From positions 19,536 to 83,535 of the forward strand of contig JAAXGW010000024.1 of assembly GCA_012267385.1 (NCBI GenBank): DNA of 64,000 bases, given 5' to 3'. Shown in pieces: positions 1-64,000 of the stretch (within the stretch, counting starts at the first letter, position 1; each line of letters opens with the position of its first letter). The stretch comes from OMG group bacterium (GTDB taxonomy: Bacteria > Pseudomonadota > Gammaproteobacteria > Pseudomonadales > Azotimanducaceae). The notes under the pieces are model-generated. The model made no database searches. It saw only the letters and a program-made list of their open reading frames with translations, and was not told where the DNA came from. The position numbers were made by a program, and so were the translations under genes.

Positions 1-792
1 GTCCCGTCCATATGCTACGGTTACGCGAGTCTCAGGAGCTCCCTGAGGATTGGTTGGATCTAACGGACACCACCCTTTGGACGGCAAATAACACTCTACC
101 CACGCGTGCGTCGCGTTATCAACCAGTCGCCGCGTCGCGTTTGGTGCTACATACAGGTAGCCTGACACATAGCGGGCTGGAATACCCTTTGATCTCGCTA
201 TCGCGATCATGAGTTGCGATATGTCTTGGCACACTCCCTCGTGGTGTCGTAACAAGTCATCTACCGTCGAGTCGATAGAAGTCGCACCTGGACGATATCG
301 AATTACTTCGGAAAGACGATGTTCCAGAGACTTTAAAAACGACCAAGGGCTGGACTTGTCGATTCCGCCTTGATGATCAGTCCAACGGTCGAGGTCACTC
401 TTGGTACGAGTTAAATCGGTGGGTAGGAGAAAATCCCAAAACTCTAATTTGGTATGTAGGTTTGCCAGAGAATCCCAATCGTCGTGTTCAGCTGTTTCGT
501 TCACTTCATTAAACTGAGATCGGACTCGTGCGTTGCTTGTTACAGTGAGTTTGTTGTGCGGACGGTGAATGTCAAAGAAATGCCGAGTATTACCGAACGG
601 GTCAACGTCGACGTCTATCCTACTCTCCGGTGTGGTCGCCAATTGATAGTGATCGAGATATTGCCATGATGTTGCTTTCGGCTGCATACAAACAGTCATA
701 ACACTCGAACGTTTCTTGTGTTCGTAGCTGTAGGTCGTTTGATGCACGATTTCGTACGAAACAAATTTCTGTTTTGAGTCAAAATCGAACAC
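1..792 (-). CDS. transglutaminase-like protein (COG1305 type), 3' end runs off the window
   Basis: Absent from the ORF track because it has no stop in the window. My reverse-strand translation is open from GTG 792-790 to base 1 (264 codons). It reads ...FVSYEIVHQTTYSYEH... (Bact_transglu_N-like), then ...HEGVCQDISQLMIAIARSKGIPARYVSGY...THAWVECYL...GWCPLDPTN, a Cys/His/Asp transglutaminase-core pattern. The GTG overlaps the stop of the upstream alpha-E gene. An alternative start is ATG 699-697. Confidence 0.8.
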   Translation of the reverse strand, partial: MFDFDSKQKFVSYEIVHQTTYSYEHKKRSSVMTVCMQPKATSWQYLDHYQLATTPESRIDVDVDPFGNTRHFFDIHRPHNKLTVTSNARVRSQFNEVNETAEHDDWDSLANLHTKLEFWDFLLPTDLTRTKSDLDRWTDHQGGIDKSSPWSFLKSLEHRLSEVIRYRPGATSIDSTVDDLLRHHEGVCQDISQLMIAIARSKGIPARYVSGYLYVAPNATRRLVDNATHAWVECYLPSKGWCPLDPTNPQGAPETRVTVAYGRD

Positions 793-1759
793 TGTCGTCT
801 ACTTCATAGTTAAACCAAGCCGCAGTGATGTGTTCGTGCAACTTCAGGGCGAGACTTTCGGCCAACGTTAGCATGCGCGTCTTGTTTTCCGCATCGGGCC
901 ACTCGAACCGTATTAAGGAGACAAGTCGCCCTATGAAGCGATTAGCCATCGCTCCATGCCGGTTCGCAGGAGCCTCTCCGAGCGCGGACAGCCGGTCAGC
1001 AATCTGATTCAACGAAAAGTCAATCGAATTCGGCAATAGCTGGTCAGCAACCAACATATTCATAACGAGCTCTGGTTGGACTTTCGCGCCAAAATAATGC
1101 TGATATGCTTCATCGGCTTGAAAGCAGTGTAGCAAACTCCACCAGTCATAGTGCTCCAGATCTTCGAATTCGTCGCTGTCAGCGGACTTATTCTGAAACG
1201 ACATAAGCGCTAGCATCAACTGTGCATGTTCGATTAAACGACCGATCTGCAAAAACTCCCAACGTTCATCTCGGTACAGTGTCGCTGCACACACTCCCAT
1301 GAACGTATTAACGTCCTGCACGCGATTTGCATAGAACTGCATCGGATCTTTGGTCCAAATGTCTTCAATACTCAAGTCACGTATTTCGAAATATGCTTTG
1401 TTCAAGCAAATCCACATTTCCGAACTGATGCAATGGCGCATTTGCCGCGCATTTTCACGACCCATGGTGAAACAACTCAGAATCGAAGACTCATTTTCTA
1501 GGACGAACGATAGTTCGTCGGCGAGCGCAAAAGAGTCGGTTAGACCCCAAGAATCACCATGTTCTTCCCAATTGACCAATTCTTCATTTTGCGGTGATGT
1601 TTTCAAATGTCTAAAAAGCCTCAGCCACCCGAAGTGAATCTGATCCCAGGTACAGTCTACGAGCGCATTCATCTGTAGTTCCATTAAACGGCTGGTGTGT
1701 TCGACGCGTTTTAGATAACGACCGATCCAATATAACCCATGCGCGCTACGAGCAAGCAT
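779..1759 (-). CDS. alpha-E domain protein (DUF403 / COG2307)
   Basis: 326-aa ORF. The N-terminus MLARSAHGLYWIGRYLKRVEHTSRL is the characteristic start of alpha-E proteins. Its ATG shares one base with the stop of the upstream ATP-grasp gene (TGATG), and it sits in the canonical ATP-grasp / alpha-E / transglutaminase gene order. Confidence 0.85.
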   Translation of the reverse strand: MLARSAHGLYWIGRYLKRVEHTSRLMELQMNALVDCTWDQIHFGWLRLFRHLKTSPQNEELVNWEEHGDSWGLTDSFALADELSFVLENESSILSCFTMGRENARQMRHCISSEMWICLNKAYFEIRDLSIEDIWTKDPMQFYANRVQDVNTFMGVCAATLYRDERWEFLQIGRLIEHAQLMLALMSFQNKSADSDEFEDLEHYDWWSLLHCFQADEAYQHYFGAKVQPELVMNMLVADQLLPNSIDFSLNQIADRLSALGEAPANRHGAMANRFIGRLVSLIRFEWPDAENKTRMLTLAESLALKLHEHITAAWFNYEVDDSVRF

Positions 1760-3192
1760 CAGTTTTTTACCACCCAGAGGTCTTTAGCGCCGCCGCCTTG
1801 GCTCGAATTTACGACAAGACTTCCCCTCAGTAATGCGATGCGACAAAACGCTCCACCCACGAGCCTCGATTCCTGTCCGGTCAGAATGAAGGGGCGAAGA
1901 TCGACGCACCGAGGTTCTATGTTGCGTTCAATCCAACAAGGTGCTCGTGATATTGCTAATATCGGTTGGGCAATGTAGTTTTCCGGATTTTCGCGCAATT
2001 GCTTGCTGAATGCGTCTCGCTCTGCTGCAGTCTTTTCCGCTCCGATGAACAGACCATAACCTCCTGAACCACCGACTGGTTTGACGACTAATTGCTCTAG
2101 GTTGTCTAAGGTATACTCCAAATCTTCTGGTTCTCGACAAAGATAAGTTTCGACGTTCTGTAGGATAGGGTCTTCTGATAAGTAGTACCTGATCATGTCT
2201 GGAACATATGCATAGATCGACTTATCGTCAGCGATTCCTGTACCCGGCGCATTGACAAGTGCAACATTGCCTTTTCGGTACGCATGCATGAGACCCGGCA
2301 CCCCAAGAATGGAATCTCTTCGATAAAACAACGGATCTATGAAGTCGTCGTCAATACGCCGGTAGATCACATCGACTTTGCGCAATCCAGAAGTCGTACG
2401 CATGTACACAAAACCGTCATTTACAAGAAGATCGCGTCCCTCGACCAATTCGGCCCCTATCTCATCTGCAAGAAACATGTGCTCGTAAAACGCAGCATTA
2501 AATACACCTGGCGTTAGCAATACGATACATGGATCGGTGGATCCGTTTGGATCAAATTCACGTAGAGTTTCGTAGAGCAATGTACCATATTTCTCTACGT
2601 CGCGCACTCGATATCTTCGGTACAGTTCCCGAAAGTTAGTCTTCGTAGCCTGTCGATTAGCGATCATGTAAGATACGCCCGAGGGTACGCGCAGGTTGTC
2701 CTCAAGCACACGAAAGCCATCATTCACTCGCACAAGGTCCGTACCACATATTCCTACAGGGACATCTAGAGGAATCGAGACACCTTGCATTTCGATTCGG
2801 TACTGTGGACAACCGCGAACATGATCAATTGGAATTACACCATCTTCCAAAATTCGCGCAGGTCCATAAACATCCACAATGAACTTATTCAGAGCAGCGA
2901 TTCGTTGAATCAATCCTGCCTCAAGTACATCCCATTCAGAAGAAGGGATTATTCGAGGGATACAGTCGATGGGAATGATGCGCTCTGTGGTTTCATCTTC
3001 ACCGTAGAGCGTGAAAGAGATCGACTGACTAGAGAAGGTTCGAGTAACGCGCTCTTGAATGCTCTCTAGTTCTTCAACGGATGTGGCAGTGAGATGTTTG
3101 TGTAGATGATGGTTGTGGGGATGTGGTGAGCCATCTTCCGCAAAGAGTTCGTCAAAGAATTTGTCGTCTAAATCATATTGATAAAAGTTGAT
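1759..3192 (-). CDS. circularly permuted ATP-grasp type 2 protein (COG2308)
   Basis: The ORF-track entry 1759-2913 starts at an internal TTG. The same frame stays open up to an in-frame TAG at 3204-3202 and encodes the conserved N-terminal part (...ELESIQERVTRTFSSQSISFTLYGEDETTERIIPIDCIPRIIPSSEWDVLEAGLIQRIAALNKF...). The only plausible initiator is ATC 3192-3190, 6 nt downstream of AGGAG. That gives 477 aa, the normal size for this family. Confidence 0.8.
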   Translation of the reverse strand: MNFYQYDLDDKFFDELFAEDGSPHPHNHHLHKHLTATSVEELESIQERVTRTFSSQSISFTLYGEDETTERIIPIDCIPRIIPSSEWDVLEAGLIQRIAALNKFIVDVYGPARILEDGVIPIDHVRGCPQYRIEMQGVSIPLDVPVGICGTDLVRVNDGFRVLEDNLRVPSGVSYMIANRQATKTNFRELYRRYRVRDVEKYGTLLYETLREFDPNGSTDPCIVLLTPGVFNAAFYEHMFLADEIGAELVEGRDLLVNDGFVYMRTTSGLRKVDVIYRRIDDDFIDPLFYRRDSILGVPGLMHAYRKGNVALVNAPGTGIADDKSIYAYVPDMIRYYLSEDPILQNVETYLCREPEDLEYTLDNLEQLVVKPVGGSGGYGLFIGAEKTAAERDAFSKQLRENPENYIAQPILAISRAPCWIERNIEPRCVDLRPFILTGQESRLVGGAFCRIALLRGSLVVNSSQGGGAKDLWVVKN

Positions 3193-3506
3193 TGGACACT
3201 CCTACTACCACGTTGTCGAAACTTCAGGAAGTGTATTCCATATTTTATTTTAGGATCCGTGCGGTAAGACTTGCAATCGTTTAATGAGGAGCAAGAAGAA
3301 CGTGTAATTTAACCAACATTGACTGTTAACGGTCGATTCACTGATGAATCAAAAGACGTGACCAACTGCGCAATTCCAATTCATAAAATTTCGAAGTTCA
3401 ACCATATGGTTTCCCCAACTCTTCCATACTGACGATCGTGGGTTCGCACGGTTAGTTATGTAAAAGATTGGACAATTAATTCTTAAATCCACATCGAAGA
3501 CCATCT

Positions 3507-4115
3507 ATGAGTACACCTGAAATACAAGCACTTGAAAAACAAATCGGAGAACTTACCACTAAGCTGAAGGAACTCCAAATCGCAAACGAAGCAGAGTCCG
3601 AGCCCGTACCGAATTACACGTTTGAAACAGAATTCGGAAATTTAACGTTAAATGACCTATTCGGTAATAAAGACACGCTATTCGTTATTCATAACATGGG
3701 AGATGGGTGTCGTTACTGTACGATTTGGGCAGACGGCATCAACGGTTTCTTACCCCATCTCGAAACTGCAATGTCAGTTGTTTTGGTGTCCAAGAACGAT
3801 CCCGACACACAAAGGAGATTCGCAAATTCCCGGGGCTGGCGTTTCAATATTGCGTCACATCGAAATTGCGACTACGCGAAAGATCACACCACCTTGGGTG
3901 AGTACGGCAATGTTCCAGGAGGAGCAGTCTATGTCCGCAAAGGAGATCAAATTTTCAAGAAGAACGCTTGCTTGTTCGGACCCGGCGACGTGTATTGTGC
4001 CATGTGGCACCTATTTGCCTTAGCAGGTATAAAAGAAGACAAGTGGACACCACAATTTCGCTACTGGTCTCGTCCTGAAAAGATGGAGGACGGCGGACAA
4101 GGTGTTATCGACTAG
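3507..4115 (+). CDS. DUF899 thioredoxin-fold protein (COG4312-like)
   Basis: 202-aa ORF with an N-terminal coiled segment followed by ...LFVIHNMGDGCRYCTIWADGINGFLPHL... (CxxC in a thioredoxin-like context), typical of DUF899. The overlapping + ORFs 3652-4023 and 3707-3901 are alternative-frame shadows. Confidence 0.7.
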   Translation: MSTPEIQALEKQIGELTTKLKELQIANEAESEPVPNYTFETEFGNLTLNDLFGNKDTLFVIHNMGDGCRYCTIWADGINGFLPHLETAMSVVLVSKNDPDTQRRFANSRGWRFNIASHRNCDYAKDHTTLGEYGNVPGGAVYVRKGDQIFKKNACLFGPGDVYCAMWHLFALAGIKEDKWTPQFRYWSRPEKMEDGGQGVID

Positions 4116-4140
4116 TTGATAGGCACATTAAGTGTAGTAG

Positions 4141-4217
4141 TGGTCGGGACGGCCGGATTTGAACCGGCGACCACATGACCCCCAGTCATGTGCGCTACCA
4201 AACTGCGCCACGTCCCG
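4141..4217 (-). tRNA. tRNA-Pro (anticodon GGG)
   Basis: The reverse complement reads CGGGACGTGGCGCAGTTTGGTAGCGCACATGACTGGGGGTCATGTGGTCGCCGGTTCAAATCCGGCCGTCCCGACCA. It has a 7-bp acceptor stem (CGGGACG/CGTCCCG), anticodon arm CATGA-CTGGGGG-TCATG, T-loop TTCAAAT and an encoded CCA. Confidence 0.9.
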
Positions 4218-4266
4218 ATGTCTAGATTGAAGTATCTACAGAGTATTTGACCCTTCTAAGTAGATA

Positions 4267-4635
4267 TTACTCGAATGAAATTTCCTTCAAGATCTGCTTA
4301 GCATCTTGCAAGTCTTCGATCGCTGACTTTATCGTAGACTGCGATTCGTCAGTTAGATCTTTCGTCTCGGGTTCTTTTCTTCGCGTCGCTAAGTGCTTTT
4401 GCGCGCCACTAATCGTGAACCCTCGCGTATAAAGCAACTCTTTCAATTCATGGATGAAGTCGATATCACTCTTGGTGTAATATCGACGACCATTCAAACG
4501 AGTTAATTTTTGGAGTTGTTCAAATTGCGTCTCCCAGTAACGGAGCACATGTTGTTTTACGTCACATAACGAGCTAACGTCGCCGATCGTGTAGTAGCGA
4601 TCTTGAGAGGTCTTACTCGATTCCTGGTCCGGCAT
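4267..4635 (-). CDS. MerR-family transcriptional regulator
   Basis: 122 aa. YYTIGDVSSLCDVKQHVLRYWETQF...GRRYYTKSDIDFIHELKELLYTRGFTISGAQKHL matches a MerR wHTH. It sits downstream of ihfA and before tRNA-Pro, as in many gamma- and beta-proteobacteria. It overlaps the ihfA 3' end by 23 nt. Confidence 0.8.
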   Translation of the reverse strand: MPDQESSKTSQDRYYTIGDVSSLCDVKQHVLRYWETQFEQLQKLTRLNGRRYYTKSDIDFIHELKELLYTRGFTISGAQKHLATRRKEPETKDLTDESQSTIKSAIEDLQDAKQILKEISFE

Positions 4636-4930
4636 ATTTCGCGATCCGTTTTGTTAACGTCCGACTTGGTTTGAAGTGAACTTTGGCACTCGGTTCGATT
4701 TTGACCGTCTCGCCAGTTTTGATGTTGCGGCCCAAACGTCCTTTCCACTCACGTACTTCGAACTTCCCGAAACCCTTAAGCTGTACCGAGTCCCTCGTTT
4801 CTAATCCGTAAGTAATCGCTTCGAAAAAGTCATCCACGATAGAGCTTGCTTCGGTAAAAGGAATTCCCAGCTCATCATGTATTCGCTGCGCCAGTGCTGC
4901 TCGAGTAACCACTTCCTTCTTTGTGGTCAA
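4613..4930 (-). CDS. ihfA: integration host factor subunit alpha
   Basis: 105 aa. It carries the DNABII signature ...LKGFGKFEVREWKGRLGRNIKTGETVKIEPSAKVHFKPS... and lies directly downstream of pheT. Confidence 0.85.
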   Translation of the reverse strand: MTTKKEVVTRAALAQRIHDELGIPFTEASSIVDDFFEAITYGLETRDSVQLKGFGKFEVREWKGRLGRNIKTGETVKIEPSAKVHFKPSRTLTKRIAKYAGPGIE

Positions 4931-4950
4931 TGTAATTCCACCAAATTCTT

Positions 4951-7365
4951 CTAGGTTCTTAATTTTGCATGAAATTGAGTCGTAATTTTGTCCACAACTT
5001 CATTGATTAGTTTGTTCACCTCTTCGTCTTGCAACGTTTTGGATTGATGGCGCAACGTAATGCCAATACCGACACTGTGTTGATTGTCCGCAAACTGAGA
5101 ACCTCCGAAGACGTCGAATACGACAAAATCCCATAACAAGCCATTTAAAGATTCTCTCACCACGGTTTCAATCTCTCGAATTGTCACGGACTTATCTAAT
5201 ACGAATGCTAAATCGCGTCGGACAGATGGAAACGGACTAAATTCTGCGAAGTGAGAGTATTCCGATCTAAGCAATAACGTAGCGTCAAGTTCGAACGCAA
5301 ACACGTCTAGATCTATCTCAAACTCTCGGGCGATGTTCTGTTTTAATTTTCCAACCACTCCAACAATTTGATCCTTCACTTTCACGCTTGCGCCATGGCC
5401 AGACTGAAGCCACTTGCAATCTACCGAGTCGAAATCAACCTTGGTGTAGCGCAACAAGGACTCTAAATCGGCTTTAACGTCGTAGAAATCGATACTCTCT
5501 CGACTACTCGCCCAGCTTTCTGGATGTCGTGTTCCTAGCAACACGCCAGCGACCTTATCTCGTTGGTGTAATTTACCGGACTTGACATAATCAAAACACT
5601 GACCATATTCAAACAGACGAAGGGCACTCTCCTGACGGGCGGTGTTGTAAGCGACCGCTGAAAGAAGACCTGGAATAATCGAACATCGCATAACCGATCT
5701 ATCAAGAGATATAGGATTAGCTAATTCAGGTATTTTCTTGTTATTACTGAACATTTCATTTGCGTCCTCGCGAATGAAACTATAGGTCATAGCCTCGTTG
5801 TAGCCCAATGCGCTTAAACTTGCTCGAAGTTCTCGAGAGTCTCCTCGAATTCGTTTTGAACCTTGTAAGTGCACTGTTGCTTGTAACGGCTGACTTGGGA
5901 TGTTGTCGTAGCCGTAAATTCGACAAATTTCTTCTACAAAATCTTCAGCAATTTCGATATCGTACCGATGCGGAGGGGGCGTGATCCACCACCTTTTGTC
6001 ATCTTGTCTGAAGCCGAACTCCAGTCCTTCAAACATCTGGTTCATTTTGTCTGCGTCTAGCGCATATCCGATCCGCTGTTGAGGAAACTCAATCGGGAGA
6101 AGAATCTCAGGTCGCGGGGGTAGATGACTTTCAGAGACCACACTTACCACCGGACCGAATTTGGGAGCATTGTCGTTTTCTGAAGAACTCGAAGGTGCCT
6201 CGGCCGCCAATCTCCGGCAGGCGCGACGAAGAGCTTGTGGTTGAATAGAGAAATCCACTCCCCGTTCAAAACGCAATGACGCTTCGGACTGAAGGCCATA
6301 TTTTCTTGCTGTTCCCCGTACTGCATCAGGAGTGAAATAAGCGACTTCCAGAAGTATGTCTTTAGTATCGTCTGAGACTGCACTATCCAGACTTCCCATA
6401 ACTCCTGCGATTGCAACGGGTTTGTCTCCACTAGCGATGACGAGTGTTGATGCATCGAGAGTTACATCAGTACCGTCCAGAAGCAGAATCTTCTCTCCTG
6501 CTCGTGCGAACCGCACGCCGATCCCATCCTTGACCTTTTCGAGATCAAACGCATGGGTGGGTTGACCAGTTTCAAGTAGTTCGTAATTCAGACAATCAAC
6601 CACATAGTTCACCGGTCGTAAACCGCAGCAAGTCAAGTCTTTTCGAAGCCGATATAGGTTAGAGGTGTCTTGTGGTACGTTCTTTACTACGATACCGTGA
6701 TATATTGGACACGCTTCAGGAGCTTGAACTTCAATTGACACTCGATCGGAGTGCGTCTGTGGTACCGGAGCGGAATCACTTGTGAGAGGATTTTCATAGT
6801 CCGTGTCGACAACTAACGCTAGTTCTCGTGCTAATCCCACAACTGAAAAACAGTCTCCGCGATTTGGTGTAAGATCCAAATCCAAAACACTGTCGTTCCA
6901 AAGTAGTGCATCGCCAGGACATTTACCAATCTGACCTTGATCGCTACTTAACCGCCAAACTGTCTCGTGAACTGGTGATATGGTTAGCTCCCGACCCGAG
7001 CATAACATGCCATTCGATTCAACTCCATGAATCTTGGTCTTCTTGATGACTCTACCGTCGGGAAGTGTGGCACCATCTTGAGCTAGTACCACTCTTTCCT
7101 CTAATTTCAACGTCTGGTCCCCGCATACAACCTGGACCGTTTCGTTGCGCTTACTGTCAGATAGAACAGTACAGACCAACAAATCTTCACGCTCTGGATG
7201 CTGTTCGAGCTTTTCTATAGACCCCACTACGACGCCGGAAAAAGGAACCGGTGCTTTATAGACAGCGTCTACCTCAAGTCCGAGAGAATTGAAATGGTTC
7301 ACCAACTCCGTATCGTCGCAGTCGTGCTTTATCAGTCGAGTTAGCCAGCTTGTCGTAATCTTCAT
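4951..7365 (-). CDS. pheT: phenylalanine--tRNA ligase beta subunit
   Basis: 804 aa. It has an N-terminal tRNA-binding (EMAP-like) domain, B3/4 and B5 regions and a C-terminal FDX-ACB-like end (...FDVFGG...). It lies immediately downstream of pheS. Confidence 0.95.
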   Translation of the reverse strand: MKITTSWLTRLIKHDCDDTELVNHFNSLGLEVDAVYKAPVPFSGVVVGSIEKLEQHPEREDLLVCTVLSDSKRNETVQVVCGDQTLKLEERVVLAQDGATLPDGRVIKKTKIHGVESNGMLCSGRELTISPVHETVWRLSSDQGQIGKCPGDALLWNDSVLDLDLTPNRGDCFSVVGLARELALVVDTDYENPLTSDSAPVPQTHSDRVSIEVQAPEACPIYHGIVVKNVPQDTSNLYRLRKDLTCCGLRPVNYVVDCLNYELLETGQPTHAFDLEKVKDGIGVRFARAGEKILLLDGTDVTLDASTLVIASGDKPVAIAGVMGSLDSAVSDDTKDILLEVAYFTPDAVRGTARKYGLQSEASLRFERGVDFSIQPQALRRACRRLAAEAPSSSSENDNAPKFGPVVSVVSESHLPPRPEILLPIEFPQQRIGYALDADKMNQMFEGLEFGFRQDDKRWWITPPPHRYDIEIAEDFVEEICRIYGYDNIPSQPLQATVHLQGSKRIRGDSRELRASLSALGYNEAMTYSFIREDANEMFSNNKKIPELANPISLDRSVMRCSIIPGLLSAVAYNTARQESALRLFEYGQCFDYVKSGKLHQRDKVAGVLLGTRHPESWASSRESIDFYDVKADLESLLRYTKVDFDSVDCKWLQSGHGASVKVKDQIVGVVGKLKQNIAREFEIDLDVFAFELDATLLLRSEYSHFAEFSPFPSVRRDLAFVLDKSVTIREIETVVRESLNGLLWDFVVFDVFGGSQFADNQHSVGIGITLRHQSKTLQDEEVNKLINEVVDKITTQFHAKLRT

Positions 7366-7374
7366 TTTCTCACC

Positions 7375-8355
7375 TCATCGAAATTGGTTAAGAAAACGAA
7401 GGTCGTTTTCGAACATCATACGTAAGTCCCTAATACCGAACTTCAGCATCGCAAGTCTGTCGGCACCAAATCCAAAAGCAAACCCACTAAACTCCTTGGG
7501 ATCCACGTTTGACATACTGAGTACTCTTGGGTGCACCATCCCGCACCCCATGACCTCACTCCAACCGTGAGCACCCTTCACATCTACCTCGGCTGAGGGT
7601 TCAGTGAATGGGAAATACGACGGGCGAAATCGTACCTCTACAGATTCTTCAAAAAAAGTGTGTATGAATTCGATGACGGTATGCTTCAGATGCGCAAAAC
7701 TCACACCTCGATCTACCACTAGTCCTTCGATCTGATGAAACATGGGCGTATGAGTACGATCGTAGTCGCAACGATAGACTCGTCCCGGGCAGATAATGTG
7801 AATCGGCGGTTCCCTATTCTCCATGGTTCGTATTTGTACCGGTGAAGTGTGTGTACGTAGTACCTGTCCGTCTTTTAAGTAAAAAGTGTCGTGCATGTCG
7901 CGAGCTGGATGCCCGGCCGGTATGTTCAACGCTTCGAAATTGTGATATTCGTCTTCAATTTCTGGCCCATGAACAACGTCGTAGCCTGCGTTGAGAAATA
8001 TATCTTCAATTCGAGTGAGAGCTTGAGTAACAGGATGTAAACTACCCTTGTATCTTGCTCTGCTCGGTAAGGAAATGTCGATCCCATCGAGGGCTGCTTT
8101 TTGCTCCCCAATTCCAGCCTCAAGTTCGTTCCGGCGTCGTTCGAGTGCGGTTTCAATGGACTTTTTGTACCGATTGATCTTCTCACCTTCAACAGGACGT
8201 TGTTCTGGTGAAAGGTCCTTTAATCCACGTAAGGCAAGCGTTATCGTTCCCTTGCGACCAAGAGCTTGAACGCGAATGTCCGCCAGCTCTTTTTCAGTCT
8301 GTGCAGACTGAACCGAACGAAGAGTACTGTCGAAAGTGTCGTTTAGTGAACCCAT
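7375..8355 (-). CDS. pheS: phenylalanine--tRNA ligase alpha subunit
   Basis: 326 aa with class II aaRS motifs: ...HPARDMHDTFY..., ...RTHTSPVQIR..., ...GFAFGFGADRLAML... Confidence 0.95.
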   Translation of the reverse strand: MGSLNDTFDSTLRSVQSAQTEKELADIRVQALGRKGTITLALRGLKDLSPEQRPVEGEKINRYKKSIETALERRRNELEAGIGEQKAALDGIDISLPSRARYKGSLHPVTQALTRIEDIFLNAGYDVVHGPEIEDEYHNFEALNIPAGHPARDMHDTFYLKDGQVLRTHTSPVQIRTMENREPPIHIICPGRVYRCDYDRTHTPMFHQIEGLVVDRGVSFAHLKHTVIEFIHTFFEESVEVRFRPSYFPFTEPSAEVDVKGAHGWSEVMGCGMVHPRVLSMSNVDPKEFSGFAFGFGADRLAMLKFGIRDLRMMFENDLRFLNQFR

Positions 8356-8462
8356 AAACGAAGAAAGCCGTTGATTTTCCTTTGGTGTGGTGGCGGTTCG
8401 CTACATCCAGCAATATAGTAAGGACGTAGCGGAAGATGCGTTGCGCGAATCAATCGCAACGA

Positions 8463-8822
8463 TTAGTTTGCGACTGCTTTTTTCGCTAGCGAAACTAAGT
8501 GGGTAAACGACGCAGATTCGTGATATGCGAGATCTGCTAACACCTTCCTATCTAAATTGATATTTGCTTTCTTGAGTCCGTGCATGAACTGCCCATAGGT
8601 CATGCCATTTTCGCGTGCGGCCGCGTTAATACGGATGATCCACAAAGAACGAAATTGTCTTTTACGTTGTCGTCGATCGCGATACGCGTATTGACCTGCT
8701 TTGATTACTGCTTGCTTCGCAACCTTGAACGATCTGCTGCGCGCGCCGTAGTAGCCACGCGATTGCCGTAAGACTTTCTTGCGTCGAGCTCGCGACGCTA
8801 CACTGTTTGTTGCTCTAGTCAC
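8463..8822 (-). CDS. rplT: 50S ribosomal protein L20
   Basis: 119 aa. ...[51 protein letters not shown]... is canonical L20. Confidence 0.95.
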
Positions 8823-8837
8823 CGATACTCCTCGGGC

Positions 8838-9038
8838 TTATCTCGCGTCGTAAGGAAGTAAATCATCGACCTTAGCGACATCACTCTCTGAAAGATTCTT
8901 AAAACCGCGTAATTGACGTTTACGTTGTTGCGACTTCTTGGAAAGAAGATGATTCTTTCCAGTGCGCTTGTGTTTGTACCCGTTTGCAGTCCGCCGAAAA
9001 CGTTTGGCGGCTCCTCGATGGGTTTTGATCTTTGGCAT
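8838..9038 (-). CDS. rpmI: 50S ribosomal protein L35
   Basis: 66 aa. [20 protein letters not shown]... is canonical L35. Confidence 0.95.
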
Positions 9039-9043
9039 TATTT

Positions 9044-9592
9044 TTATCTTTTCTTTTTCGTACTTACAGGTGCGAACACCATTACAAGTTGAGTCCCTTC
9101 AAACTTCGGTTGTTGCTCAACAGTTGCTTTCTCGCTCAAGTCGTCTTGCAACCGCTCCAAAACCTTAAGCCCGATCTCTGGGTGTAAGCTCTCACGCCCT
9201 TTGAACCTTAAGCTGACTTTAGCTTTGTCTCCGTCATTCAGAAAACGTTCAATGTTGCGTGTCTTTGTTTGGTAGTCTCTCTCTCCGGTATTTACGCGAA
9301 ACCTTACTTCCTTGATTTGTGTATTTCTCTGCTTTTTCTTGTTTGCAGAGATATATTTCTTTTGCTCAAAGAGATGTTTGCTGTAGTCAAGTACTTTTAC
9401 GACCGGTGGATTTGATTGTGGCGCGATTAACACCAAGTCAAGCCCATCTTTTTTCGCTTCCGCTAAGGCTCGTGATCGTGGCACGATACCTACTTGCTCA
9501 CCGTCCTTGTCAATCAAACGCACCTGTGGAGCGTCTATGTCCTCATTAAGAGTCGCACGCTCAAATTTAGAGCCTGCAGGTGTTTTGCTGAT
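9044..9592 (-). CDS. infC: translation initiation factor IF-3
   Basis: The ORF track starts at an internal GTG (9523). The frame is open up to TAA and encodes (I/M)[32 protein letters not shown]..., matching the IF-3 N-terminus. ATC 9592-9590 lies 5 nt after AGGAG (9602-9598). infC is known to use a non-canonical AUU-class start. Confidence 0.85.
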
Positions 9593-9958
9593 GTGTTCTC
9601 CTCGCGGGCGTTAGCTCAATGTGTACTTGGTCTCTTTTGGATCGATACAGTCTCTCGGCTTTGGCTCAAACTCAAGGGTGAAAGGTTTTGTAGCATAAAA
9701 ACTCCAGTTGTGATCGTTCCAAACAAACGATAAATTTTACCGCATGTTTACGGGTGTGCAAGTTAATTGCACGAAAATTGTCTTACTGTGCAAAACGATT
9801 TACTGCGACGCAGATTTTTCCATCCTAGCTGGATGAAGTTTTGAACGTCTCGCAATATCCAAATAAAGTCGTAGTTCCGGTCTCTCTTGAGCAGACACAC
9901 TAGATTTGTTCGACTTGCTCGTAGAGTAGCCTGGCGACTGTCGAATCTGTGGTGCACG

Positions 9959-10729
9959 TTATCGATGATCGAACAACTCTTGAAGTTTTGGTCTCACCTT
10001 CGATCCAGCCCGTTCAAATATTGCTACAAGTTCTTCAAACGCATCAGCACCAGCTACGAAATTCCAAAACTCTTCACCCACCAGTAGTTGCCCCCCATCA
10101 ATATCAAAAATCTTGTCGATATTAAATCTCAGGTAAGGTTCAGGATGGAAAGGGTTATACGGCATAGCAACAGCACTCTGAATGTTGTACTTTGTCCCAA
10201 ATTGCGCAAACCCTTGTGCTGCCCACTCAAGAATTTGACGCTTGTAATCGAGAATACCACTCTTATTCGGTTTGACTGTCTTTAGGTCTATTAAGTACAA
10301 GTCTCGACCACGACGTAGGAACAGGTCTACCATAACAGTGTCACGTTCAATACTGTCGGACAAGGACATGGTCGAGTTCCGAAGTACTTTGTACTCATCG
10401 ACTGCACTCGGGGCGACTCGTTTATTCCTCAAGTCGTCTATCATGTTTGAGACCTTATCACTCGCGCGTTTAGACAACGTCTTGTTCAGTTTAAATTGCG
10501 AGATCACTTCATCAAAATTGTCTCTCGCGACTAAACATGCAACTTTCTCAAACACCGACATTCCAAATGTGGTAAGAATACTTTGAACAATTTGATGAGT
10601 TAACAGTGTTCCTGTGCCCAGTAGCGGTGTGTAAAACGGTTTGTACGAAACTTTGGTCTGATCTAAACTCCTGATTTTGGACTCGATAACTTGACAAAGA
10701 AGTTCCTCTATCTCACGAGCCGGAAGCAT
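9959..10729 (-). CDS. type II restriction endonuclease, PD-(D/E)xK-like (TdeIII-like by recollection)
   Basis: 256 aa. It overlaps the 3' end of the methyltransferase gene by 17 nt (M->R operon). The candidate catalytic core ...VMVDLFLRRGRDLYLIDLKTVKPNKSG... fits D...(D/E)xK. The family name is from memory only. Confidence 0.6.
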   Translation of the reverse strand: MLPAREIEELLCQVIESKIRSLDQTKVSYKPFYTPLLGTGTLLTHQIVQSILTTFGMSVFEKVACLVARDNFDEVISQFKLNKTLSKRASDKVSNMIDDLRNKRVAPSAVDEYKVLRNSTMSLSDSIERDTVMVDLFLRRGRDLYLIDLKTVKPNKSGILDYKRQILEWAAQGFAQFGTKYNIQSAVAMPYNPFHPEPYLRFNIDKIFDIDGGQLLVGEEFWNFVAGADAFEELVAIFERAGSKVRPKLQELFDHR

Positions 10730-12323
10730 ACGTACTCCCTCTTAAGTGAAATATTGATTCCAAGTACTTACCTTTTATGCCCTCTGCTCGATTCAAAACC
10801 GGTCGTTTAAATTCGTTCACGAGTGAATAACCCGCTTTCTCGGCAATTTTGGGATACAGACCGAATCGGTCGTTCGCCACAATGAAGACATTAAAGTCTT
10901 CAGCTAAGTAAGGTTTAACGTTCTTAAATACTTCTGCAATCTCGTCCACGTACTGTTCTCTAGCTTCTTTTCGCTGACCGTTGGACAATGACCCTATCTC
11001 GAACTCATCCCTTCTTGGGAGTTCAAGAATCTCATATGCATATGCGTGCTGATCATGGTAGTCGATAAGACCGACGTAAGGTGGCGAAGTGAAAATCCCT
11101 TGAAATTTTTGCTCCGAAATTTTTTGCGTCAATTGACTATTGCGTAGTTTGTTTATGAAGTCTAAATTTTTGGAGTCGCCAACTACACATTCTTGAAATG
11201 TATCCGTTCGAAGTGATTTGAACTCAACCAATCTCCGAGCAGTGTCTTCAAGATATCGTTTCCACCAGCCATGCAACGTAATCTTTGGTGTGCAAATCTT
11301 ATAGTGTTTTGAGCAGTAGTACGGTCTTTGAATCGGTTGAATTAGCGTGGCTAGGTCATAGTGCTTTGTTGCTCGAACCGATCTGGCAGTACGGGTCAAC
11401 ACGAGGCTCAGCAGATTGCGAATAGGAAGCGAAGTGATCTCGAAAATTTGCTGTCTTAATAGTGCCAATTCGTGCCGAATCGTAGCGACAAACCAGCGAT
11501 CTAAAAATCTTTTGCTATCTTCGTTAACCGTAAAGTCAATTGAGTACTTATCACAGAGTTCATAGAAGCACTTACAAAACTCTAAAGCGTGTTCGTGTCC
11601 AACGATATCTTCCTTGATGTCGCCTTCCGAGACAGCACGTCGAAAATGAGGACTAGGAAAGTGTTGCTTATTAAATTCACTCAAAAGCGTTTTGAGCTCA
11701 CTCTCCAAAATCCGAGCCTTGATACTCGTCTCGTCCGATTCCAACAGCGTATTAATTTTCAGGGCTTCAGCATTTAGTTGCGAATGATCAATGTCAGCTA
11801 ACTTGCAGTTCGAAATCAGCGCATTAAACTCCGATATATCGACCCCAAGTGCGTGAATCCCTAATTCGTTACATTGAACTAACGTTGTACCACTCCCACA
11901 AAACGGATCTAGAATCACATCTCCTTGTCGAAAGTATGACTCTGTCTTAAACTCATCGGTATGAGAGTCGACAAAATATTCGACCAACTGTGGAATAAAT
12001 TTTCCTTTGTAGGGATGGATACGATGGACATGCTTAGTAGTCTCTGATTCTCTGTACTCAGCGAACGACAATCGCCAGTTCAGGTCGCACGAGAACGAGT
12101 TTTTAAAGCCTTCTTTTAGACGTTGCAAGCGTTCTTCGAAGTACGTGATGACTTCGTCTTGATCTAAGACATAGCCACCGGACGTCTCTCTAATTTGTTT
12201 GAGTACGCCATAGCGTATAAGGTAATGTATGTTCTCGGTCGTAATCCGCGTTTGCGTCACCTTCGACGCGACGACGCTAGCTTCTTTAACCGTTAGCGCG
12301 GCCGTATCCTCTTCAAACAACAT
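10713..12323 (-). CDS. DNA methyltransferase (amino-MTase; motif I before motif IV)
   Basis: 536 aa. The AdoMet motif ILDPFCGSGTTLVQC sits near residue 140, and the catalytic motif IFTSPPYVGLIDY sits near residue 410. SPPY is more typical of N4-cytosine than of N6-adenine enzymes. Confidence 0.8.
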   Translation of the reverse strand: MLFEEDTAALTVKEASVVASKVTQTRITTENIHYLIRYGVLKQIRETSGGYVLDQDEVITYFEERLQRLKEGFKNSFSCDLNWRLSFAEYRESETTKHVHRIHPYKGKFIPQLVEYFVDSHTDEFKTESYFRQGDVILDPFCGSGTTLVQCNELGIHALGVDISEFNALISNCKLADIDHSQLNAEALKINTLLESDETSIKARILESELKTLLSEFNKQHFPSPHFRRAVSEGDIKEDIVGHEHALEFCKCFYELCDKYSIDFTVNEDSKRFLDRWFVATIRHELALLRQQIFEITSLPIRNLLSLVLTRTARSVRATKHYDLATLIQPIQRPYYCSKHYKICTPKITLHGWWKRYLEDTARRLVEFKSLRTDTFQECVVGDSKNLDFINKLRNSQLTQKISEQKFQGIFTSPPYVGLIDYHDQHAYAYEILELPRRDEFEIGSLSNGQRKEAREQYVDEIAEVFKNVKPYLAEDFNVFIVANDRFGLYPKIAEKAGYSLVNEFKRPVLNRAEGIKGKYLESIFHLRGSTYASGS

Positions 12324-12633
12324 TTGATCTACTGCCGTACCAATACGTTGATGGAAATACAGCTAGCAAATCCTGTCGCTCGTTCTTGTTGAACTTCAGT
12401 CCTAGAGATATTTGTCTGCATTAATGCCCTTGTACAGCCTGAATAGTTCAAAGTGAATTACGTGATATTATGTTCATATATTATAAGCACTAACAAATTC
12501 GACGCGTCATGAAAATCAAGCTCATGTGTGGAGCTGGCAAGAGAAAGAACTCTTGTCCAATCTTACCGTCTAACAATCACCACTAATTGCGATCAAAGTG
12601 CTCAATACAGTAGCTTATTTATTAACGTAGAGA

Positions 12634-14415
12634 CTATTCGGACACATATACCCGTAAAGTCTTGACTTGTTCAGTTGTGAAAGTTGAATCTCCATAACCG
12701 GCGCTCAACAATTGCTCCGCAACATCGGACTGTACCTCGGTGTTCGGTATCTTTGAAATCACTTCCATAATTTCGGAAGCTCGATCGTAAATTGTCAACC
12801 GTGATACTAATTGGTAGAAATAATACGAGTTCCGCTCCTCGGGAATCGAGGAGCTCAGCGTTATAACCTCATCGATCCGATTCTTCTTGGCAAATTCGAT
12901 GCCGACGTCAATGGTTTGCGATACCCGATTCTCGCCACGCACCTGGCTTAGTAATTCCTTAGCTGTATCTAGCCGGTTGGCGTACAACAGTGAACGAATA
13001 ACGCTCGACTCTAGATTCGGGTATACATCGTCTGAGATAAATTCTTGAACAGCTATTTTCATAGCTTGTTCCGGTTCTTCAAGAGCATACTCTCCAAGAA
13101 CTTCGCTCAATAGGTTATTACGAAATGTTGATCCTTTTTTCGTATTTGTCTGTACCCATTCCAACGCTTGCTTCGGTTCATCATCCGACCAGTTTCGAAT
13201 GATGGTTCGTGTAGCACTACGTAAATTCGTGCCTGGCAGTGACCGAAAAGATGAGATTCGGTCAAGTACATCCTTTGGACTGTCCAATGCAAGTTCCGCA
13301 GCAGCCGCGGACAATACGCTGCTCCTATAGAACCGAGGTATATCCATCAATCGTTCCAATACGGTGTTAGGATCTGTTTCCGCCCAAGCATAAACCAACG
13401 TTTGCATCATCGAATTTCGAAATTGAGAATTGGGTAAATCTTGAACCGCTTGAAACGCTTCTTCTGCATTATCGTTTACCCAATAGTTGATTAAGTGTTG
13501 CGCTAGCCCTGGTCGAAAAATTCGCTCGCTGTCTCCGAATAAGTAATCAAGTGCGACAACACGATCGTGTCCAGTTACAAAATCGAAAAGTTCGTTCCAA
13601 AGACTTTCTCTTAATCTTGCGTTTCCGATTTGAGGAATAATGTTCATTCCATCGAGTTGATACCACTTATCCACAATCTGCCGATACAAATCCATTTGTA
13701 GAAAATCATCGATTTCATCATTAGCTAGTAAATCTAGTGCTTTAGCTGGTTCTTGATCCAATAGCTCAAATGCTTCGAGTTCTCTATGCCACGCTACTAA
13801 CTCAGATTCGAGACTGTGTGTGCTCGATATCGAAAGCAACTCTTCGCTGGATAGACTGTTCTGTTCTGCAAAAATGGCGCGCAATACGGAATGTTGTTCC
13901 GATTGTGTTAGTTCAGTCGTGGCCGATAACACTTGTTCTAAGTTGACTTTGGACCAACATGCGAACACTACTCGTAGAAGAACGAGTCGTCGGTGTTCGT
14001 CAAAATCGACTAAACTTGCTAAAGCCTCCTCAGGAGAAATGTGGACTAAGAACTCGACCAACATCTCCTGTAGTGTATAAAGGCGGGTATGCCAGGGAAG
14101 ATTTGAACTTTTCTTGATTAATTTCTTCAAGTCGTGCTGATTGAGAGTACTCAGTGACTCTGTCAATCCAAAAAAGTCCGATTGGCTAAGTTCATCGGAA
14201 AAAATCGTATCAAATCCACTAGCGAGCCTCTGCGTATCCGTGGAATCGACCGTGTAAGGAGACGAACCCATGCTGAAATTCGAAGAGCGAGTTGTCCAAA
14301 CAATGATCGAATATACAACGACGCCGACCACTACTCCAATCAACAATCCGGTGAGTAGAGTCGTGCGCACACTGAATCTCGAGGGGAACTCATTGCCTTT
14401 TGGCGCGCTACTCAT
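12634..14415 (-). CDS. A-type membrane-anchored helical-repeat protein (pair 1)
   Basis: Long ORF paralogous to the four other A-type genes. It ends ...TEQVKTLRVYVSE. The ORF track starts at TTG 14448. ATG 14415 (MSSAPKGNEF...) gives an N-terminal length matching the paralogues. Single TM: LLTGLLIGVVVGVVVYSIIVW. Confidence 0.8.
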   Translation of the reverse strand: MSSAPKGNEFPSRFSVRTTLLTGLLIGVVVGVVVYSIIVWTTRSSNFSMGSSPYTVDSTDTQRLASGFDTIFSDELSQSDFFGLTESLSTLNQHDLKKLIKKSSNLPWHTRLYTLQEMLVEFLVHISPEEALASLVDFDEHRRLVLLRVVFACWSKVNLEQVLSATTELTQSEQHSVLRAIFAEQNSLSSEELLSISSTHSLESELVAWHRELEAFELLDQEPAKALDLLANDEIDDFLQMDLYRQIVDKWYQLDGMNIIPQIGNARLRESLWNELFDFVTGHDRVVALDYLFGDSERIFRPGLAQHLINYWVNDNAEEAFQAVQDLPNSQFRNSMMQTLVYAWAETDPNTVLERLMDIPRFYRSSVLSAAAAELALDSPKDVLDRISSFRSLPGTNLRSATRTIIRNWSDDEPKQALEWVQTNTKKGSTFRNNLLSEVLGEYALEEPEQAMKIAVQEFISDDVYPNLESSVIRSLLYANRLDTAKELLSQVRGENRVSQTIDVGIEFAKKNRIDEVITLSSSIPEERNSYYFYQLVSRLTIYDRASEIMEVISKIPNTEVQSDVAEQLLSAGYGDSTFTTEQVKTLRVYVSE

Positions 14416-14476
14416 GACAAATCCAAATCGTCCGTTTCTTTGCTTCAACAGTCAACACGATTGTTAGTGCCTACTG

Positions 14477-16243
14477 TCACTGATTGGATTCGTCGAGTAC
14501 AAAAGCACGAACCATTTCGAGCTCTGCCTCTGACAAATAATCTTCTTGCTGCAACACGCCAATTGCAATCATGCTTCGAATCTCAACATTGTCCATTTGT
14601 GGAAGTTCTTCAAGAAGCGACTCAGCATTAATTTGCAGCCATGGCCAAACCAACCGGCGATAGAAATTCGGTCTCATTGACTTCTCGAGAGTCTCTCCTA
14701 GTGCAAGCGCGTCATCGATCCGACCGGCTTCTATGAGAAAATCACTCACTCTATTGAAAACATACGGATTAGCAGAGTCTCGAATTTGCGGTAACAGTGC
14801 CATTCCTTCGTCGATTCTTCCCTCTCTGAGTAGAGCTAAGACAACACCATCTTCTACCGCACTCTCTACCGGTTGTTTGAGTGCAATCTCCATTGCTTTG
14901 GCTGAATCGGAAAGCGCTAGTTGTTCCAAGCCATACCGCAACCTCCATCGACCATTAAAGGTACCTTGATCCATGTTTTCAAGTATCCATTGCACTGCAG
15001 CTTCAGGATCCCTTCGACTCCAAATATTTACAAATGAACTCGTCGCCTCTTGAGTATTAATTCCTATTAGTCTAAATTGTGCGAGTAATTCGAGTACTTC
15101 ACTAGGTGAAGAATTCTCGGCTATTCGGTAAATTGCGTCGCGAGCCACTGAACTCCGGAAGTCCTCCGGTACTAAGTCAATATGTTCGAGAACCTGACCA
15201 GATAATACATTCACCCAGGTTATCAACAAGTACTTGACTTCAGACTTCATAGACTCCATGTATGCATCTGAAGTAATGGTGCGTATAGCGTTTATTGGAT
15301 CTTCATCAGCTAATGCTCTAAATGCCACATTTCTGAAAGCCTGTTCAGTTTCCTCGGGCAAGGACAATAGTTGATTCCAAGCGATCGTAGGGTTGGTAGC
15401 AACAATTTCGGCGACGACAGGACGCCAAAGAATATATGATCTTTGAGTGAACAATTCTCCAACTACACTTAGCATAGAGCCGATGTTATCCTCACTCTCG
15501 CGCGCGATCCAGCGACGGGTAATCTTCTGGAGTGCTGTTTGCTTCTGAAAGTCTGAAACGTTAGCTTCGATCACTAAGTTAAATGCGTTACTTGGTTCGT
15601 CGATTACTTTAACAAGTTCAGCTTCAAATACCCACTGATCGAAGTAATCGGTGATGTCTAACGATTCCACTATTTCAGTTAATTCGGCTTCCGTCAAACT
15701 ACCCTGATGATGCAAAACTATTTTGATTGCACTACCTTTCCATGGTTCTGTCAATGACGAAAATGCCCGCAAAGCTTTGCGAGGTGCGATTGCGCTCCAC
15801 TGTATCGCTACTATTTCAAGTAAAGTCCCCCATCGTACGCGTTCTGTTTCCCAGATCAGCTCCAATGCCTTCTCTGAGTCGAGACGAGCGAGTTCAGAGA
15901 AGAGCAAGTGTTGTACCGAGTATAAATTCTCGGCGAGTTCGAGCGTGAATGTGTGCGAAAGTAAATCCGCAATCTGCTTCGCACTCTTACCTTCCAATAA
16001 TTGGTAAAGAGCGAACCGTCGATCAACGACACTCTGAAGCCCGATGATTTCTGGTAAGTCTCTCGGTACCGAGGCGAGTGCACCACTGCTTAAGCTATTA
16101 GTTAGAGTCGGGTGTAGTGTACTTTCGTTAGAAGACCATCTTTCAATTGTTTGATTCGGTGGCAGTAACAGAAAAGAAGGTAGTAGGCCCAGTCCAATCT
16201 CGCCGGTCAAACCGATGAGCAATATCACCCACTTCTTTTTCAT
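14477..16243 (-). CDS. B-type membrane-anchored helical-repeat protein (pair 1)
   Basis: Paralogue of the other B-type genes. It ends ...LSEAELEMVRAFVLDESNQ. The likely start is ATG 16243 (MKKKWVILLIGLTGEIGLGLL...); the ORF track begins at TTG 16255. Confidence 0.8.
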   Translation of the reverse strand: MKKKWVILLIGLTGEIGLGLLPSFLLLPPNQTIERWSSNESTLHPTLTNSLSSGALASVPRDLPEIIGLQSVVDRRFALYQLLEGKSAKQIADLLSHTFTLELAENLYSVQHLLFSELARLDSEKALELIWETERVRWGTLLEIVAIQWSAIAPRKALRAFSSLTEPWKGSAIKIVLHHQGSLTEAELTEIVESLDITDYFDQWVFEAELVKVIDEPSNAFNLVIEANVSDFQKQTALQKITRRWIARESEDNIGSMLSVVGELFTQRSYILWRPVVAEIVATNPTIAWNQLLSLPEETEQAFRNVAFRALADEDPINAIRTITSDAYMESMKSEVKYLLITWVNVLSGQVLEHIDLVPEDFRSSVARDAIYRIAENSSPSEVLELLAQFRLIGINTQEATSSFVNIWSRRDPEAAVQWILENMDQGTFNGRWRLRYGLEQLALSDSAKAMEIALKQPVESAVEDGVVLALLREGRIDEGMALLPQIRDSANPYVFNRVSDFLIEAGRIDDALALGETLEKSMRPNFYRRLVWPWLQINAESLLEELPQMDNVEIRSMIAIGVLQQEDYLSEAELEMVRAFVLDESNQ

Positions 16244-16333
16244 AATGCTGTGCAAAGATCTAGTGCCTAAACTTAGAGACTGTCGGTCGTAGAGTTTGAT
16301 CCTTTAACAAAGTTCTATGTTACCGAGCGTGCA

Positions 16334-18127
16334 TTACTCCGCCACATATGAGCGTAGAGTTTCAATTTGATCTGAGTTGAAGTATCTTTCTAGAGTCCAA
16401 CCATTAAAGAATCGATCAACCACACCCGTTTGTAGTTCTGCTGACGGTAATCTCTCAATCAAGTCCAATATGTCGGATGTCCGATCATACAAGAATCCTG
16501 TTGCGATATTAAAAAAGTAATTAATTCTCTGAGCTTCGGGTACTAATTCAGCTAACGAGAGAGTATCGTCCATGCGATCCGCTTCGACTAGTGCCGCACC
16601 CACCATTGTGGCGGTATTCAGGAGCATATTCTCGTCTTGAATTTTGTTGAGCAATTCGACTGCGGTGTCCAAGTGTTCCTCCTGCAGGAGAGCACTAATC
16701 ACACTTCGTTCTAAACCGTACCACCTATTTTCTGGTTTAATTTCTTCAACAGCAATGGTCATCGCTTTCTCTGGGTCGATGGGTGCGTAAAAAAAGATTA
16801 TCTGGCTTAAAAACTCGATACGTTTTCTCGAGCCTTCTTGTGTATTGGTTAGAACCCATTTAACTGCAGCCTCTGGCGCGGCGTTCGCCCACGAAACAAG
16901 CACCATCTCTACTGCATGATCGACGTTCGCACCAGGAACTGAACGAAACGCTTCGATTCGCTCAAGTGCTTGTATGGGATCCTGTCGTGCAAACTGACCG
17001 GCAACTGCAGTCATTACATCACGTCTATATAACCGGGGAATTTCCAACAATCGGTCCAAGATAGAATTAGGCTCTTCTCGGCCCCATTGCGAAACCACAG
17101 TACTAAGCATTGAGTTGCGAAAAGACGATTTAGAGAAGTCGAGTACTGCTTGTAACGCCTCTTCTCTGTCCTCTCTAATCCAACCATCAAGTAACCAATA
17201 ACCGATCTGGGTTCTCCTACTCTCATCAATGTTACTAATGAACTCCAGCGCAGCTATACGGTCTCGTTCCGCAACCAACTCAAAGAGAGCTTTTGAGACT
17301 CCATCACTTAATGGTGCGTCGTAGAGTAGCGTAAGAATGTTCAATCCATCGTACTGAAACCATTCCTCAACAATCTGTCGATATAGGTCTATCTGCAGAC
17401 GATCGTCGACTTCGTCCTCTAAGAGTGACTCAAAAGCCCTTGAAGGATCTTGATCCAAGATTTCGTTGATCGCTAACTCTCGCTCCCATGCGACAGAGTG
17501 AGATTCGAAGTCAAAATTTTTCGCCAGCGAAGAAAATTCTTGGGTAGAGAGATCACTCCGCTGTTCGAAAATGGTTCTTAATGCGACATTCAAATCTGGC
17601 TGTGGTAATTCAACGGCCGCCGAAATAGCGTCTTCAATGTTCGTCGCCGACCAATGTGTAAATACCAGCGCTAACAATGAGAGTCTTTGATGCTCTGGAA
17701 ATTGTTCGAGACTTGCGATTGCTTCTCTAGGCGATACTTGAATTAAGAGTTCGATCAACATCTCTTGAACCGTATACAGTCGAGGTGTCCAAGTTTGGGT
17801 CGAACTCTTCGCTATTAAGTCCTTTAATTGATGCTGATTTAAAGTCTTGAGTACCGTAAGTATGTGATGCAGTTCGGTATGTCTCACTTCCGTGGCGAAA
17901 ATCCAATCTAGTTCTGATTCGTCACTTTCAATCGAAGACGAACTCGATCCATTTTTGCCGTCATCAGAGACAGTTTGAACCAACCCACCACTGTTAACGT
18001 CCAACATCCAATTCACGGCCAAGTAACCTGTTACTCCAACCGCTAAACCAATAGAAACGCAAGCCACCAAAATCAGAGATGGACTATTTTTGCGGGTACG
18101 GTTCAATTCCGTATTGGTACTATTCAA
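16334..18127 (-). CDS. A-type membrane-anchored helical-repeat protein (pair 2)
   Basis: 597 aa with a TTG start. TM: LILVACVSIGLAVGVTGYLAV. It ends ...SDQIETLRSYVAE. Confidence 0.8.
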   Translation of the reverse strand: MNSTNTELNRTRKNSPSLILVACVSIGLAVGVTGYLAVNWMLDVNSGGLVQTVSDDGKNGSSSSSIESDESELDWIFATEVRHTELHHILTVLKTLNQHQLKDLIAKSSTQTWTPRLYTVQEMLIELLIQVSPREAIASLEQFPEHQRLSLLALVFTHWSATNIEDAISAAVELPQPDLNVALRTIFEQRSDLSTQEFSSLAKNFDFESHSVAWERELAINEILDQDPSRAFESLLEDEVDDRLQIDLYRQIVEEWFQYDGLNILTLLYDAPLSDGVSKALFELVAERDRIAALEFISNIDESRRTQIGYWLLDGWIREDREEALQAVLDFSKSSFRNSMLSTVVSQWGREEPNSILDRLLEIPRLYRRDVMTAVAGQFARQDPIQALERIEAFRSVPGANVDHAVEMVLVSWANAAPEAAVKWVLTNTQEGSRKRIEFLSQIIFFYAPIDPEKAMTIAVEEIKPENRWYGLERSVISALLQEEHLDTAVELLNKIQDENMLLNTATMVGAALVEADRMDDTLSLAELVPEAQRINYFFNIATGFLYDRTSDILDLIERLPSAELQTGVVDRFFNGWTLERYFNSDQIETLRSYVAE

Positions 18128-18201
18128 GGTCTAACCGTGCTTTTAACATGCTGTGTCGAAAATTACAAAACGAACATTCGGATAATCGGTAAGTACTCCG
18201 T

Positions 18202-19986
18202 TTAGTTTGTTTTTTTGGGTACGAACGACGTAATAAATTCAATCTCTGCTTCGGTCAAGTAAGGGTAAAACTGTTGCTCCGATAACACACTTTGCGCGAT
18301 CGCCTTTCGCATTTCCGCAGTCGGCAATTTGGGTAAGCGTTCGAGCAACGACTCTGGCTCAAAGCGCACCCACGGCCTTGCCATACTGCTGTAGAACAAA
18401 CGTTTCTCTGATTCTTCTAAACCGTCCGCTAAGGCGAGCACATCATCAATCCGCCCACCTACGATCAGAAACTGATTTATGCCGTCGTAATAACGTGGAG
18501 ACTCTGGCGAGCTTCTGATTTTTGGAATGAGCGATAGAGCACTGTCGAATTTTCCCTGTCTTAATAAAGTCATCACTACGCCCTGTTCAAGTGCCATGTC
18601 GGCAGGCTGCTCAAGTGCCAACTCCATAGCTCTCTCTGGATTTGACAACGACAGTCTTCCCAGCGCGAACTCAATCGTCCTCTGCACCATCCAGTTTTCT
18701 TGGTCCATGTTTTCCAGTGCCCATTCAAACGCTGCAATAGGGTCGTCGAGACTCCAAGTCCTTACCAATTCTTCAGTTGCATCATCCACGATATTGCCCT
18801 GCAATTTCAACTGCGCTAACAACTCAATCACTTCGCTCGGTGGTGAGCTTTTTGCGAGGTGATCGACAGCTAAGTTAATTGCCGATGTCTTGAAATTCTC
18901 CGGTACGAGCTCAAGGTTTTCAAGTAAGCGATCCGCCTCAGCACGAATCCAGGGTATCAGTACTGAGTAGAAGTTTGAACCCTCGGCATCCACGTACTCT
19001 TTGGTAGTGATGGTCTGGATCGCAGTTTCTGGATCGTGCTCAACCCATACTTTAAAGACATACCTCTTAAATTGCTGTTGCAATTCAGTCGGCATGGATG
19101 ATAGTTGTTCCCACGCGAGCTCCGGATTCATGGCTGCAATTGCCGTGACGACAGGTATCCAAAGACCTCTTGATTCATTGAGAATTTCGTAAGCGAGACT
19201 CAGCATGGAACTGATGTCGTCTGTTCCAGCGCGCTCGATCCAGCGATTCGTAATGTCTAAGAGCATGCTGCGCTTATGAAACTCTGAAGTATTAGCTTTT
19301 GTCGCTAAGTTGTACGCGGATCGTGGTTCGTCAATCACTGCTTCGAGTTGAGTGTCATAATTCCACCTTGCAAAGTGATCAGCGATATCTAGCGTCTGTA
19401 CTACTTCTGCGATGGTGGTATCCGTGAAACTTCTTTGATTATCGAAGACCGCTTCGATTGCTTGGCTCTTCCAAGGTTCACCGAATAACGAAAAAGTTCG
19501 CAATGCTTCTTCTGGCGAGACCATGCCCCAATGCATTGCCACAATGTTGAGAAATGTACTCCACCTTGTTGGCGCGGTCTCCCAAACAAGATTCAACGAC
19601 TTCTCTGGGTCAATACGCGCCAATTCAGCAAAGAGTAGTCTTTGCACTGAGTACAGGTTTTTGGAGTAGTCGAGATTCAACGATTGACGAAGTAACTCTG
19701 CAACTTGGTCCCCACTTCTTTGTTCGAGCAACTGGTACAGCGCCCCACGTCGCTCTGAAGCCATTTCTAAGACTATGATTTCTTCGAGATCGCTACTAAC
19801 ATTGGCCAGAGTCTCTTGTTCATTGTTGTTTGCAGAGGGTGATTCCTGGATTGTGTGTAGGGGAGAATCGCTTGTGTCTGTACTGTTCGTAGGGAACACA
19901 AAAAACGAAATCAAAACTCCTAAGCCAACACCTCCAACCAGACTGGCGAGAACGAGCAGGAGACGGTTTTGCTGCGTCTTGATCAT
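18202..19986 (-). CDS. B-type membrane-anchored helical-repeat protein (pair 2)
   Basis: It ends ...LTEAEIEFITSFVPKKTN. The likely start is ATG 19986 (MIKTQQNRLLLVLASLVGGVGLGVL...); the ORF track begins at TTG 20010. Confidence 0.8.
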   Translation of the reverse strand: MIKTQQNRLLLVLASLVGGVGLGVLISFFVFPTNSTDTSDSPLHTIQESPSANNNEQETLANVSSDLEEIIVLEMASERRGALYQLLEQRSGDQVAELLRQSLNLDYSKNLYSVQRLLFAELARIDPEKSLNLVWETAPTRWSTFLNIVAMHWGMVSPEEALRTFSLFGEPWKSQAIEAVFDNQRSFTDTTIAEVVQTLDIADHFARWNYDTQLEAVIDEPRSAYNLATKANTSEFHKRSMLLDITNRWIERAGTDDISSMLSLAYEILNESRGLWIPVVTAIAAMNPELAWEQLSSMPTELQQQFKRYVFKVWVEHDPETAIQTITTKEYVDAEGSNFYSVLIPWIRAEADRLLENLELVPENFKTSAINLAVDHLAKSSPPSEVIELLAQLKLQGNIVDDATEELVRTWSLDDPIAAFEWALENMDQENWMVQRTIEFALGRLSLSNPERAMELALEQPADMALEQGVVMTLLRQGKFDSALSLIPKIRSSPESPRYYDGINQFLIVGGRIDDVLALADGLEESEKRLFYSSMARPWVRFEPESLLERLPKLPTAEMRKAIAQSVLSEQQFYPYLTEAEIEFITSFVPKKTN

Positions 19987-20055
19987 GTTATCGATATTTT
20001 TACATTTCAAGGCTTAGTTGTACAACAGTAAGCAAAAAAACTGTCAGGCTCACTA

Positions 20056-21819
20056 TTACTCCGCCACGAACGATCTCAGAGTTTCGAGTTGTGTTTCGGT
20101 GAAGTCCCCATCCACTCCTCTTTCGTTCAACAATTTCTTAGCTACATCTGATTGTAATTCAGCCGTAGGTAGACTAGCGATCATGTCCAAGACTGTAGAC
20201 GAGCGTTCCCAGATTAACACCCTTGAAGCCACCCTATAAAAGTAGTCCAATCTGTCATTCTCTGCAATCGAGTCTTCTAAAGCGAGCGTATCTTCCATCC
20301 GATTGTGTTCAATGAGTTCAACACCAATATAGGTGTATTCTGAAAGCTTGATCTCATCTCGTACGGACTCTACTAATTCAATCGAGGTGTCGAATCTATC
20401 TGCGGACAGTAGAGATCTGATGACAATCGACTCTAGATTGCCTACCCAGCTCGACGTATGCTCGTCAATAGCGATCGTCATAGCCCGTTGTGGTTCGACT
20501 AATGCGTATTTAGGAAGTACCTCGCGCAAAAGCTCTACCCGTTCTTTTGAGTCTTCTTTAGCAAAGGATAAAACCCAATCCAAGGCAAACTTTGGAGCGT
20601 CAGCAGACCATGTCCTAACAATGGACTCCACAGCCCTATCCACATATGTACCTGGTACCGAGCGCAATTCTTCAATTCGTTCAAGCGCGTCCTTAGGATC
20701 CTCCCGGGCGAATTTAGTAGCGGCTGCCGACAGAGCGTCAGCTCGATACAACCGTGGAATTTCCAACAATCGATCCAATACGACATTAGGACTCTCTTGT
20801 GCCCAATCAATAGCTACGCTACGTAACATTGAATGGCGGAAAAATGACTTAGGTAGACTCTTGACAGCATTGAGTGCTGATTCAGGGTCTTCGACAACCC
20901 AATCTTCGATGAGCCGATATCCCAGACCCCTTTGTCTACTATCCTCAACGCTACTAAAGAAGATAAGAGCTACCTCGCGATCTAACTGAGTAATTTGTTC
21001 AAAGAGTTCCCCGAAAACCCCTCCACCTAATGGAGCGTCGTCGATTAGCAAAACAATGCTTAGTCCATCGGTTTTGTACCAATGCTCTGCAATCTGTCGA
21101 TACAAGTCTATTTGCTCCCCGTCGTCGATTTCGTCATTGATAAGCAAGCTGAATGCTTCCGAAGGATCTTCGTCAAATATCTCGTAGATCTTAAGTTCTT
21201 GCTTGATTGCGGCTAACTCAGACTCGAAGCCAAGTCTATCCGTATCAGAAGATAGATCGCTACTTGGAAGGTCGCTCCGAACCGCAAAGATAGCTTGAGC
21301 GGCTATGGACCTATCTGATCGTGGTAATACCGCTAGCGCGGCGAGAGCTTCGTCGAAATTCGCTACGGACCAGTGAGAGAATATGACGTGTAACAGCGAA
21401 CGCCTTTGATGCTCTGAAAATTTTGCTATACTCGTTTTAGTTTCTTTAGGCGAGATCTGAGCAACATGCTCAACCAACATCTCTTGTATCGTATCGAGCC
21501 TATCGGTTCGAGGTTTCTTCGAACTGCGTTCTATCAATTCGAGAAGTTCGTGTTGACTAAGAGTGTTTAGAGATTCACTTAGCTTGAGGAGGTCGGAATG
21601 GTCGAGATCGTCAGCAAAAATCCAATCTAAATCAGCAAGGTCTTCGCCTGTCCCGGAACGACTAAGTTCTGACTTAGCGTGATTTGAATCCACTCTAGCT
21701 TCCGCATTATTGAGCACCTGCGACAAAAGCAAATATGAGCCCAATCCGACAGCCAAACCAATCGTCAATCCAATTAACGGAATAGACAACGCATTAAATT
21801 TAGTAGTTCGTCCTTTCAC
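20056..21819 (-). CDS. A-type membrane-anchored helical-repeat protein (pair 3)
   Basis: 587 aa with a GTG start. TM: LSIPLIGLTIGLAVGLGSYLLL. It ends ...TQLETLRSFVAE. Confidence 0.8.
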   Translation of the reverse strand: MKGRTTKFNALSIPLIGLTIGLAVGLGSYLLLSQVLNNAEARVDSNHAKSELSRSGTGEDLADLDWIFADDLDHSDLLKLSESLNTLSQHELLELIERSSKKPRTDRLDTIQEMLVEHVAQISPKETKTSIAKFSEHQRRSLLHVIFSHWSVANFDEALAALAVLPRSDRSIAAQAIFAVRSDLPSSDLSSDTDRLGFESELAAIKQELKIYEIFDEDPSEAFSLLINDEIDDGEQIDLYRQIAEHWYKTDGLSIVLLIDDAPLGGGVFGELFEQITQLDREVALIFFSSVEDSRQRGLGYRLIEDWVVEDPESALNAVKSLPKSFFRHSMLRSVAIDWAQESPNVVLDRLLEIPRLYRADALSAAATKFAREDPKDALERIEELRSVPGTYVDRAVESIVRTWSADAPKFALDWVLSFAKEDSKERVELLREVLPKYALVEPQRAMTIAIDEHTSSWVGNLESIVIRSLLSADRFDTSIELVESVRDEIKLSEYTYIGVELIEHNRMEDTLALEDSIAENDRLDYFYRVASRVLIWERSSTVLDMIASLPTAELQSDVAKKLLNERGVDGDFTETQLETLRSFVAE

Positions 21820-21918
21820 TGGTGCTACAGTCTTGGTGCTTTTCTCGGTTTCAATTCTCTACTTGATTCCGCGGAGAAAACGGAGTTCTTGTCGAATCGA
21901 AGGACATCTTGTGCTCGT

Positions 21919-23699
21919 CTAGTTTGTTTCATCGGGAAGAAGTGACCTGACGTATTCCAGTTCGTTCGCGCTTAAATATGGGTACCTTTCTTGTTCCCCA
22001 AGCACGGCAATTGCGATCGTCCTTCGTGTTTCCTCGGTTGGTAATTTCGGTAGGAATTCGAGCAACGACTCAAGCTCAAACCGGAGCCATGGATATACCA
22101 ATCGGCTATAGAATTGAGGTTTCTCTGCCTCCTCAAGACGATCTGCAAGCGCGAGCGCATCCTCAATCCTTCCTGCTACGATAAGGTGATAGCTTATACC
22201 GTTGTATATGTACGGGTAACCCGAAGTTTCTCGAATCTGCGGCAAGAATGAAAGACCTTTATCCAATTCTCCCTGTTGCATCAATTCGAGAATCACTACA
22301 TCTTCCAATCGACGCTCCTCAGGCTGTTTCAGTGCGAACTCCATCGCTCTCTCAGGGTCCGAAATAGCGAGATTTTCCAAAGCCGTTCTCAACATCCATT
22401 GTCCATCACGCGGTCCTTGAGCCATGTTCTTAGACGCCCATTCAACTGCTGCTAAAGGATCTTTGGTGCTCCAAACTCTCACAAATGAAGACGTTGCTTC
22501 TTGGGTGTTGAATCCTCTTAATCTCAACTGGGTTAACAAATCGATGATTTCATTGGGTGGGGAGTTCTCTGCTAAATGCTCAACTGCTATCTCAATAGCA
22601 GTCATCTTATAGTCCTCGGGGACTAGTTCAATGTATTCGAGAATTCGATCTGATACACCACGAATCCACGTTAACAAGTGCGAGTACATTTCTGACGCCA
22701 TCGCGCTGACATATTCTTGTGTTCTGATCGCCTCTATCGCAGCGTCTGGATCGCGTTCAAACCATTCGTCGAAAACATCATCAGCAAATAGCTTCTGAAT
22801 CTCAAGCGACATCGATGAAAGCTGCTTCCAAGTGAGTTCGGGGTTGAGTGCGGCGATTTCGCTCACCACTGAGCTCCACAGAAACCTCGTATCGGCAAAC
22901 ACATCGTACACGAGACTCAACATGGTACTAATGTCGTCGGTACCTTCTCTTTCAACTCAACGCTTTGTAATCTGCGAGAGCATGTAGTGTCGATGAAAAT
23001 ATGAAGTGTCGGCTTCTAAAGCTAAGCTGAATGCCTTCCGTGGTTCGTCGATTACTGCTGCGAGATGTTCTTCATAAGTCCACTTCACGAATGTGTCAGT
23101 GATGTTCAAGGATTGGGTTAAATCCTCGAGTTCATCTACGTCGAGAGTATCTTGATGTTGAAAGACCACAGCGAGCGCTCTACTCTTCCAAGGCTCTTCA
23201 CTTCAAGTACCGAAAATGCTCGCAATGCATCATCAGGTGCCAACATACTCCATTGAAGAGAAACAACATCAAGCAATGGTCCCCATCGAATGCGCGCTGT
23301 TTCCCGCACTAACTCTAACGACTCGGCAGGGTCAATACGCGCCAATTCCGAAAACAGTAGCCTTTGCACAGAGTACGAACTCTGAACATTCTCAATGTCA
23401 AACGTTTGTTTGATGAATTCTGTAATCTGCTTCGAACTCTTGTTATTCACCAACTTATAAAGTCCTACACGTCGCTCAGTCGGACTCTCAAGTTCAATGA
23501 CTGTAGCAAGACTGTTTGGTGCTGGTTCCTGACTCTTACTGACTTGCGTTTTCTCTGAAGTTGAAACACTACCTGTCGATTGCGAAGAAATGTTCATCTC
23601 TGTTTGGTTCGACGGGAAAAATAGAAGTGCGATCAGAAAACCAAGACCAACACCTACAGTTAGACTCACAAGTGTAATTACGAGTCGGTAACGCTTCAT
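21919..23699 (-). pseudogene. B-type paralogue (pair 3), disrupted by one frameshift and one in-frame TGA
   Basis: Three ORF-track pieces (23136-23699, 22957-23169, 21919-22923) together align collinearly with intact B-type proteins. The frame changes near 23195-23205, where ...SVLE / EEPWKSRALAVVFQHQ... corresponds to the paralogues' ...EPWK... block. TGA at 22959-22957 replaces the Trp conserved in the paralogues' ITxRWIE block. Confidence 0.8.
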
Positions 23700-23772
23700 C
23701 TTGGTCGGAACCTATCAATACTGTGTGGATTAAAAGAACGAGAGTGATCATGCGAGTCTCTAGCTGCTCTGC

Positions 23773-25560
23773 TTACTCCGACACGAACCCTCTAAGAGTC
23801 TCGAGTTGTTCTGTTGTGAATTCCCGCGCCGAATACTCTTGACTCAACAATTGCTCTGCGATTCCTGCCTGCATCTCAGTCGTGGGCAATTTAGCAATCA
23901 GCTCTAGGACGGCGGACGTACGACTAAATATAACTGCCCCGGACACGACGCGATTGAAATAATCAATCTGCTCCTCGTCAGTAAGTGAATCGGCTAAGCT
24001 TAGAGTGTCGTCCAAACGGTCGTGTTCGAGGAGTTCTAGGCCTACCTCTTGATATTCCCACAACTTGACCGCGTCGTGAACCCGGTCTAGCAATTCGATT
24101 GCTTCGTCGAACTTGTCGGCAAATAATAACGAACTTATAACATGGTGCTGCAAGTTTGAACTGTTATAGAAGGCTGGATTGAATTCGGCAACTGCTATGG
24201 TCATCGCCTGTTCGGGGGCCACAAGCGCTAATTCTGGAAGTACCTCACGTAACAGTTGCTCACGACTAGATGTGCCTTTCTTTGAATTGCTTTGTACCCA
24301 ATCCAATGCCTGTTTAGGGTTAGCCGACGCCCAAGTATTTACTACCGACTCAATCGCACGGGGTACGTTTGCACCAGGAACATCATGCAATGATGAGAGT
24401 CGGTCAAGCACCTCTTTAGGTCCGTCTATTGCAAGTTCGCCAGCTGCGGTGGATACCGCATCATCCCTAACCGACCGTGGAAGTTCCATCAACCGGTCCA
24501 ATACGGCAGCAGGATCCTTCCTTCCCCATTCATAAGCAAGACTGCTCAGCATGGACCTACGAAAATTCGATTGGGACAGACTTTTGATTGCTTGCAATGC
24601 GTCGTCTACGTCAGCTGCGACCCAATGATCGATCAACGGATGACTCAAAGACGATCGTCTAGTGTCCTCAACAGTACTGAACAAAACAAGCGCTGCCTTA
24701 CGATCTTGTTCGGTGACCTGCTCAAATAGCTCACTAAAAACTCCCGAGCTTAGTCTTGCATCTTCGAGTTGAAGAATGATGCTCATGCCGTCAGATTGAT
24801 ACCACTTTTCCGCAATCAGACGATACAGTTCAATTTGCTGACTGTCATCGATTTCGTCCTCGGCAAGCAATTCGATCGCTCTAAATGGTTCTTGATCCAA
24901 TAACTCATACGTCTTGAGTTCTTGTTCTCGAATTAACAATTCCAATGAGAGATTGAATCTGCTCACCAATTCAGACAACTCTTCGAGAGTCAGATCACTA
25001 CGAGCTCCTACGATTGTGTTGATTGCGACTTGTCGATCCGTGTGAGACAGTTCAGTTACAGCAGTCAGAGCTTGTTCTAAACTCTGTTTCGACCAATTTG
25101 CAAATATTACGCGTAGCAATGCATGTCTTCGGCTGTCCGAAATTTGTGCAATACTTGTTAAAGCATCCTCGGGAGAACTCTCCACCAAGTACTCAATCAA
25201 AGTCTGTTGAAACGTGAACAGTCGCGATGTCGATGGTTGGGAAATACTTTGCTTTAGTAAATCCTGCAATTCGCGAGGACTGAGTGTTCGAAAAGACTCA
25301 CTTAACTTGCGAAGGTCTGAATAGCTAAGTTCATCTGAAGTATGCACATTAACCCCGATCGATTCGTCACCGAATATCGACACATTCACTTGACTACTAT
25401 CCTTTTCTGGATCAGTCTTGTGCGAGTCAGATTCGGTTGCGTTGAAAAAAATCCAAACCACGAACAGGGAAGCGGAAGCTCCGATTACCAAACCAGCAAA
25501 TATAGTCGAAAATGTCCTTAATATCGGGATGAGAATTCTGTGTGTAGGAATATTCTTCAT
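23773..25560 (-). CDS. A-type membrane-anchored helical-repeat protein (pair 4)
   Basis: 595 aa with an ATG start. TM: FSTIFAGLVIGASASLFVVWIFF. It ends ...TEQLETLRGFVSE. Confidence 0.8.
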   Translation of the reverse strand: MKNIPTHRILIPILRTFSTIFAGLVIGASASLFVVWIFFNATESDSHKTDPEKDSSQVNVSIFGDESIGVNVHTSDELSYSDLRKLSESFRTLSPRELQDLLKQSISQPSTSRLFTFQQTLIEYLVESSPEDALTSIAQISDSRRHALLRVIFANWSKQSLEQALTAVTELSHTDRQVAINTIVGARSDLTLEELSELVSRFNLSLELLIREQELKTYELLDQEPFRAIELLAEDEIDDSQQIELYRLIAEKWYQSDGMSIILQLEDARLSSGVFSELFEQVTEQDRKAALVLFSTVEDTRRSSLSHPLIDHWVAADVDDALQAIKSLSQSNFRRSMLSSLAYEWGRKDPAAVLDRLMELPRSVRDDAVSTAAGELAIDGPKEVLDRLSSLHDVPGANVPRAIESVVNTWASANPKQALDWVQSNSKKGTSSREQLLREVLPELALVAPEQAMTIAVAEFNPAFYNSSNLQHHVISSLLFADKFDEAIELLDRVHDAVKLWEYQEVGLELLEHDRLDDTLSLADSLTDEEQIDYFNRVVSGAVIFSRTSAVLELIAKLPTTEMQAGIAEQLLSQEYSAREFTTEQLETLRGFVSE

Positions 25561-25626
25561 ACTATACGATCACAAGAATGTGTACGGAACGATTTCTCGA
25601 AAACAAGTCTTGGTAGACTGTTCGAG

Positions 25627-27411
25627 TTAGTTGGTGTCATCGGGAATGAACGTCCGAACAAACTCTGACTCCTTTTCTGTTAGGTAATGAAAATTCTCAT
25701 GATTTTTGAGAACTTCTGCGGCGAAGATCGCGCGAACTTCTGCAGTCTCTAAATGTGATAACTGTTCGAGTAGAGAGTCCGGATCGCTGTATAACCAAGG
25801 AAAGACCAAGTTTTGATAGAAGCGAGTCCGTTCCGATTCCTCCACTTTCTCTGCAAGTGCCAGCGCTTCGTCAGTCCTGCCTGCACCCACTAGGGAATAA
25901 GCCACGTTGTGATATATCGAACCGTACCAACGCTTCTTCCGTACCTTTGGTGCTAAGGTAAGTGCTTTGTCGAATTCTCCCAACCTAAGAAGCTTCATCA
26001 CAACGTTGACGTCTAGTGAAGACTCCTCAGGTTGCTCGAGTGCTATTTTCATTGCTCTCTCAGGATCCGATAATGCCAGTTGCTCCAAGACATCTCCCAA
26101 CATATACTGTCCGTCATACCGACCTTGTTCTTTGTTTTGAAGTACCCACTCAAGTGCTGCGAGTAAGTCTTTACGACACCAAATTTTCACAAATGAATCC
26201 GTTGCTTCGAGGGTATTTAATCCCCGTGATTTCAACTGATCAAGTAATTCAAGCACGTCGTTCGGTGGTGAGCTGTGTGCGAGGTTTTCGACTGCCATGC
26301 GAATTGCTAGAATCTTGTCAGCTTCTGGTAGCAGTTCGATGTGTTCTTGAAATTCATCCGCTACAGCATCAACCCACGATCGTATACACGAATAACGATA
26401 AAACTCCATCTGAGCCATAATTTCTCTGTTCTGTAATACTTGTATTGCAGCGTTCGGATCGATTGCAGCCCACTCTCTGAAGATTGATCCACTAAACCGT
26501 TTTTGGATTTCTAACGACATAGCGGTCAGCTGTTCCCACACGAAACTTGGATTGTTTTTCGTGATTTCGGTCACAACTGGAGCCCAAAGACCACGCGTGT
26601 CGCCGAACACCTCGAACACAAGATTTAGTTTGGCACTGATGTCGTCAGTACCTGTTCTTTCGATCCATCGATTCGTGATCAGTGTAAGCATTTTGCTTTT
26701 ATCTAAATATGAAATATCAGCCTGTAGCGTGAGGTCAAAAGCTTTTCTTGGTTCATCTATGACCCCTGCAAGCTCTATTTCATACTTCCACAAAAGAAAC
26801 TGCTCGGTGATGTCTATAGAACCCGCTAGTTCAGCTAACTCCGTTTCGTTTAAACTCTGTTGGTGATCAAAAACGGTTCTTGTTGCTCTACCTCTCCACG
26901 GTTCTTTCAATGCCGCAAACGCCTTTAAAGCTTCCTTAGGAGCTATCAAACCCCAATGAATCGCTATCTCATCAAGTAATGTACGCCAGCGCGCGCGTTC
27001 TGTCTCCCAAATCAGTTCTAAGGCTTTTGCTGGTTCAATTCGTGCGAGTTCCGCGAAGAGTATTCTTTGAGCAGGGTACAAGTTCTCAGAACTGTCGACC
27101 GTGAGGGCACTTCCTAGTAATTCGGCAATCTGCTCCCCATTCTTGTTTTCGAGCAGCTGGTAGAGAGCGATGCGTTGCTCTGTTACCTTTTCTAGCTGAA
27201 CTATCTCGACAAGGTTTGTAGGAACTGAATCGGAATCTTGACGGTCCGTTTCTACAGCTACAGATGGAACAGTGGTAGTTTCTTGTGGCGGCGACTGCAC
27301 ATTCGTGTCGTTCTTTGGAAAAAGTATCAAAGAAATCAAAAAACCTAAACCTATGCCACAAGTCAAGCTGGTCAAGGTAAGAATAAGTTGTTTACGTTTC
27401 ATCTTCATCAT
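25627..27411 (-). CDS. B-type membrane-anchored helical-repeat protein (pair 4)
   Basis: 594 aa. It starts MMKMKRKQLILTLTSLTCGIGLGFLISLILF and ends ...LTEKESEFVRTFIPDDTN. Confidence 0.8.
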   Translation of the reverse strand: MMKMKRKQLILTLTSLTCGIGLGFLISLILFPKNDTNVQSPPQETTTVPSVAVETDRQDSDSVPTNLVEIVQLEKVTEQRIALYQLLENKNGEQIAELLGSALTVDSSENLYPAQRILFAELARIEPAKALELIWETERARWRTLLDEIAIHWGLIAPKEALKAFAALKEPWRGRATRTVFDHQQSLNETELAELAGSIDITEQFLLWKYEIELAGVIDEPRKAFDLTLQADISYLDKSKMLTLITNRWIERTGTDDISAKLNLVFEVFGDTRGLWAPVVTEITKNNPSFVWEQLTAMSLEIQKRFSGSIFREWAAIDPNAAIQVLQNREIMAQMEFYRYSCIRSWVDAVADEFQEHIELLPEADKILAIRMAVENLAHSSPPNDVLELLDQLKSRGLNTLEATDSFVKIWCRKDLLAALEWVLQNKEQGRYDGQYMLGDVLEQLALSDPERAMKIALEQPEESSLDVNVVMKLLRLGEFDKALTLAPKVRKKRWYGSIYHNVAYSLVGAGRTDEALALAEKVEESERTRFYQNLVFPWLYSDPDSLLEQLSHLETAEVRAIFAAEVLKNHENFHYLTEKESEFVRTFIPDDTN

Positions 27412-27480
27412 ATATTCGATTAGTGTTGCTAAGAACTCTCACCTGAATTGGCTTGATCACTATGTTCATCAATTGTTGTA

Positions 27481-29283
27481 TCACTCTGCGACTAATGACC
27501 TTAAAGTCTCCAATTGTTTGTCCGTGAAATATCTCTCGATAGCCCATGTATCATCCAATGTCTGATTGACAACTTCAGTTCGTACCCGAGCATCTGGTAT
27601 CTTCGTGACCAGAGTTAGAACTTCTGAGGAGTGGGTATCACTCAGCTTGCGGACTACCCAACGAAAATATGCTGCTCTGTCAGTTTCAGGAAGAACTTCC
27701 GAAATTGAAACAACGTCGTTGAAGCGGTTTTCTAATACTAATTTTTCGGCCACACCTGCATATGTATAAACACGGTTACTCTTAGGTACTTGATCTAATA
27801 AACCGATAGCCGCCTCGAACTGACCATCGCGAATTAGTGAGTCGATCACGCTATGTGTGAGTCCGAGTTCGCCTTGTGCGGGGTTAGGATCTTCTGAAAG
27901 AGCAAATTCCATCGCTTTTTCGGGTTGAACGAGCGCGTATTCACCAATTACCCAATTGAGCATCCGATCTCGTTGCACAGACTCAGTTTCTATGTTCTCC
28001 CGTACCCAATCTAACGCTTGAGCAGGATACTTTGAAGACCAACTGTAAACGAACGTCCTCTCAATTTCGTTGTTAAATGCACCGGGAATAGCCTTCAAAG
28101 AAGGGAGAAGCCTCAGAATTTCATCCGGACTAGTTGCGCCTAGGGTGTTAACGATGGTAAACACGGCCGAAGATCTATGTTTTCGTGGTATTTCAATTAG
28201 TCGCTCAACTACCTCCAGAGGTTGAGTCCTTCCCCACGCACTCAACAGCGTCCTATAAACAGAAGAGCGAAACGATGGATTCGTTAGCGATCTTGCGGAG
28301 TCCAGAGCATTCTCGACGTCAACTGCTACCCAATTTTCCATCAATGGATACATCAAACTAGTTTGTTGATACTGACTGAGCTGCTCTAAGTATTTAAGTG
28401 TTCCTACGCGGTCTTGAGCTACGAAAGGAACAATCATCTCGGTGTATAACGTCCGGGAATTATTAACGAAGTCGAATCGCTTTAGAACATCGAGTCCCTC
28501 AATTTGAAACAATTCATTCAACACTTGGTTGAACAGATCTGCTTGTTCGGAATCTTCGACATCATCAGTAAGGAGCAAATCAAAAGCAGTACTTGGATCT
28601 TGATTCATGTATTCATAAATTTTTTGTTTATGCTTTTGCTCTACGATCAAATCCGCAATCTCTGAGTTGTTGAATGACTCGAGCGTAAACATCACACCGT
28701 CTGTTAAGTCAAGCTCTCGCAGCATGGTTTCTAACACTATGTCTCTATATGGTTGCTTTAGTCCCGCGGTAAGCTTGAAAGACTCTTCCAAATCCCCATG
28801 AGCCAGATGGCGAGCCATAATTCGTAGTAGGTTCTCAACTCTTTGTTCCTCAAACCACACTATGCTTGCGAGAGCTGCAACGGGAGACTGTTCAACTAAG
28901 TACTCGCACAACATTTCCCGAATCGAATGTAGGCTGCTCGTATAAGGTAACGAACCAGTGCGTTGGAAGGCTTTGCGCAACTCTTCCGAATCAAAAGTTT
29001 GTAGGTCCTTACTAATTTTTTGTAGGTCCGACATATTGAAAACGGTGCTTGAAGTTTCTTCATACGCCATTCGTTCGAGCAAAGCATCCGTATCTGAAAC
29101 AGGTCCTAAAGTGTTACCCAAGGAGCCTGCCGATGAAGTGTAATTTTCAGGGGATCCCAACCTAGCTGAGAGAGAGTAGAAGAAAACACTCAATGCAAAT
29201 CCCACAACCAATCCAAGCGTAACCAAAAGAAACTTTTGCTGTACGTTCAAAAACTTAACGTTTGGTTTCGAATCGCTCACCAT
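27481..29283 (-). CDS. A-type membrane-anchored helical-repeat protein (pair 5, most divergent A)
   Basis: 600 aa. The ATG is preceded by AGGTG. TM: FLLVTLGLVVGFALSVFFYSL. It ends ...DKQLETLRSLVAE. Confidence 0.8.
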   Translation of the reverse strand: MVSDSKPNVKFLNVQQKFLLVTLGLVVGFALSVFFYSLSARLGSPENYTSSAGSLGNTLGPVSDTDALLERMAYEETSSTVFNMSDLQKISKDLQTFDSEELRKAFQRTGSLPYTSSLHSIREMLCEYLVEQSPVAALASIVWFEEQRVENLLRIMARHLAHGDLEESFKLTAGLKQPYRDIVLETMLRELDLTDGVMFTLESFNNSEIADLIVEQKHKQKIYEYMNQDPSTAFDLLLTDDVEDSEQADLFNQVLNELFQIEGLDVLKRFDFVNNSRTLYTEMIVPFVAQDRVGTLKYLEQLSQYQQTSLMYPLMENWVAVDVENALDSARSLTNPSFRSSVYRTLLSAWGRTQPLEVVERLIEIPRKHRSSAVFTIVNTLGATSPDEILRLLPSLKAIPGAFNNEIERTFVYSWSSKYPAQALDWVRENIETESVQRDRMLNWVIGEYALVQPEKAMEFALSEDPNPAQGELGLTHSVIDSLIRDGQFEAAIGLLDQVPKSNRVYTYAGVAEKLVLENRFNDVVSISEVLPETDRAAYFRWVVRKLSDTHSSEVLTLVTKIPDARVRTEVVNQTLDDTWAIERYFTDKQLETLRSLVAE

Positions 29284-29358
29284 TTCACACCTAAGTGTTC
29301 AGATGCGGAGAGCAAGTTTATGGTTCCAAAATCTCTTCTCATTGAATTCGATCTCGGC

Positions 29359-31134
29359 TTATGGGTCAATGTTAAGCGGTATATAAGAACGAACGACTTC
29401 GATCTCGTCATCAGTTAAATTTCCCGAAGGACGATCCATTCGCAATATCATTTCCGCAACACGTGCACGATGTTCTTCATTGGGTATCTCCGAAAGTACT
29501 GGAAGAAATTCATTGATATCCTTGAATACCAAATATCGTGCTAAGTTCACAAAATAATCAAGTCTGGTGTTTTCGGAGAATTTCTCAGCAAGCGCTACAG
29601 CTTCTCCTATTCGTCCGTTTTCAATCAACAGTGCGCCAGCCTGTGAGTACAAATGCCTCGCACCCGTTCCTGCTCGTAGTCTAGGAAGCAACTCAAGCCC
29701 TTGATCAAGCCATCCTTGCGAGAGTATCGCTTGAACAACAGATTCCTCAGCTCTACTGCTAACAGATTGCTCAAGCGCAAATTCCATCGCCATCGTAACA
29801 TCAACGATCGCAAGTTGCTGAAGTATGGATGAAAACACGTAATGTTCTTTGTCCATATATTCACTGGCCCAATGTAGAGCTGCGACTGGATCTTGAGTGC
29901 TTAACCAGAAAAAATATGTTTCCAACGCATTCTGTGTGTTAACTCCCACGCTTTGAATTTGATTCAATTGATCGAGTAGTTCCGACGGCTCTATTTGACG
30001 AACTAAATTTCGGACAGCAGGTATCAACATATTCGCCCGGTGGGATTCTGGTACCAAGTCTATTTTTTCGGGTAATTGTTCCCAAACTGTAATAGCCCAC
30101 GTTGCATACAGCTTTCTTAGTTCTTCACTCTCCTGGACCATGTACTCTGATTCATTCAGCTCGTTTAGAGCACTATCTGGATCAAGCTTTACCCAAACTT
30201 TAAACACTTCGTCGTTCAGCATCTTCTGAGCATCCAACGACAGGGTCGACAATTGTTTCCACGTTAGTTTCGGATCATTGGCAGCAAGTTTGGAAACAAC
30301 CGAACGCCACTGGTCCTGTTCGTACTGTGCCTCGAAAAAAGTTTCATGAACCAGACTCAGCATCGAACGGATGTTGTCGATACCTTCTCTTTCTATCCAT
30401 CGATCGGTTATCTGATTCGCCATTTCACTCTTTCGAAACGCCGGGATATCGGCCTGTAGTATCAATTCAAAGCCAGCTTTGGGCTCATCTAGCACTTCAT
30501 CAAGCTGTGTTTCCACGGTTATCTCATTAAGAACGCGGGTAGTACCATAAGCTTCCGCGAACTCGAGCAGTTCAGCGTCTGAAAAATCTTGGCGGGTCCG
30601 GAAGATAGTTCGAAAAGCTTTTGACTTCCAGGGTTCCCCAAGTTTTGCGCTGGTTCGCATGGCACGTTGGGGGGCAGCACTAGCCCAGTCTTCAAAAACC
30701 ACAGTAAAGAACTCGTCCCAAAGTGACCGTTCTGATCGCCACACTAGTTCTACAGAGAGTTCAGGGTTTAGTCGCGCTAGAGCGGCGAAAAGCAATCGTT
30801 GAATCGACGGCAAATGTTTAGTAGTGCCAATCGCGAACGACTCTATGAGTAAGTCAGCAATCTGCTCCCCACTCTTATGTTGAAGCAACTCATAGAGCGC
30901 TAAGCGTCGCGCGGATGCAGTGCCTAGCTCGAGGATTGAAGCTAGATTGGTTAGTCCAGAAGCAGTATTCTCGTTGTCGTCGTCGTCTTTATCCGAAGAC
31001 GGAAGGCTTTCCTCAACTTGAGGCGTTGTGACAGTCTGTGAGTCGGTCCGTGGGAGAAACACGAACGCAACTAAAAGACCCAGTCCAATGCCAATGACTA
31101 CACCACTGAGTATTAGGACGACGGGTTTTTGCAT
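29359..31134 (-). CDS. B-type membrane-anchored helical-repeat protein (pair 5, most divergent B)
   Basis: It ends ...LTDDEIEVVRSYIPLNIDP. The likely start is ATG 31134 (MQKPVVLILSGVVIGIGLGLLVAFVF...); the ORF track begins one codon earlier at TTG 31137. Confidence 0.8.
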   Translation of the reverse strand: MQKPVVLILSGVVIGIGLGLLVAFVFLPRTDSQTVTTPQVEESLPSSDKDDDDNENTASGLTNLASILELGTASARRLALYELLQHKSGEQIADLLIESFAIGTTKHLPSIQRLLFAALARLNPELSVELVWRSERSLWDEFFTVVFEDWASAAPQRAMRTSAKLGEPWKSKAFRTIFRTRQDFSDAELLEFAEAYGTTRVLNEITVETQLDEVLDEPKAGFELILQADIPAFRKSEMANQITDRWIEREGIDNIRSMLSLVHETFFEAQYEQDQWRSVVSKLAANDPKLTWKQLSTLSLDAQKMLNDEVFKVWVKLDPDSALNELNESEYMVQESEELRKLYATWAITVWEQLPEKIDLVPESHRANMLIPAVRNLVRQIEPSELLDQLNQIQSVGVNTQNALETYFFWLSTQDPVAALHWASEYMDKEHYVFSSILQQLAIVDVTMAMEFALEQSVSSRAEESVVQAILSQGWLDQGLELLPRLRAGTGARHLYSQAGALLIENGRIGEAVALAEKFSENTRLDYFVNLARYLVFKDINEFLPVLSEIPNEEHRARVAEMILRMDRPSGNLTDDEIEVVRSYIPLNIDP

Positions 31135-31185
31135 CAAACTCAGGAGGACTTATTCTTTGTTAGTACAGTGTCGATCACATCCAGC

Positions 31186-31201
31186 AATTCGACCTCGAAT
31201 T
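31186..31201. promoter_or_regulatory. perfect inverted repeat AATTCGA-CC-TCGAATT in the leader of the A/B array
   Basis: Read directly from the sequence. It has 7-bp arms, lies ~50-65 bp upstream of the B-type pair-5 start codon, and shares the TTCGA/TCGAA half-sites with the palindrome at 31236-31250. Confidence 0.3.
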
Positions 31202-31235
31202 TGTTACGAAGGTGCTTTACACAACGTCTAATGAC

Positions 31236-31250
31236 CTTCGAGTCTCGAAG
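31236..31250. promoter_or_regulatory. perfect inverted repeat CTTCGAG-T-CTCGAAG in the leader of the A/B array
   Basis: Read directly from the sequence. It has 7-bp arms and a 1-nt centre, so it is too tight for a stable RNA hairpin of full length and has no T-run. That makes a dimeric-protein operator more plausible than a terminator. Confidence 0.3.
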
Positions 31251-31418
31251 TTTATCAACCTGTAGTACCGAACTAACAGTCTATCTGAGCATGACAATCC
31301 AAACTAAGTGAATTGCTACTGGTAATCTGGAGACTTGAAACGCCTCCCTTAAATATTCTTTCTCAGTAAAGGCACTTTCCTAGCGCGGTAAACTAGTCGA
31401 GACACCTTACTCAACCAA

Positions 31419-32114
31419 TCAAATCTCTTCAACCTTCGGTGGAGGTGGCGCAAGAAGTTTTTTTAGAGTTTCTACATGTTCGGCTAGGTAAAACGCATGA
31501 GACTTCTTCGTCGATGACGATCTGCGTTTCTCTACTTTTGTCAAGTCGAAAGTGATACACATGAAGACCGGTTGCATTTGCACTCGTTTTGTCTCATAGT
31601 GAAAAGAACCGCCTCGGTCGAAATTGATCATTTCTTTCTTTGCCACTACTGAGACACTCTTGACAGCTTTACCAAGGTCTTCGTCTGGGTATTTCTTAAG
31701 AAAGTTGAACGGATTGCGCAATGACGTTTTGTAGAACTGAGCATGTCCTGCGTAAGAATTGCTTTGAGCTCTAATCCTCGAAGGTGTTCGCGTGGTGTCG
31801 ATCAATTTCTTAACGTTACCGTCTGATATCGAACCTTTCATCGTTAACAGCATAACTATGTCTGCGGGGCCATTGATGGTTGTTTTGGTTGATTTGAATG
31901 AATCAATCTCTACCGTGAAAGGTAGGTCTTCGTGGTTGAAAAATCCCTTGCATTCAGATTTCGAAAAGCCTTTCTTGGATAAGGGTTCTGGCGGTGCTTT
32001 CTCTTTTGGAGCTTCTGCTCCGTCCTCACCACTCGCATTCGCGGGATCTTCTTGACGTTCCTGCGCAAAGGCGGCTGTGGATACTAAAAACGCTAGTGCA
32101 ATGAGTAGTTTCAT
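31419..32114 (-). CDS. secreted hypothetical protein
   Basis: 231 aa. AGGAG lies 7 nt upstream of the ATG. It has a Sec signal peptide (MKLLIALAFLVSTAAFA/QE) and a Pro/Glu/Lys-rich segment after the signal. I recognise no family. Confidence 0.7.
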   Translation of the reverse strand: MKLLIALAFLVSTAAFAQERQEDPANASGEDGAEAPKEKAPPEPLSKKGFSKSECKGFFNHEDLPFTVEIDSFKSTKTTINGPADIVMLLTMKGSISDGNVKKLIDTTRTPSRIRAQSNSYAGHAQFYKTSLRNPFNFLKKYPDEDLGKAVKSVSVVAKKEMINFDRGGSFHYETKRVQMQPVFMCITFDLTKVEKRRSSSTKKSHAFYLAEHVETLKKLLAPPPPKVEEI

Positions 32115-32428
32115 TTCAATTCTCCTGGTTTTGTTTATTTCAGTGTGTGAACCTATAAAGTTCGTGTACCAAAGGCATGCCGAACAGTATGCCAGTTCGT
32201 CTCTTCAAGTACTTATGAACTAATGAGTCTTTTGGGTAGTACTAATATATACGATTTTATCAAGAAAAGAGCGTCTTTCCAAACGTATCGACAGAATAGA
32301 GTCGATTCGATGAAAATATTTTGAGATTGAGGTCTTTCGCGCCTTCGTTTTAGAAAACAAAGACCAAACTATAATTTCGTGTCCTATTACGACTGTTCGA
32401 TTGACTTACGTAACAGTAGATAACGTTT

Positions 32429-32505
32429 AGGCGCGTAGCTCAGTTGGCTAGAGCATCACCTTGACATGGTGGGGGTCGTTGGTTCAAGTCCAATCGCGCC
32501 TACCA
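32429..32505 (+). tRNA. tRNA-Val (anticodon GAC)
   Basis: AGGCGCGTAGCTCAGTTGGCTAGAGCATCACCTTGACATGGTGGGGGTCGTTGGTTCAAGTCCAATCGCGCCTACCA. The acceptor stem is AGGCGCG/CGCGCCT, with U8, D-arm GCTC/GAGC, anticodon loop TTGACAT and an encoded CCA. The body is very close to E. coli tRNA-Val(GAC). Confidence 0.9.
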
Positions 32506-32518
32506 CACTAAGTCTGGA

Positions 32519-34537
32519 TCAGGATTTGAAGAAAGTCACCTTTTTAACTTCATCAATCTGATCACGAATCATCGCTGCTTCTTCAAATTCCAGTTCCTCC
32601 GCATGATTGAGCATTCGTTTCTCAAGGTCTCGAAGTAGCTTCTTTAACGCGGGCGGGTCGCGCGGAATGTCTTCAATAACGAAGTCGTTCTGCACTTCTC
32701 GGCGTGAGCCGCGTTTGCGTCGACGTTGCGCTGAGCGCGCTCCTTCCATGATGTCTGCGACTGACTTAGTCACAGACTGGGGAGTAATACCGTTAACTTC
32801 GTTGTGGACTAGCTGTTTATTACGGCGACGGGATGTTTCGTCCATTGCACGCTGCATCGAACCAGTGATCTGATCCGCATACAAAATCGCGCGACCATCG
32901 ACATTTCGAGCGGCGCGTCCGATGGTTTGTATCAACGAAGTCGCTGCACGTAAAAAACCTTCCTTATCGGCATCTAGGATCGCTACCAACGCGACTTCAG
33001 GCATATCCAGTCCCTCGCGAAGTAGATTGATGCCGACTAATACGTCGAACTGTCCGAGTCTTAAATCTCGGATGATTTCCACACGTTCAACCGTGTCAAT
33101 ATCAGAATGTAAGTAACGAACGGAAACCCCGTTGCTGTCTAAATATTCAGACAAGTCTTCGGCCATACGTTTTGTCAGCGTCGTAACCAACACCCGATGT
33201 CCAGCTTTAACCGTTTCATGGATTTCATGCATCAGGTCATCAACTTGGGTCATAGCCGGTTTGACGATTACTTCTGGATCGACTAACCCAGTAGGTCTGA
33301 CCACTTGATCAACTGTTTGGGCACCGTGTTTCTCTTCGTAAGCTCCCGGCGTCGCAGATACAAAAATCATTTGTGGAGCTAATGTCTCCCATTCGTCAAA
33401 ACGGAGCGGGCGATTATCCAAAGCAGAGGGTAATCGGAAACCGTAGCTCACTAGTGTTTCCTTTCTGGACCGATCTCCACGATACATGGCTCCCAGTTGC
33501 GGAATGGTCACGTGTGATTCGTCCACGAAGAGTATTGCATCTTTAGGTAGATATTCAAAGAGTGTAGGTGGTGGTTCCCCCTCACCTCGACCGGACAAAT
33601 ACCGGGAATAATTTTCGATTCCAGTACAGAATCCCAATTCATTCATCATTTCGAGATCGTAGGCGGTACGTTGCTCAAGACGTTGAGCTTCAACGAGCTT
33701 GTCGTTCGCTTTGAACTCATCGAGCCTAGATTGCAGTTCATCGCGAATCTCGTCGAGTACGCTGCGCATTCGTTCAATGGGAGTGACGTAATGTGATTTT
33801 GGAAATATCGTGTATCTTGGGACTCGTTCCCGTTTCACACCTGTAAGTGGATCAAAAATTGTCAAATTCTCAATGACATCATCGAATAATTCAATCCTGA
33901 TCGCATCTCGTTCTGACTCTGCCGGAAATACATCGATGACGTCGCCACGAACACGATACGTCCCGCGTTGAAAGAATGTGTCGTTGCGAACGTATTGCAA
34001 CACCGCAAGTCGTTTCAGAATGAAACGTTGGTCTACTCGATCTCCTCGGTCTAGGTGTAATACCATTTCGAGATAGGATCCAGGATCTCCCAATCCGTAG
34101 ATTGCTGACACAGACGCCACAATAATCGTATCGCGACGTTGCATAAGTGCTTTCGTCGCGGACAAGCGCATTTGTTCAATGTGATCGTTGATGGAGGAAT
34201 CTTTCTCAATGTAGGTATCAGACGACGGTACATATGCTTCGGGTTGATAGTAGTCGTAGTATGAAACGAAATACTCGACTGCATTCTTGGGAAAAAATTC
34301 ACGAAACTCCCCGTAGAGTTGAGCCGCTAGTGTTTTGTTGTGCGCTAAAACGAGAGTCGGTCTTTGTAGGTTTTGAACGACATTAGCCATTGTGAACGTT
34401 TTGCCTGAACCGGTTACCCCGAGTAGCGTTTGGTGCATGTACCCGAGATCGATTCCTTCGGTCAACCGAGCTATTGCCTCAGGCTGATCGCCGCGAGGAA
34501 TGTAATTTGCGGTTAATTCAAAAGCCTGTTGGGCCAC
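32519..34537 (-). CDS. uvrB: excinuclease ABC subunit B
   Basis: 672 aa with Walker [11 protein letters not shown], ...[11 protein letters not shown]..., helicase motifs and a C-terminal UVR domain (...[10 protein letters not shown]...). Confidence 0.95.
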
Positions 34538-34605
34538 AATGCTTAAGTGGATGAATTGAGGCTAAAGGCTTGAAGTGTCTCGTCGCCAAAATTGAAGAAA
34601 TTGCG

Positions 34606-35526
34606 TTAAATAGAGTCGTCGGTCGAATTAGGATCAATTTCTCGTACAACGCGAAATCCCACGAGACTGACACGATTTTCTGCACTATAAAAGTGTCGTG
34701 TCGCGGATCGAACAAAGAAGGGTGAAGCGATCCAACTCCCACCACGGACTACGCGCCGAGCACAATCACCCGTAGTCCAAGCCGTCCCGTCAGTCGGGGC
34801 TGTGCCAAAGTTGCGGTTCCAACAATCTAGAGTCCACTCCCAAACATTACCGTGTATGTCATAAAGCTTCCACGGATTGGGTGCATACTTCCCAACTTCT
34901 GTAGTTTTTTCGATCGGACTACCTGTATTGCATCCATCACAATTTGCTTTGCCGTATAGAAGTTCGTCGCCCCAACTGTATTTTGTATCGGTACCCGCTC
35001 GCCCAGCATACTCCCACTCAGCTTCAGAAGGCAATCGATAGATCGCACCGGTTTCATCAGACAACCACTTTGTGTAGGCCACCGCATCATGCCACGAAAC
35101 ATGGATCGCAGGTCGCGAGCCCCGACCCCATTGACTGTCGTCGGGTACAGATCTTAAAGACGCTTTGGCGAAGACTTGGTATTGGTCGAAGGTAACCTCA
35201 AATTGGGAAACAGCAAATCTACCGACTTGGACTTCACGAGATGGAATTTCGTCGTCAGAACAGTCGATTTCTGTAAGACATCCCATCTCAAATTTCCCCG
35301 ATGGTAACAATACCATTCTTGGACTCGTACCACCGATTTGTAGGGGTTCGCGAAAGACACTCAGTGCCGTCAATTGTTCAATGGACGCTTTGTCTTCAAG
35401 CAGGGTCGCTTCATCCAAATTTGGATCTGAAGTGGCTTCAGCGGCAACTTGTTCTTGGCTCAGTGTTGCTGCCGCGCTCCAACATACTAGGATCGATAGG
35501 GAAGAAGTTTGAAAGAATCTTCTCAT
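34606..35526 (-). CDS. formylglycine-generating enzyme / SUMF1-family protein, exported
   Basis: ...RGGSW..., ...GNVWEWTLDCW... and ...YRLPSEAEWEYAGRAG... are the FGE-sulfatase domain hallmarks. The likely start is ATG 35526 (MRRFFQTSSLSILVCWSAAATLSQ, a signal peptide); the ORF track begins at TTG 35583. Confidence 0.8.
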   Translation of the reverse strand: MRRFFQTSSLSILVCWSAAATLSQEQVAAEATSDPNLDEATLLEDKASIEQLTALSVFREPLQIGGTSPRMVLLPSGKFEMGCLTEIDCSDDEIPSREVQVGRFAVSQFEVTFDQYQVFAKASLRSVPDDSQWGRGSRPAIHVSWHDAVAYTKWLSDETGAIYRLPSEAEWEYAGRAGTDTKYSWGDELLYGKANCDGCNTGSPIEKTTEVGKYAPNPWKLYDIHGNVWEWTLDCWNRNFGTAPTDGTAWTTGDCARRVVRGGSWIASPFFVRSATRHFYSAENRVSLVGFRVVREIDPNSTDDSI

Positions 35527-36028
35527 AGCGTGCCCGTATTCAGTTCGCGACAGTCGTTCCACTGAGTACTTGGGATTTTTCAAGATCTTGGAATATCCAA
35601 CCTGGGAGGGTTGTACGTCTGTTGTGACTGAACGATTTCGATAAAGTTCCTTCGTTTCCTTAAAAGTTTGCTGTTGCTATTAAATGTCTTGTAGGCTGAA
35701 ATCATTCGACCAGTCCGCTCTACATCTGATGTTACGAAGGAATCTAGTAATTCTGGTTGGTGTCCTGTGCTCCTTTTAGAAAAAAATTCTACATTTTTTC
35801 TTCAATGAAAACTGGAATTTGAATGTTTGAGACGATCCGCTACTATTTGCCGACAAGATCCATATAGCTAGCGTTTGTAGACTAAACTTCGGAGAAGAAA
35901 CTCGAACACATTGAATCGGTGGTGACTTAGAGTACCATTAATGCGTCTATACTCGTTGTTAGAGCAGTAGTTCTCATTGCCTCTCAATTGCGAGAGCCTC
36001 CAAGGACGTTCATCATTCGACTTCGGAA

Positions 36029-37939
36029 ATGAAAAAACTCGGCAAATCCCAGTGGATCATTGTAGGTTGTACGGCAACCATCATTTTGGCCTTGTTTGTA
36101 GTCGTCTACGTTTTGATCACCTCCAACTTGGGAAACCGGAGTGGTGACACTAATATCGGACAAACCGATACTTCGAAGACACAAAGCACCGAAGAAAACA
36201 ACCGTACGAAGTCAAACTATCAGTCGCCCGCGGAGGCCTTGAACGACCTGGTCGATATTGAAAGTGAGTTTCAGCGTACCGCGTCCCTCTACACCTATCT
36301 CGCTGATATCGACACAAACGACCTTCTCGACTTGTTGCGTCGCTCCGAGAACATAAAACGCAATAATGTTCGTTCGAACATACAGAATGTTGCCTTACGC
36401 AAACTAGCGTTAATTGACCTTAATGAAGCTCTACGCTGGATTGCCAATATTCCACGCGTAAGGCGTGCCCCAATGTTGGAGAGTGTGTTCTATGAATGGT
36501 CGCTAACAAATCTGAGCGATGCGGTCGAAGGAGCAAAAACACTAGACGGAATAGATCGGCGAACTGCTCTTGAAGCAATTCTTTTCACCCGCAACGATTT
36601 TTCGAAGTCTGTCATGCTCGAGATCGCCCGCGAATTGGACCTTGAAGAGATTGCTCACATACAGATCAGTTCAACCCAAGCTCTTGAACTTTTAGATGAT
36701 CCTAGTTCTGCGTGGGACTTTGTTGTCAACGACAATGTCGACGACACTAGTCAACTCGAACTGTTGAAGCTTGTCTTTTCTGAGTGGAAGGAAGAAGCAG
36801 GCTTTGATGTGATGCTGCACGCGGCTGCTCTGTTCCCAAACAAAGACGAACGAAGGGCATTGAGTACCGTAATTGAAGGAGCTGTTGGCACTCAGCTCAA
36901 CGAGGCATTTGACTATCTGAAGCAATTGCCACGCAAAGAACGAGGTGAACTCCCTTGTGCACTTGCATTGGCTGCAGCTCGAATTCATCCAATGCTTGCG
37001 CTATTGGAGATTGAGAAATGGTCTGATGAACCTATCCACGTCCAAATGCAAAAAGGCGCAGCCACCACATGGGCGCACACCGATCCGAGTGAATTGCTAA
37101 ACAATCTCGAGTTGTTACCGCAAGTTACCCGAGTGGAAGCACTCGACATTGCTTTTGCCCAACTTGCTTACGCGGCTCCTGAGGAGGCTATCCAATACAT
37201 CGATGAAGCAAAGAAGTATCTTCGATCCGAAACACGAGTCTTGGCCATCATCGCAAAACAGTGGTCTAACGTAAATCCCGAGGCAGCTCTAGAGTGGGCG
37301 ATATCCAATTCGGAAACGAATAGTTCAAGGCGGAAATCTCTGGTTCAACGTGTGTTTAAAAATCTTGCATTAGTCGACACGCACGAAGCACTTGAATTGG
37401 CGCGAGGAGTCTGGAGTAGCAGAATCAGTGTGATAGATGCGGCTGAATACGATGTGATATCGGAATTCTTACATGTTGGAAAGATCGAAGACGCAATAGC
37501 ACTTCTTCCCGAGATTCACGAACAAGCACGATACTTTGCCATCGTCGATCTTGGCCACTCTCTTGTGCGCGCGGGAGATCCATATTCAGCGGTCGAGCTA
37601 GGCCTTGACGTGCCGTCTCTAAACGCACCCATGGTTGGACCAGCAGGATATTTCACTGGACTATTTAGCACATGGGCGGACTATGATCCCCAGCAGCTAT
37701 TCGATTCACTTCCAGCGATTACATCGCAACCTCTCCGGTCCAAGGCAACTAAGATTCTTCTCGATCATGAAACGACAAGACCTACTCTAGCGGAGGAGTC
37801 TATCAAATCGATGGAAGAATTCCTTAACGAGCACCCCTCGACTGGAAGTGTGGATTTGCTAGAACTACAAATGCGCGCCGAAAAAGGATTGATCGACTTC
37901 GACGAGATGGATTTACCTGAGGGTTGGTTCGAGCAGTGA
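36029..37939 (+). CDS. C-type membrane-anchored helical-repeat protein (copy 1)
   Basis: 636 aa. TM: WIIVGCTATIILALFVVVYVLI. It has ~12 repeats of a W/L-x(2-3)-[DN]-P-x(2)-A-[LI]-x-W-type helical hairpin and ends ...EMDLPEGWFEQ. Confidence 0.85.
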   Translation: MKKLGKSQWIIVGCTATIILALFVVVYVLITSNLGNRSGDTNIGQTDTSKTQSTEENNRTKSNYQSPAEALNDLVDIESEFQRTASLYTYLADIDTNDLLDLLRRSENIKRNNVRSNIQNVALRKLALIDLNEALRWIANIPRVRRAPMLESVFYEWSLTNLSDAVEGAKTLDGIDRRTALEAILFTRNDFSKSVMLEIARELDLEEIAHIQISSTQALELLDDPSSAWDFVVNDNVDDTSQLELLKLVFSEWKEEAGFDVMLHAAALFPNKDERRALSTVIEGAVGTQLNEAFDYLKQLPRKERGELPCALALAAARIHPMLALLEIEKWSDEPIHVQMQKGAATTWAHTDPSELLNNLELLPQVTRVEALDIAFAQLAYAAPEEAIQYIDEAKKYLRSETRVLAIIAKQWSNVNPEAALEWAISNSETNSSRRKSLVQRVFKNLALVDTHEALELARGVWSSRISVIDAAEYDVISEFLHVGKIEDAIALLPEIHEQARYFAIVDLGHSLVRAGDPYSAVELGLDVPSLNAPMVGPAGYFTGLFSTWADYDPQQLFDSLPAITSQPLRSKATKILLDHETTRPTLAEESIKSMEEFLNEHPSTGSVDLLELQMRAEKGLIDFDEMDLPEGWFEQ

Positions 37940-37977
37940 ATCAACAACGAAAATCATAGACAAGAAGATCGGTAATT

Positions 37978-39722
37978 GTGAGAGAACGCAATCGATTGAA
38001 CTCTAAATTTTTTCGAGGTGAGTTTTACTTCGCTGTCTTACTTGGCTCGATTCTTGTGCTGACACTTCCTATTGTCGCAGACGAAACCACAAGAACAGTT
38101 TCCACTGATTCTCAACAAGAGATCGACTCGCTCACAAATACAAAGACGGCACCCCCCGTTCTAGGACAACACGAGAGTGCGTTCAATCGCAACGTAGCTC
38201 TTTATGCGAAAATCGTCGATGCTGGCGAAAAAGAACTGCGAACTCTTTTGCATGAATCCCTTGAAATCGAGCATGGAAGTATTAGATACGATACCCTATT
38301 CGCTATCAGCAGTCGGTTTGCGTTAGTCAATCCGCCGGAGAGTTTTGCGGTAGCAATTAAGCTACCCGCGCATGAACGAGAGCCCGTGATAGTGGGAATT
38401 TTTACCGAATGGTCCGTCTCAGACTTAGACAGTGCCATCGCGGCAGCAAAAAAACTTGACCGAGATACGAGATTACTCGCTCTCAATACTATTGCGAAAG
38501 TCAGAGACGACTTGTCCGAGCTTCAACTTCGAGAAATTGCCAACGAATTAGACCACCCGGACTATGTGTCGATTTCCAAGAGCAAGGCAACAACCATCGA
38601 GCCTACTGATGATCCGATTACTAATTGGCGTGCATTGGCGCACGACGGCGTTGACAATGCATTGCAATTGGACTCTTTCATTCAAGTTGCCGCGGCGATG
38701 GTTGAACAGCACGGTCTTGGAGCGATATTTCATCTTCGAGCTCCCCTCGTTGAAGACATACGGCGTTTCGTTTGGTGGCCTAACAGGAGACACGAAATAT
38801 TCGGTGTTGTTGTAGATACTCTGATAAAAAACAATCCCGAGAGAGCATGGGCTTACATCGAAAAAGGATCGGCAACAGTACCCAACGCATTGGAGGACCA
38901 ATCTAAACCAAACACTCAAAGCGACTTTACGAGACGAGAGCGCGCATATACGACCGACGTAGTACGAGAGCTACTAGTCGAGTCCTTGGCGACTCTGTAT
39001 CCCGCGATTGTGATAGACAGAATTGAGCACTTCCCATACCATCTACAACCGTTGGCATGCAAGTACGCGTTAGCCAATCTCGCACAGACCGATCCAGAAC
39101 GAGTGGTTGCATTGATCCCGTCATTGAAACACTTCGGAGCAAGCGAATATAGAAGTTTGAGGGGTGTCGTTTCCAAGTGGTCAGAAGTTGACCCATCTAG
39201 TGCATTAACTTGGGTCATGTCCTCTCCAGAAATCAAGCCGGAATCACTCGAGAATTTAATGACACCTGCGTTGTATGCGCTCGTAGTAGAAGATCCAACT
39301 CAAGCATTGACAATAGCTGCCCAACAACCAAACTCGGAACGACTTGAAGCTTTTGTGATAAGCGAACTAGCTCTCACGGATTTAGATAAAGCGATCAAAC
39401 TGTTACCCTCTGTCAGTCCATCCGCCGGGGGTTATCAACTGCTTGGGTAGCGCGTAAAGCGATTGAGCAAGGAGAGGTCGACCGCGCTGTAGAAATGAGC
39501 CTCGAATTTGAAGAATCAACTGACGAAGCGATAAGCTGGTTTATGTTCTTCTTAACTTGGTCTGACGAAAATCCTGTCCAGTTATTTGAACGGTTGCATG
39601 ACTTTCCATCAAAACTGAGATACGAAGCCGCACACGCTTTAGATTACTATTCGAAACCAGAACTCACAAAGGAACAATTGGATTACATACGGACGATTTA
39701 CCAAAGACCTACTTATGAGTAA
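37978..39722 (+). pseudogene. D-type paralogue (copy 1) with a frame break in a G5 run
   Basis: ORFs 37978-39450 (490 aa) and 39495-39722 (75 aa) are collinear with the intact 595-aa D' protein. After GGGGG at 39427-39431, the +1 frame reads ...GLSTAWVARKAIEQGEVDRAVEMSLEFEESTDEAISWFMFFLTWSDENPVQ..., matching D' ...HLSTLWVADNAIELGDVDRALELVIKLEESSEEIIYWSSFFWTWCRENPVQ... Confidence 0.75.
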
Positions 39723-40161
39723 TGACAAGTTGTTCGAAAAAGCAGAATTGGCGTTGTAAAGAGTGTGAAGTTTTTTGAAGGGTCTTCCCTTTACGCTAAA
39801 AGGGGGAAAGAATAATCCCTTCGGCTTTGATCTTTCTCGCTGACCCTCAAATTTTTTTTAGGCGCGTGGCGAAATCTGTAGCGATGCACAAACTCTCGTT
39901 TCAACTTCGCAAACACACCTACGGCAGAAAAGAATGGTCCAGGATTCAATCAATCAGTTAGATAAGGTGATCTACGAGCACTACTCTTGTGCGAGTTTAA
40001 ATCGTTATCTTAGAAGTTTCATAACTAATACTAACCGAAGGTACAGTTTTAGAATCTATATTCAGTGTATTGGTGAATGAACTCGTTGATTTTCGCTGCA
40101 TACGGTATATAACCATACCTTGGACACAAAGGCTTCAGACATTCTCAATCCCCGTTGAGCG

Positions 40162-42069
40162 ATGAAAACACTCGGCAAATTCCAGTGGATCATAGTAGGT
40201 TGTATTGCAACCATCGTTTTGGCAGTGTCTGTAGTCATCTTCCTTTTGATCACCTCCAATATGGGAAGTCAAGATGGTGATGCTCGTATTGGACAATCGA
40301 ATACTGCAAAAAGTCAAAGAGCCGAAGCGGATCTCCTAGAGAGTTCAAAGTTTCAGTCGCCCGCGGAGGCCGTGAATGAACTGATCAATGTTGAAAGTAC
40401 GTTTCAGCGTACCGTGTCTCTCTACACCTATCTCACTGATATCGACACAAACGACCTTCTCGAGTTGTTGCGTCGCTCCGAAAGCTTAAAACGAAATAAT
40501 GTTCGATCGAATATACAGACGATCGCCTTACGCAAACTAGCGTCAATTGACCCTACCGAAGCTCTTCGCTGGATTGCAAATATTCCACGCGTACGACGTG
40601 CCCCAATGTTGGAGAGTGTGTTCTATGAATGGTCGCTAACAAATCTGAGCGATGCGGTCAAAGGAGCAAAAACACTAGACGGAATAGATCGGCGAACTGC
40701 TCTTGAAGCAATTCTCTCTACACGTAACGATCTATCGAACTCCGTGCTACTCGAGATCGCTCACGACTTGGAACTAGAAACGATTGCTCAGCACCACGTT
40801 AGTGAAGTCCAAGCTCTTGAACTTCTTGACGATCCCAGTTCAGCTTGGGACTTTGTTCTAAATGATGGTCTCGAAGACGCAAACCAACTTGAACTGTTAA
40901 AACTTGTCGCGTCCGCGTGGACGGAACAAGAAGGCTTTGATGTGATGCTACACACGGCTGCCCTATTCCAAAACAAAGACGAACGAGCGGTATTGAGTAC
41001 TGTCGTTGAAGGCGTTGTCGCCACCCAACTCGAAGAAGCGTTTGTCTATTTACAAAACATACCACGGGCAGATCAAGGCGAGCTTCCTTGTGCGCTCGCA
41101 ATCGTCGCAGCTCGTATCAATCCCAATCTCGCTTTCACTGAGATCGCAAAGTGGTCTGACGAACCGATACACACGCAAATGCAAAAGGCCGCGGCCAACT
41201 CATGGGCACACTCGAACCCGCGAGCAACGTTGGACAATCTCGAGTTGTTGCCCCAGGTTACCCGAGTGGAAGCAATCGACATCGCGTTGACCCAACTGGC
41301 TTATGCATCACCAGAAGAGGCGATCCGATATATTGGTTTGGTCAATGAGTTTCTACGATCTGAAACGCGCATATTGACGATCATCGCGAAACAGTGGTCT
41401 AACGTAGATCCAGAAGCAGCACTCGATTGGGTGATGTCCTATTCAGAATCGAATGAAAATTTGCGAGATGCTCTGGTTCAAAACGTGTTTAAAAATCTTG
41501 TTGCTGTTGACACGCAAAAGGCACTAGAACTATCTCGTGAAATCTGGAGTACCAGACTTAGTGTCGAGGATGCAGCAGAATACGATGTCATCTCGGAACT
41601 TGTGGCAATGGGGAAGATAGACGAAGCAATAGATCTTCTTCCCGAGATTCACGAACAAGCACGATACTTTGCCATCGACGAACTTGGACGATCGCTTGTG
41701 CAGGCGGGAGATCCATATTCCGCAATCGAGTTGGGTGTAGACGTGCCGTTTTTGAACGCTCCTTTGGTTGGCCCAGCAACTTATTACTTCGGAGTATTTC
41801 ATGAATGGGCGGACCGCGACCCTCAGCAGCTGTTCAATTCTCTACAAGCAATCACATCGATACCAATCCGGTCGATGGCCGCTCAGATACTCCTAGAACG
41901 TCAAGAGTCTAGACCCGCTCTATCGGACGAGTCTGTCAAGTCTGCGGAACAGTTTCTTAGTGAGCATCCAGCAACAAGCCATGTCTATATGCTCGAACTG
42001 GAAATACGAGACGAGAAAGGTCTAATCGATCTAGATGAGATGGTCATACCAAAAGATTGGTTCGAATAG
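40162..42069 (+). CDS. C-type membrane-anchored helical-repeat protein (copy 2)
   Basis: 635 aa, collinear with copy 1 along its full length. It ends ...EMVIPKDWFE. Confidence 0.85.
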   Translation: MKTLGKFQWIIVGCIATIVLAVSVVIFLLITSNMGSQDGDARIGQSNTAKSQRAEADLLESSKFQSPAEAVNELINVESTFQRTVSLYTYLTDIDTNDLLELLRRSESLKRNNVRSNIQTIALRKLASIDPTEALRWIANIPRVRRAPMLESVFYEWSLTNLSDAVKGAKTLDGIDRRTALEAILSTRNDLSNSVLLEIAHDLELETIAQHHVSEVQALELLDDPSSAWDFVLNDGLEDANQLELLKLVASAWTEQEGFDVMLHTAALFQNKDERAVLSTVVEGVVATQLEEAFVYLQNIPRADQGELPCALAIVAARINPNLAFTEIAKWSDEPIHTQMQKAAANSWAHSNPRATLDNLELLPQVTRVEAIDIALTQLAYASPEEAIRYIGLVNEFLRSETRILTIIAKQWSNVDPEAALDWVMSYSESNENLRDALVQNVFKNLVAVDTQKALELSREIWSTRLSVEDAAEYDVISELVAMGKIDEAIDLLPEIHEQARYFAIDELGRSLVQAGDPYSAIELGVDVPFLNAPLVGPATYYFGVFHEWADRDPQQLFNSLQAITSIPIRSMAAQILLERQESRPALSDESVKSAEQFLSEHPATSHVYMLELEIRDEKGLIDLDEMVIPKDWFE

Positions 42070-42072
42070 TTA

Positions 42073-43860
42073 GTGAAGAACGGAATTGTGCTGATGGCAA
42101 AATCAACACTAGAAAGAGTGAAAGGAGATTTGTCCTCAGTGCTACCGCGCTTTATGTTCTGGCGAGATAGAGCGCGATCAATGGTCTTGCTAATCGCGAT
42201 CTTGGTACTAGCGCATGTTGTTGTAACGAACGAGGTAGCAATTACAGATTTGGCGGTCGCACAACAAAACATCGATCATTCAAAACAGACGACATTGCTT
42301 CCTCCGATTCTAACCGACCACAAAACTGGTTTCGAACGCAATGTAACTCTCTATACCGAGCTCGTAAACGCCGGAGAGAAAGAGTTGCGTACCCTATTAA
42401 TCGAATCACTCGCGATCAAACATTCTAGTATCAGAGACGAGACCTTGTTCGCTATCGGTAGCCGGTTTGGATTAATCAATCCGCAACAAGGCATAGACGA
42501 AGCGAACGAGCTTCCAGTTCACCAACGTAAACCTCTAATTAAGGGAATTTTTTCTGAATGGTCTGGATCAAATTTAGACACTGCGGTTGCTGCCGCTTCG
42601 AATCTCGATCGAGACTCACGGCTAACCGCGTTAGCAGCTATTGCGAACGTTAGGGACGACTTGTCCGACTTAAAACTTCAAGAACTAGCAAGTGACTTAG
42701 GCCATCCCGATTTTGTAGCTCAATCGAACAGCAAATTGAACATTGTCGAGTTGTCTGATGATCCGATCACCGCTTGGAATACATTGGTCCACGACGGACT
42801 GGACGATGCGTCGCAAGTCGACTCTTTCGTGCTTCTAGCTGAATCAATGATTGAACAGCAAGGACTCGATGCTCTGTTTCAACTTCGAATACCGTTTTCT
42901 GAGGCCATAAGGCATAGCGAATTTCTAGGTGGTAGGGGTGGAGTTTTCGGTTCGATTGTGGACGCTATTGTTAGAAACGATCCACAGACCACATGGACTT
43001 ACATTGAAAACGGATTCACTGAAACGGCAGACAGTTCGGCACAATCAACCAATCAACAATTCCCAAACGAAGTGTCGCGACGAGAGCGCGCACATATGAC
43101 AAACGTTGTACAGCGATTACTTCTCGCATCGTGGGCGATAGTCGATCCAGCATCGGTGAATGATCGAATCGAGCAGCTTCCAAACCATTTACAACCGTTA
43201 GCCTGTGAGCAAGCTCTTCCTGAACTTGCGCGGACCGAACCAGAGCGAACCGTTGAACTAGTCCAAACATTGAAGAATCTCGGTGCAAGTCAGTCTAGAA
43301 CATTGCGCCTAATTGTCGCGCAATGGTCGTCCAACGACCCATCCAGTGCAATCGATTGGGTGTTGTCTTCGCCAGACATCCAGCCAGAATCGCTTGACGA
43401 CATCTTGAAACCAGCTTTGTACTCGCTAGTTGTCGAGAATCCAACTCGGGCACTGGAAATAGCTGCACAGCAACCAAATTCTTCACGACTTGAAGCTTTT
43501 GTGATTAGCGAACTAGCTCTTTCAGATTTAGATAGAGCTATCGAGTTATTGCCTTCGGTGAGTCAACCGGCACGACATCTCTCAACTCTTTGGGTAGCTG
43601 ATAACGCGATTGAGCTCGGAGACGTTGATCGCGCGCTAGAGCTTGTGATAAAACTCGAAGAGTCTTCCGAAGAAATAATTTATTGGTCAAGTTTTTTTTG
43701 GACATGGTGTAGAGAAAATCCAGTTCAACTCTTTGAAAGATTGGATGAGTTACCTCAAAATTTGAGACAAGAAGCTGCCCGTGAATTGGACTCCAGATGG
43801 AGACCAGAACTTACTCAAGAGCAACTAGACTACGTCCGCACGCTGTATGACAAAAACTAA
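42073..43860 (+). CDS. D-type membrane-anchored helical-repeat protein (copy 2, intact)
   Basis: 595 aa. GTG 42073 lies 3 nt after the C' stop; an alternative start is ATG 42094. TM: MVLLIAILVLAHVVV. It ends ...LTQEQLDYVRTLYDKN. Confidence 0.8.
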   Translation: MKNGIVLMAKSTLERVKGDLSSVLPRFMFWRDRARSMVLLIAILVLAHVVVTNEVAITDLAVAQQNIDHSKQTTLLPPILTDHKTGFERNVTLYTELVNAGEKELRTLLIESLAIKHSSIRDETLFAIGSRFGLINPQQGIDEANELPVHQRKPLIKGIFSEWSGSNLDTAVAAASNLDRDSRLTALAAIANVRDDLSDLKLQELASDLGHPDFVAQSNSKLNIVELSDDPITAWNTLVHDGLDDASQVDSFVLLAESMIEQQGLDALFQLRIPFSEAIRHSEFLGGRGGVFGSIVDAIVRNDPQTTWTYIENGFTETADSSAQSTNQQFPNEVSRRERAHMTNVVQRLLLASWAIVDPASVNDRIEQLPNHLQPLACEQALPELARTEPERTVELVQTLKNLGASQSRTLRLIVAQWSSNDPSSAIDWVLSSPDIQPESLDDILKPALYSLVVENPTRALEIAAQQPNSSRLEAFVISELALSDLDRAIELLPSVSQPARHLSTLWVADNAIELGDVDRALELVIKLEESSEEIIYWSSFFWTWCRENPVQLFERLDELPQNLRQEAARELDSRWRPELTQEQLDYVRTLYDKN

Positions 43861-43909
43861 CAGTAGAACGCAAAAGCGTTTTCCAAGTGTGAATGTACCT
43901 GACGCGTTG

Positions 43910-44944
43910 CTAAGGCAACATCGAACTACTCTGCTCACCTAAATCGGAAGATTCGGACTCATCTTCACAACTGAAGTCCTGGTACCAGTGTGAAAATTGG
44001 TTTGCACTTGGAAAGATAATGGTCAATCGAACGCGAAACGAATATTCAAAGTGATTCAACACCACAACATCTAGATCCGGTTCACGCTCAAACGTCCCTT
44101 GGAATTTCAGTTCTCGGACTCGAAGTCCAAAGTGAGGAACAAATCCGCGACCTGCACTTTGGTCGAACATCGTGAACTCATGTGTTTCTGGGTCAATCGC
44201 CAAGGTGAGTTGCAGATGCTTGGTCACAGGAGACTTGGACTTTCGGTTCGGTTTAAGACCCACAAACAGTTGCTCATCGTCTGTTCCTAGATAGTGTGTT
44301 GGGACCAACGATTCAAACCACGATTTCATCGCGGCGGGGTGAAAATCGCCCACTGGAATACGCTCCTCGCGACGCGCTCGTTTCTGTTCCACGCTACTGA
44401 ATAGCGCAATTTTCTCTTGATAATGACTATATCGTTCACTCTCGCTCGGTTCTTCATCATCAAGCTTTAGCAGTGTCCAAGGCGGTTCTAGCGTCGCGTC
44501 AAATTTTTCTTCAACTCTCGCAGAAACTGTGTGCGCAGCTGGAGTATCGAACCATTCCATCAGCGCTTTCCTCCCCGGTTGCAGAAGCGAGTGGCGAAGT
44601 GCATAAATACTACGACGAGTGGGCTCTCCATCGCAGTCATCACATGGAGCAGTGATTTTGGTGTACGTACAGGGACGGTTCTCGTCAGTACCTAGATTTT
44701 TGACTGCGGTAGACCAAATTTCTAGAGTGTCTTCAGCAATAGGCTCTGCGTCGAGCCACAAGTGCTCCACGTCAAACCCATTGGTAACTGTGGAAACCTC
44801 TTTAGCGTCCCGCGTATCAGAGCTAATTATTGAAATTCGAACACTGCAACTAGAAGTGATGAGAAGAATAAAAAGCAAGCCTGTAGCGGTTATAACAGTT
44901 TGAAGACTGCGCATTAGAAAAAGTGACCAAAAACTAGGGTTCAA
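43910..44944 (-). CDS. hypothetical lipoprotein
   Basis: 344 aa. It has an N-terminal hydrophobic segment ending in a lipobox-like LLITSSC. It is convergent with the D' gene. I recognise no family. Confidence 0.6.
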   Translation of the reverse strand: MNPSFWSLFLMRSLQTVITATGLLFILLITSSCSVRISIISSDTRDAKEVSTVTNGFDVEHLWLDAEPIAEDTLEIWSTAVKNLGTDENRPCTYTKITAPCDDCDGEPTRRSIYALRHSLLQPGRKALMEWFDTPAAHTVSARVEEKFDATLEPPWTLLKLDDEEPSESERYSHYQEKIALFSSVEQKRARREERIPVGDFHPAAMKSWFESLVPTHYLGTDDEQLFVGLKPNRKSKSPVTKHLQLTLAIDPETHEFTMFDQSAGRGFVPHFGLRVRELKFQGTFEREPDLDVVVLNHFEYSFRVRLTIIFPSANQFSHWYQDFSCEDESESSDLGEQSSSMLP

Positions 44945-45006
44945 GCACCACTAGCACTAGATTAGCGCTGTGCGTGAATAGGTCAAACGACCATTCCTCT
45001 GGAGGA

Positions 45007-45327
45007 TTACTCCGGTTCTACTACGACCCCAGTGCCGTACGCAAGTAGTTCTGCAGACCCGGCCATCATGACTGACGTTGTAAAGCGTACCCCGACTACT
45101 GCGTTTGCGCCAATTTCTCTTGCATGGTCTTTCATGCGATCTAAGCTTTGTTCGCGGCTCTCGGCGATCAACTTCGCATATTCACGTATTTCGCCGCCCA
45201 CGACATTCTTAAAGCCAGCCATGATGTCTTTTCCAATATGGCGTGCACGCACCGTGTTACCCCTAACTAGCCCTAACGACTTAACGACTCGCATGCCAGG
45301 TACTGTTTCAGTATTTACAACAATCAT
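45007..45327 (-). CDS. YbjQ/UPF0145-family protein
   Basis: 106 aa. ...GLVRGNTVRARHIGKDIMAGFKNVVGGEIREYAKLIAESREQSLDRMKDHAREIGANAVVGVRF... is a typical YbjQ_1 domain. Confidence 0.8.
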   Translation of the reverse strand: MIVVNTETVPGMRVVKSLGLVRGNTVRARHIGKDIMAGFKNVVGGEIREYAKLIAESREQSLDRMKDHAREIGANAVVGVRFTTSVMMAGSAELLAYGTGVVVEPE

Positions 45328-45329
45328 TA

Positions 45330-45572
45330 CTACAACTCCACGTCTTTGTATCTATCAGTTTTACGTTCGATCAATCTTTCTCGAATGACGACGAGTAAAA
45401 GAATACCGCCACCAGCAATGCCGAAAACGATTATCCCTTTGAACATCCAAGGTACATCTTCATTAAATACCCCATAGACACCCCAAGCTGCAAGACTTAC
45501 ATAACAGATTGCACACAGCAATAACGCTAGTAGTCCCACGTTGGTGAACACTTTTGTAACACGATCTTTCAT
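45330..45572 (-). CDS. small two-TM membrane protein
   Basis: 80 aa with two hydrophobic helices. Its stop lies 2 nt before the ybjQ-like start, which suggests operon coupling. Confidence 0.55.
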   Translation of the reverse strand: MKDRVTKVFTNVGLLALLLCAICYVSLAAWGVYGVFNEDVPWMFKGIIVFGIAGGGILLLVVIRERLIERKTDRYKDVEL

Positions 45573-45754
45573 AATCTCATATCCTGTTGATTACTCCTCT
45601 ACTGCGATTTCTTCAACACTCAATATTCTCTTCTTATTTTAAGGGTACCGTCGACACGATTCCTCTGGCAAATTAACTGGCAACATTTGTGAGAAGATAT
45701 GCTCGACGGGATGATTTGAATAAATAGATCTTTAGGAATCACATCTTCTTCAAT

Positions 45755-46183
45755 CTATGGCTCGTCAATTAAGGCTTCTCGTAAGCGCATGGCATGGTCC
45801 GCAAGAAGTTCTGAATCTGCTAAGTCCCGCGCATGAAAACGCTGCTGCAACCCACCCCAACGCGGTATGACATGAAAGTGCAAATGGAACACCGACTGTC
45901 CCGCACCTGCCCGATTTAACTGCATGATCATTACGCCTTCTGGTTGAAATACCGAGTCCACTGCACGCGCGATTCGACGAGTTTGCAACATCAAGTGTTG
46001 TAATCCCTCATCGGAAACGGAAAAAATGTCTTTCGCGGGTTCCTTGGGAATAATAAGAGTATGACCAGTACTTTGTGGCATCACGTCCATCATGCAAAAA
46101 CACTTATCGTCTTCATGCACAATGTGTGCCGGAGCTTCTCCACGCAAAATTTTGGCGAAAATATTGTTTGAATCGTAGGTCAT
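45755..46183 (-). CDS. HIT-family (histidine triad) protein
   Basis: 142 aa. It has ...GHTLIIPK... and the histidine triad ...VFHLHFHVIPR... Confidence 0.85.
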   Translation of the reverse strand: MTYDSNNIFAKILRGEAPAHIVHEDDKCFCMMDVMPQSTGHTLIIPKEPAKDIFSVSDEGLQHLMLQTRRIARAVDSVFQPEGVMIMQLNRAGAGQSVFHLHFHVIPRWGGLQQRFHARDLADSELLADHAMRLREALIDEP

Positions 46184-46283
46184 GGTAGTACTCTATTGAT
46201 CTCTATATTTCTGCGACAACAGATGATCCGAAAGACAAAAGGCAGTGTGTCGTCGTACAACACGCTTAGAACTTTCGCTTCGG

Positions 46284-47039
46284 ATGAATAAGGTTCAGAT
46301 TTTGCAAAGAACTGGTTCGAAATTGATGTGTCTTTCACAGTGCTGTATAGCTCTTGGTGTGTGTCTGATCGTATCTGCTTGTGCGACCGTAGACGTTGAA
46401 TACCGCTTTGACGACGATGCAGCACGAATTGGCGAAGCAAGCCTTTGGGACAACTGGTATGAAACTGTTCAGCGCACGAACGACGAACTAGTCGCAATTG
46501 AGGTGTGTATTGAGGATGAATCGAAGTGCAATCGCGATATGCGCAGAATCCGACTTGTTGTAGTTAATGGAAAAAAATTGCAACCGGAACAACAACTACA
46601 ACTCGTTAAGCGGTACATAAACCGAATGCGTCGCTACAACGACGATCGTAGAACCTATAAAGAGCTTGAAGATTCTCGATTATTAGTTGCCCAACAATGG
46701 TCTACACTGATGGACTTCATGCAAAAAGGTGGAGATTGTGAGGACTTTGCGACCGCAAAATACGCACTATTAAAACTCATAGGTTTCGACACCCACGACC
46801 TTCGCATAGTTGTTGTGTATGACCAAGACGTGCAAGAATACCATGCCGTAATCGCGGTTCGTATCGATGAGGATCAAGTGGCCCTACTGGACATCGACAA
46901 CAAGATCTACTCTCGGCGACCTCCCCACTATAGATTTGTTTACTCCATCAACGAACACTCTATTTGGGACCATTCTTTGGAGGACACTCGGTTACCACGC
47001 GCATTGAGGAAGCGTCAAGCTAGCAATCAATCAGATTGA
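46284..47039 (+). CDS. bacterial transglutaminase-like cysteine peptidase (BTLCP / LapG-like, DUF920), lipoprotein
   Basis: ...GGDCEDFATAKYALLKLIGF...EYHAVIAV...LLDIDN... fits the Cys/His/Asp pattern of the BTLCP family. The likely start is ATG 46284 (MNKVQ...CIALGVCLIVSAC, lipobox); the ORF track begins at GTG 46245. Confidence 0.7.
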   Translation: MNKVQILQRTGSKLMCLSQCCIALGVCLIVSACATVDVEYRFDDDAARIGEASLWDNWYETVQRTNDELVAIEVCIEDESKCNRDMRRIRLVVVNGKKLQPEQQLQLVKRYINRMRRYNDDRRTYKELEDSRLLVAQQWSTLMDFMQKGGDCEDFATAKYALLKLIGFDTHDLRIVVVYDQDVQEYHAVIAVRIDEDQVALLDIDNKIYSRRPPHYRFVYSINEHSIWDHSLEDTRLPRALRKRQASNQSD

Positions 47040-47064
47040 ACGAATGAGTTATCACGAAACCCTC

Positions 47065-47886
47065 TTACCCCTGCTTCAATGGTAATTGGGAGCGTTGACG
47101 CAAGACTTCGTACATGACAATTGTGGCGGACATCGCAGCATTCAATGAGTCTGCTTGACCGTGTTGTGGTATCGTCACTGCATCTTGCGCAATTTGAAAC
47201 CATCGGCGCTCTAGTCCATGGGCTTCACTCCCCACAACAATGGCTATACGATTCGGATAGACATAGTCCGTATAGTTTGTGTCTTCATCGGGGCCGGTGG
47301 CGATAACGACGATATCATGTTCTTGGAACCAAGAAATGAGAGCTTCAAACTCGGAAAGGATTAAAGGTACAGAAAACAGAGTACCAATACTTGCTCTTAC
47401 GACATTTGGATTGAACACGTCGACTACTGGATTCTCAATAATCACAGCGTGCGCCCCAACGGCATCAGCCGAGCGCATTACCGCTCCTAGATTACCTGGT
47501 TTCTCAACACCGGAACAAATTACGAAGATTGCGTCGTCAGCGACCTCGAAATCCTCCAACTGCACGTCATGCTTGTGTGCGATTGCGACTATCCGTGAAC
47601 TCGAACGATAACACATAGTTTGAGATACCCGAGCGGTCACGCTAAAGATACACCCCTCCTCCAACGTCTCACGCGCCTTCTGAAACGCAGGAGATGAGTT
47701 TTCATCTTGCAGACACTCATCGTGTATAAAAAGGGAGTGTAGTTTAACTCCGTTGTCTACGGCTAGCTCAAGCTCTTTCGTACCTTCAACGATGAAGAGT
47801 CCCTCTTGATCTCGCGTACTCTTTTTGTGAAGGGATTGCGCGAGTTTGACTTGTGAAAATTTGGTACTTGTTATTCGTTTGGGCAC
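47065..47886 (-). CDS. TrmH/SpoU-family RNA 2'-O-methyltransferase
   Basis: 273 aa. It has SpoU motifs ...GVEKPGNLGAVMRSADAVGAHAVII..., ...VVGSEAHGL... and ...DSLNAAMSATIVMYE... Confidence 0.85.
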   Translation of the reverse strand: MPKRITSTKFSQVKLAQSLHKKSTRDQEGLFIVEGTKELELAVDNGVKLHSLFIHDECLQDENSSPAFQKARETLEEGCIFSVTARVSQTMCYRSSSRIVAIAHKHDVQLEDFEVADDAIFVICSGVEKPGNLGAVMRSADAVGAHAVIIENPVVDVFNPNVVRASIGTLFSVPLILSEFEALISWFQEHDIVVIATGPDEDTNYTDYVYPNRIAIVVGSEAHGLERRWFQIAQDAVTIPQHGQADSLNAAMSATIVMYEVLRQRSQLPLKQG

Positions 47887-48000
47887 TAAACTATTCTCGA
47901 ATTTGTCGTGAAATCGTATTTTTGTTCGTACACGATAACAACATTTCGCCTGTTTGGTGTATGATTATTCGTAACTACCATCAATCGGAGCAACACGACG

Positions 48001-49236
48001 ATGACTGCACCTAATCGAAGGGACATACTGAAGTGGGGATCAGCAGCTGGAGTCACTGGGGGATTGCTGAGCACGAATGCATTCGCGTCGGTGCCAAATG
48101 GATCGACGAACGCGAAGACTCAACCAGAAGTGAAGAAGTACAAGGAGTTAGGTCGGACAGGACTGAAGATTTCCGACATTTCGTTCGGGTCTAGCCGGCT
48201 AAGGAGTGGACAGGAAGACATCGTTCGCCATGCTATGGATCGAGGTATCAACTATTTAGATTCAGCTCATAGTTACCAGGGTGGTCAATCGGAAACCGTA
48301 ATTGGAAACGCAATCAAGGGCAAGCGCGATCAAGTGTACCTCGTGTCTAAAGCACATACAAACGCGAGATGGACGATCGAACAGATCATGAAACATTTGG
48401 AAGAGTCGCTGAAGAGGCTTAAGACTGACTATGTGGATGTGTATCTGAACCACGCCGTTAATGACGTTGCGCGTATGAAGTCCGACGATTGGCAAGGTTT
48501 TGTCGAAAAAGCTAAAGAACAAGGCAAGATACTGTTTAGTGGAATGTCAGGTCATGCAGGACGCTTGAACGACTGCTTGGAGTACTCTCTAGATGAAGAT
48601 TTGTGCGACGTCATTCTTGTGTCCTACAACTTTGGACAAGATCCCTCATTTCTCGCGAACTTAACCCGTGGTATGGATAGGATCGCACGACAACCAGATT
48701 TGCCAAGACTATTGGAAAAAGCAAAGAAAAAGGATGTCGGAACGATCGCAATGAAGACGCTGTCCGGGGCACGCTTAAATGACATGCGTGAATACGAGAC
48801 CGAAGAAGGCACCTTTGCACAAGCAGCGTTTCGTTGGGTTTTATCCGACGCAAACGTGGATGCTTTGATCGTGTCCATGACAAGCGAGACTTTGATTGAC
48901 GAGTATTTGGTCGCTTCTGGTGATGAAGAGGTTTCTTATCACGACCGTCAGTTGCTACATCGATATGCGCAGTTGAACAGTACGACGCAATGCCGACAGG
49001 GATGCGACGATTGCTATGGGAGCTGTCCGTATAACGTTCAAATCGCTGATGTTCTACGTACTCGAATGTATGCGACAGATTACCAAGATGTTGACATGGC
49101 GCGTACCGAATACGCCAATATTGCGATCAATGGTAAAGCGTGTTTGACCTGTAGTGGAGCTCCCTGCAAAGATGCTTGTACCTATGGGGTTGCGATTGCC
49201 GATCTTTGCGCACCGACTCATCGCATGCTCGGTTAA
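48001..49236 (+). CDS. aldo/keto reductase with Tat signal and C-terminal Cys-rich (Fe-S-like) extension
   Basis: 411 aa. It has the twin-arginine motif NRRDILKWGSAAGVTGGLL...AFA, an AKR core (...GINYLDSAHSYQGGQSE..., ...DYVDVYLNHA...), and a C-terminal ...CRQGCDDCYGSCPYN...CLTCSGAPCKDACTYG... Confidence 0.8.
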   Translation: MTAPNRRDILKWGSAAGVTGGLLSTNAFASVPNGSTNAKTQPEVKKYKELGRTGLKISDISFGSSRLRSGQEDIVRHAMDRGINYLDSAHSYQGGQSETVIGNAIKGKRDQVYLVSKAHTNARWTIEQIMKHLEESLKRLKTDYVDVYLNHAVNDVARMKSDDWQGFVEKAKEQGKILFSGMSGHAGRLNDCLEYSLDEDLCDVILVSYNFGQDPSFLANLTRGMDRIARQPDLPRLLEKAKKKDVGTIAMKTLSGARLNDMREYETEEGTFAQAAFRWVLSDANVDALIVSMTSETLIDEYLVASGDEEVSYHDRQLLHRYAQLNSTTQCRQGCDDCYGSCPYNVQIADVLRTRMYATDYQDVDMARTEYANIAINGKACLTCSGAPCKDACTYGVAIADLCAPTHRMLG

Positions 49237-49254
49237 GAACAGGCGTTTTAACTT

Positions 49255-50436
49255 ATGCCGGCGCTGCTATACGAGTGCTTTAGTGGTATAGCAGGAAACA
49301 TGAACTTGGGAGCACTCATCGACTTGGGTGTTCCACCCGATCATTTGCGCGCTGAGCTCTCGCGTTTGGGCCTGGACGCAGAGTTTGAACTCTCCATTGC
49401 TAGCGAAAGGAGCAATGGTATCGCTGGTACTTTGGTTCGTGTACTGTGTGAGCCTTCGGATGAGGTTCGTAATCTTAGCCGAATTAAAGGAATCATTCAC
49501 GGAGCACCCTACTCTGAGTGTGTTAAACACGCGGCGACAGGTACGTTTGAACTGCTAGCGGAAGCAGAAGCTAAAGTTCACGACACTGACATCAATAATG
49601 TTCACTTTCACGAAGTCGGAGCTGTCGATGCCATTGTCGACATCGTAGGAAGTGCTATAGCGATGGAATATTTGCAACCGACACAGGTGTATTGCGGACC
49701 AGTGGAACTTGGTGGAGGTACGGTAGAGAGCGAGCATGGAACTCTACCCGTGCCAGCCCCCGCAACTCTGCAGCTATTGCTCGACAAACCCACGACACGA
49801 GGCAATGTTCCATTTGAAGCTACTACACCGACAGGTGCAGCATTGCTCTGCAACTATGTCGATAGATTTGAACCTCCATCGTCGTTCCGGACAACACAAA
49901 TAGGTTATGGACTTGGTGAAAAGAAATCGTCGTTACCCAATGTTGTGCGAGTATCCATCGGAGAGTTGAGCGAATCTCTGCAGAGTGCAGAAAATGTCGA
50001 AATCGAATGCAACATCGACGATATGAATCCAGAGGCGTACGAATACTTGATTGATCAACTCTTCAAACTCGGAGCTGTCGATGTATTCCTAACGCCAATA
50101 ATCATGAAAAAATCTCGTCCTGCAAACAAGCTAACAGTCCTTGCGCCGTCAAAAAGTGAGGGCGCGTTAGTGAGAGAAATATTGCGCAGTACGACTACAT
50201 CTGGGGTGCGCATGCACACCGTCCAGAAACAGTTGTTGAATCGGGAAGTGCAATCTGTGATTACCAGTATCGGACAAGTAAGAGTGAAGACAGTACGGCT
50301 ACCCGATGGCGCATCGAGGTGGAAACTAGAACACGACGATGTACTCTCCATTGCAAAAGAGAACGAGTTGAGTTATCTTGAAGTGAAGCGAATAATAGAA
50401 CGTGAAGTGAACGATAAGATGGGGAACGATGCGTGA
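49255..50436 (+). CDS. larC: nickel-pincer cofactor biosynthesis protein LarC (DUF111)
   Basis: 393 aa. ...FSGIAGNMNLGALIDLGVP... and ...HFHEVGAVDAIVDIVG... are LarC/DUF111 hallmarks. Confidence 0.85.
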   Translation: MPALLYECFSGIAGNMNLGALIDLGVPPDHLRAELSRLGLDAEFELSIASERSNGIAGTLVRVLCEPSDEVRNLSRIKGIIHGAPYSECVKHAATGTFELLAEAEAKVHDTDINNVHFHEVGAVDAIVDIVGSAIAMEYLQPTQVYCGPVELGGGTVESEHGTLPVPAPATLQLLLDKPTTRGNVPFEATTPTGAALLCNYVDRFEPPSSFRTTQIGYGLGEKKSSLPNVVRVSIGELSESLQSAENVEIECNIDDMNPEAYEYLIDQLFKLGAVDVFLTPIIMKKSRPANKLTVLAPSKSEGALVREILRSTTTSGVRMHTVQKQLLNREVQSVITSIGQVRVKTVRLPDGASRWKLEHDDVLSIAKENELSYLEVKRIIEREVNDKMGNDA

Positions 50437-51169
50437 CTTAGAACAGATTCTGCAACAAGTTCGAGCTGGCAAGCTCGCTGTCGACGATGCAATGGTTCAG
50501 ATCAGTGAAGTTCAACACAAAACAATTGAGTCAACGACAATCGACCACGCGCGCGAGCAGCGAACCGGTACGCCCGAGGTAATTTACGGTGAGTACAAGA
50601 CCCCTCAACAAGTGCTCAAAGCATTTGAACTGATACTCGGGAACGGTAATAACACCTTAGCTACGCGACTACAACCGGAGGCATCGGAACTATTACTAGA
50701 TCGTATCGAAGGAGTCGTTTACGTGCCAGAGGCGAAGATAGCCTATAAGAAACTAACAGAACCAGAATGCCCGACCACTCATATCGGTGTGATAACCGCC
50801 GGTACTAGCGATTTGTCGGTTGCAGAAGAAGCAGCCATTACAGCAGAGTTTTACGGCAACGCTGTTGAACGGGTGTTTGACGTAGGGGTGGCAGGAGTAC
50901 ATCGACTATTTAGTAGGCTCGAAATCATTCGTTCGTGCCGAGTGCTCATTGTCGTAGCTGGTATGGAGGGAGCGCTTCCTAGCGTCGTCGGCGGGCTAGT
51001 CGATAAGCCGGTGATTGCCGTACCTACAAGCGTAGGTTATGGTGCGTCATTTCAGGGGATCGCAGCCTTACTAGGCATGTTGACTTCGTGCGCGTCGGGA
51101 GTTTCAGTTGTCAACATTGACAATGGATTTGGCGCCGGTTTTCTTGCAAACTCAATTAATCGATTATGA
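50429..51169 (+). CDS. larB: nickel-pincer cofactor biosynthesis protein LarB (PurE-like carboxylase/hydrolase)
   Basis: 246 aa. It overlaps the larC 3' end by 8 nt. It has ...DHAREQRTGTPEVIYG... and a PurE-like ...IGVITAGTSDLSVAEEA...VAGMEGALPSVVGGL... region. Confidence 0.85.
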   Translation: MRDLEQILQQVRAGKLAVDDAMVQISEVQHKTIESTTIDHAREQRTGTPEVIYGEYKTPQQVLKAFELILGNGNNTLATRLQPEASELLLDRIEGVVYVPEAKIAYKKLTEPECPTTHIGVITAGTSDLSVAEEAAITAEFYGNAVERVFDVGVAGVHRLFSRLEIIRSCRVLIVVAGMEGALPSVVGGLVDKPVIAVPTSVGYGASFQGIAALLGMLTSCASGVSVVNIDNGFGAGFLANSINRL

Positions 51170-51330
51170 AGCACACCTACATCGCATCGAGCTGTTCCCT
51201 AGCGGAGCACTATAAACTTCGACATCTAGTATGCGTTATGAGGTTGTGATGTGCGACAAAGACACACTGCTACATCCTTACTCATATACGTCCAACTCGA
51301 TAGCGATGCGCTGAAACCTATCCAAAGCAA

Positions 51331-52601
51331 CTAACAGTGGATCTTCGCGATCGTGTCCTGACGAGGCGCGCTTTGTGTAGAGACGTTGATCACTGAGCGG
51401 CAGTCTGCATGATCAGTTGCAGCTTTATCACTCTCTGTGGCGGCTTGCGATGAACAGATGTGTCTAACCAACCAATCCCAATTGAGTTTGACACCTCTGC
51501 GTTCTAAACCAAGCGCGAACCAAAGAGATTCCCGCAATCGCTCCGTGCTCAGAGTTCGCTCATTCTTCAGTTCTGTCCACTTCGAGTTATGTAACTTATC
51601 AGCAAACACGCCTCTGCCTAACAACGCTAGTCCCGCCGCTTCATCCCCTAGCTCTGCACCAAAATTTAAAAGAATGCTGATAAGATCGTATTCGTTAAAC
51701 GGTAGGGAAAACCGGGGATTTTTCGCTCGTTCGAGTAGTAACGTTTGTCGCTCGAATGACGACAGGAGAGACTCCGAATGTCTACGCAATGTTTTAAATT
51801 CCCTGGGTAGTTCTCAGCATTCAGCGCAACCTCGGAACCAAATTCCTTGCACTTTTCTTCCACCCACCGATATTCTAAATAACCTTGCCACATATCTGTG
51901 ATGTTGTCAGGTTCTGGTTCTTGAGCTTCAAAAATGTAGTAGTGTTCTAGATGAAAATACGTTTTAGCTTGCTTACTCCTCTCGCCCGCCAAATCGAAAC
52001 AAGCATGGTAGAACGTCGCATAATTGGTAAATGCTTCAGCATGACAAACTTCTTTAAGTCCCTTTTTCCAAAAAACCGTTTCCCATTCGCAGTCTGGTAG
52101 TGAGAGAGCTTCGGATATACGTTGGAGATCTTCGGCTGGATCTTCAAAAATGCGCTCGTAAGTCATAGGATTATCTAATATGACCAACGAAAACTCAGGT
52201 ATATTCTTAACGACAGCCAATCCATTCCTCTCAAAAGGATTCGTCTTTAGCGTATGGAGCTCTAACGCCGAAAGACATTCCTCAGAGATCACAAACTCTT
52301 GAACAAACGGCTTCGCGGCTTCTAATTCTGTTGGGAAATCTGACAGACCACATATTTCCCATACATCTTTGGACAGCTGGTTCATATTGGTCGATGACAC
52401 TGCTTCATCGGTCGTACCCAAGGTTTCCAATATGTGATTCGAGCTGTTTGTTACTTTACCAATTGAACTGGTTTCAGGTGTAGTGGACGAACTGGTAGAA
52501 TCACTGGTGAACTTAAATAGGTACAAGCCGACAGTCAAACAGGCGACAGTACCAAGACCGATGCCAATGATGGACCACGCAAATTGCTTACTTAATCGCA
52601 T
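51331..52601 (-). CDS. hypothetical N-terminally anchored protein whose reading frame is broken (two overlapping ORFs)
   Basis: ORF 51666-52601 (311 aa; TM: WSIIGIGLGTVACLTVGLYLF) and ORF 51331-51789 (152 aa) lie on the same strand and overlap by 124 nt. The downstream frame opens just before the point where a -1 shift at T-TTA-AAA (51798-51792) would join them: ...NYPGNLK|TLRRHSESLL... Confidence 0.55.
51792..51798 (-). other. X-XXY-YYZ heptamer T-TTA-AAA in the 0 frame at the ORF junction
   Basis: Read directly from the sequence. The minus-strand codons are AAT TTA AAA CAT in the upstream frame, and a -1 slip gives ...L K T L R R..., which is the downstream ORF frame. Confidence 0.35.
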
Positions 52602-53115
52602 AATTCAAAGTGATTGTAGCTGTAATCCGGTTGGTTTCGCACAGGTTTTCTTTCGAATCTGTTGAACTCACCAAGGAACTCTTTGTAGTCATCCTCGTCT
52701 TTCCATTTCTGCTCCTAACCATTGTCAATTCTTGCTTGATGTTCGTAATAGCGACTCACTATTGAACCAATGACGTCTAGTGTGGTAAGACTTTGTAGAG
52801 GTTTTCCTTGGGTTACAGCTGTGTTCGCATCACAAGACTAGCTTTGTGGATCGAACTCGCCCAAAGCTCTCTGTCATCTGATGTTCGAATGAAGATTAGT
52901 CTCTGAGAGAATCTAATAGTGGATTAATGTTTACTTGTAGAAAGAAGAAGGGTTGTAATGCAAGTCTATTGCGTGGTCCCAACGGTTGCAATCTCCACTA
53001 ACGAACCGTTCTTACGGAACACGAACAAGACCACTCTCTGAGCCACTCATTGTTGTAAATGAGCGAGTGAAGACTCGAATACTGTAACTATGGAATATCG
53101 AAGCTGATTGATGTA

Positions 53116-53760
53116 CTATACCCACATCATGATCCAGATACCCAAAACCATGAATGCCGATAGTAGCAAGCCATAGGGTACGAAAGCTACGATTCGCCAA
53201 TACACATTGCCCCGACCCTGCGGCTCTGTCCAGCTGCGTAATCCGAAGGCGACGATACGAGCACACCACATGAACGGCACAATCAACAAGCAGGCTGTTA
53301 TGAGTTCAATATACCATGGATCTGCCTTTGTGGTAGCACTCACAATAAGCTGAATGGCTAGTGCAATTACTAAGACTAGTGGCACCATGATCAAAGGAAT
53401 TGACGACCAACAACTAAATCCAAACCAATTCCGCCAAGGAATTGAGATGTTGAACAGCGTCGCCATTCCAAAATAGTACACTGATGTGAGAAGCCACCAA
53501 ATGCAGACAGAACCAACCGTATACAAAACAAAGAGCACCGTCCACACAAATCCAGAATTCATTTGCAACCAACTCTCACTTGAACCGCCATTACTCGCGT
53601 TAATTGCATCCCAATCAAATATGAGGACTGAAATCGCTACACACTGAAGCGTAAGAGAGACCAGTGTAAATAGAGCAGGAAAGAGTATCGGCGTCGAAGC
53701 TTTTATACCATCGAAATCCGCTCGGGAGTCAGCAAAACATATTTGCCACAGTCGCTTCAT
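53116..53760 (-). CDS. polytopic inner-membrane protein (Yip1-domain-like)
   Basis: 214 aa with about five hydrophobic helices. The family assignment is only an impression. Confidence 0.55.
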   Translation of the reverse strand: MKRLWQICFADSRADFDGIKASTPILFPALFTLVSLTLQCVAISVLIFDWDAINASNGGSSESWLQMNSGFVWTVLFVLYTVGSVCIWWLLTSVYYFGMATLFNISIPWRNWFGFSCWSSIPLIMVPLVLVIALAIQLIVSATTKADPWYIELITACLLIVPFMWCARIVAFGLRSWTEPQGRGNVYWRIVAFVPYGLLLSAFMVLGIWIMMWV

Positions 53761-53947
53761 CTAATCTCTTCCTCTCTGTTTACCTCACACCAATGAAGGA
53801 TGGGAAACAGTCTACGATTCATACCGACAATGGTTCCCCTGGAGAACTTGTTAGTCATATAAACAATAGACGCTTTCAAACAAATTTAGGTTACTACGTT
53901 ATACTGATACACTTCAATCGATTCATCTTGCAACCTCATTCGGCTTT

Positions 53948-54784
53948 ATGAAACCCCTGTCAAAGAGCGTACAGTCAAAATACGAAAAACTCTGTGCTGA
54001 GCTCCGTCGTATGGAGCGCGTAATTGTTGCCTTTTCTGGTGGTGTCGATAGTTCTCTCGTTTCCTATGTTGCGAATCGAGAACTTAAGCATGATGCTCTC
54101 ATCGTAACCTCAGGGTCCAAGAGTCTCAAGCGCGATGATTTGACACTTACCGAGACTCTTGCTCAAAAATGGAGTCTCAATCATCGAGTGATTATTACCG
54201 ACGAACTGAGTAAGCACTCGTACTTAAAGAATCCAGTCAATCGTTGCTTCCATTGTAAAACATCACTTTACGAGGCACTTTCCGATATTGCAGCAAACGA
54301 AGGAATTCAATGGATACTCAACGGGACTAACCGAGATGACTTGCAAGACCACAGACCTGGACTGATTGCGGCAAACAATTTCAATGTCGTATCTCCTCTT
54401 AGTGATGCGGGTTTCTCTAAAGCGGATGTTCGGGCAGTAGCTGAGTACTTGAATTTGGAAAACGCACAAAAACCTCAGGCTGCTTGCCTTTCCAGCCGTG
54501 TCCCGTACGGTACAACCATTGATGCGAATATTCTTGATCGGATAGAACAAGCCGAAAACTGCCTTGCAGAGCTTGGATTCACTCAATATCGAGTTCGACA
54601 CCACGGTGACGTTGCTAGACTAGAACTCATTCCAGAAGAGATGGATCAAGCACTAGCAAAAAAATCGATCATCGATGATCGACTGAAGGCATTCGGCTAC
54701 CGCTTCGTTGCATTGGACCTCGCTGGTTTTCGGTCAGGATCTCTCAATGAGGGATTGGTAAAAACAGTCTCCGTCAATTCGTAG
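53948..54784 (+). CDS. larE: ATP-dependent sacrificial sulfur transferase LarE (PP-loop ATP pyrophosphatase)
   Basis: 278 aa. It has the PP-loop VAFSGGVDSS and a conserved Cys context ...PQAACLSSRVPYG... Confidence 0.8.
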   Translation: MKPLSKSVQSKYEKLCAELRRMERVIVAFSGGVDSSLVSYVANRELKHDALIVTSGSKSLKRDDLTLTETLAQKWSLNHRVIITDELSKHSYLKNPVNRCFHCKTSLYEALSDIAANEGIQWILNGTNRDDLQDHRPGLIAANNFNVVSPLSDAGFSKADVRAVAEYLNLENAQKPQAACLSSRVPYGTTIDANILDRIEQAENCLAELGFTQYRVRHHGDVARLELIPEEMDQALAKKSIIDDRLKAFGYRFVALDLAGFRSGSLNEGLVKTVSVNS

Positions 54785-54792
54785 CGACTCAG

Positions 54793-55572
54793 TTGCGGAT
54801 TATTAGCTGGAATGTAAACGGATTGCGTGCCTTAGTCAAAAAGGGCGTGTTGCTGGAATTCCTTGAACATTCCCAAGCAGACGTTGTTACTTTGCAAGAG
54901 ACGCGGGTAAACGAGGCTCAACTACCACCTGAAGTTCGCGCTCTGGAAGGTTGGTACACATACTTCTCGGCGGCGGAACGATTAGGATACTCCGGGGTAG
55001 CAATCTTTAGTAGGAAACCGGCTGATAGAGTAATCACCACGTTACCCGAACCGAGATTCAATATTGAAGGTCGTTACCTCGTCGCTCAGTATGGTCGCAT
55101 GTCAATCGCTTCAATCTACTTTCCAAATGGTGCTGGAAAAGATCGGGACAACAGTCGTGTGCCGTACAAACTCGATTTCTACGATACTGCCCGACTTGAA
55201 CTTGAAAGATTACGAAAGATTGGTCCTGTTTTTGTTACTGGAGATTTCAATACAGCTCATACAGCGATAGATCTGGCGAGACCAAAATCTAACGAAAAGA
55301 CTTCAGGTTTTCTACCTATTGAGCGAGAGGCTCTTGATCAATGGACTCAAAGAGGTTGGATTGACACGTTTCGCAAGCGACATCCCAAACAAGCTGGGCA
55401 CTATACATGGTGGCGTCAATGGGGTGGTAGCCGTGAAAATAACGTGGGTTGGAGGATCGACTATGTTTTCGCGTCGCCTTCGGCCGACAAACGAGTTTCT
55501 TCTGCGTTCATCTGGCCGAATGTCTCAGGCTCAGATCACTGCCCTATAGGCGTTGATTTGAAACAGAAGTGA
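54793..55572 (+). CDS. xthA: exodeoxyribonuclease III
   Basis: 259 aa. MRIISWNVNGLRA..., ...LQETR..., ...GDFNTAH... and ...SDHCPI... are EEP/ExoIII hallmarks. TTG start. Confidence 0.9.
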   Translation: MRIISWNVNGLRALVKKGVLLEFLEHSQADVVTLQETRVNEAQLPPEVRALEGWYTYFSAAERLGYSGVAIFSRKPADRVITTLPEPRFNIEGRYLVAQYGRMSIASIYFPNGAGKDRDNSRVPYKLDFYDTARLELERLRKIGPVFVTGDFNTAHTAIDLARPKSNEKTSGFLPIEREALDQWTQRGWIDTFRKRHPKQAGHYTWWRQWGGSRENNVGWRIDYVFASPSADKRVSSAFIWPNVSGSDHCPIGVDLKQK

Positions 55573-55666
55573 GTGAAGCACAACTCTTGGGCGCGCGGTA
55601 TCAACGACTATCTGTAGTCGTCAATAAACTTAAAGATCAGGGATGTTCTATGGAATGTGGCTTGTT

Positions 55667-55936
55667 CTAGCCGTTAGAAGAGTTCGCGACTTGTTTATCG
55701 GTATAGCGGCTAGTGTGCGGCCCGGCTTGCATTGGCTCTCGACGCCAGCGCGAACGCGCACCAGTAAATCTAGTTTGTGCGTCTGCCTGCTCGGCGGCCC
55801 ACTCATCGTCAAGATTGCGCGCCTCAGCAAGACCATCCCTAGTCATTGGGAAATATTTTTGTCGCAGTACGCCGTTTACCGAACGGGCTACTCTGTAGCT
55901 TGTGTACTTGCCTTGTTTATGCTCATATATGCTCAT
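55667..55936 (-). CDS. small hypothetical protein, weak AP2/integrase-arm-like N-terminus
   Basis: 89 aa. ...GKYTSYRVARSVNGVLRQKYFPMTRDGLAEARNLDDEW... resembles a three-strand-plus-helix DNA-binding module. It lies in a visibly GC-richer patch and competes with the + ORF 55643-55960. This call is weak. Confidence 0.3.
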   Translation of the reverse strand: MSIYEHKQGKYTSYRVARSVNGVLRQKYFPMTRDGLAEARNLDDEWAAEQADAQTRFTGARSRWRREPMQAGPHTSRYTDKQVANSSNG

Positions 55937-56183
55937 GAATTACATCCTTGTAAGAGTTGAGAACGTTTATCATATCAAAATCCTCAATAAAAGTAAATAA
56001 ATTGACTCCCGACTCTTCTGTTGAAGACTATCTTCATCGCTCATGAACATGTCCTGAAACTTGAGTTGAATGAAGATTTCCGCCACAGAATGTCTAGGTG
56101 TCAATCGCTTATGACTTCCTTACGTTAAATAAGTTCCTCGACTTGCTAAAATTGGGTAAAGTTGTTTTGACCAATTCCCTACT

Positions 56184-57197
56184 ATGACTGTAAGACGTAA
56201 ATTTCTTCGAAATTCCATACTTGTCGGTTTAGGTGCTCCAGCGCTCTTAAAAGCAAGACCACTTTATGCGCAAACAGAATCCATTGACCTAGCTCGCGTA
56301 AAAGAATGGCCAACCATGAAATATACGACACTCGGTCGTACCAACTTCAAAGCTAGCCGTTTGGTGTATGGATGTGGAGCAGCCCTGTCGCGTAGAAAGA
56401 ACGACTCTTTGTTGAAAGTCGCGTTCGACGCGGGAATCAATGTGTACGACGTCGGAACTAGTCGATATTATGGAAGCGCAGAGCGCAACCTAGCTGACTT
56501 TGTAAAAGAGCATCGTGATGACATTTTTTTGATTTCTAAATCGTTTCTCAATGCATCAGAAAACGAAGAACCCTCGGTAAAACGTGCAACAGAACTAGCA
56601 CAACAATGGCGTAAGGATATGGAGCAAAGCTTGTCCCAACTGAAACAGGAACACGTTGACGCCTACTACACGATGGACGCAAAAAATCCTTTGATCGTAA
56701 AGAACGAGGAAATTTATCGAGAGTTTGAGCGCGCTAAGCAAGATGGTAAAGTCTCTTACTTCGGCTTGAGTACGCACAACAACGCTGCTGAAGTGCTTGC
56801 CGCAGCAGCAGAGACAGACTGGTATCACCTGGCTATGGTGGCCATTACTCCTGCTGGATGGTACGACTGGAACCGAAAGGCTGTGTTACCAGACTCGCCG
56901 CCAATGGTAGATCTCAAACCCGCGTTTGAAGATGCAAAGAAAGCGGACATCGCCTTGGTTGGCATGAAAGTAGCAAGGCACCTCGCACCAAGAATGTTTG
57001 GAGGTAAAAATGCGAAGAATCTCTATGAATCGCATTACTCCGAAAAACTTAAGAATTCAGAGTTTTCGGTATTTCAGAAGAGCTATGCATACGTTCTAGA
57101 GCACGGGATGGATGTTGTAAATTCCGATATCCAAAACTTCGACATCTTAGAAGAGAACTTTCTCGCCGCGGCGACTTCTCACGAATATGTCGATTAA
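56184..57197 (+). CDS. aldo/keto reductase with Tat signal
   Basis: 337 aa. It has the twin-arginine motif VRRKFLRNSILVGLGAPALLKA and an AKR core (...GINVYDVGTSRYYGSAE..., ...HVDAYYTMD...). Confidence 0.75.
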   Translation: MTVRRKFLRNSILVGLGAPALLKARPLYAQTESIDLARVKEWPTMKYTTLGRTNFKASRLVYGCGAALSRRKNDSLLKVAFDAGINVYDVGTSRYYGSAERNLADFVKEHRDDIFLISKSFLNASENEEPSVKRATELAQQWRKDMEQSLSQLKQEHVDAYYTMDAKNPLIVKNEEIYREFERAKQDGKVSYFGLSTHNNAAEVLAAAAETDWYHLAMVAITPAGWYDWNRKAVLPDSPPMVDLKPAFEDAKKADIALVGMKVARHLAPRMFGGKNAKNLYESHYSEKLKNSEFSVFQKSYAYVLEHGMDVVNSDIQNFDILEENFLAAATSHEYVD

Positions 57198-57330
57198 CTA
57201 GATGGTCCGGTCATACAAGACTCTCTGTAGTAGATGTAGCATTGCACTCAATCTATTAAAACCGTCAACAGCTAAGTTCTCTTAGAGTAATCACTCAGCT
57301 TTCGGTCTGAATTCTCGCGCTTCCTTTCCT

Positions 57331-58098
57331 ATGAACGCTAACTGGACTCTTACTAAAGATCCACTCGGTAATTCGACACATCAATTCGTCGCCGACTGTA
57401 TTGATCATCGCACAGTAACCGGATGTCTGTGGATTCCCGAGCAACAAACATGTCCTGGTGTCTTAGTCACCTTCATGCATGGTGCATCGGGGAATCGATT
57501 GCAGGCTCCGATCCCTTATCTCTCTAATCTGTTCGCAAACAGAGGAATAGCTTCACTCGCAATCGACGGCCCAGTTCACGGTCTAAGAAAAAAGTTGGAC
57601 GGAGGACGCATTGCGCTGTACGCGGAGATGAGTAAACCAAAAGCGTTCAACCATTTATTCAAAGATTGGGAACTTGCGATAGAACTCGTTGAGACGAAAC
57701 TGCAATCTTCCATTGAAACCATCGCCTACTTTGGCTTGTCAATGGGGACGTTTTTCGGCGTCCCCTATTTAGGCAATAGATTCCTCAGTGGAAAATCGAC
57801 TACCGTCGCCGTTCTAGGTCTAATGGGGCCGACCGGCGTGGTCTCACCATTTCGCAAACGACTGCTACGAGACGCCTCGAATGTCCATTGTCCATTGAAC
57901 TTTTTAATTCAACGAGACGACGAAATGTTTAGTCGTACCGGTTGTCTCGAGCTATTCAACGCACTAGCGAGCCAGTCTAAGCAGATACGGGAAAATCCTG
58001 GTAAACACGCTGAGGTACCGCTCTCTGAGTTCGATTACTCGCTCGAATTCATTTCTGATCAAATACTCGAAAATTTCGGCCCTCAAAAGAGCTCGTAG
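57331..58098 (+). CDS. alpha/beta-fold hydrolase (dienelactone-hydrolase-like)
   Basis: 255 aa with the nucleophile elbow YFGLSMGT. The length and topology fit a small serine hydrolase. Confidence 0.6.
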   Translation: MNANWTLTKDPLGNSTHQFVADCIDHRTVTGCLWIPEQQTCPGVLVTFMHGASGNRLQAPIPYLSNLFANRGIASLAIDGPVHGLRKKLDGGRIALYAEMSKPKAFNHLFKDWELAIELVETKLQSSIETIAYFGLSMGTFFGVPYLGNRFLSGKSTTVAVLGLMGPTGVVSPFRKRLLRDASNVHCPLNFLIQRDDEMFSRTGCLELFNALASQSKQIRENPGKHAEVPLSEFDYSLEFISDQILENFGPQKSS

Positions 58099-58305
58099 AG
58101 ATTGATCGACTCCTGCTGAAACACGTTTCCAAACACGCACGATTCGATCGAAATGACATACAATCATGCAAAATACAACGGTTGAACCTATTGAGTGTCA
58201 CACTTTTAGGAAAACTGCTCTAAAAGAGTCGTATTCGATGTTCCAACCTTCTACTCTTATAGTTTTAGTTTAGCAACTTCTCCATTTCACTGGTAACGGT
58301 AATTT

Positions 58306-58743
58306 ATGATTAGCTCAGGCTTAAATTCAATTCTCAGACTCTTTCAATCCGGCTCTGCAAAACAGTCAATTACTGATATTTTCAACGAAACGGTCCTAAT
58401 GACACTTGCAAGGACGACCAGCGCAGACACGAACATTAAGCACATCGAACTGGAAGCTGTACAACGAATCGTCAAGGACACTACTGGCGAAGAAGTAAGC
58501 CTCAGTGATATTCGCATTGCGGCAAAGTCTCACCTCTTTGAATCGGCTACGCTAGAACGGTATCTTGGATCAGTGGGAAAAGTACTAGACCTCAAACAAA
58601 AAATATCGATACTTGAATCGGTCGTTAGTGTCATACATTCCGATGCACGAGTAAGTTCTCGAGAAATTACGTTCTTTAACATGGTTTCTGACGCACTTGA
58701 CGTTACTCCTGCGGAACTGATGGGGTTAACCAAATCGGAGTAG
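58306..58743 (+). CDS. TerB-like (tellurite-resistance TerB family) protein
   Basis: 145 aa. ...DTNIKHIELEAVQRIV... and ...VIHSDARVSSREITFFNMVSDALDVTPAEL... resemble the two-lobed TerB fold pattern. Confidence 0.5.
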   Translation: MISSGLNSILRLFQSGSAKQSITDIFNETVLMTLARTTSADTNIKHIELEAVQRIVKDTTGEEVSLSDIRIAAKSHLFESATLERYLGSVGKVLDLKQKISILESVVSVIHSDARVSSREITFFNMVSDALDVTPAELMGLTKSE

Positions 58744-58907
58744 TTTCGAGATTCACCGATTAGCGTCTGCTGAGGACGCGGAAAGTTTTCCCGAGTTGCA
58801 CTTCATCTTTGGAGTGACTCCGTATAAAGGAGAGGCTAGTACGACGACTACCTGGAGTGATTTCCCGCAAGAATCGCTTATTTGCCCTCCTTATAATTTG
58901 TAACCGA

Positions 58908-58983
58908 TCCACCTTAGCTCAGTTGGTAGAGCAGCTGACTGTTAATCAGCTTGTCGCTGGTTCGAGCCCAGCAGGTGGAGCCA
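58908..58983 (+). tRNA. tRNA-Asn (anticodon GTT)
   Basis: TCCACCTTAGCTCAGTTGGTAGAGCAGCTGACTGTTAATCAGCTTGTCGCTGGTTCGAGCCCAGCAGGTGGAGCCA. The acceptor stem is TCCACCT/AGGTGGA, with anticodon loop CTGTTAA, T-loop TTCGAGC, discriminator G and an encoded CCA. Confidence 0.9.
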
Positions 58984-59009
58984 TTCAAACAAAGTAGCCT
59001 GTAAATTGA

Positions 59010-60068
59010 CTACTTTCGCTCGGGTAATAGCTTTTCGTTTCTTTGCTGCTTGGCTTCGATTTCTTCGCGCGTCTTCCGCAACTGAATAAAACGCTCGGGC
59101 GTGGATGGATGTGTCAGAATCCATCCTATGCGCGATATGTCTTCCGTCGCTAACCGACGCCACAGATTTTCAACGCCCGTTGAGTCGATCCCAGCGTTCG
59201 CTAACAAATAGAGTGCTAAATAATCTGCTTCCACTTCATATGGTTTGGTGAATGCTCGGACCGATAGACGACTAATTCCTCCGTTAGTCCAAACGTTCCA
59301 ACGTAACGCAAGCAGATCAAAAACAACCCCTACTGCCCCCCTCGCTCGAGCATAGACCAAGTGATTCGAAATGTTGTGTGCTAGTTCGTGCGCGATGACA
59401 TATTGCAACTCTTCGTCCGTTTCTACGAATGTGAAAATCCCGTTAAGTATTTTTATATGTCTACCAGTTGCATAGGCGTTAATGCAAGTACCACCAGCAA
59501 GCGAAATTTCAGATCGGCAAGCTAATACTGGATTCACTTCAATATTTTTTCTTTCGTCATTTCGCAGAATGCGCAATTGGATTGGATCCGTGCGCTTAGC
59601 CGTGAACTCTCTTGTAGACCTCGCCAGCAAACGACGGGCGTCAGCACTAGACTTAACACGCTTTGAGTCAATTGCAAGAATGCGATCTCCAACTTCAACT
59701 CCTGCCTTAGCTGCGGGCGAGTCGTCAGCTACTCCCCAAACAACGGGTTCTTCACCGATAGTCTGCTCATCGTCCGATATCCAAGACAGGTTGGTTAGGA
59801 TGGAAGACTGCCTTGACAACCACAACCCTGTTCGGTGTCGAACGAAGTCGTCGCACATCTCGAGGTTACTAACCAAAATTGGCCAAGACAGGTTAGCCAA
59901 CTTTTGTGTTCGTTCGATTATCGTACGTTCAGCAAATTCGAGCTGATTTTTGACCTCTTGTTGAAGTTCGTAGTTGGATATCTCTGGCACATCCGATACA
60001 ACCGCACAACTTGCCAATAAGTAGGAGATTCCAAGTACACATAGAATCTTGCAACTACGATACATCAT
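59010..60068 (-). CDS. M48-family zinc metalloprotease with PDZ domain, lipoprotein
   Basis: It has the HExxH motif (VIAHELAHNISNH) and a PDZ-like ...AAKAGVEVGDRILAIDSKRV... region. The likely start is ATG 60068 (MMYRSCKILCVLGISYLLASC, lipobox); the ORF track begins at TTG 60119. Confidence 0.75.
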   Translation of the reverse strand: MMYRSCKILCVLGISYLLASCAVVSDVPEISNYELQQEVKNQLEFAERTIIERTQKLANLSWPILVSNLEMCDDFVRHRTGLWLSRQSSILTNLSWISDDEQTIGEEPVVWGVADDSPAAKAGVEVGDRILAIDSKRVKSSADARRLLARSTREFTAKRTDPIQLRILRNDERKNIEVNPVLACRSEISLAGGTCINAYATGRHIKILNGIFTFVETDEELQYVIAHELAHNISNHLVYARARGAVGVVFDLLALRWNVWTNGGISRLSVRAFTKPYEVEADYLALYLLANAGIDSTGVENLWRRLATEDISRIGWILTHPSTPERFIQLRKTREEIEAKQQRNEKLLPERK

Positions 60069-60263
60069 TTGGTGGTGTGTTTGCAAGAATTCAGTATGTA
60101 GTCGATGTGGGTTAGACAAGCGGACTCCTTTTCTTAAGTAATTTGTCCGATAAAGAAGTAAAGTGATAAAAAATTGTATCTAGAAAGCGTAGTACAGACT
60201 TTAGCCTGCGGCTCGACAGAAGATAACATCTACGAAAATGTTGTCATGAACCTTTAAAGAAAT

Positions 60264-61889
60264 ATGACAGAACTCAACAGACTAGCTTTGATACGTCCTT
60301 TCGAACTACAACCTGAACAACCGAAGTGGTTGAATCGATGGTCGCCTGAAGATGTTTGGAACCTGCTGAAAGCAGCTTGTGTTGGCGATGTAAACTCCGT
60401 ACGCAACCTATTGAAGAAAGATCCTACACTCGTTCATGCCAACTACTGGTACACTTCCCCTCTACGCATTGCTGCTCGAGAGGGACACGAACTTGTCGTT
60501 AAAGAACTTCTGTTGCACAAGTCAATCTGGGACGAAGATCCGATTGACAACCGAGACAACGTGGCACAAATAGCTCTCGACCATGGACATTGTGATCTTG
60601 CGCTGTATTTGAGGAATCAAAATGCTTCACTCGCAGCTAAAGATCAAGCGATTCACCTTGCAGTACGACAACGTGAATACGAAACCGTAAACACTATTCT
60701 GAACAGTGATTCGCGCCACGTGGATCTGATTGGTTCCCGTGCAAAAACACCGTTGCACTTCGCGGTTGAGAATGAAGACATCGACATGATTGAACTTCTT
60801 GTTGAGAAAGGGGCGAATGTTGATCAGATTGCATACAGTAGTCATGACCGGCTTGGTACGTTTGGGTTTAGACCGGTTACATCTGCATTGTGGTTCCATG
60901 GATTTTGGCGACAGCGAAATAACTATGAAATAGTAGAGTACTTGGTTTCAAAGGGATCTGCGTATACGCTCCCAATTGCGGCAGCTTGCGGCGACCTGAA
61001 GCGTGTAGAAACCATACTGAATCGACAGCATAAGGACCCGGACTACGCGGAACCTTGTGGAAAGAGAGCACTTTCTGCTGCTGCTGAAAGGAATCATCTA
61101 GAAATTGTCGAGGTATTGCTTCAGAATGATGCGAACCCAAATCTTCCCGAGGGACCCTATTGCCCTAACGGATATGCATTGTGGAGTGCCGCTCGTTTCG
61201 GTCATACAAACGTTGTCAAGTTGTTGTTGGATCACGGTGCGGATCCCAACGCTCAAGTAGATTCCTCTGGCTCCCCAATTGAAGCGACGAACGATTCTGA
61301 GATTCGCGAGCTATTGTCTCAACATGGTGGTCGAATATCGATTATCGCAAACTTTCATAACAAAAACATCGACTATGTCGAAGAATTTTTAGACAAACAC
61401 CCGAATCAATTATCAGAGACCGAGATAGCTCAAGGATTTGCGGCAGGAGTACGGAACAGCGACGCTCAATTGGTGGAGCTACTACTCAACAAAGGATTCA
61501 GAGTACCGTCGACAGTATCGATTTGTCAAACCTATCTCTGGTATGATCTCAAGTTGGCGGAGTTACTGCTGGAGAGTGGAATGGATCCAAATTTACCAAA
61601 TTGGCAACGAGTGACTCCATTGCACCACATGGCCGGGCAGGGCACTGTTTCTGGAGCTAAGTTATTTCTAAAATACGGTGCCGACCCGTCATTGGTCGAT
61701 GCTGAGTACCGTACCACTCCTTTGGGATGGGCGGCTCGCGAAGGGCAAACGGACTTTGTGAAATTCCTATTGGAGTATGACTCTAAATTAAAGACCGCCT
61801 ATTCTTCCAATGCAGACAAAAAATTTACTACCCCCTTGTTTTGGGCAAGTAAACGAGGCCATCAGAATATAGTAAAACTACTAAGCTAG
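60264..61889 (+). CDS. ankyrin-repeat protein
   Basis: 541 aa with many ANK units (...TPLHFAVENEDIDMIELLVEKGANVD..., ...SAARFGHTNVVKLLLDHGADPN..., ...TPLHHMAGQGTVSGAKLFLKYGADPS..., ...ASKRGHQNIVKLL). Confidence 0.85.
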   Translation: MTELNRLALIRPFELQPEQPKWLNRWSPEDVWNLLKAACVGDVNSVRNLLKKDPTLVHANYWYTSPLRIAAREGHELVVKELLLHKSIWDEDPIDNRDNVAQIALDHGHCDLALYLRNQNASLAAKDQAIHLAVRQREYETVNTILNSDSRHVDLIGSRAKTPLHFAVENEDIDMIELLVEKGANVDQIAYSSHDRLGTFGFRPVTSALWFHGFWRQRNNYEIVEYLVSKGSAYTLPIAAACGDLKRVETILNRQHKDPDYAEPCGKRALSAAAERNHLEIVEVLLQNDANPNLPEGPYCPNGYALWSAARFGHTNVVKLLLDHGADPNAQVDSSGSPIEATNDSEIRELLSQHGGRISIIANFHNKNIDYVEEFLDKHPNQLSETEIAQGFAAGVRNSDAQLVELLLNKGFRVPSTVSICQTYLWYDLKLAELLLESGMDPNLPNWQRVTPLHHMAGQGTVSGAKLFLKYGADPSLVDAEYRTTPLGWAAREGQTDFVKFLLEYDSKLKTAYSSNADKKFTTPLFWASKRGHQNIVKLLS

Positions 61890-61927
61890 TTGATGTCGTT
61901 CTGGTTTTACTTTGAAAAATACAGGTC

Positions 61928-62092
61928 TTATATTTCCACCATGTCAAAGTCGCTTTTTGGAGTACCGCATTCAGGACAAACCCAATCCTCGGGAACATCT
62001 TCCCAGCGAGTTCCCGGAGCGATTCCATCGATGGGTTCTCCTATGGCTTCGTCATAGACGTACCCACAAGTTAGACACTGGTATTTATTCAT
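61928..62092 (-). CDS. rubredoxin
   Basis: Not in the ORF track because it is 54 aa, under the 60-aa cutoff. My reverse-strand translation is [54 protein letters not shown], with the two CxxCG knuckles and the conserved W/DW of rubredoxins. Confidence 0.85.
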
Positions 62093-62211
62093 TACACTCC
62101 CTTGTTTGAAATACGATTGAAGTAGAAATAGACGATAATTTTAGCTTTGAATAGTTTACCAATTCTTGGTTTGAGTTGAGCAGCCGTAAAAGAGGAACGC
62201 GAACATACCCG

Positions 62212-62976
62212 ATGACACATAAAGTACTAGTTACTGGCTTAAGTGGATTGATCGGTTCAATTCTTCGTACTGAGCTTGAGCGCGTTTGTGAAGTCAGTGC
62301 GCTAAATCGTAGCGCAGTTGAAGGAGTACCAACCACTCAAGCAGACATTGCCAATGAAGACGCAATGCGACCGGCGTTCAACGGTATTGATACAGTAATA
62401 CACTTGGCTGCGAAAGCAGGTGGTCGCCACCCGTGGCCGGATCTCCACACAACAAACTTTGTGGAGACCTACAACGTGCTAAAACTGGCTCAAGAGTCTA
62501 AATGTAGCCGCTTTATCTTCGCTAGTAGTGGAGCAACTGTCACTGGCTACGAAACAATCGAGCCGTACCAATCTATAGTCAAGGGCTACTATTCAAATGT
62601 ATCGGAGGACTTCGTTCGGATAGATCACAAGCAGCCGGTCTGGTCATCCGGTCTTTACGGATCGACAAAGATCTGGGGTGAAGCGATTTCTCGCAACTTT
62701 GCCGATTCATCCGAAATGAGCGTGTTTTGTGTTCGTATAGGCTATGTGAATCGTGAAAACAAACCACAAAAAAATCGAGATTGGGCAACGTGGTGTAGTC
62801 AACGAGATGTTGTCAATGCGCTCATGGCCTGCGTAACCAAGACACATCCAGAGAAATTTACAACATTTTTTGTCACTTCAAACAATAAATGGGGCTATCG
62901 AGACTTGACGCACGCGAACCACACTGTTGGTTTTACTCCGATTGACGCAGCCGAGAACTATCGTGAATCGAATTAA
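62212..62976 (+). CDS. NAD-dependent epimerase/dehydratase-family (extended SDR) protein
   Basis: It has the Rossmann motif VLVTGLSGLIGS after ATG 62212 and the catalytic YGSTK (YxxxK). The ORF track begins at TTG 62176. Confidence 0.75.
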   Translation: MTHKVLVTGLSGLIGSILRTELERVCEVSALNRSAVEGVPTTQADIANEDAMRPAFNGIDTVIHLAAKAGGRHPWPDLHTTNFVETYNVLKLAQESKCSRFIFASSGATVTGYETIEPYQSIVKGYYSNVSEDFVRIDHKQPVWSSGLYGSTKIWGEAISRNFADSSEMSVFCVRIGYVNRENKPQKNRDWATWCSQRDVVNALMACVTKTHPEKFTTFFVTSNNKWGYRDLTHANHTVGFTPIDAAENYRESN

Positions 62977-63730
62977 TCAGATTATCGCAGGTTGTTGTTT
63001 CACTCTTCTTTTGTGGAGTGGGTTCACGTTAGCATCTGAAGAACTCACGGTTGCAGTCGCGACAAACTTTCTGACTACGGCTGAAGAGTTGATTGAACAG
63101 TTTGAAAAGCAATCAGACATAGAGATAACTGTGGTGGCTGGTTCCTCAGGACAGCTCTTCGCACAAGCTAAGAATGGCGCACCTTACGATGTTTTCTTTT
63201 CCGCGGACCAAGAAAAAATCGAAGCGATTGTTGACGAGAATCTCGGAATCGAAGACTCCCGTATAACTTATGCACTTGGACGTTTGTGCTTCATGTTGAA
63301 TCCCAAAAAAGACTACGAACAATCCGCCCGTAAACTCTTTGAAAGCCTGGAATTCAAACGTATCGTTCTTGCGAATCCCAAACTCGCGCCGTACGGGATT
63401 GCTGCCGAAGAAGTGTTTGACAAATTGGAAGTAGACTTGTCAAGCGAAAAGAAGAAAGTAATTCTGGCGGTAAATGTTGGAAAGGCTTACTCGATCGTAA
63501 ACTCTGGCAACGTCGACGCTGGGATGGTTGCGTTGTCATCTGTTCTGGATGACGAACTCAACAGCCAACATTTCTACGTTCTCCCTGAAGAGTATTACAG
63601 TCCACTACTGCAGGATGCCATAATCTTGAGTCGTACAGAGAATGAAACGAATGCTCGCGCATTCTTTGACTTTGTTCAGAGTGATGATGCGAAAGCTATT
63701 ATTCGAAGCAATGGCTATGAGCTTGATTGA
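62963..63730 (+). CDS. modA: molybdate ABC transporter substrate-binding protein
   Basis: ...LTVAVATNF..., ...AGSSGQLFAQAKNGAPYDVFFSAD... and ...LAPYGIAA... are ModA hallmarks. The likely start is GTG 62963 (signal peptide ...CCFTLLLWSGFTLASE); the ORF track begins at TTG 62927. Confidence 0.8.
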   Translation: MNRINQIIAGCCFTLLLWSGFTLASEELTVAVATNFLTTAEELIEQFEKQSDIEITVVAGSSGQLFAQAKNGAPYDVFFSADQEKIEAIVDENLGIEDSRITYALGRLCFMLNPKKDYEQSARKLFESLEFKRIVLANPKLAPYGIAAEEVFDKLEVDLSSEKKKVILAVNVGKAYSIVNSGNVDAGMVALSSVLDDELNSQHFYVLPEEYYSPLLQDAIILSRTENETNARAFFDFVQSDDAKAIIRSNGYELD

Positions 63731-64000
63731 ACTCAGCTAATCTTTCAGCTATCTGGATAACAATCCAGCTGGCAGCTGTGACAACCATCGTGCTTTTCTT
63801 AATCGGTGGCCCGGTCGCTTGGTGGCTCGCACGTACCCAAGCAAAAGGTAGATCCGTAGTGGAAGCACTAACCACTTTACCGCTAGTGCTCCCTCCTACC
63901 GTACTCGGTTTTTACTTTCTGCTGTTATTTAATCCACATGCTCCCCTTGGTTCCTTTTTTGTATGGATCACCGGTGAGACCCTCACGTTTACTTTCCATG
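63727..64000 (+). CDS. modB: molybdate ABC transporter permease, 5' part only
   Basis: Not in the ORF track because it runs off the window. TTG 63727 overlaps the modA stop. The translation ...IWITIQLAAVTTIVLFLIGGPVAWWLARTQAKGRSVVEALTTLPLVLPPTVLGFYFLLLF... matches the ModB N-terminus. Confidence 0.75.
   Translation, partial: MNSANLSAIWITIQLAAVTTIVLFLIGGPVAWWLARTQAKGRSVVEALTTLPLVLPPTVLGFYFLLLFNPHAPLGSFFVWITGETLTFTFH

Follow-up and report, generated by a model that had tools for sequence, protein, structure and literature searches.

Tandem pairs of paralogous genes encode predicted membrane-anchored alpha-solenoid proteins in an uncultured gammaproteobacterium

Fourteen copies of one protein family, arranged as seven two-gene pairs (five B–A and two C–D), lie in the 64,000-nucleotide stretch of DNA analysed here (the window). 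Its source is an uncultured bacterium with relatives among genomes from marine-sponge metagenomes. We propose, tentatively and with a confidence a little short of even, that the pairs encode heterodimeric, non-enzymatic, periplasmic binding modules that are held as a fast-turnover repertoire.

The ten-gene B–A array is real: ten consecutive open reading frames, all on the minus strand at 12634–31137, form five B-then-A units of 3622–3677 bp (B start to A stop), with a B-to-B period of 3689–3755 bp across the array. Gaps between array genes span 28–99 bp and are similar in size within pairs and between pairs, and the intact products range from 587 to 604 aa. These measurements bear out the preliminary description, which had reported nine intact genes and one decayed gene in units of 3.62–3.68 kb separated by 28–100 bp. 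The first gene of the array, B5 (29359–31137, 592 aa), is 34–36% identical to the other B copies and 79–84% identical to its orthologues in two related loci, L005 and L007; its partner A5 (27481–29283, 600 aa) is the most divergent A copy, with 29–34% identity to the others and 73% to its L005 orthologue. Downstream lie B4 (25627–27411, 594 aa) and its partner A4 (23773–25560, 595 aa), B3 (21919–23699) and A3 (20056–21819, 587 aa; 86% identical to its orthologue in locus L002), B2 (18202–20010, 602 aa; L002 orthologue 89% identical) and A2 (16334–18127, 597 aa), and finally B1 (14477–16255, 592 aa) and A1, the last array gene (12634–14448, 604 aa); in L002 and L007, orthologues of B1 are 86–90% identical and those of A1 77–89%. 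Several of the TTG or GTG starts are probably placed some codons too early: in-frame ATG codons, the probable true starts, occur at codon 2 of B5, 5 of B1, 9 of B2 and 12 of A1, and lengths are therefore uncertain by up to 11 aa. Analysis of B3 by tblastn and three-frame translation confirmed it as a true pseudogene, damaged twice: by a frameshift near 23205–23220 and by an in-frame stop at 22957–22959 that replaces a tryptophan (ITKR*VER); its counterpart is intact in L002 (94% identical) and in L004. Immediately upstream of B5, and in the same orientation, an open reading frame for a 231-aa protein with a signal peptide (31419–32114) is present in L005 and L007 and missing from L001; it matched no family, including those of PADLOC and PHROGs, and is a possible accessory gene of the array, its membership being uncertain.

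The family had been placed at 12634–31137 only, but four further members were found at 36029–43860 on the plus strand. C1 (36029–37939, 636 aa; family HMM E value 1e-86) is 70% identical to C2 (40162–42069, 635 aa; 8e-90), for which 25 homologues exceed 45% identity. The partner of C2, D2 (42073–43860, 595 aa; 5e-72), begins 3 bp past the C2 stop. D1, the partner of C1 (37978–39722), contains one frameshift at a G5 run (39427–39431), and a tblastn search with D2 spans two frames (37978–39426 and 39393–39707); D1 could be a pseudogene, or the frameshift could be a sequencing error.

Alignment by BLASTP extended the similarity between A and B, earlier thought to be confined to motifs, over about 500–620 residues at 20–27% identity (E 1e-25 to 1e-40): A and B are paralogous along their full length and form two subtypes of one family. 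Identity within a type, put at roughly 40–55% by eye, was lower when measured (A–A 29–46%, B–B 34–53%). The family comprises 717 cluster representatives at E ≤ 1e-30, all without a name. As the preliminary description had supposed, it is absent from known families: the window proteins matched no family in Pfam, NCBIfam, PADLOC (known anti-phage defence; none of the four types, A to D, had a hit at E ≤ 0.01) or PHROGs. The only significant matches in a PDB sequence search were designer PPR chains, whose identical repeats inflate the scores; Foldseek returned only generic solenoids (TM 0.08–0.29). Assignment as a phage- or plasmid-borne family likewise failed, with no match in PHROGs, no BFVD fold match at E ≤ 1e-3 and no homologue by tblastn among 50,697 phage and 72,556 plasmid records. 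By its predicted fold, the family belongs to the general alpha-solenoid kind of repeat protein.

The common build given in the preliminary description was borne out: the short basic N terminus leads into a single hydrophobic helix, which is followed by a linker rich in S/T/D/E/N and then by an all-helical body. The AlphaFold2 model of A2 (pLDDT 83, pTM 0.60; pLDDT >90 for most of residues 90–597) predicts a membrane helix at residues 16–44, a disordered linker to about residues 70–84 and then about 30 helices in some 15 hairpins with a mean of about 32 aa each. A hairpin signature, W-[AS]-x-x-[DN]-P-x-x-A-x-x-W, recurs, and one helix layer of the predicted solenoid is more conserved than the other. 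A comparison of 40 diverse members left two invariant residues, P228 and W424. Positions that come close to invariance hold Trp, Pro, Ala, Val, Leu or the start Met, with no Asp, Glu, His, Lys, Arg, Ser or Cys among them. The family thus bears no enzyme signature, a conserved catalytic-type residue being absent.

In its all-helical superhelix and two-helix hairpins of about 32 aa, the family resembles the TPR/PPR/HEAT-type alpha-solenoids (designer PPR 5i9d and 6een, importins, SF3B1 and APC/C TPR subunits), the only class found by Foldseek; it differs from them in being membrane-anchored, in its predicted periplasmic location and in having its own hairpin signature. Residues ~471–531 align to the idealized PPR consensus, but no other part aligns along a tandem array of 35-aa PPR repeats, and each stretch scores only 10–12 bits, with an individual E value near 1. 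The natural PPR protein PPR10 gave E 0.45, and the Pfam PPR models (PF01535, PF13041 and relatives) reached at best 12.6 bits in the window (PPR_2; cutoff 30) and matched 1 of the 40 members (E 5e-4). For the TPR clan, the best window score was 17.1 bits (TPR_4; cutoff 27), TPR_19 was found in six of the 40 members (best E 0.009), and the family member P0101 scored 24.2 against a threshold of 25. HEAT_2 occurred in one of the 40 (E 3e-4) and Sel1 in none; every TPR, PPR and HEAT model of Pfam stayed below its threshold. The most recurrent Pfam match, ELYS (PF13934, an alpha-helical domain of a nucleoporin), was below its cutoff of 28.8 bits in all window proteins (best A1, 17.3 bits; also detected in A4) and in six of the 40 members (best E 2e-5); the match is limited to a stretch of about 120 helical-repeat residues, and the taxonomic and cellular context is wholly different. 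PF13934 exceeded its cutoff (36.9 bits) only in a distant Opitutales relative, the neighbour of P0214 (GCA_035485355.1). These two adjacent verrucomicrobial paralogues, 38% identical to each other and themselves uncharacterized, share with the window family the N-terminal hydrophobic helix, an S/T/N-rich linker and W-A-x-x-D-P-x-x-A-x-x-W repeats, but are only ~23–25% identical to the window proteins, are Ala-rich, longer (668–816 aa) and more regular in their repeats, and align to the family profile in several overlapping repeat hits, not end to end. A resemblance to transmembrane anti-sigma factors (DdvA, PDB 8rw5, Foldseek rank 29) was weak (E 3.6e-3, TM 0.17); for such proteins a cytoplasmic N-terminal anti-sigma domain of at least about 80 residues and an ECF sigma-factor gene nearby are expected, whereas 5–38 residues precede the membrane helix here, and no sigma-factor domain was found among the neighbours scanned.

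The flanks of the membrane helix carry a net charge of +2.9 on the N-terminal side and −1.2 on the C-terminal side, a bias found in 162 of 174 homologues. By the positive-inside rule, the N terminus is predicted to be cytoplasmic and the repeat body to face the periplasm, in keeping with the earlier proposal of a periplasm-facing body. The hydrophobic segment is 19–23 residues long and enriched for GxxxG, which occurs in 75% of members against 27% of composition-matched shuffles; the motif is found in the A and B types, and the C and D types lack it. Segment length, charge bias and GxxxG enrichment fit type II (N-in/C-out) signal-anchored inner-membrane proteins, and the helix is probably retained and engaged in packing. 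Alternatively, the helix could be a Sec signal and the solenoid an exported 'eukaryotic-like' repeat protein of a sponge symbiont, acting at the cell surface or in the host and binding host proteins. Eukaryotic-like repeat proteins (ankyrin, TPR, LRR) are known from sponge symbionts, and host-protein binding has been proposed for the ankyrin and TPR proteins among them. The window family shares with these its expansion and rapid evolution in a sponge-associated bacterium; the MAGs that carry it come from sponge metagenomes, the solenoid weakly resembles TPR, PPR and ELYS, and fast turnover with relaxed constraint is typical of host-interaction families. The family is, however, missed by standard eukaryote-type repeat models, is helix-anchored without obvious secretion and is encoded in tandem heterotypic pairs. 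A nearly threefold GxxxG enrichment in a 19–23-residue segment is unexpected in a cleaved signal peptide, secretion-system genes were absent from the flanking stretches examined (in the window, those before 44 kb), and in natural C–D fusions one anchor holds both bodies. We consider export unlikely.

The evidence that the pair is a unit comes from related loci. The B-then-A order is kept in eight of them (L001–L008), the exception being L007, which reads B-B-A after a deletion. Within pairs, B–B and A–A identities mirror each other (r = 0.967, reached by 0 of 2,000 permutations), whereas the control, A to the next B across pair boundaries, gave r = 0.61; discordant comparisons numbered 0 of 21 inside pairs and 7 of 17 across boundaries. 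The pair is the heritable unit. There are two diverged natural C–D fusions, P0042 and P0193, from different assemblies and 85% identical to each other; in both, a C body is followed by a D body devoid of its own membrane helix. A concatenated B4+A4 model gave pLDDT 81 and a moderately informative pTM of 0.66 over 1,084 residues, with disorder only at the junction. The fusions, the GxxxG enrichment and this model indirectly support a physical partnership of the pair products. The heterodimer itself, like the heteromeric module of the earlier proposal, we infer.

These data also bear on the rather unlikely alternative that the proteins act alone or as homo-oligomers, for example as a membrane-tethered periplasmic scaffold or chaperone, with the B–A alternation a by-product of duplication and deletion of two-gene segments. 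A and B are paralogous with identical architecture, and the gaps inside and between pairs are alike. Both bodies are strongly acidic (net −28 to −45) and therefore show no charge complementarity, and two-gene tandem duplication alone would raise the mirror correlation. Such independence is harder to reconcile with breakpoints that fall between pairs and never inside them, with two subtypes that stay separate at only ~23% identity in every genome examined, with C–D fusions kept in diverged genomes, or with the 3-bp spacing of C2 and D2.

Close relatives have gained and lost whole pairs and have swapped them with one another, a pattern suggestive of a binding repertoire that varies. The chromosomal position of the array, between uvrB and infC, is fixed; relatives whose flanks are 90–100% identical carry 3 to 10 copies there, and matching positions are 40–94% identical. 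The window array is itself a mosaic: B3 to A1 resemble L002, and the pair before them resembles L005 (B4, 93% identical to L005 against 62% to L002, dS 0.11 against 1.09; A4, 94% against 51%, dS 0.12 against 1.74). In L007, the deletion scar holds an HNH-nuclease-like insert. Gene-wide dN/dS of the array genes is 0.22–0.40 (about 0.3), compared with 0.02–0.13 for housekeeping genes (infC, rplT, pheS, pheT, uvrB, ATP-grasp and Alpha-E), showing purifying but relaxed selection; by region, the body has 0.30 and the linker, which evolves near-neutrally, 0.75.

The maintained function argued for in the preliminary description agrees with these ratios. That the array is instead non-functional, decaying or selfish repetitive coding DNA is disfavoured as highly improbable: B3 is a clear pseudogene, D1 is frameshifted and whole pairs are dispensable in relatives, but selection is stronger on the body than on the linker, lengths stay within 3% at 29–53% identity, full-length homologues number in the hundreds and the fold is predicted with confidence. 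By contrast, the idea that the pairs have diversified in partner or ligand specificity found no direct support: dN/dS approached or exceeded 1 in no region, with a maximum of 0.64–0.75 in the linker. Pervasive positive selection left no sign, and no 30-codon window had dN/dS above 0.64, so that these ratios lend no support to diversifying selection on a binding surface; as an alternative, the variability could reflect relaxed constraint with birth-and-death turnover.

An envelope defence or immunity repertoire, in which periplasm-facing decoys or blockers act against phage entry or the periplasm-acting toxins of competitors, would, if right, explain the strain-level turnover. The locus is hypervariable among close strains, the location is predicted to be periplasmic, an R-M system adjoins the array, and there is the insert in the L007 scar. 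We nevertheless judge this improbable, given the lack of PADLOC and PHROGs matches and of phage or plasmid homologues, a fixed housekeeping site in place of a mobile island, a size of ~600 aa that is large for an immunity protein, the absence of cognate toxin genes nearby and the absence of the R-M pair from several array-bearing relatives. No conserved non-family neighbour points to a ligand or pathway.

The binding-module proposal can be stated as follows. Each B–A and each C–D pair would encode two paralogous single-pass inner-membrane proteins, each with a basic cytoplasmic N terminus, one transmembrane helix, a flexible linker of ~40 S/T/D/E/N-rich residues and a strongly acidic, periplasm-facing alpha-solenoid of ~510 residues comprising some 15 two-helix hairpins of ~32 aa that resemble those of TPR/PPR proteins. 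The two products would join, through contacts between their solenoids and between their membrane helices (for A and B, by way of GxxxG), into a heterodimeric, non-catalytic binding scaffold tethered on the periplasmic side of the cytoplasmic membrane. The repertoire of modules would be stored at the uvrB–infC site and renewed as strains delete, duplicate and exchange whole pairs. Most likely it would serve to present different binding surfaces to a ligand of the envelope or periplasm, which may come from the sponge host, a phage or a competitor. Topology, heterodimerization, the binding function and the adaptive nature of the variation are what we infer here.

Two known systems offer analogies. 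In Escherichia coli, YfgM and PpiD are two single-pass N-in inner-membrane proteins whose periplasmic helical and chaperone domains form a heterodimer at the membrane surface. This is the arrangement proposed for the window pairs, but YfgM–PpiD has no sequence relationship to them and is single-copy, non-paralogous and conserved, with no variable repertoire. The PE/PPE genes of mycobacteria are lineage-specific, expanded, strain-variable adjacent heterotypic pairs whose helical products heterodimerize; the likeness is in genetic logic only, as PE/PPE proteins are unrelated in sequence and fold (short helical bundles), are ESX-secreted and have partners that are not paralogues. A more specific and quite doubtful version of our proposal is that the pairs represent a class of receptor not described before: heterodimeric, membrane-tethered periplasmic alpha-solenoids that sponge-associated Gammaproteobacteria keep as a strain-variable repertoire and exchange as whole pairs, and that recognize or sequester changing external ligands entering the periplasm. 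Because every copy is extremely acidic, these ligands could include host cationic peptides, or phage or competitor proteins. If true, the array would be a bacterial 'variable receptor cassette' system made of paralogous pairs.

Ten consecutive minus-strand open reading frames (ORFs) occupy window 12634–31137, at the positions assigned to them by the preliminary description, and nine are intact and encode proteins of 587–604 aa. They form five units of a B-type gene followed by an A-type gene (B1–B5 and A1–A5), each spanning 3622–3677 bp from B start to A stop, with intergenic gaps of 28–99 bp and a GC content (43–47%) equal to that of the remainder of the window; the TTG starts of several genes are probably placed a few codons too early. 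The tenth gene, B3, is broken into two pieces (21919–22923 and 23136–23699, minus strand). Using tblastn with B2 and three-frame translation, we located a frameshift near 23205–23220 and, at 22957–22959, an in-frame stop in place of a Trp codon (ITKR*VER). Because it carries both lesions, B3 is a genuine pseudogene, and an intact counterpart was found in relatives. Identity within types, earlier judged by eye to be roughly 40–55%, was 29–46% for A and 34–53% for B when measured. The two types had been thought to share motifs only; instead, BLASTP aligned them end to end at 20–27% identity (E 1e-25 to 1e-40), and a joint alignment of A and B was almost gap-free. A promoter scan returned 13 promoter-like sites, below the 28 expected by chance, and scans that likewise gave fewer sites than chance placed no promoter or terminator in the gaps between array genes. 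Long antisense ORFs on the plus strand within A3 (20333–20989) and B4 (26016–26420) owe their recurrence among relatives to conservation of the sense genes alone, and are most likely spurious.

The family is not limited to the ten-gene array. Four more members lie on the plus strand at 36029–43860, beyond uvrB and a formylglycine-generating enzyme (FGE)-sulfatase-like gene (34606–35583, minus strand; PF03781, E 3e-56). All four matched the family HMM (E 1e-54 to 1e-90): C1 (36029–37939), D1 (37978–39722, frameshifted once, at a G5 run, 39427–39431), C2 (40162–42069) and D2 (42073–43860), which starts 3 bp from C2. A spacer of about 440 bp separates C1–D1 from C2–D2. C1 and C2 are 70% identical and D1 and D2 54%, whereas C and D share 25–30%, so that these genes again make two heterotypic pairs and the window holds 14 paralogues in seven pairs. 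The entire C–D array is absent from L007, one of eight related-genome loci (L001–L008) carrying the B–A array. There the FGE-sulfatase-like gene adjoins a 344-aa ORF (window 43910–44944, minus strand; lipoprotein-like N terminus, …LLITSSC; no family match), and the two genes therefore mark the insertion site.

The pairing of B with A, proposed from this one array, recurred in other genomes, with the alternation kept in every related locus: BABABA in L001 and L005, (A)BABABABA in L002, L004 and L008, ABABABA in L003, B(frameshifted)ABABA in L006 and, in L007, B, a scar, B and A. Across 28 adjacent B-to-A pairs, B–B identity tracked A–A identity closely (r=0.967, a value reached in 0 of 2000 permutations), and of 21 comparisons inside pairs in which one partner was >70% identical, none was discordant, with the other partner <55%. 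In a control that coupled each A with the B following it downstream (21 pairs), r fell to 0.61 and 7 of 17 comparisons were discordant, indicating that breakpoints of replacement or recombination lie between pairs and never inside them. Two database homologues, P0042 (1156 aa) and P0193 (1073 aa), come from different assemblies and share 85% identity. In each, a C body is fused to a D body whose own membrane helix has been lost; the fusion is maintained and places the two bodies together on one side of the membrane. A concatenated model of B4 (residues 61–594) and A4 (46–595) reached pLDDT 81 and pTM 0.66, with disorder at the junction only; this pTM exceeds the expectation for two independently tumbling halves, a result that is only suggestive. 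A rival reading is that each protein acts independently.

The preferred reading, of paired modules, also draws on the anatomy of single proteins. An AlphaFold2 model of A2 alone, built on a 21-sequence alignment (mean pLDDT 83, pTM 0.60), was all helical, with pLDDT <50 at residues 1–70 and >90 over most of 90–597. Its about 30 helices form about 15 hairpins of 27–38 residues, several of which bear the signature R…W-[AS]-x-x-[DN]-P-x-x-A-x-x-W…LP. P228 and W424 were the sole invariant residues in a set of 40 diverse members, near-invariant positions were Trp, Pro, Ala, Val, Leu and the start Met, and no acidic, basic, His, Ser or Cys residue was conserved, a pattern that argues for a putative scaffold over an enzyme. 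The repeat bodies have net charges of -28 to -45, pI 4.5–4.8, 0–2 Cys and 7–14 Trp. Charge complementarity between pair partners was considered and rejected, the bodies of both being strongly acidic.

Each protein has a single hydrophobic segment of 19–23 residues, flanked by net charges of +2.9 on the N side and -1.2 on the C side in 162 of 174 homologues. By the positive-inside rule, an N-in/C-out topology with a periplasmic body is predicted, in agreement with the periplasm-facing orientation first proposed. If the segment were instead a cleaved signal peptide, the family could consist of exported repeat proteins interacting with the host. GxxxG, a classic helix–helix packing motif that is not expected to persist in a cleaved signal peptide, occurs in the membrane helix of 75% of members versus 27% of composition-matched shuffles; the helix of the C and D types is without it. 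Right after the helix, at about residues 29–44, B-type proteins carry a conserved P-x-N-x-T motif (PPNQT in B1, PTNST in B2, PKNDT in B4, window 27300–27320 region), for which B5 has PRTDS.

The proteins had been called an unrecognized family, and no family library, PDB-profile or Foldseek search placed them. Pfam and NCBIfam gave nothing above threshold for any subtype; the commonest weak Pfam match, ELYS (PF13934), appeared in 6 of 40 members and was sub-threshold in every window protein. The PDB sequence-profile search returned designer pentatricopeptide repeat (PPR) proteins only (E 1e-18 to 1e-23). The matching stretches scored 10–12 bits each with individual E near 1, all came from query residues about 471–531, and natural PPR10 gave E 0.45. 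Identical repeats in the targets, many of them matched by one query segment, produce the low E-value as an artefact, and these matches were discounted as evidence for PPR membership. Foldseek searches of the PDB with the A2 monomer and the B4+A4 model found generic solenoids only (SF3B1, importins, APC/C, mTOR and Ski3; TM 0.08–0.29), and a BFVD fold search found nothing significant. An anti-sigma factor role, prompted by Foldseek match 8rw5, was rejected, as too few residues are cytoplasmic and the neighbours scanned include no sigma-factor gene. A literature search found no description of the family. The fold class, a TPR/PPR/HEAT-like alpha-solenoid, is ordinary and common; what is new is an unmodelled family with a membrane tether, strict heterotypic pairing inherited as a unit, maintained fusions and strain-level turnover at a fixed housekeeping locus.

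That locus always lies between uvrB and infC-rplT-pheST. When the window was compared with L002, L004, L005 and L007, proteins of flanking genes were 90–100% identical and array genes at matching positions 40–94%. Against L002, dS of A2, B2, A3, B1 and B3 was 0.09–0.24, not above the flanks; that of B4 and A4 was 1.1–1.7, but only 0.11–0.12 against L005, so that the window is a mosaic of L002-like and L005-like genes. The window has 10 copies at this locus; L002, L004 and L008 have at least 9 each, L001 and L005 have 6 each, and L007 has 3, a deletion from A5 codon 12 to A2 codon 536 having removed seven array genes there. The L007 scar (7219–7935) joins the first 12 codons of A5 to the last 62 of A2 through an insert of about 400 bp, the translated ORF of which can be read as carrying an HNH-nuclease-like motif (CxxC…DH…N…CxxC).

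Such losses, with the lesions in B3 and D1, are what a reading of the family as junk would start from, and we set it against the selection on the genes. Gene-wide dN/dS was 0.22–0.40 for the array and 0.02–0.13 for core housekeeping genes; the FGE-sulfatase-like gene, a 231-aa ORF and the restriction-modification genes were intermediate (0.10–0.22). The family is under purifying selection, several-fold relaxed. Pooled over 22 orthologue-like A pairs, dN/dS was 0.75 in the linker, 0.43 in the N terminus plus membrane helix and 0.30 in the body, where first helices (0.33) exceeded second helices (0.23); in hairpins from residue about 208 on, the short second helix is more conserved than the long first. 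In these pairs no region exceeded 0.75 and no 30-codon window 0.64; pervasive positive selection is not demonstrated, and the diversity of the family is due mainly to birth-and-death turnover and whole-pair exchange.

The neighbouring genes bear on a further rival, a repertoire for envelope defence or immunity. Between the array and infC (9959–12323, minus strand) lie genes for a TdeIII-like endonuclease (PF09520, E 8e-52) and a DNA methyltransferase of the N6/N4 type (PF01555), which make up a type II restriction-modification pair. L002 and L007 carry this pair (95–97% identical), and L001 and L005 lack it. For the family itself, PADLOC and PHROGs gave no match for any subtype, nor did tblastn against phage and plasmid collections. 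In L007, about 3.8 kb (11579–15394) separate A1 from the methyltransferase gene, only the first 320 bp of which matched the window. The 231-aa ORF (31419–32114), immediately upstream of B5 and likewise on the minus strand, has a clear signal peptide (MKLLIALAFLVSTAAFAQ) and no match in any library searched; it is present in L005 (94%) and L007 (82%, dN/dS 0.22) and absent from L001. A tRNA-Val (GAC) gene (32429–32505, plus strand) lies between uvrB and the array, and genes for tRNA-Pro (4141–4217, minus strand) and tRNA-Asn (58908–58983, plus strand) lie elsewhere in the window. The tRNA-Val and restriction-modification genes prompted the idea of a mobile genomic island, which was rejected given the same uvrB–infC site in all relatives and native GC.

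A word-indexed search yielded only 13 relatives for A2 and 28 for C2. No functional name was attached to any of them, the few with a source label being 'hypothetical protein' from Gammaproteobacteria metagenome-assembled genomes (MAGs); repeating it with a 40-sequence profile gave nothing further. An exhaustive profile search returned, as representatives at 50% clustering, 717 matches at E<=1e-30, 3,383 at E<=1e-10 and 8,958 at E<=1e-3. Nearly all of the best 150 were 570–690 aa and aligned end to end, and those sampled were unnamed and had no Pfam domain. GTDB species representatives held at least six loci (SB0662_bin_2, SB0677_bin_6, SB0661_bin_12, SB0666_bin_18, CO36404bin_7 and SRP109090_co2_73), all in MAGs labelled Gammaproteobacteria or Pseudomonadales, the SB06xx series coming from sponge metagenomes; six species is a lower bound because the scan used a single A2 peptide pattern. 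Further afield, in locus L012 of an Opitutales MAG (GCA_035485355.1, 1182–5822), two paralogues are encoded side by side, beside a gene for an RND membrane-fusion protein; they are 816 aa and at least 668 aa long and share 38% identity. They have the architecture of the family and very regular W-A-x-x-D-P-x-x-A-x-x-W repeats, which shows that the repeat type extends beyond the window lineage. The second, at 36.9 bits, scores above the threshold for Pfam ELYS.

Together, these results are best read as a repertoire of heterodimeric, non-catalytic alpha-solenoid modules, tethered to the inner membrane and facing the periplasm, with a putative binding function. Sponges feed by phagocytosis, which raises the question of how their uncultured symbionts persist inside them. 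Most symbiosis factors known from these bacteria are repeat proteins recognized by standard domain models, and lineage-specific expansions of repeat proteins are a familiar theme in symbionts. The present family was missed by all standard repeat-domain models; it fills about 26 kb (related assemblies are roughly 2.5–2.7 Mb), has hundreds of diverged full-length metagenome relatives and ranks with the loci that differ most when near-identical strains are compared. At a minimum, a curated family profile would group thousands of 'hypothetical proteins'. Should the pairs prove to be heterodimeric binding modules of the periplasm, they would offer a new and testable candidate for strain-specific interaction with host, phage or competitors, and a clean natural system for the co-divergence of paralogous partners.

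Follow-up and report, generated by a model that had tools for sequence, protein, structure and literature searches.

The locus described here, in the genome of a sponge symbiont, comprises two tandem C-D gene units whose products belong to a large, undescribed family of helical-repeat proteins that has neither a name nor a model, and the C and D proteins of such a unit probably work as a pair. The partnership is probable because the two genes of a unit always occur together and are fused in related bacteria. The reading that we prefer, although we hold it only tentatively and at slightly less than an even chance, is that an anchored C and a soluble D are encoded as a two-gene operon and would form a joint periplasmic binding or scaffold module that diversifies by duplication and recombination; the topology, cleavage, association and function in this model are conjectural, while the homology, fold class, synteny, co-divergence, fusions and mosaicism are shown by the analysis.

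Two C-D units of an undescribed family

The two units lie on the plus strand of the window (the whole 64,000-nucleotide stretch of DNA analysed) and an array of A- and B-type relatives (the A/B array) lies on its minus strand; at least 14 copies of the family are found in 32 kb here. The layout of the units is as the earlier note had described it, since the ORF list returns the claimed sizes of C, C′ and D′, an independent repeat search agrees with the start-to-start period of 4133 bp, and the spacer has the claimed length (Table 1). The 3-nt gap between C′ and D′ holds only for the earliest start of D′, GTG 42073, and becomes 24-48 nt with ATG 42094, the ENA gene call, or GTG 42118, which aligns with the start of the orthologue P0204. 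A protein identical to C is present among the homologues (P0004). The D gene is interrupted, and correcting one 1-nt deletion (CCGCCGGGGG, placed by frame comparison with D′) restores a D′-like reading; the repaired protein shares 54-55% amino acid identity with D′ at a dN/dS of 0.18, and D is a probable recent pseudogene, judging from its reading frames. Another assembly carries the same frameshift, but as its contig does not differ from this one over 13.9 kb, it gives no independent confirmation. Programmed frameshifting was ruled out, as the break lacks a slippery site of the form X XXY YYZ.

Table 1. Features of the C-D locus (positions in the window)
Feature	Position	Strand	Description
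Leader upstream of C	35584-36028	+	Homologous to type-1 C-D pair leaders, not to the C′ leader
C	36029-37939	+	636-aa C-type ORF; predicted N-terminal signal-anchor helix, polar linker, helical-repeat solenoid body
Probable gene-conversion/recombination tract	36212-36511	+	Matches 40345-40644 of C′; 89% nt identity vs 77-79% elsewhere in C
D	37978-39722	+	D-type gene with 1-nt deletion near 39424-39431; ORFs 37978-39450 (490 aa) and 39495-39722 (75-aa tail)
Spacer between units	39723-40161	+	439 bp; conserved type-2 pair leader in its last ~210 nt
Candidate sigma-70-like promoter	40086-40113	+	TTGATT-N16-TATAAC, ~50 nt 5′ of C′; promoter function putative
C′	40162-42069	+	635-aa C-type ORF
D′	42073-43860	+	Intact D-type ORF; 595 aa from first GTG, 588 aa from ATG 42094

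C, D, C′ and D′ are collinear, full-length homologues of one another and of the members of the A/B array. BLASTP gives E-values of 1e-31 to 1e-57 between C and D and of 1e-9 to 1e-38 between C/D and array members, and profile comparison by hhalign aligns C with D over 513 collinear columns (E 5e-61) and C with A/B over 584 columns, from the transmembrane helix through the C terminus, with 100% probability (E 1.5e-60). Thus the single superfamily proposed earlier is borne out, and the profiles point to the opposite of unrelatedness between C/D and A/B. In the window tree, the C and D types are most closely related to each other, at 25-29% identity, and form a clade apart from the A and B clades, which agrees with their description as a pair type of their own.

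Scans with Pfam, NCBIfam and PADLOC gave nothing significant for C, C′, D, D′, A/B members, neighbouring genes or distant relatives, so that C/D match no family characterised in these collections; the anti-phage defence models of PADLOC matched 0 families among seven proteins, and a literature search did not find a description of the family. Its profile nevertheless matches 19,068 protein clusters (clustered at 50% identity), and look-ups of clusters yielded almost no names. The 25 orthologues of C′ (47-75% identity) all come from Gammaproteobacteria/Pseudomonadales metagenome-assembled genomes (MAGs), and those of D′ share 42-74% identity with it. Among the homologues found, the C type is present only in sponge-associated Pseudomonadales/Gammaproteobacteria MAGs, and more remote members of the superfamily belong to lineages not associated with sponges, one example being an Opitutales MAG. 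The genes neighbouring the units offer no functional clue.

N-termini, fold and known solenoids

Signal-peptide and anchor calls were made by a heuristic reading of the sequence, in which a positively charged N terminus precedes a hydrophobic segment. In C-type proteins this segment spans 17-26 residues and is followed by a polar or disordered linker (C itself begins MKKLGKSQ, followed by a 24-residue segment), and in A/B and other members it spans about 21-30 residues, with a few shorter cases such as 14 residues in the member at 14477-16255. In D-type proteins it covers 9-22 residues, mostly 13-19 with a few at 19-22, and typically ends in a small-x-small motif (A-x-A) followed by D/E-E; in D′ there are 17 residues followed by N-E, and the end VVVT before NE makes a weak cleavage site. 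The D-type N terminus is therefore read as probably a cleavable signal peptide and not an anchor. The anchor that had been attributed to all types is accordingly predicted for C-type and A/B proteins, with their full-length segments, but probably does not extend to the D type, whose segments resemble cleavable signal peptides and are absent from the natural fusions described below. By the positive-inside rule, and given D N-termini that resemble signal peptides, the protein bodies would lie outside the cytoplasm.

AlphaFold2 models C′ (pLDDT 85.4) as a solenoid made entirely of alpha helices, with a transmembrane helix at residues 6-33, a disordered linker at 31-61 and then about 35 helices arranged as hairpin repeats. 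There are about 14 such hairpins of 30-35 residues; in the typical one a long helix ends in W-x3-D-P and a short helix begins at the proline. In the model, then, a membrane helix at the N terminus of C′ precedes an alpha-solenoid of PPR/TPR-like type. The resemblance to PPR proteins lies in the tandem hairpins of about 35 residues that build the solenoid, and extends to a two-repeat profile segment (449-527) that aligns with designer repeats (y..Vi..L...GkideAi.ll / lg..lv.aGdp..Al.L). It might be argued from this likeness, from the repeat period of ~32-35 residues and from an E-value of 1e-18 between the family profile and designer PPR proteins, that C and D are true PPR-type nucleic-acid binders in the cytoplasm, tethered by the N-terminal helix to the inner face of the membrane. 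However, that E-value sums four to nine matches of one 55-80-residue segment to identical repeats, which taken singly reach i-E-values of only 0.009-0.08; natural PPR10 reaches only E 0.7, and a single-sequence search of the PDB returned PPR matches at E ≥ 0.03 only. Pfam PPR models match none of 17 proteins, namely eight from the window (E ≤ 1) and nine distant members (E ≤ 0.1), and the W-x3-D-P helix pair differs from the PPR unit. Moreover, PPR proteins are organellar RNA binders, whereas C/D are bacterial, predicted to be exported and membrane-anchored, and this predicted topology disfavours RNA binding in a cytosol or organelle; we consider a cytoplasmic nucleic-acid binder very improbable.

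Other solenoids offer partial parallels. Foldseek matched the C′ model to generic solenoids only in the PDB, with TM-scores of 0.15-0.29, and the best match at these low scores is 9hmf_K, a chain of the Campylobacter jejuni periplasmic motor scaffold. C/D, if located in the envelope as predicted, resemble periplasmic TPR/Sel1-type scaffolds (PflA/PflB, PelB, BcsC, AlgK, LpoA), which serve as scaffolds or adaptors, in being envelope alpha-solenoids. PflA and PflB belong to the flagellar motors of Campylobacter and Helicobacter, and PMC11392913 describes the two as distinct repeat proteins within a single periplasmic scaffold. In contrast to such single-copy scaffolds, the C/D family is massively expanded in tandem, with no flagellar or exopolysaccharide genes nearby. 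Pfam TPR/Sel1 models gave no match for C, C′, D or D′, and a distant member, P0070, has a sub-threshold match to TPR_19 (24.2 bits against a 25-bit cut-off). The long superhelical, all-alpha shape is also shared with HEAT/ARM solenoids (importins, PP2A-A, SF3B1), to which many of the Foldseek matches belong (E 1e-3 to 1e-2), but these eukaryotic cytosolic or nuclear proteins have no sequence relationship to C/D and TM-scores of at most 0.29.

Pairing and natural fusions of C and D

All 17 of the pairs examined, which come from more than 10 MAGs, have C directly before D, separated by -13 to +69 nt, and the order is the same in three deep pair lineages and in no fewer than three places in the genome. 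Trees of C and of D agree with each other, and the distances of C and D are strongly correlated (Mantel r 0.947, a value reached in 0 of 5000 permutations). The earlier claim that the pairs behave as units is well founded in this constant order and correlation. In addition, three independent metagenome samples contain single C-D proteins of 1073-1171 aa (P0029, P0193/P0194 and P0007), encoded at a dnaE2-PhyH locus where another genome (L002) carries separate C and D genes. At the fusion junction, a C tail ending in LDQLDEPEE is joined to VQAQVTDALEQGTS, exactly after the predicted cleavage site of the split orthologue (AFVQIA, followed by EEVQAQATDALEHGTS), so that the only segment removed is the predicted signal peptide of D.

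One may argue that C and D are no more than paralogues in tandem, each acting singly as monomeric periplasmic or membrane solenoids, and that adjacency, co-divergence and fusion reflect shared ancestry and operon inertia. Their closest kinship in the tree fits this, as adjacency could be a relic of tandem duplication, and so does the AlphaFold2 model of the fusion P0029, in which a 50-residue disordered linker separates bodies without confident packing (pTM 0.41, from a shallow alignment with the D half unpaired). D is also broken both here and in a further genome (L013) beside an intact C, so a D partner may be dispensable for some copies of C at least. Nevertheless, the C-then-D order has persisted in the deep lineages and separate locations despite the low identity between C and D, the predicted N-termini are complementary, C having an anchor where D has a signal peptide, and the fusions drop the export signal only and are retained in three diverged samples. 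Independent action is thus rather unlikely, though it remains the most serious competitor to pairing.

In the paired model that we prefer, the unit would be a two-gene operon of two diverged paralogues of one PPR/TPR-like alpha-solenoid family, both exported across the inner membrane. C would be tethered by an uncleaved N-terminal signal-anchor, N-in with its body in the periplasm, and D would be set free as a soluble periplasmic protein once its signal peptide is cleaved; the two bodies may then act jointly, 1:1, as a periplasmic binding or scaffold module. Strict heterotypic pairing, the division into anchor and signal peptide, and the fusions together turn the idea of a periplasmic module with two components into a concrete model that can be tested, and the obvious construct for biochemistry is either the fusion or the pair of bodies stripped of their N-termini.

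Duplication, recombination and probable slot replacement

C and C′ are 69.8% identical in amino acids (76.8% in nucleotides), somewhat below the three quarters of residues estimated by eye, and D and D′ are 54% identical (65.8% in nucleotides). The corresponding dS values, 0.71 and 1.9, are near saturation and make the order of events uncertain; the duplication is thus younger relative to A/B, as the earlier note had it, but not young in absolute terms. Orthologues in other assemblies are closer than the paralogues in the window, with P0002/P0003 sharing 74-75% identity with C′ and P0204/P0205 sharing 73-74% with D′, and the duplication is therefore older than that split. The proposal that units duplicated recurrently is upheld by the existence of several pair lineages, and the pairwise dN/dS between paralogues (0.18-0.26) shows overall purifying selection.

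C is a mosaic. Residues 80-200 of C and C′ are 88-89% identical with a dS of 0.27-0.31, against 0.8-1.5 downstream, and the orthologue P0003 resembles C more than C′ through most of the ~280 residues at its start, and C′ more than C after them. The similarity of C and C′, previously taken as a signal of duplication, is therefore partly inflated by the probable recombination tract.

The leaders point to a further event. Upstream of C, the sequence is 72% identical over 457 nt to the region 5′ of C1 in L007 and 71-73% over 398 nt to L004/L006, and over its last 55-72 nt it shares 79-80% identity with the leaders of type-1 C genes elsewhere (L009, L016); it has no match in the spacer between the units. 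In L004/L006/L007 the slot of unit 1 holds a type-1 pair lineage, and the spacer shares 61-68% identity with the D1-C2 spacers of the same three genomes. As a type-1 leader thus stands before a type-2 unit, unit 1 is probably not simply an added copy; more probably, type-2 coding sequence replaced a type-1 pair that was resident there. The ancestral locus would probably have been a type-1 pair followed by a type-2 pair; the coding block of slot 1 would have been overwritten by type-2 sequence, and later steps may have been an exchange of a 5′ tract between C and C′ and the recent inactivation of D by the 1-nt deletion.

A conserved leader and a block resembling a promoter accompany each pair individually. 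The candidate promoter 5′ of C′ is the best-conserved stretch in a five-genome alignment and occurs once in the window; it was missed by the consensus scan because its -10 element ends in C. Promoter and terminator sites found by that scan were no more frequent than in shuffled sequence, and Rfam models matched nothing in 35400-44100 at E ≤ 1.

Genomes whose C′/D′ are 52-59% identical share 95-96% identity in UvrB, and amino acid change is about 10 times faster in the family than in neighbouring housekeeping genes. Whole-unit duplication, recombination among paralogues and quick amino acid change would all contribute to such rapid diversification. Fast evolution beside conserved genes is the usual mark of interaction with a partner that varies, be it a host, a phage or a polymer. 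Sponge symbionts are known to be enriched in repeat proteins. C/D resemble these "eukaryote-like" expansions of ankyrin, TPR and LRR proteins in being an expanded repeat family with a fitting C-type host range, but differ from the catalogued types in having no Pfam model and in their conserved heterotypic pairs, anchor/signal-peptide split and natural fusions. C and D might themselves be effectors of this kind, exported and released to the sponge host by vesicles or a secretion system encoded elsewhere, where they would modulate host recognition or phagocytosis and diversify through host interaction. The sponge-restricted C type, the massive expansion, the speed of evolution relative to the flanks and the PPR/TPR-like repeats all suit this. 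On the other hand, the full-length anchor of C-type and A/B proteins argues for retention in the inner membrane, there are no secretion-system genes nearby, selection is purifying overall and distant superfamily members live outside sponges; release to the host is in our view distinctly unlikely.

The family is among the fastest-evolving and most expanded gene sets in sponge-associated Pseudomonadales, beside highly conserved housekeeping genes, and the ~19,000 clusters without a covering Pfam, NCBIfam or PADLOC model represent a sizeable unannotated protein space. Even if the pair model does not hold, this tandem family still illustrates concerted evolution and slot replacement cleanly. Going further, one could speculate, with little expectation of being right, that C/D, and by extension A/B, are obligate heterodimeric periplasmic receptors of one anchored and one soluble chain, whose turnover, duplication and recombination would give sponge symbionts a combinatorial recognition repertoire. 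If true, bacteria would have in their envelope a counterpart to the diversifying receptor families that are built on repeats, and it would fall within a "dark" superfamily.

Layout of the second locus and the break in D

The window is scaffold_43 of the sponge-metagenome assembly ROBB19-1_SAMN11878273, and its G+C content is even throughout (0.43-0.49). Its second locus carries two paralogous pairs, unit 1 (C-D) and unit 2 (C'-D'). In a three-frame translation of 39380-39725, one frame of D reads ...LLPSVSPSA, and the -1 frame carries on as RGLSTAWVARKAIEQGEVDRA..., in agreement with D' (...LLPSVSQPARHLSTLWVADNAIELGDVDRA...), so the loss of one nucleotide in or beside CCGCCGGGGG accounts for the break in D. 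Once D is repaired it ends at 39722, and the 439-bp spacer and 4133-bp unit period claimed earlier are correct; an independent repeat search also recovers the 4133-bp spacing. The same break is present in a second assembly, whose contig matches the window without a difference for 13.9 kb and thus may stem from the same reads. In addition, a D behind an intact C in MAG CO36404bin_7 (L013, 5128-7133) is split into two overlapping ORFs of 408 and 360 aa, a second instance of this arrangement, and another broken paralogue lies within the A/B array, the minus-strand tandem copies of the same superfamily.

Features of the C-D locus and its surroundings
Feature	Position	Strand	Remark
pheS/pheT	4951-8355		~4 kb from the A/B array
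Type II restriction-modification pair	9959-12323	-	adjoins the A/B array; TdeIII-like endonuclease (PF09520, E 8e-52) and N6/N4 DNA methylase
Split A/B-array copy	21919-22923 + 23136-23699	-	two separate ORFs, 187 aa (N-terminal part) and 334 aa (C-terminal part)
Hypothetical gene, 231 aa	31419-32114	-	classic signal peptide
FGE-sulfatase-domain gene	34606-35583	-	bounds the four-ORF locus on one side
C	36029-37939	+	ORF, 636 aa
D	37978-39450	+	ORF, 490 aa
CCGCCGGGGG	39422-39431		in or beside it, the 1-nt deletion
D tail ORF	39495-39722	+	75 aa
TTGATT-N16-TATAAC block	40086-40113		conserved in type-2 leader
C'	40162-42069	+	ORF, 635 aa
KGLIDLDEMVIP	42016-42051		C-type tail, C' residues 619-630
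D'	42073-43860	+	ORF, 595 aa
Hypothetical gene, 344 aa	43910-44944	-	bounds the locus on the other side; N-terminal hydrophobic segment

The conserved TTGATT-N16-TATAAC block suggests a separate putative promoter for each pair. The locus region has no match to RNA families, and promoters and terminators are not in excess there. Every syntenic genome has the conserved hypothetical genes for the 231-aa and 344-aa proteins flanking the locus, and neither product has a Pfam or PADLOC match.

An undescribed helical-repeat family

The earlier note assigned C and D to the superfamily of the A/B array as a pair type of their own, and both assignments hold. C-type and D-type proteins share 25-30% aa identity (BLASTP E 1e-31 to 1e-57), and C/D share 19-30% with the ten genes of the minus-strand array (1e-9 to 1e-38). 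Profile-profile comparison is decisive for homology at the sequence level: C aligns with D over 513 collinear columns (probability 100%, E 5e-61) and with A/B over 584 columns from the TM helix through the C-terminus (E 1.5e-60), so C/D are homologous rather than unrelated to A/B. The tree of window copies, named by start coordinate, has three clades: A (12634, 16334, 20056, 23773, 27481), B (14477, 18202, 25627, 29359), and, apart from both, C+D, within which C and D are sister groups.

The C/D/A/B-type proteins tested and nine distant relatives have no match among Pfam, NCBIfam or PADLOC models. The AlphaFold2 (AF2) model of C' (pLDDT 85.4, alignment of 25 rows) consists of a TM helix (6-33), a disordered polar linker (31-61) and then ~35 helices arranged as ~14 hairpins of 30-35 residues, each with a 15-18-residue helix closing with W-x3-D-P and a short helix starting from the Pro (...QWSNVDPEAALDWV...). 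Foldseek against the PDB returned only generic solenoids (importins, PP2A-A, SF3B1, PPR, NatA) at TM-scores of at most 0.29. An unlikely rival takes C/D for cytoplasmic PPR-like RNA binders, on the strength of a family-profile match to designer PPR proteins (E 1e-18), but this score arises from one 55-80-residue profile segment (449-527) matching 4-9 identical repeats, each at i-E 0.009-0.08, and natural PPR10 reaches only E 0.7. We read the repeats as PPR/TPR-like hairpins and not as PPR membership.

At E<=1e-3, a profile built from window copies and orthologues recovered 19,068 cluster representatives, of which 2,103 reach E<=1e-30; the best 150 matches are nearly all full-length (~500-700 aa). 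The repeat and a hydrophobic N-terminal segment recur in distant members, which are often paired in tandem as well. Together these proteins form an undescribed helical-repeat family. Two distant members (498 and 472 aa) sit between pheS and pheT in an unrelated G+C-rich lineage (L022/L023, 6359-9419), and each has a hydrophobic segment at its N-terminus.

History and tempo of the two units

Related MAGs keep the gene order uvrB-FGE-[pairs]-344aa-ybjQ, with two pairs in loci L004-L007 and one in L003/L008. Where L004/L006/L007 have a pair of the type-1 lineage first (46-51% identical to C') and a type-2 pair second (57-59%), the window has two type-2 pairs, which are sisters. C and C' share 69.8% aa and 76.8% nt identity, and D and D' 54% and 65.8%. 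Dating by dS gives 0.71 for C/C' and 1.9 for D/D' (dN/dS 0.26 and 0.18), so the description of the units as younger needs qualifying: they are not recent. Moreover, orthologues in other assemblies are closer to C' (P0002/P0003, 74-75%, versus 70% for C) and to D' (P0204/P0205, 73-74%, versus 54% for D), and thus the units separated before that split; P0003 and P0205 each lie on 4,187-bp contigs, possibly one and the same.

C is a mosaic. Over residues 80-200 its identity to C' rises to 88-89% (36212-36511: 89% nt, dS ~0.3), and P0003 is nearer C than C' across most of the first ~280 residues and nearer C' thereafter. No such pattern was seen in D, and the higher C/C' identity thus probably comes largely from recombination or gene conversion, not younger age. 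The 457 nt 5' of C share 72% identity with the sequence preceding type-1 C1 in L007, and the 55-72 nt adjoining the start codon of C are 79-80% identical to type-1 C leaders elsewhere (L009, L016). For the final ~210 nt of the 439-bp spacer the match is with the D1-C2 spacers of L004/L006/L007, and DNA similarity between the units starts exactly at both ATGs. The simplest reading is that in an ancestral [type-1][type-2] locus the slot-1 coding block would have been swapped for type-2 sequence, rather than a fifth unit inserted. Replacement together with gene conversion probably takes the place of the simple new duplication proposed earlier.

Against L004/L006/L007, UvrB and HIT each retain 95-96% aa identity and aldo-keto reductase 91-93%, versus 57-59% for C' and 52-54% for D'. 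Relative to L006, C' has a dN of 0.28 and D' one of 0.36 (flanking genes 0.02-0.14), with dS at 1.5-1.8 (flanking genes 0.3-1.0). The C'/D' positional orthologues in L006/L004 together span dS 1.5-4, above the flanking housekeeping genes; exchange with diverged alleles may lie behind this, or else inflation of the estimate.

C and D as a pair

At every locus recovered (17 pairs, >10 MAGs, at least three genomic contexts), the D gene follows the C gene, with gaps of -13 to +69 nt counted to the earliest possible D start. The two could still be independent paralogues, a rival to be weighed against congruent C and D trees with three deep pair lineages, in which C distances predict D distances (Mantel r 0.947, 0/5000 permutations as high).

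The shared anchor of the earlier note probably stands for C-type proteins, whose hydrophobic segment of 17-26 residues follows a +2/+3 N-terminus; A/B and other members have ~21-30 residues, with a few shorter (14 in 14477-16255). D probably lacks an anchor: its segment has 9-22 residues, mostly 13-19, and often ends in LPWIALA/EED, FPFNALA/DED, LPIVA/DE or HPVVA/NE (slash, signal-peptide-like end). By the usual rules of thumb, C is predicted to be a type-II signal-anchor protein whose body lies in the periplasm, and D to be a Sec substrate with a cleavable signal peptide.

Four database proteins of 1073-1171 aa (P0029, P0193, P0194, P0007) are single-chain C-D fusions. The P0029 and P0194 genes were placed in three independent samples (KELL22-1 SAMN22237336, SRR16351679, NGUY21-1 SAMN17524325), flanked by dnaE2 and a PhyH gene. 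At this dnaE2-PhyH locus L002/L014 have C and D as two genes, the nearest relatives of the fusions. In the split orthologue C terminates ...GLIDLDQLAVPDEWLEE and D begins MKLVRNRHRELSCFVVLAVTILWAFVQIA/EEVQAQATDALEHGTS (slash, predicted cleavage site); the fusion junction reads ...GLISLDQLDEPEE-VQAQVTDALEQGTS. The fusions lack no more than the stop codon, a handful of C-terminal residues and the predicted signal peptide, which supports the D N-terminus being a dispensable export signal and the C and D bodies acting in the same compartment at 1:1. The P0029 AF2 model has two solenoids, kept apart by a disordered linker (601-652), with no confident mutual packing (pLDDT 75, pTM 0.41), its D-half alignment holding only four near-identical rows.

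At the L002/L014 locus, on the 3.6-Mb chromosome OZ242357.1, family members are interspersed, at 14036-15340 and 20313-21914, with transposase genes (DDE_Tnp_1_4, Transposase_mut) and a PIN/FitA toxin-antitoxin pair. The C-type tail KGLIDLDEMVIP, with its equivalents, ranks in the top ten 12-mers of the C alignment for conservation despite low AF2 confidence; it is retained in natural fusions and may be a docking peptide.

Host-directed effectors are a further rival. None of the neighbouring genes points to a ligand for C/D. The earlier outline is largely right, and its D anchor, unit recency and simple-duplication origin are what had to be mended. We tentatively propose, at somewhat short of an even chance, that C, tethered to the inner membrane, and D, soluble in the periplasm, would jointly form a binding or scaffold module of a rapidly diversifying family.
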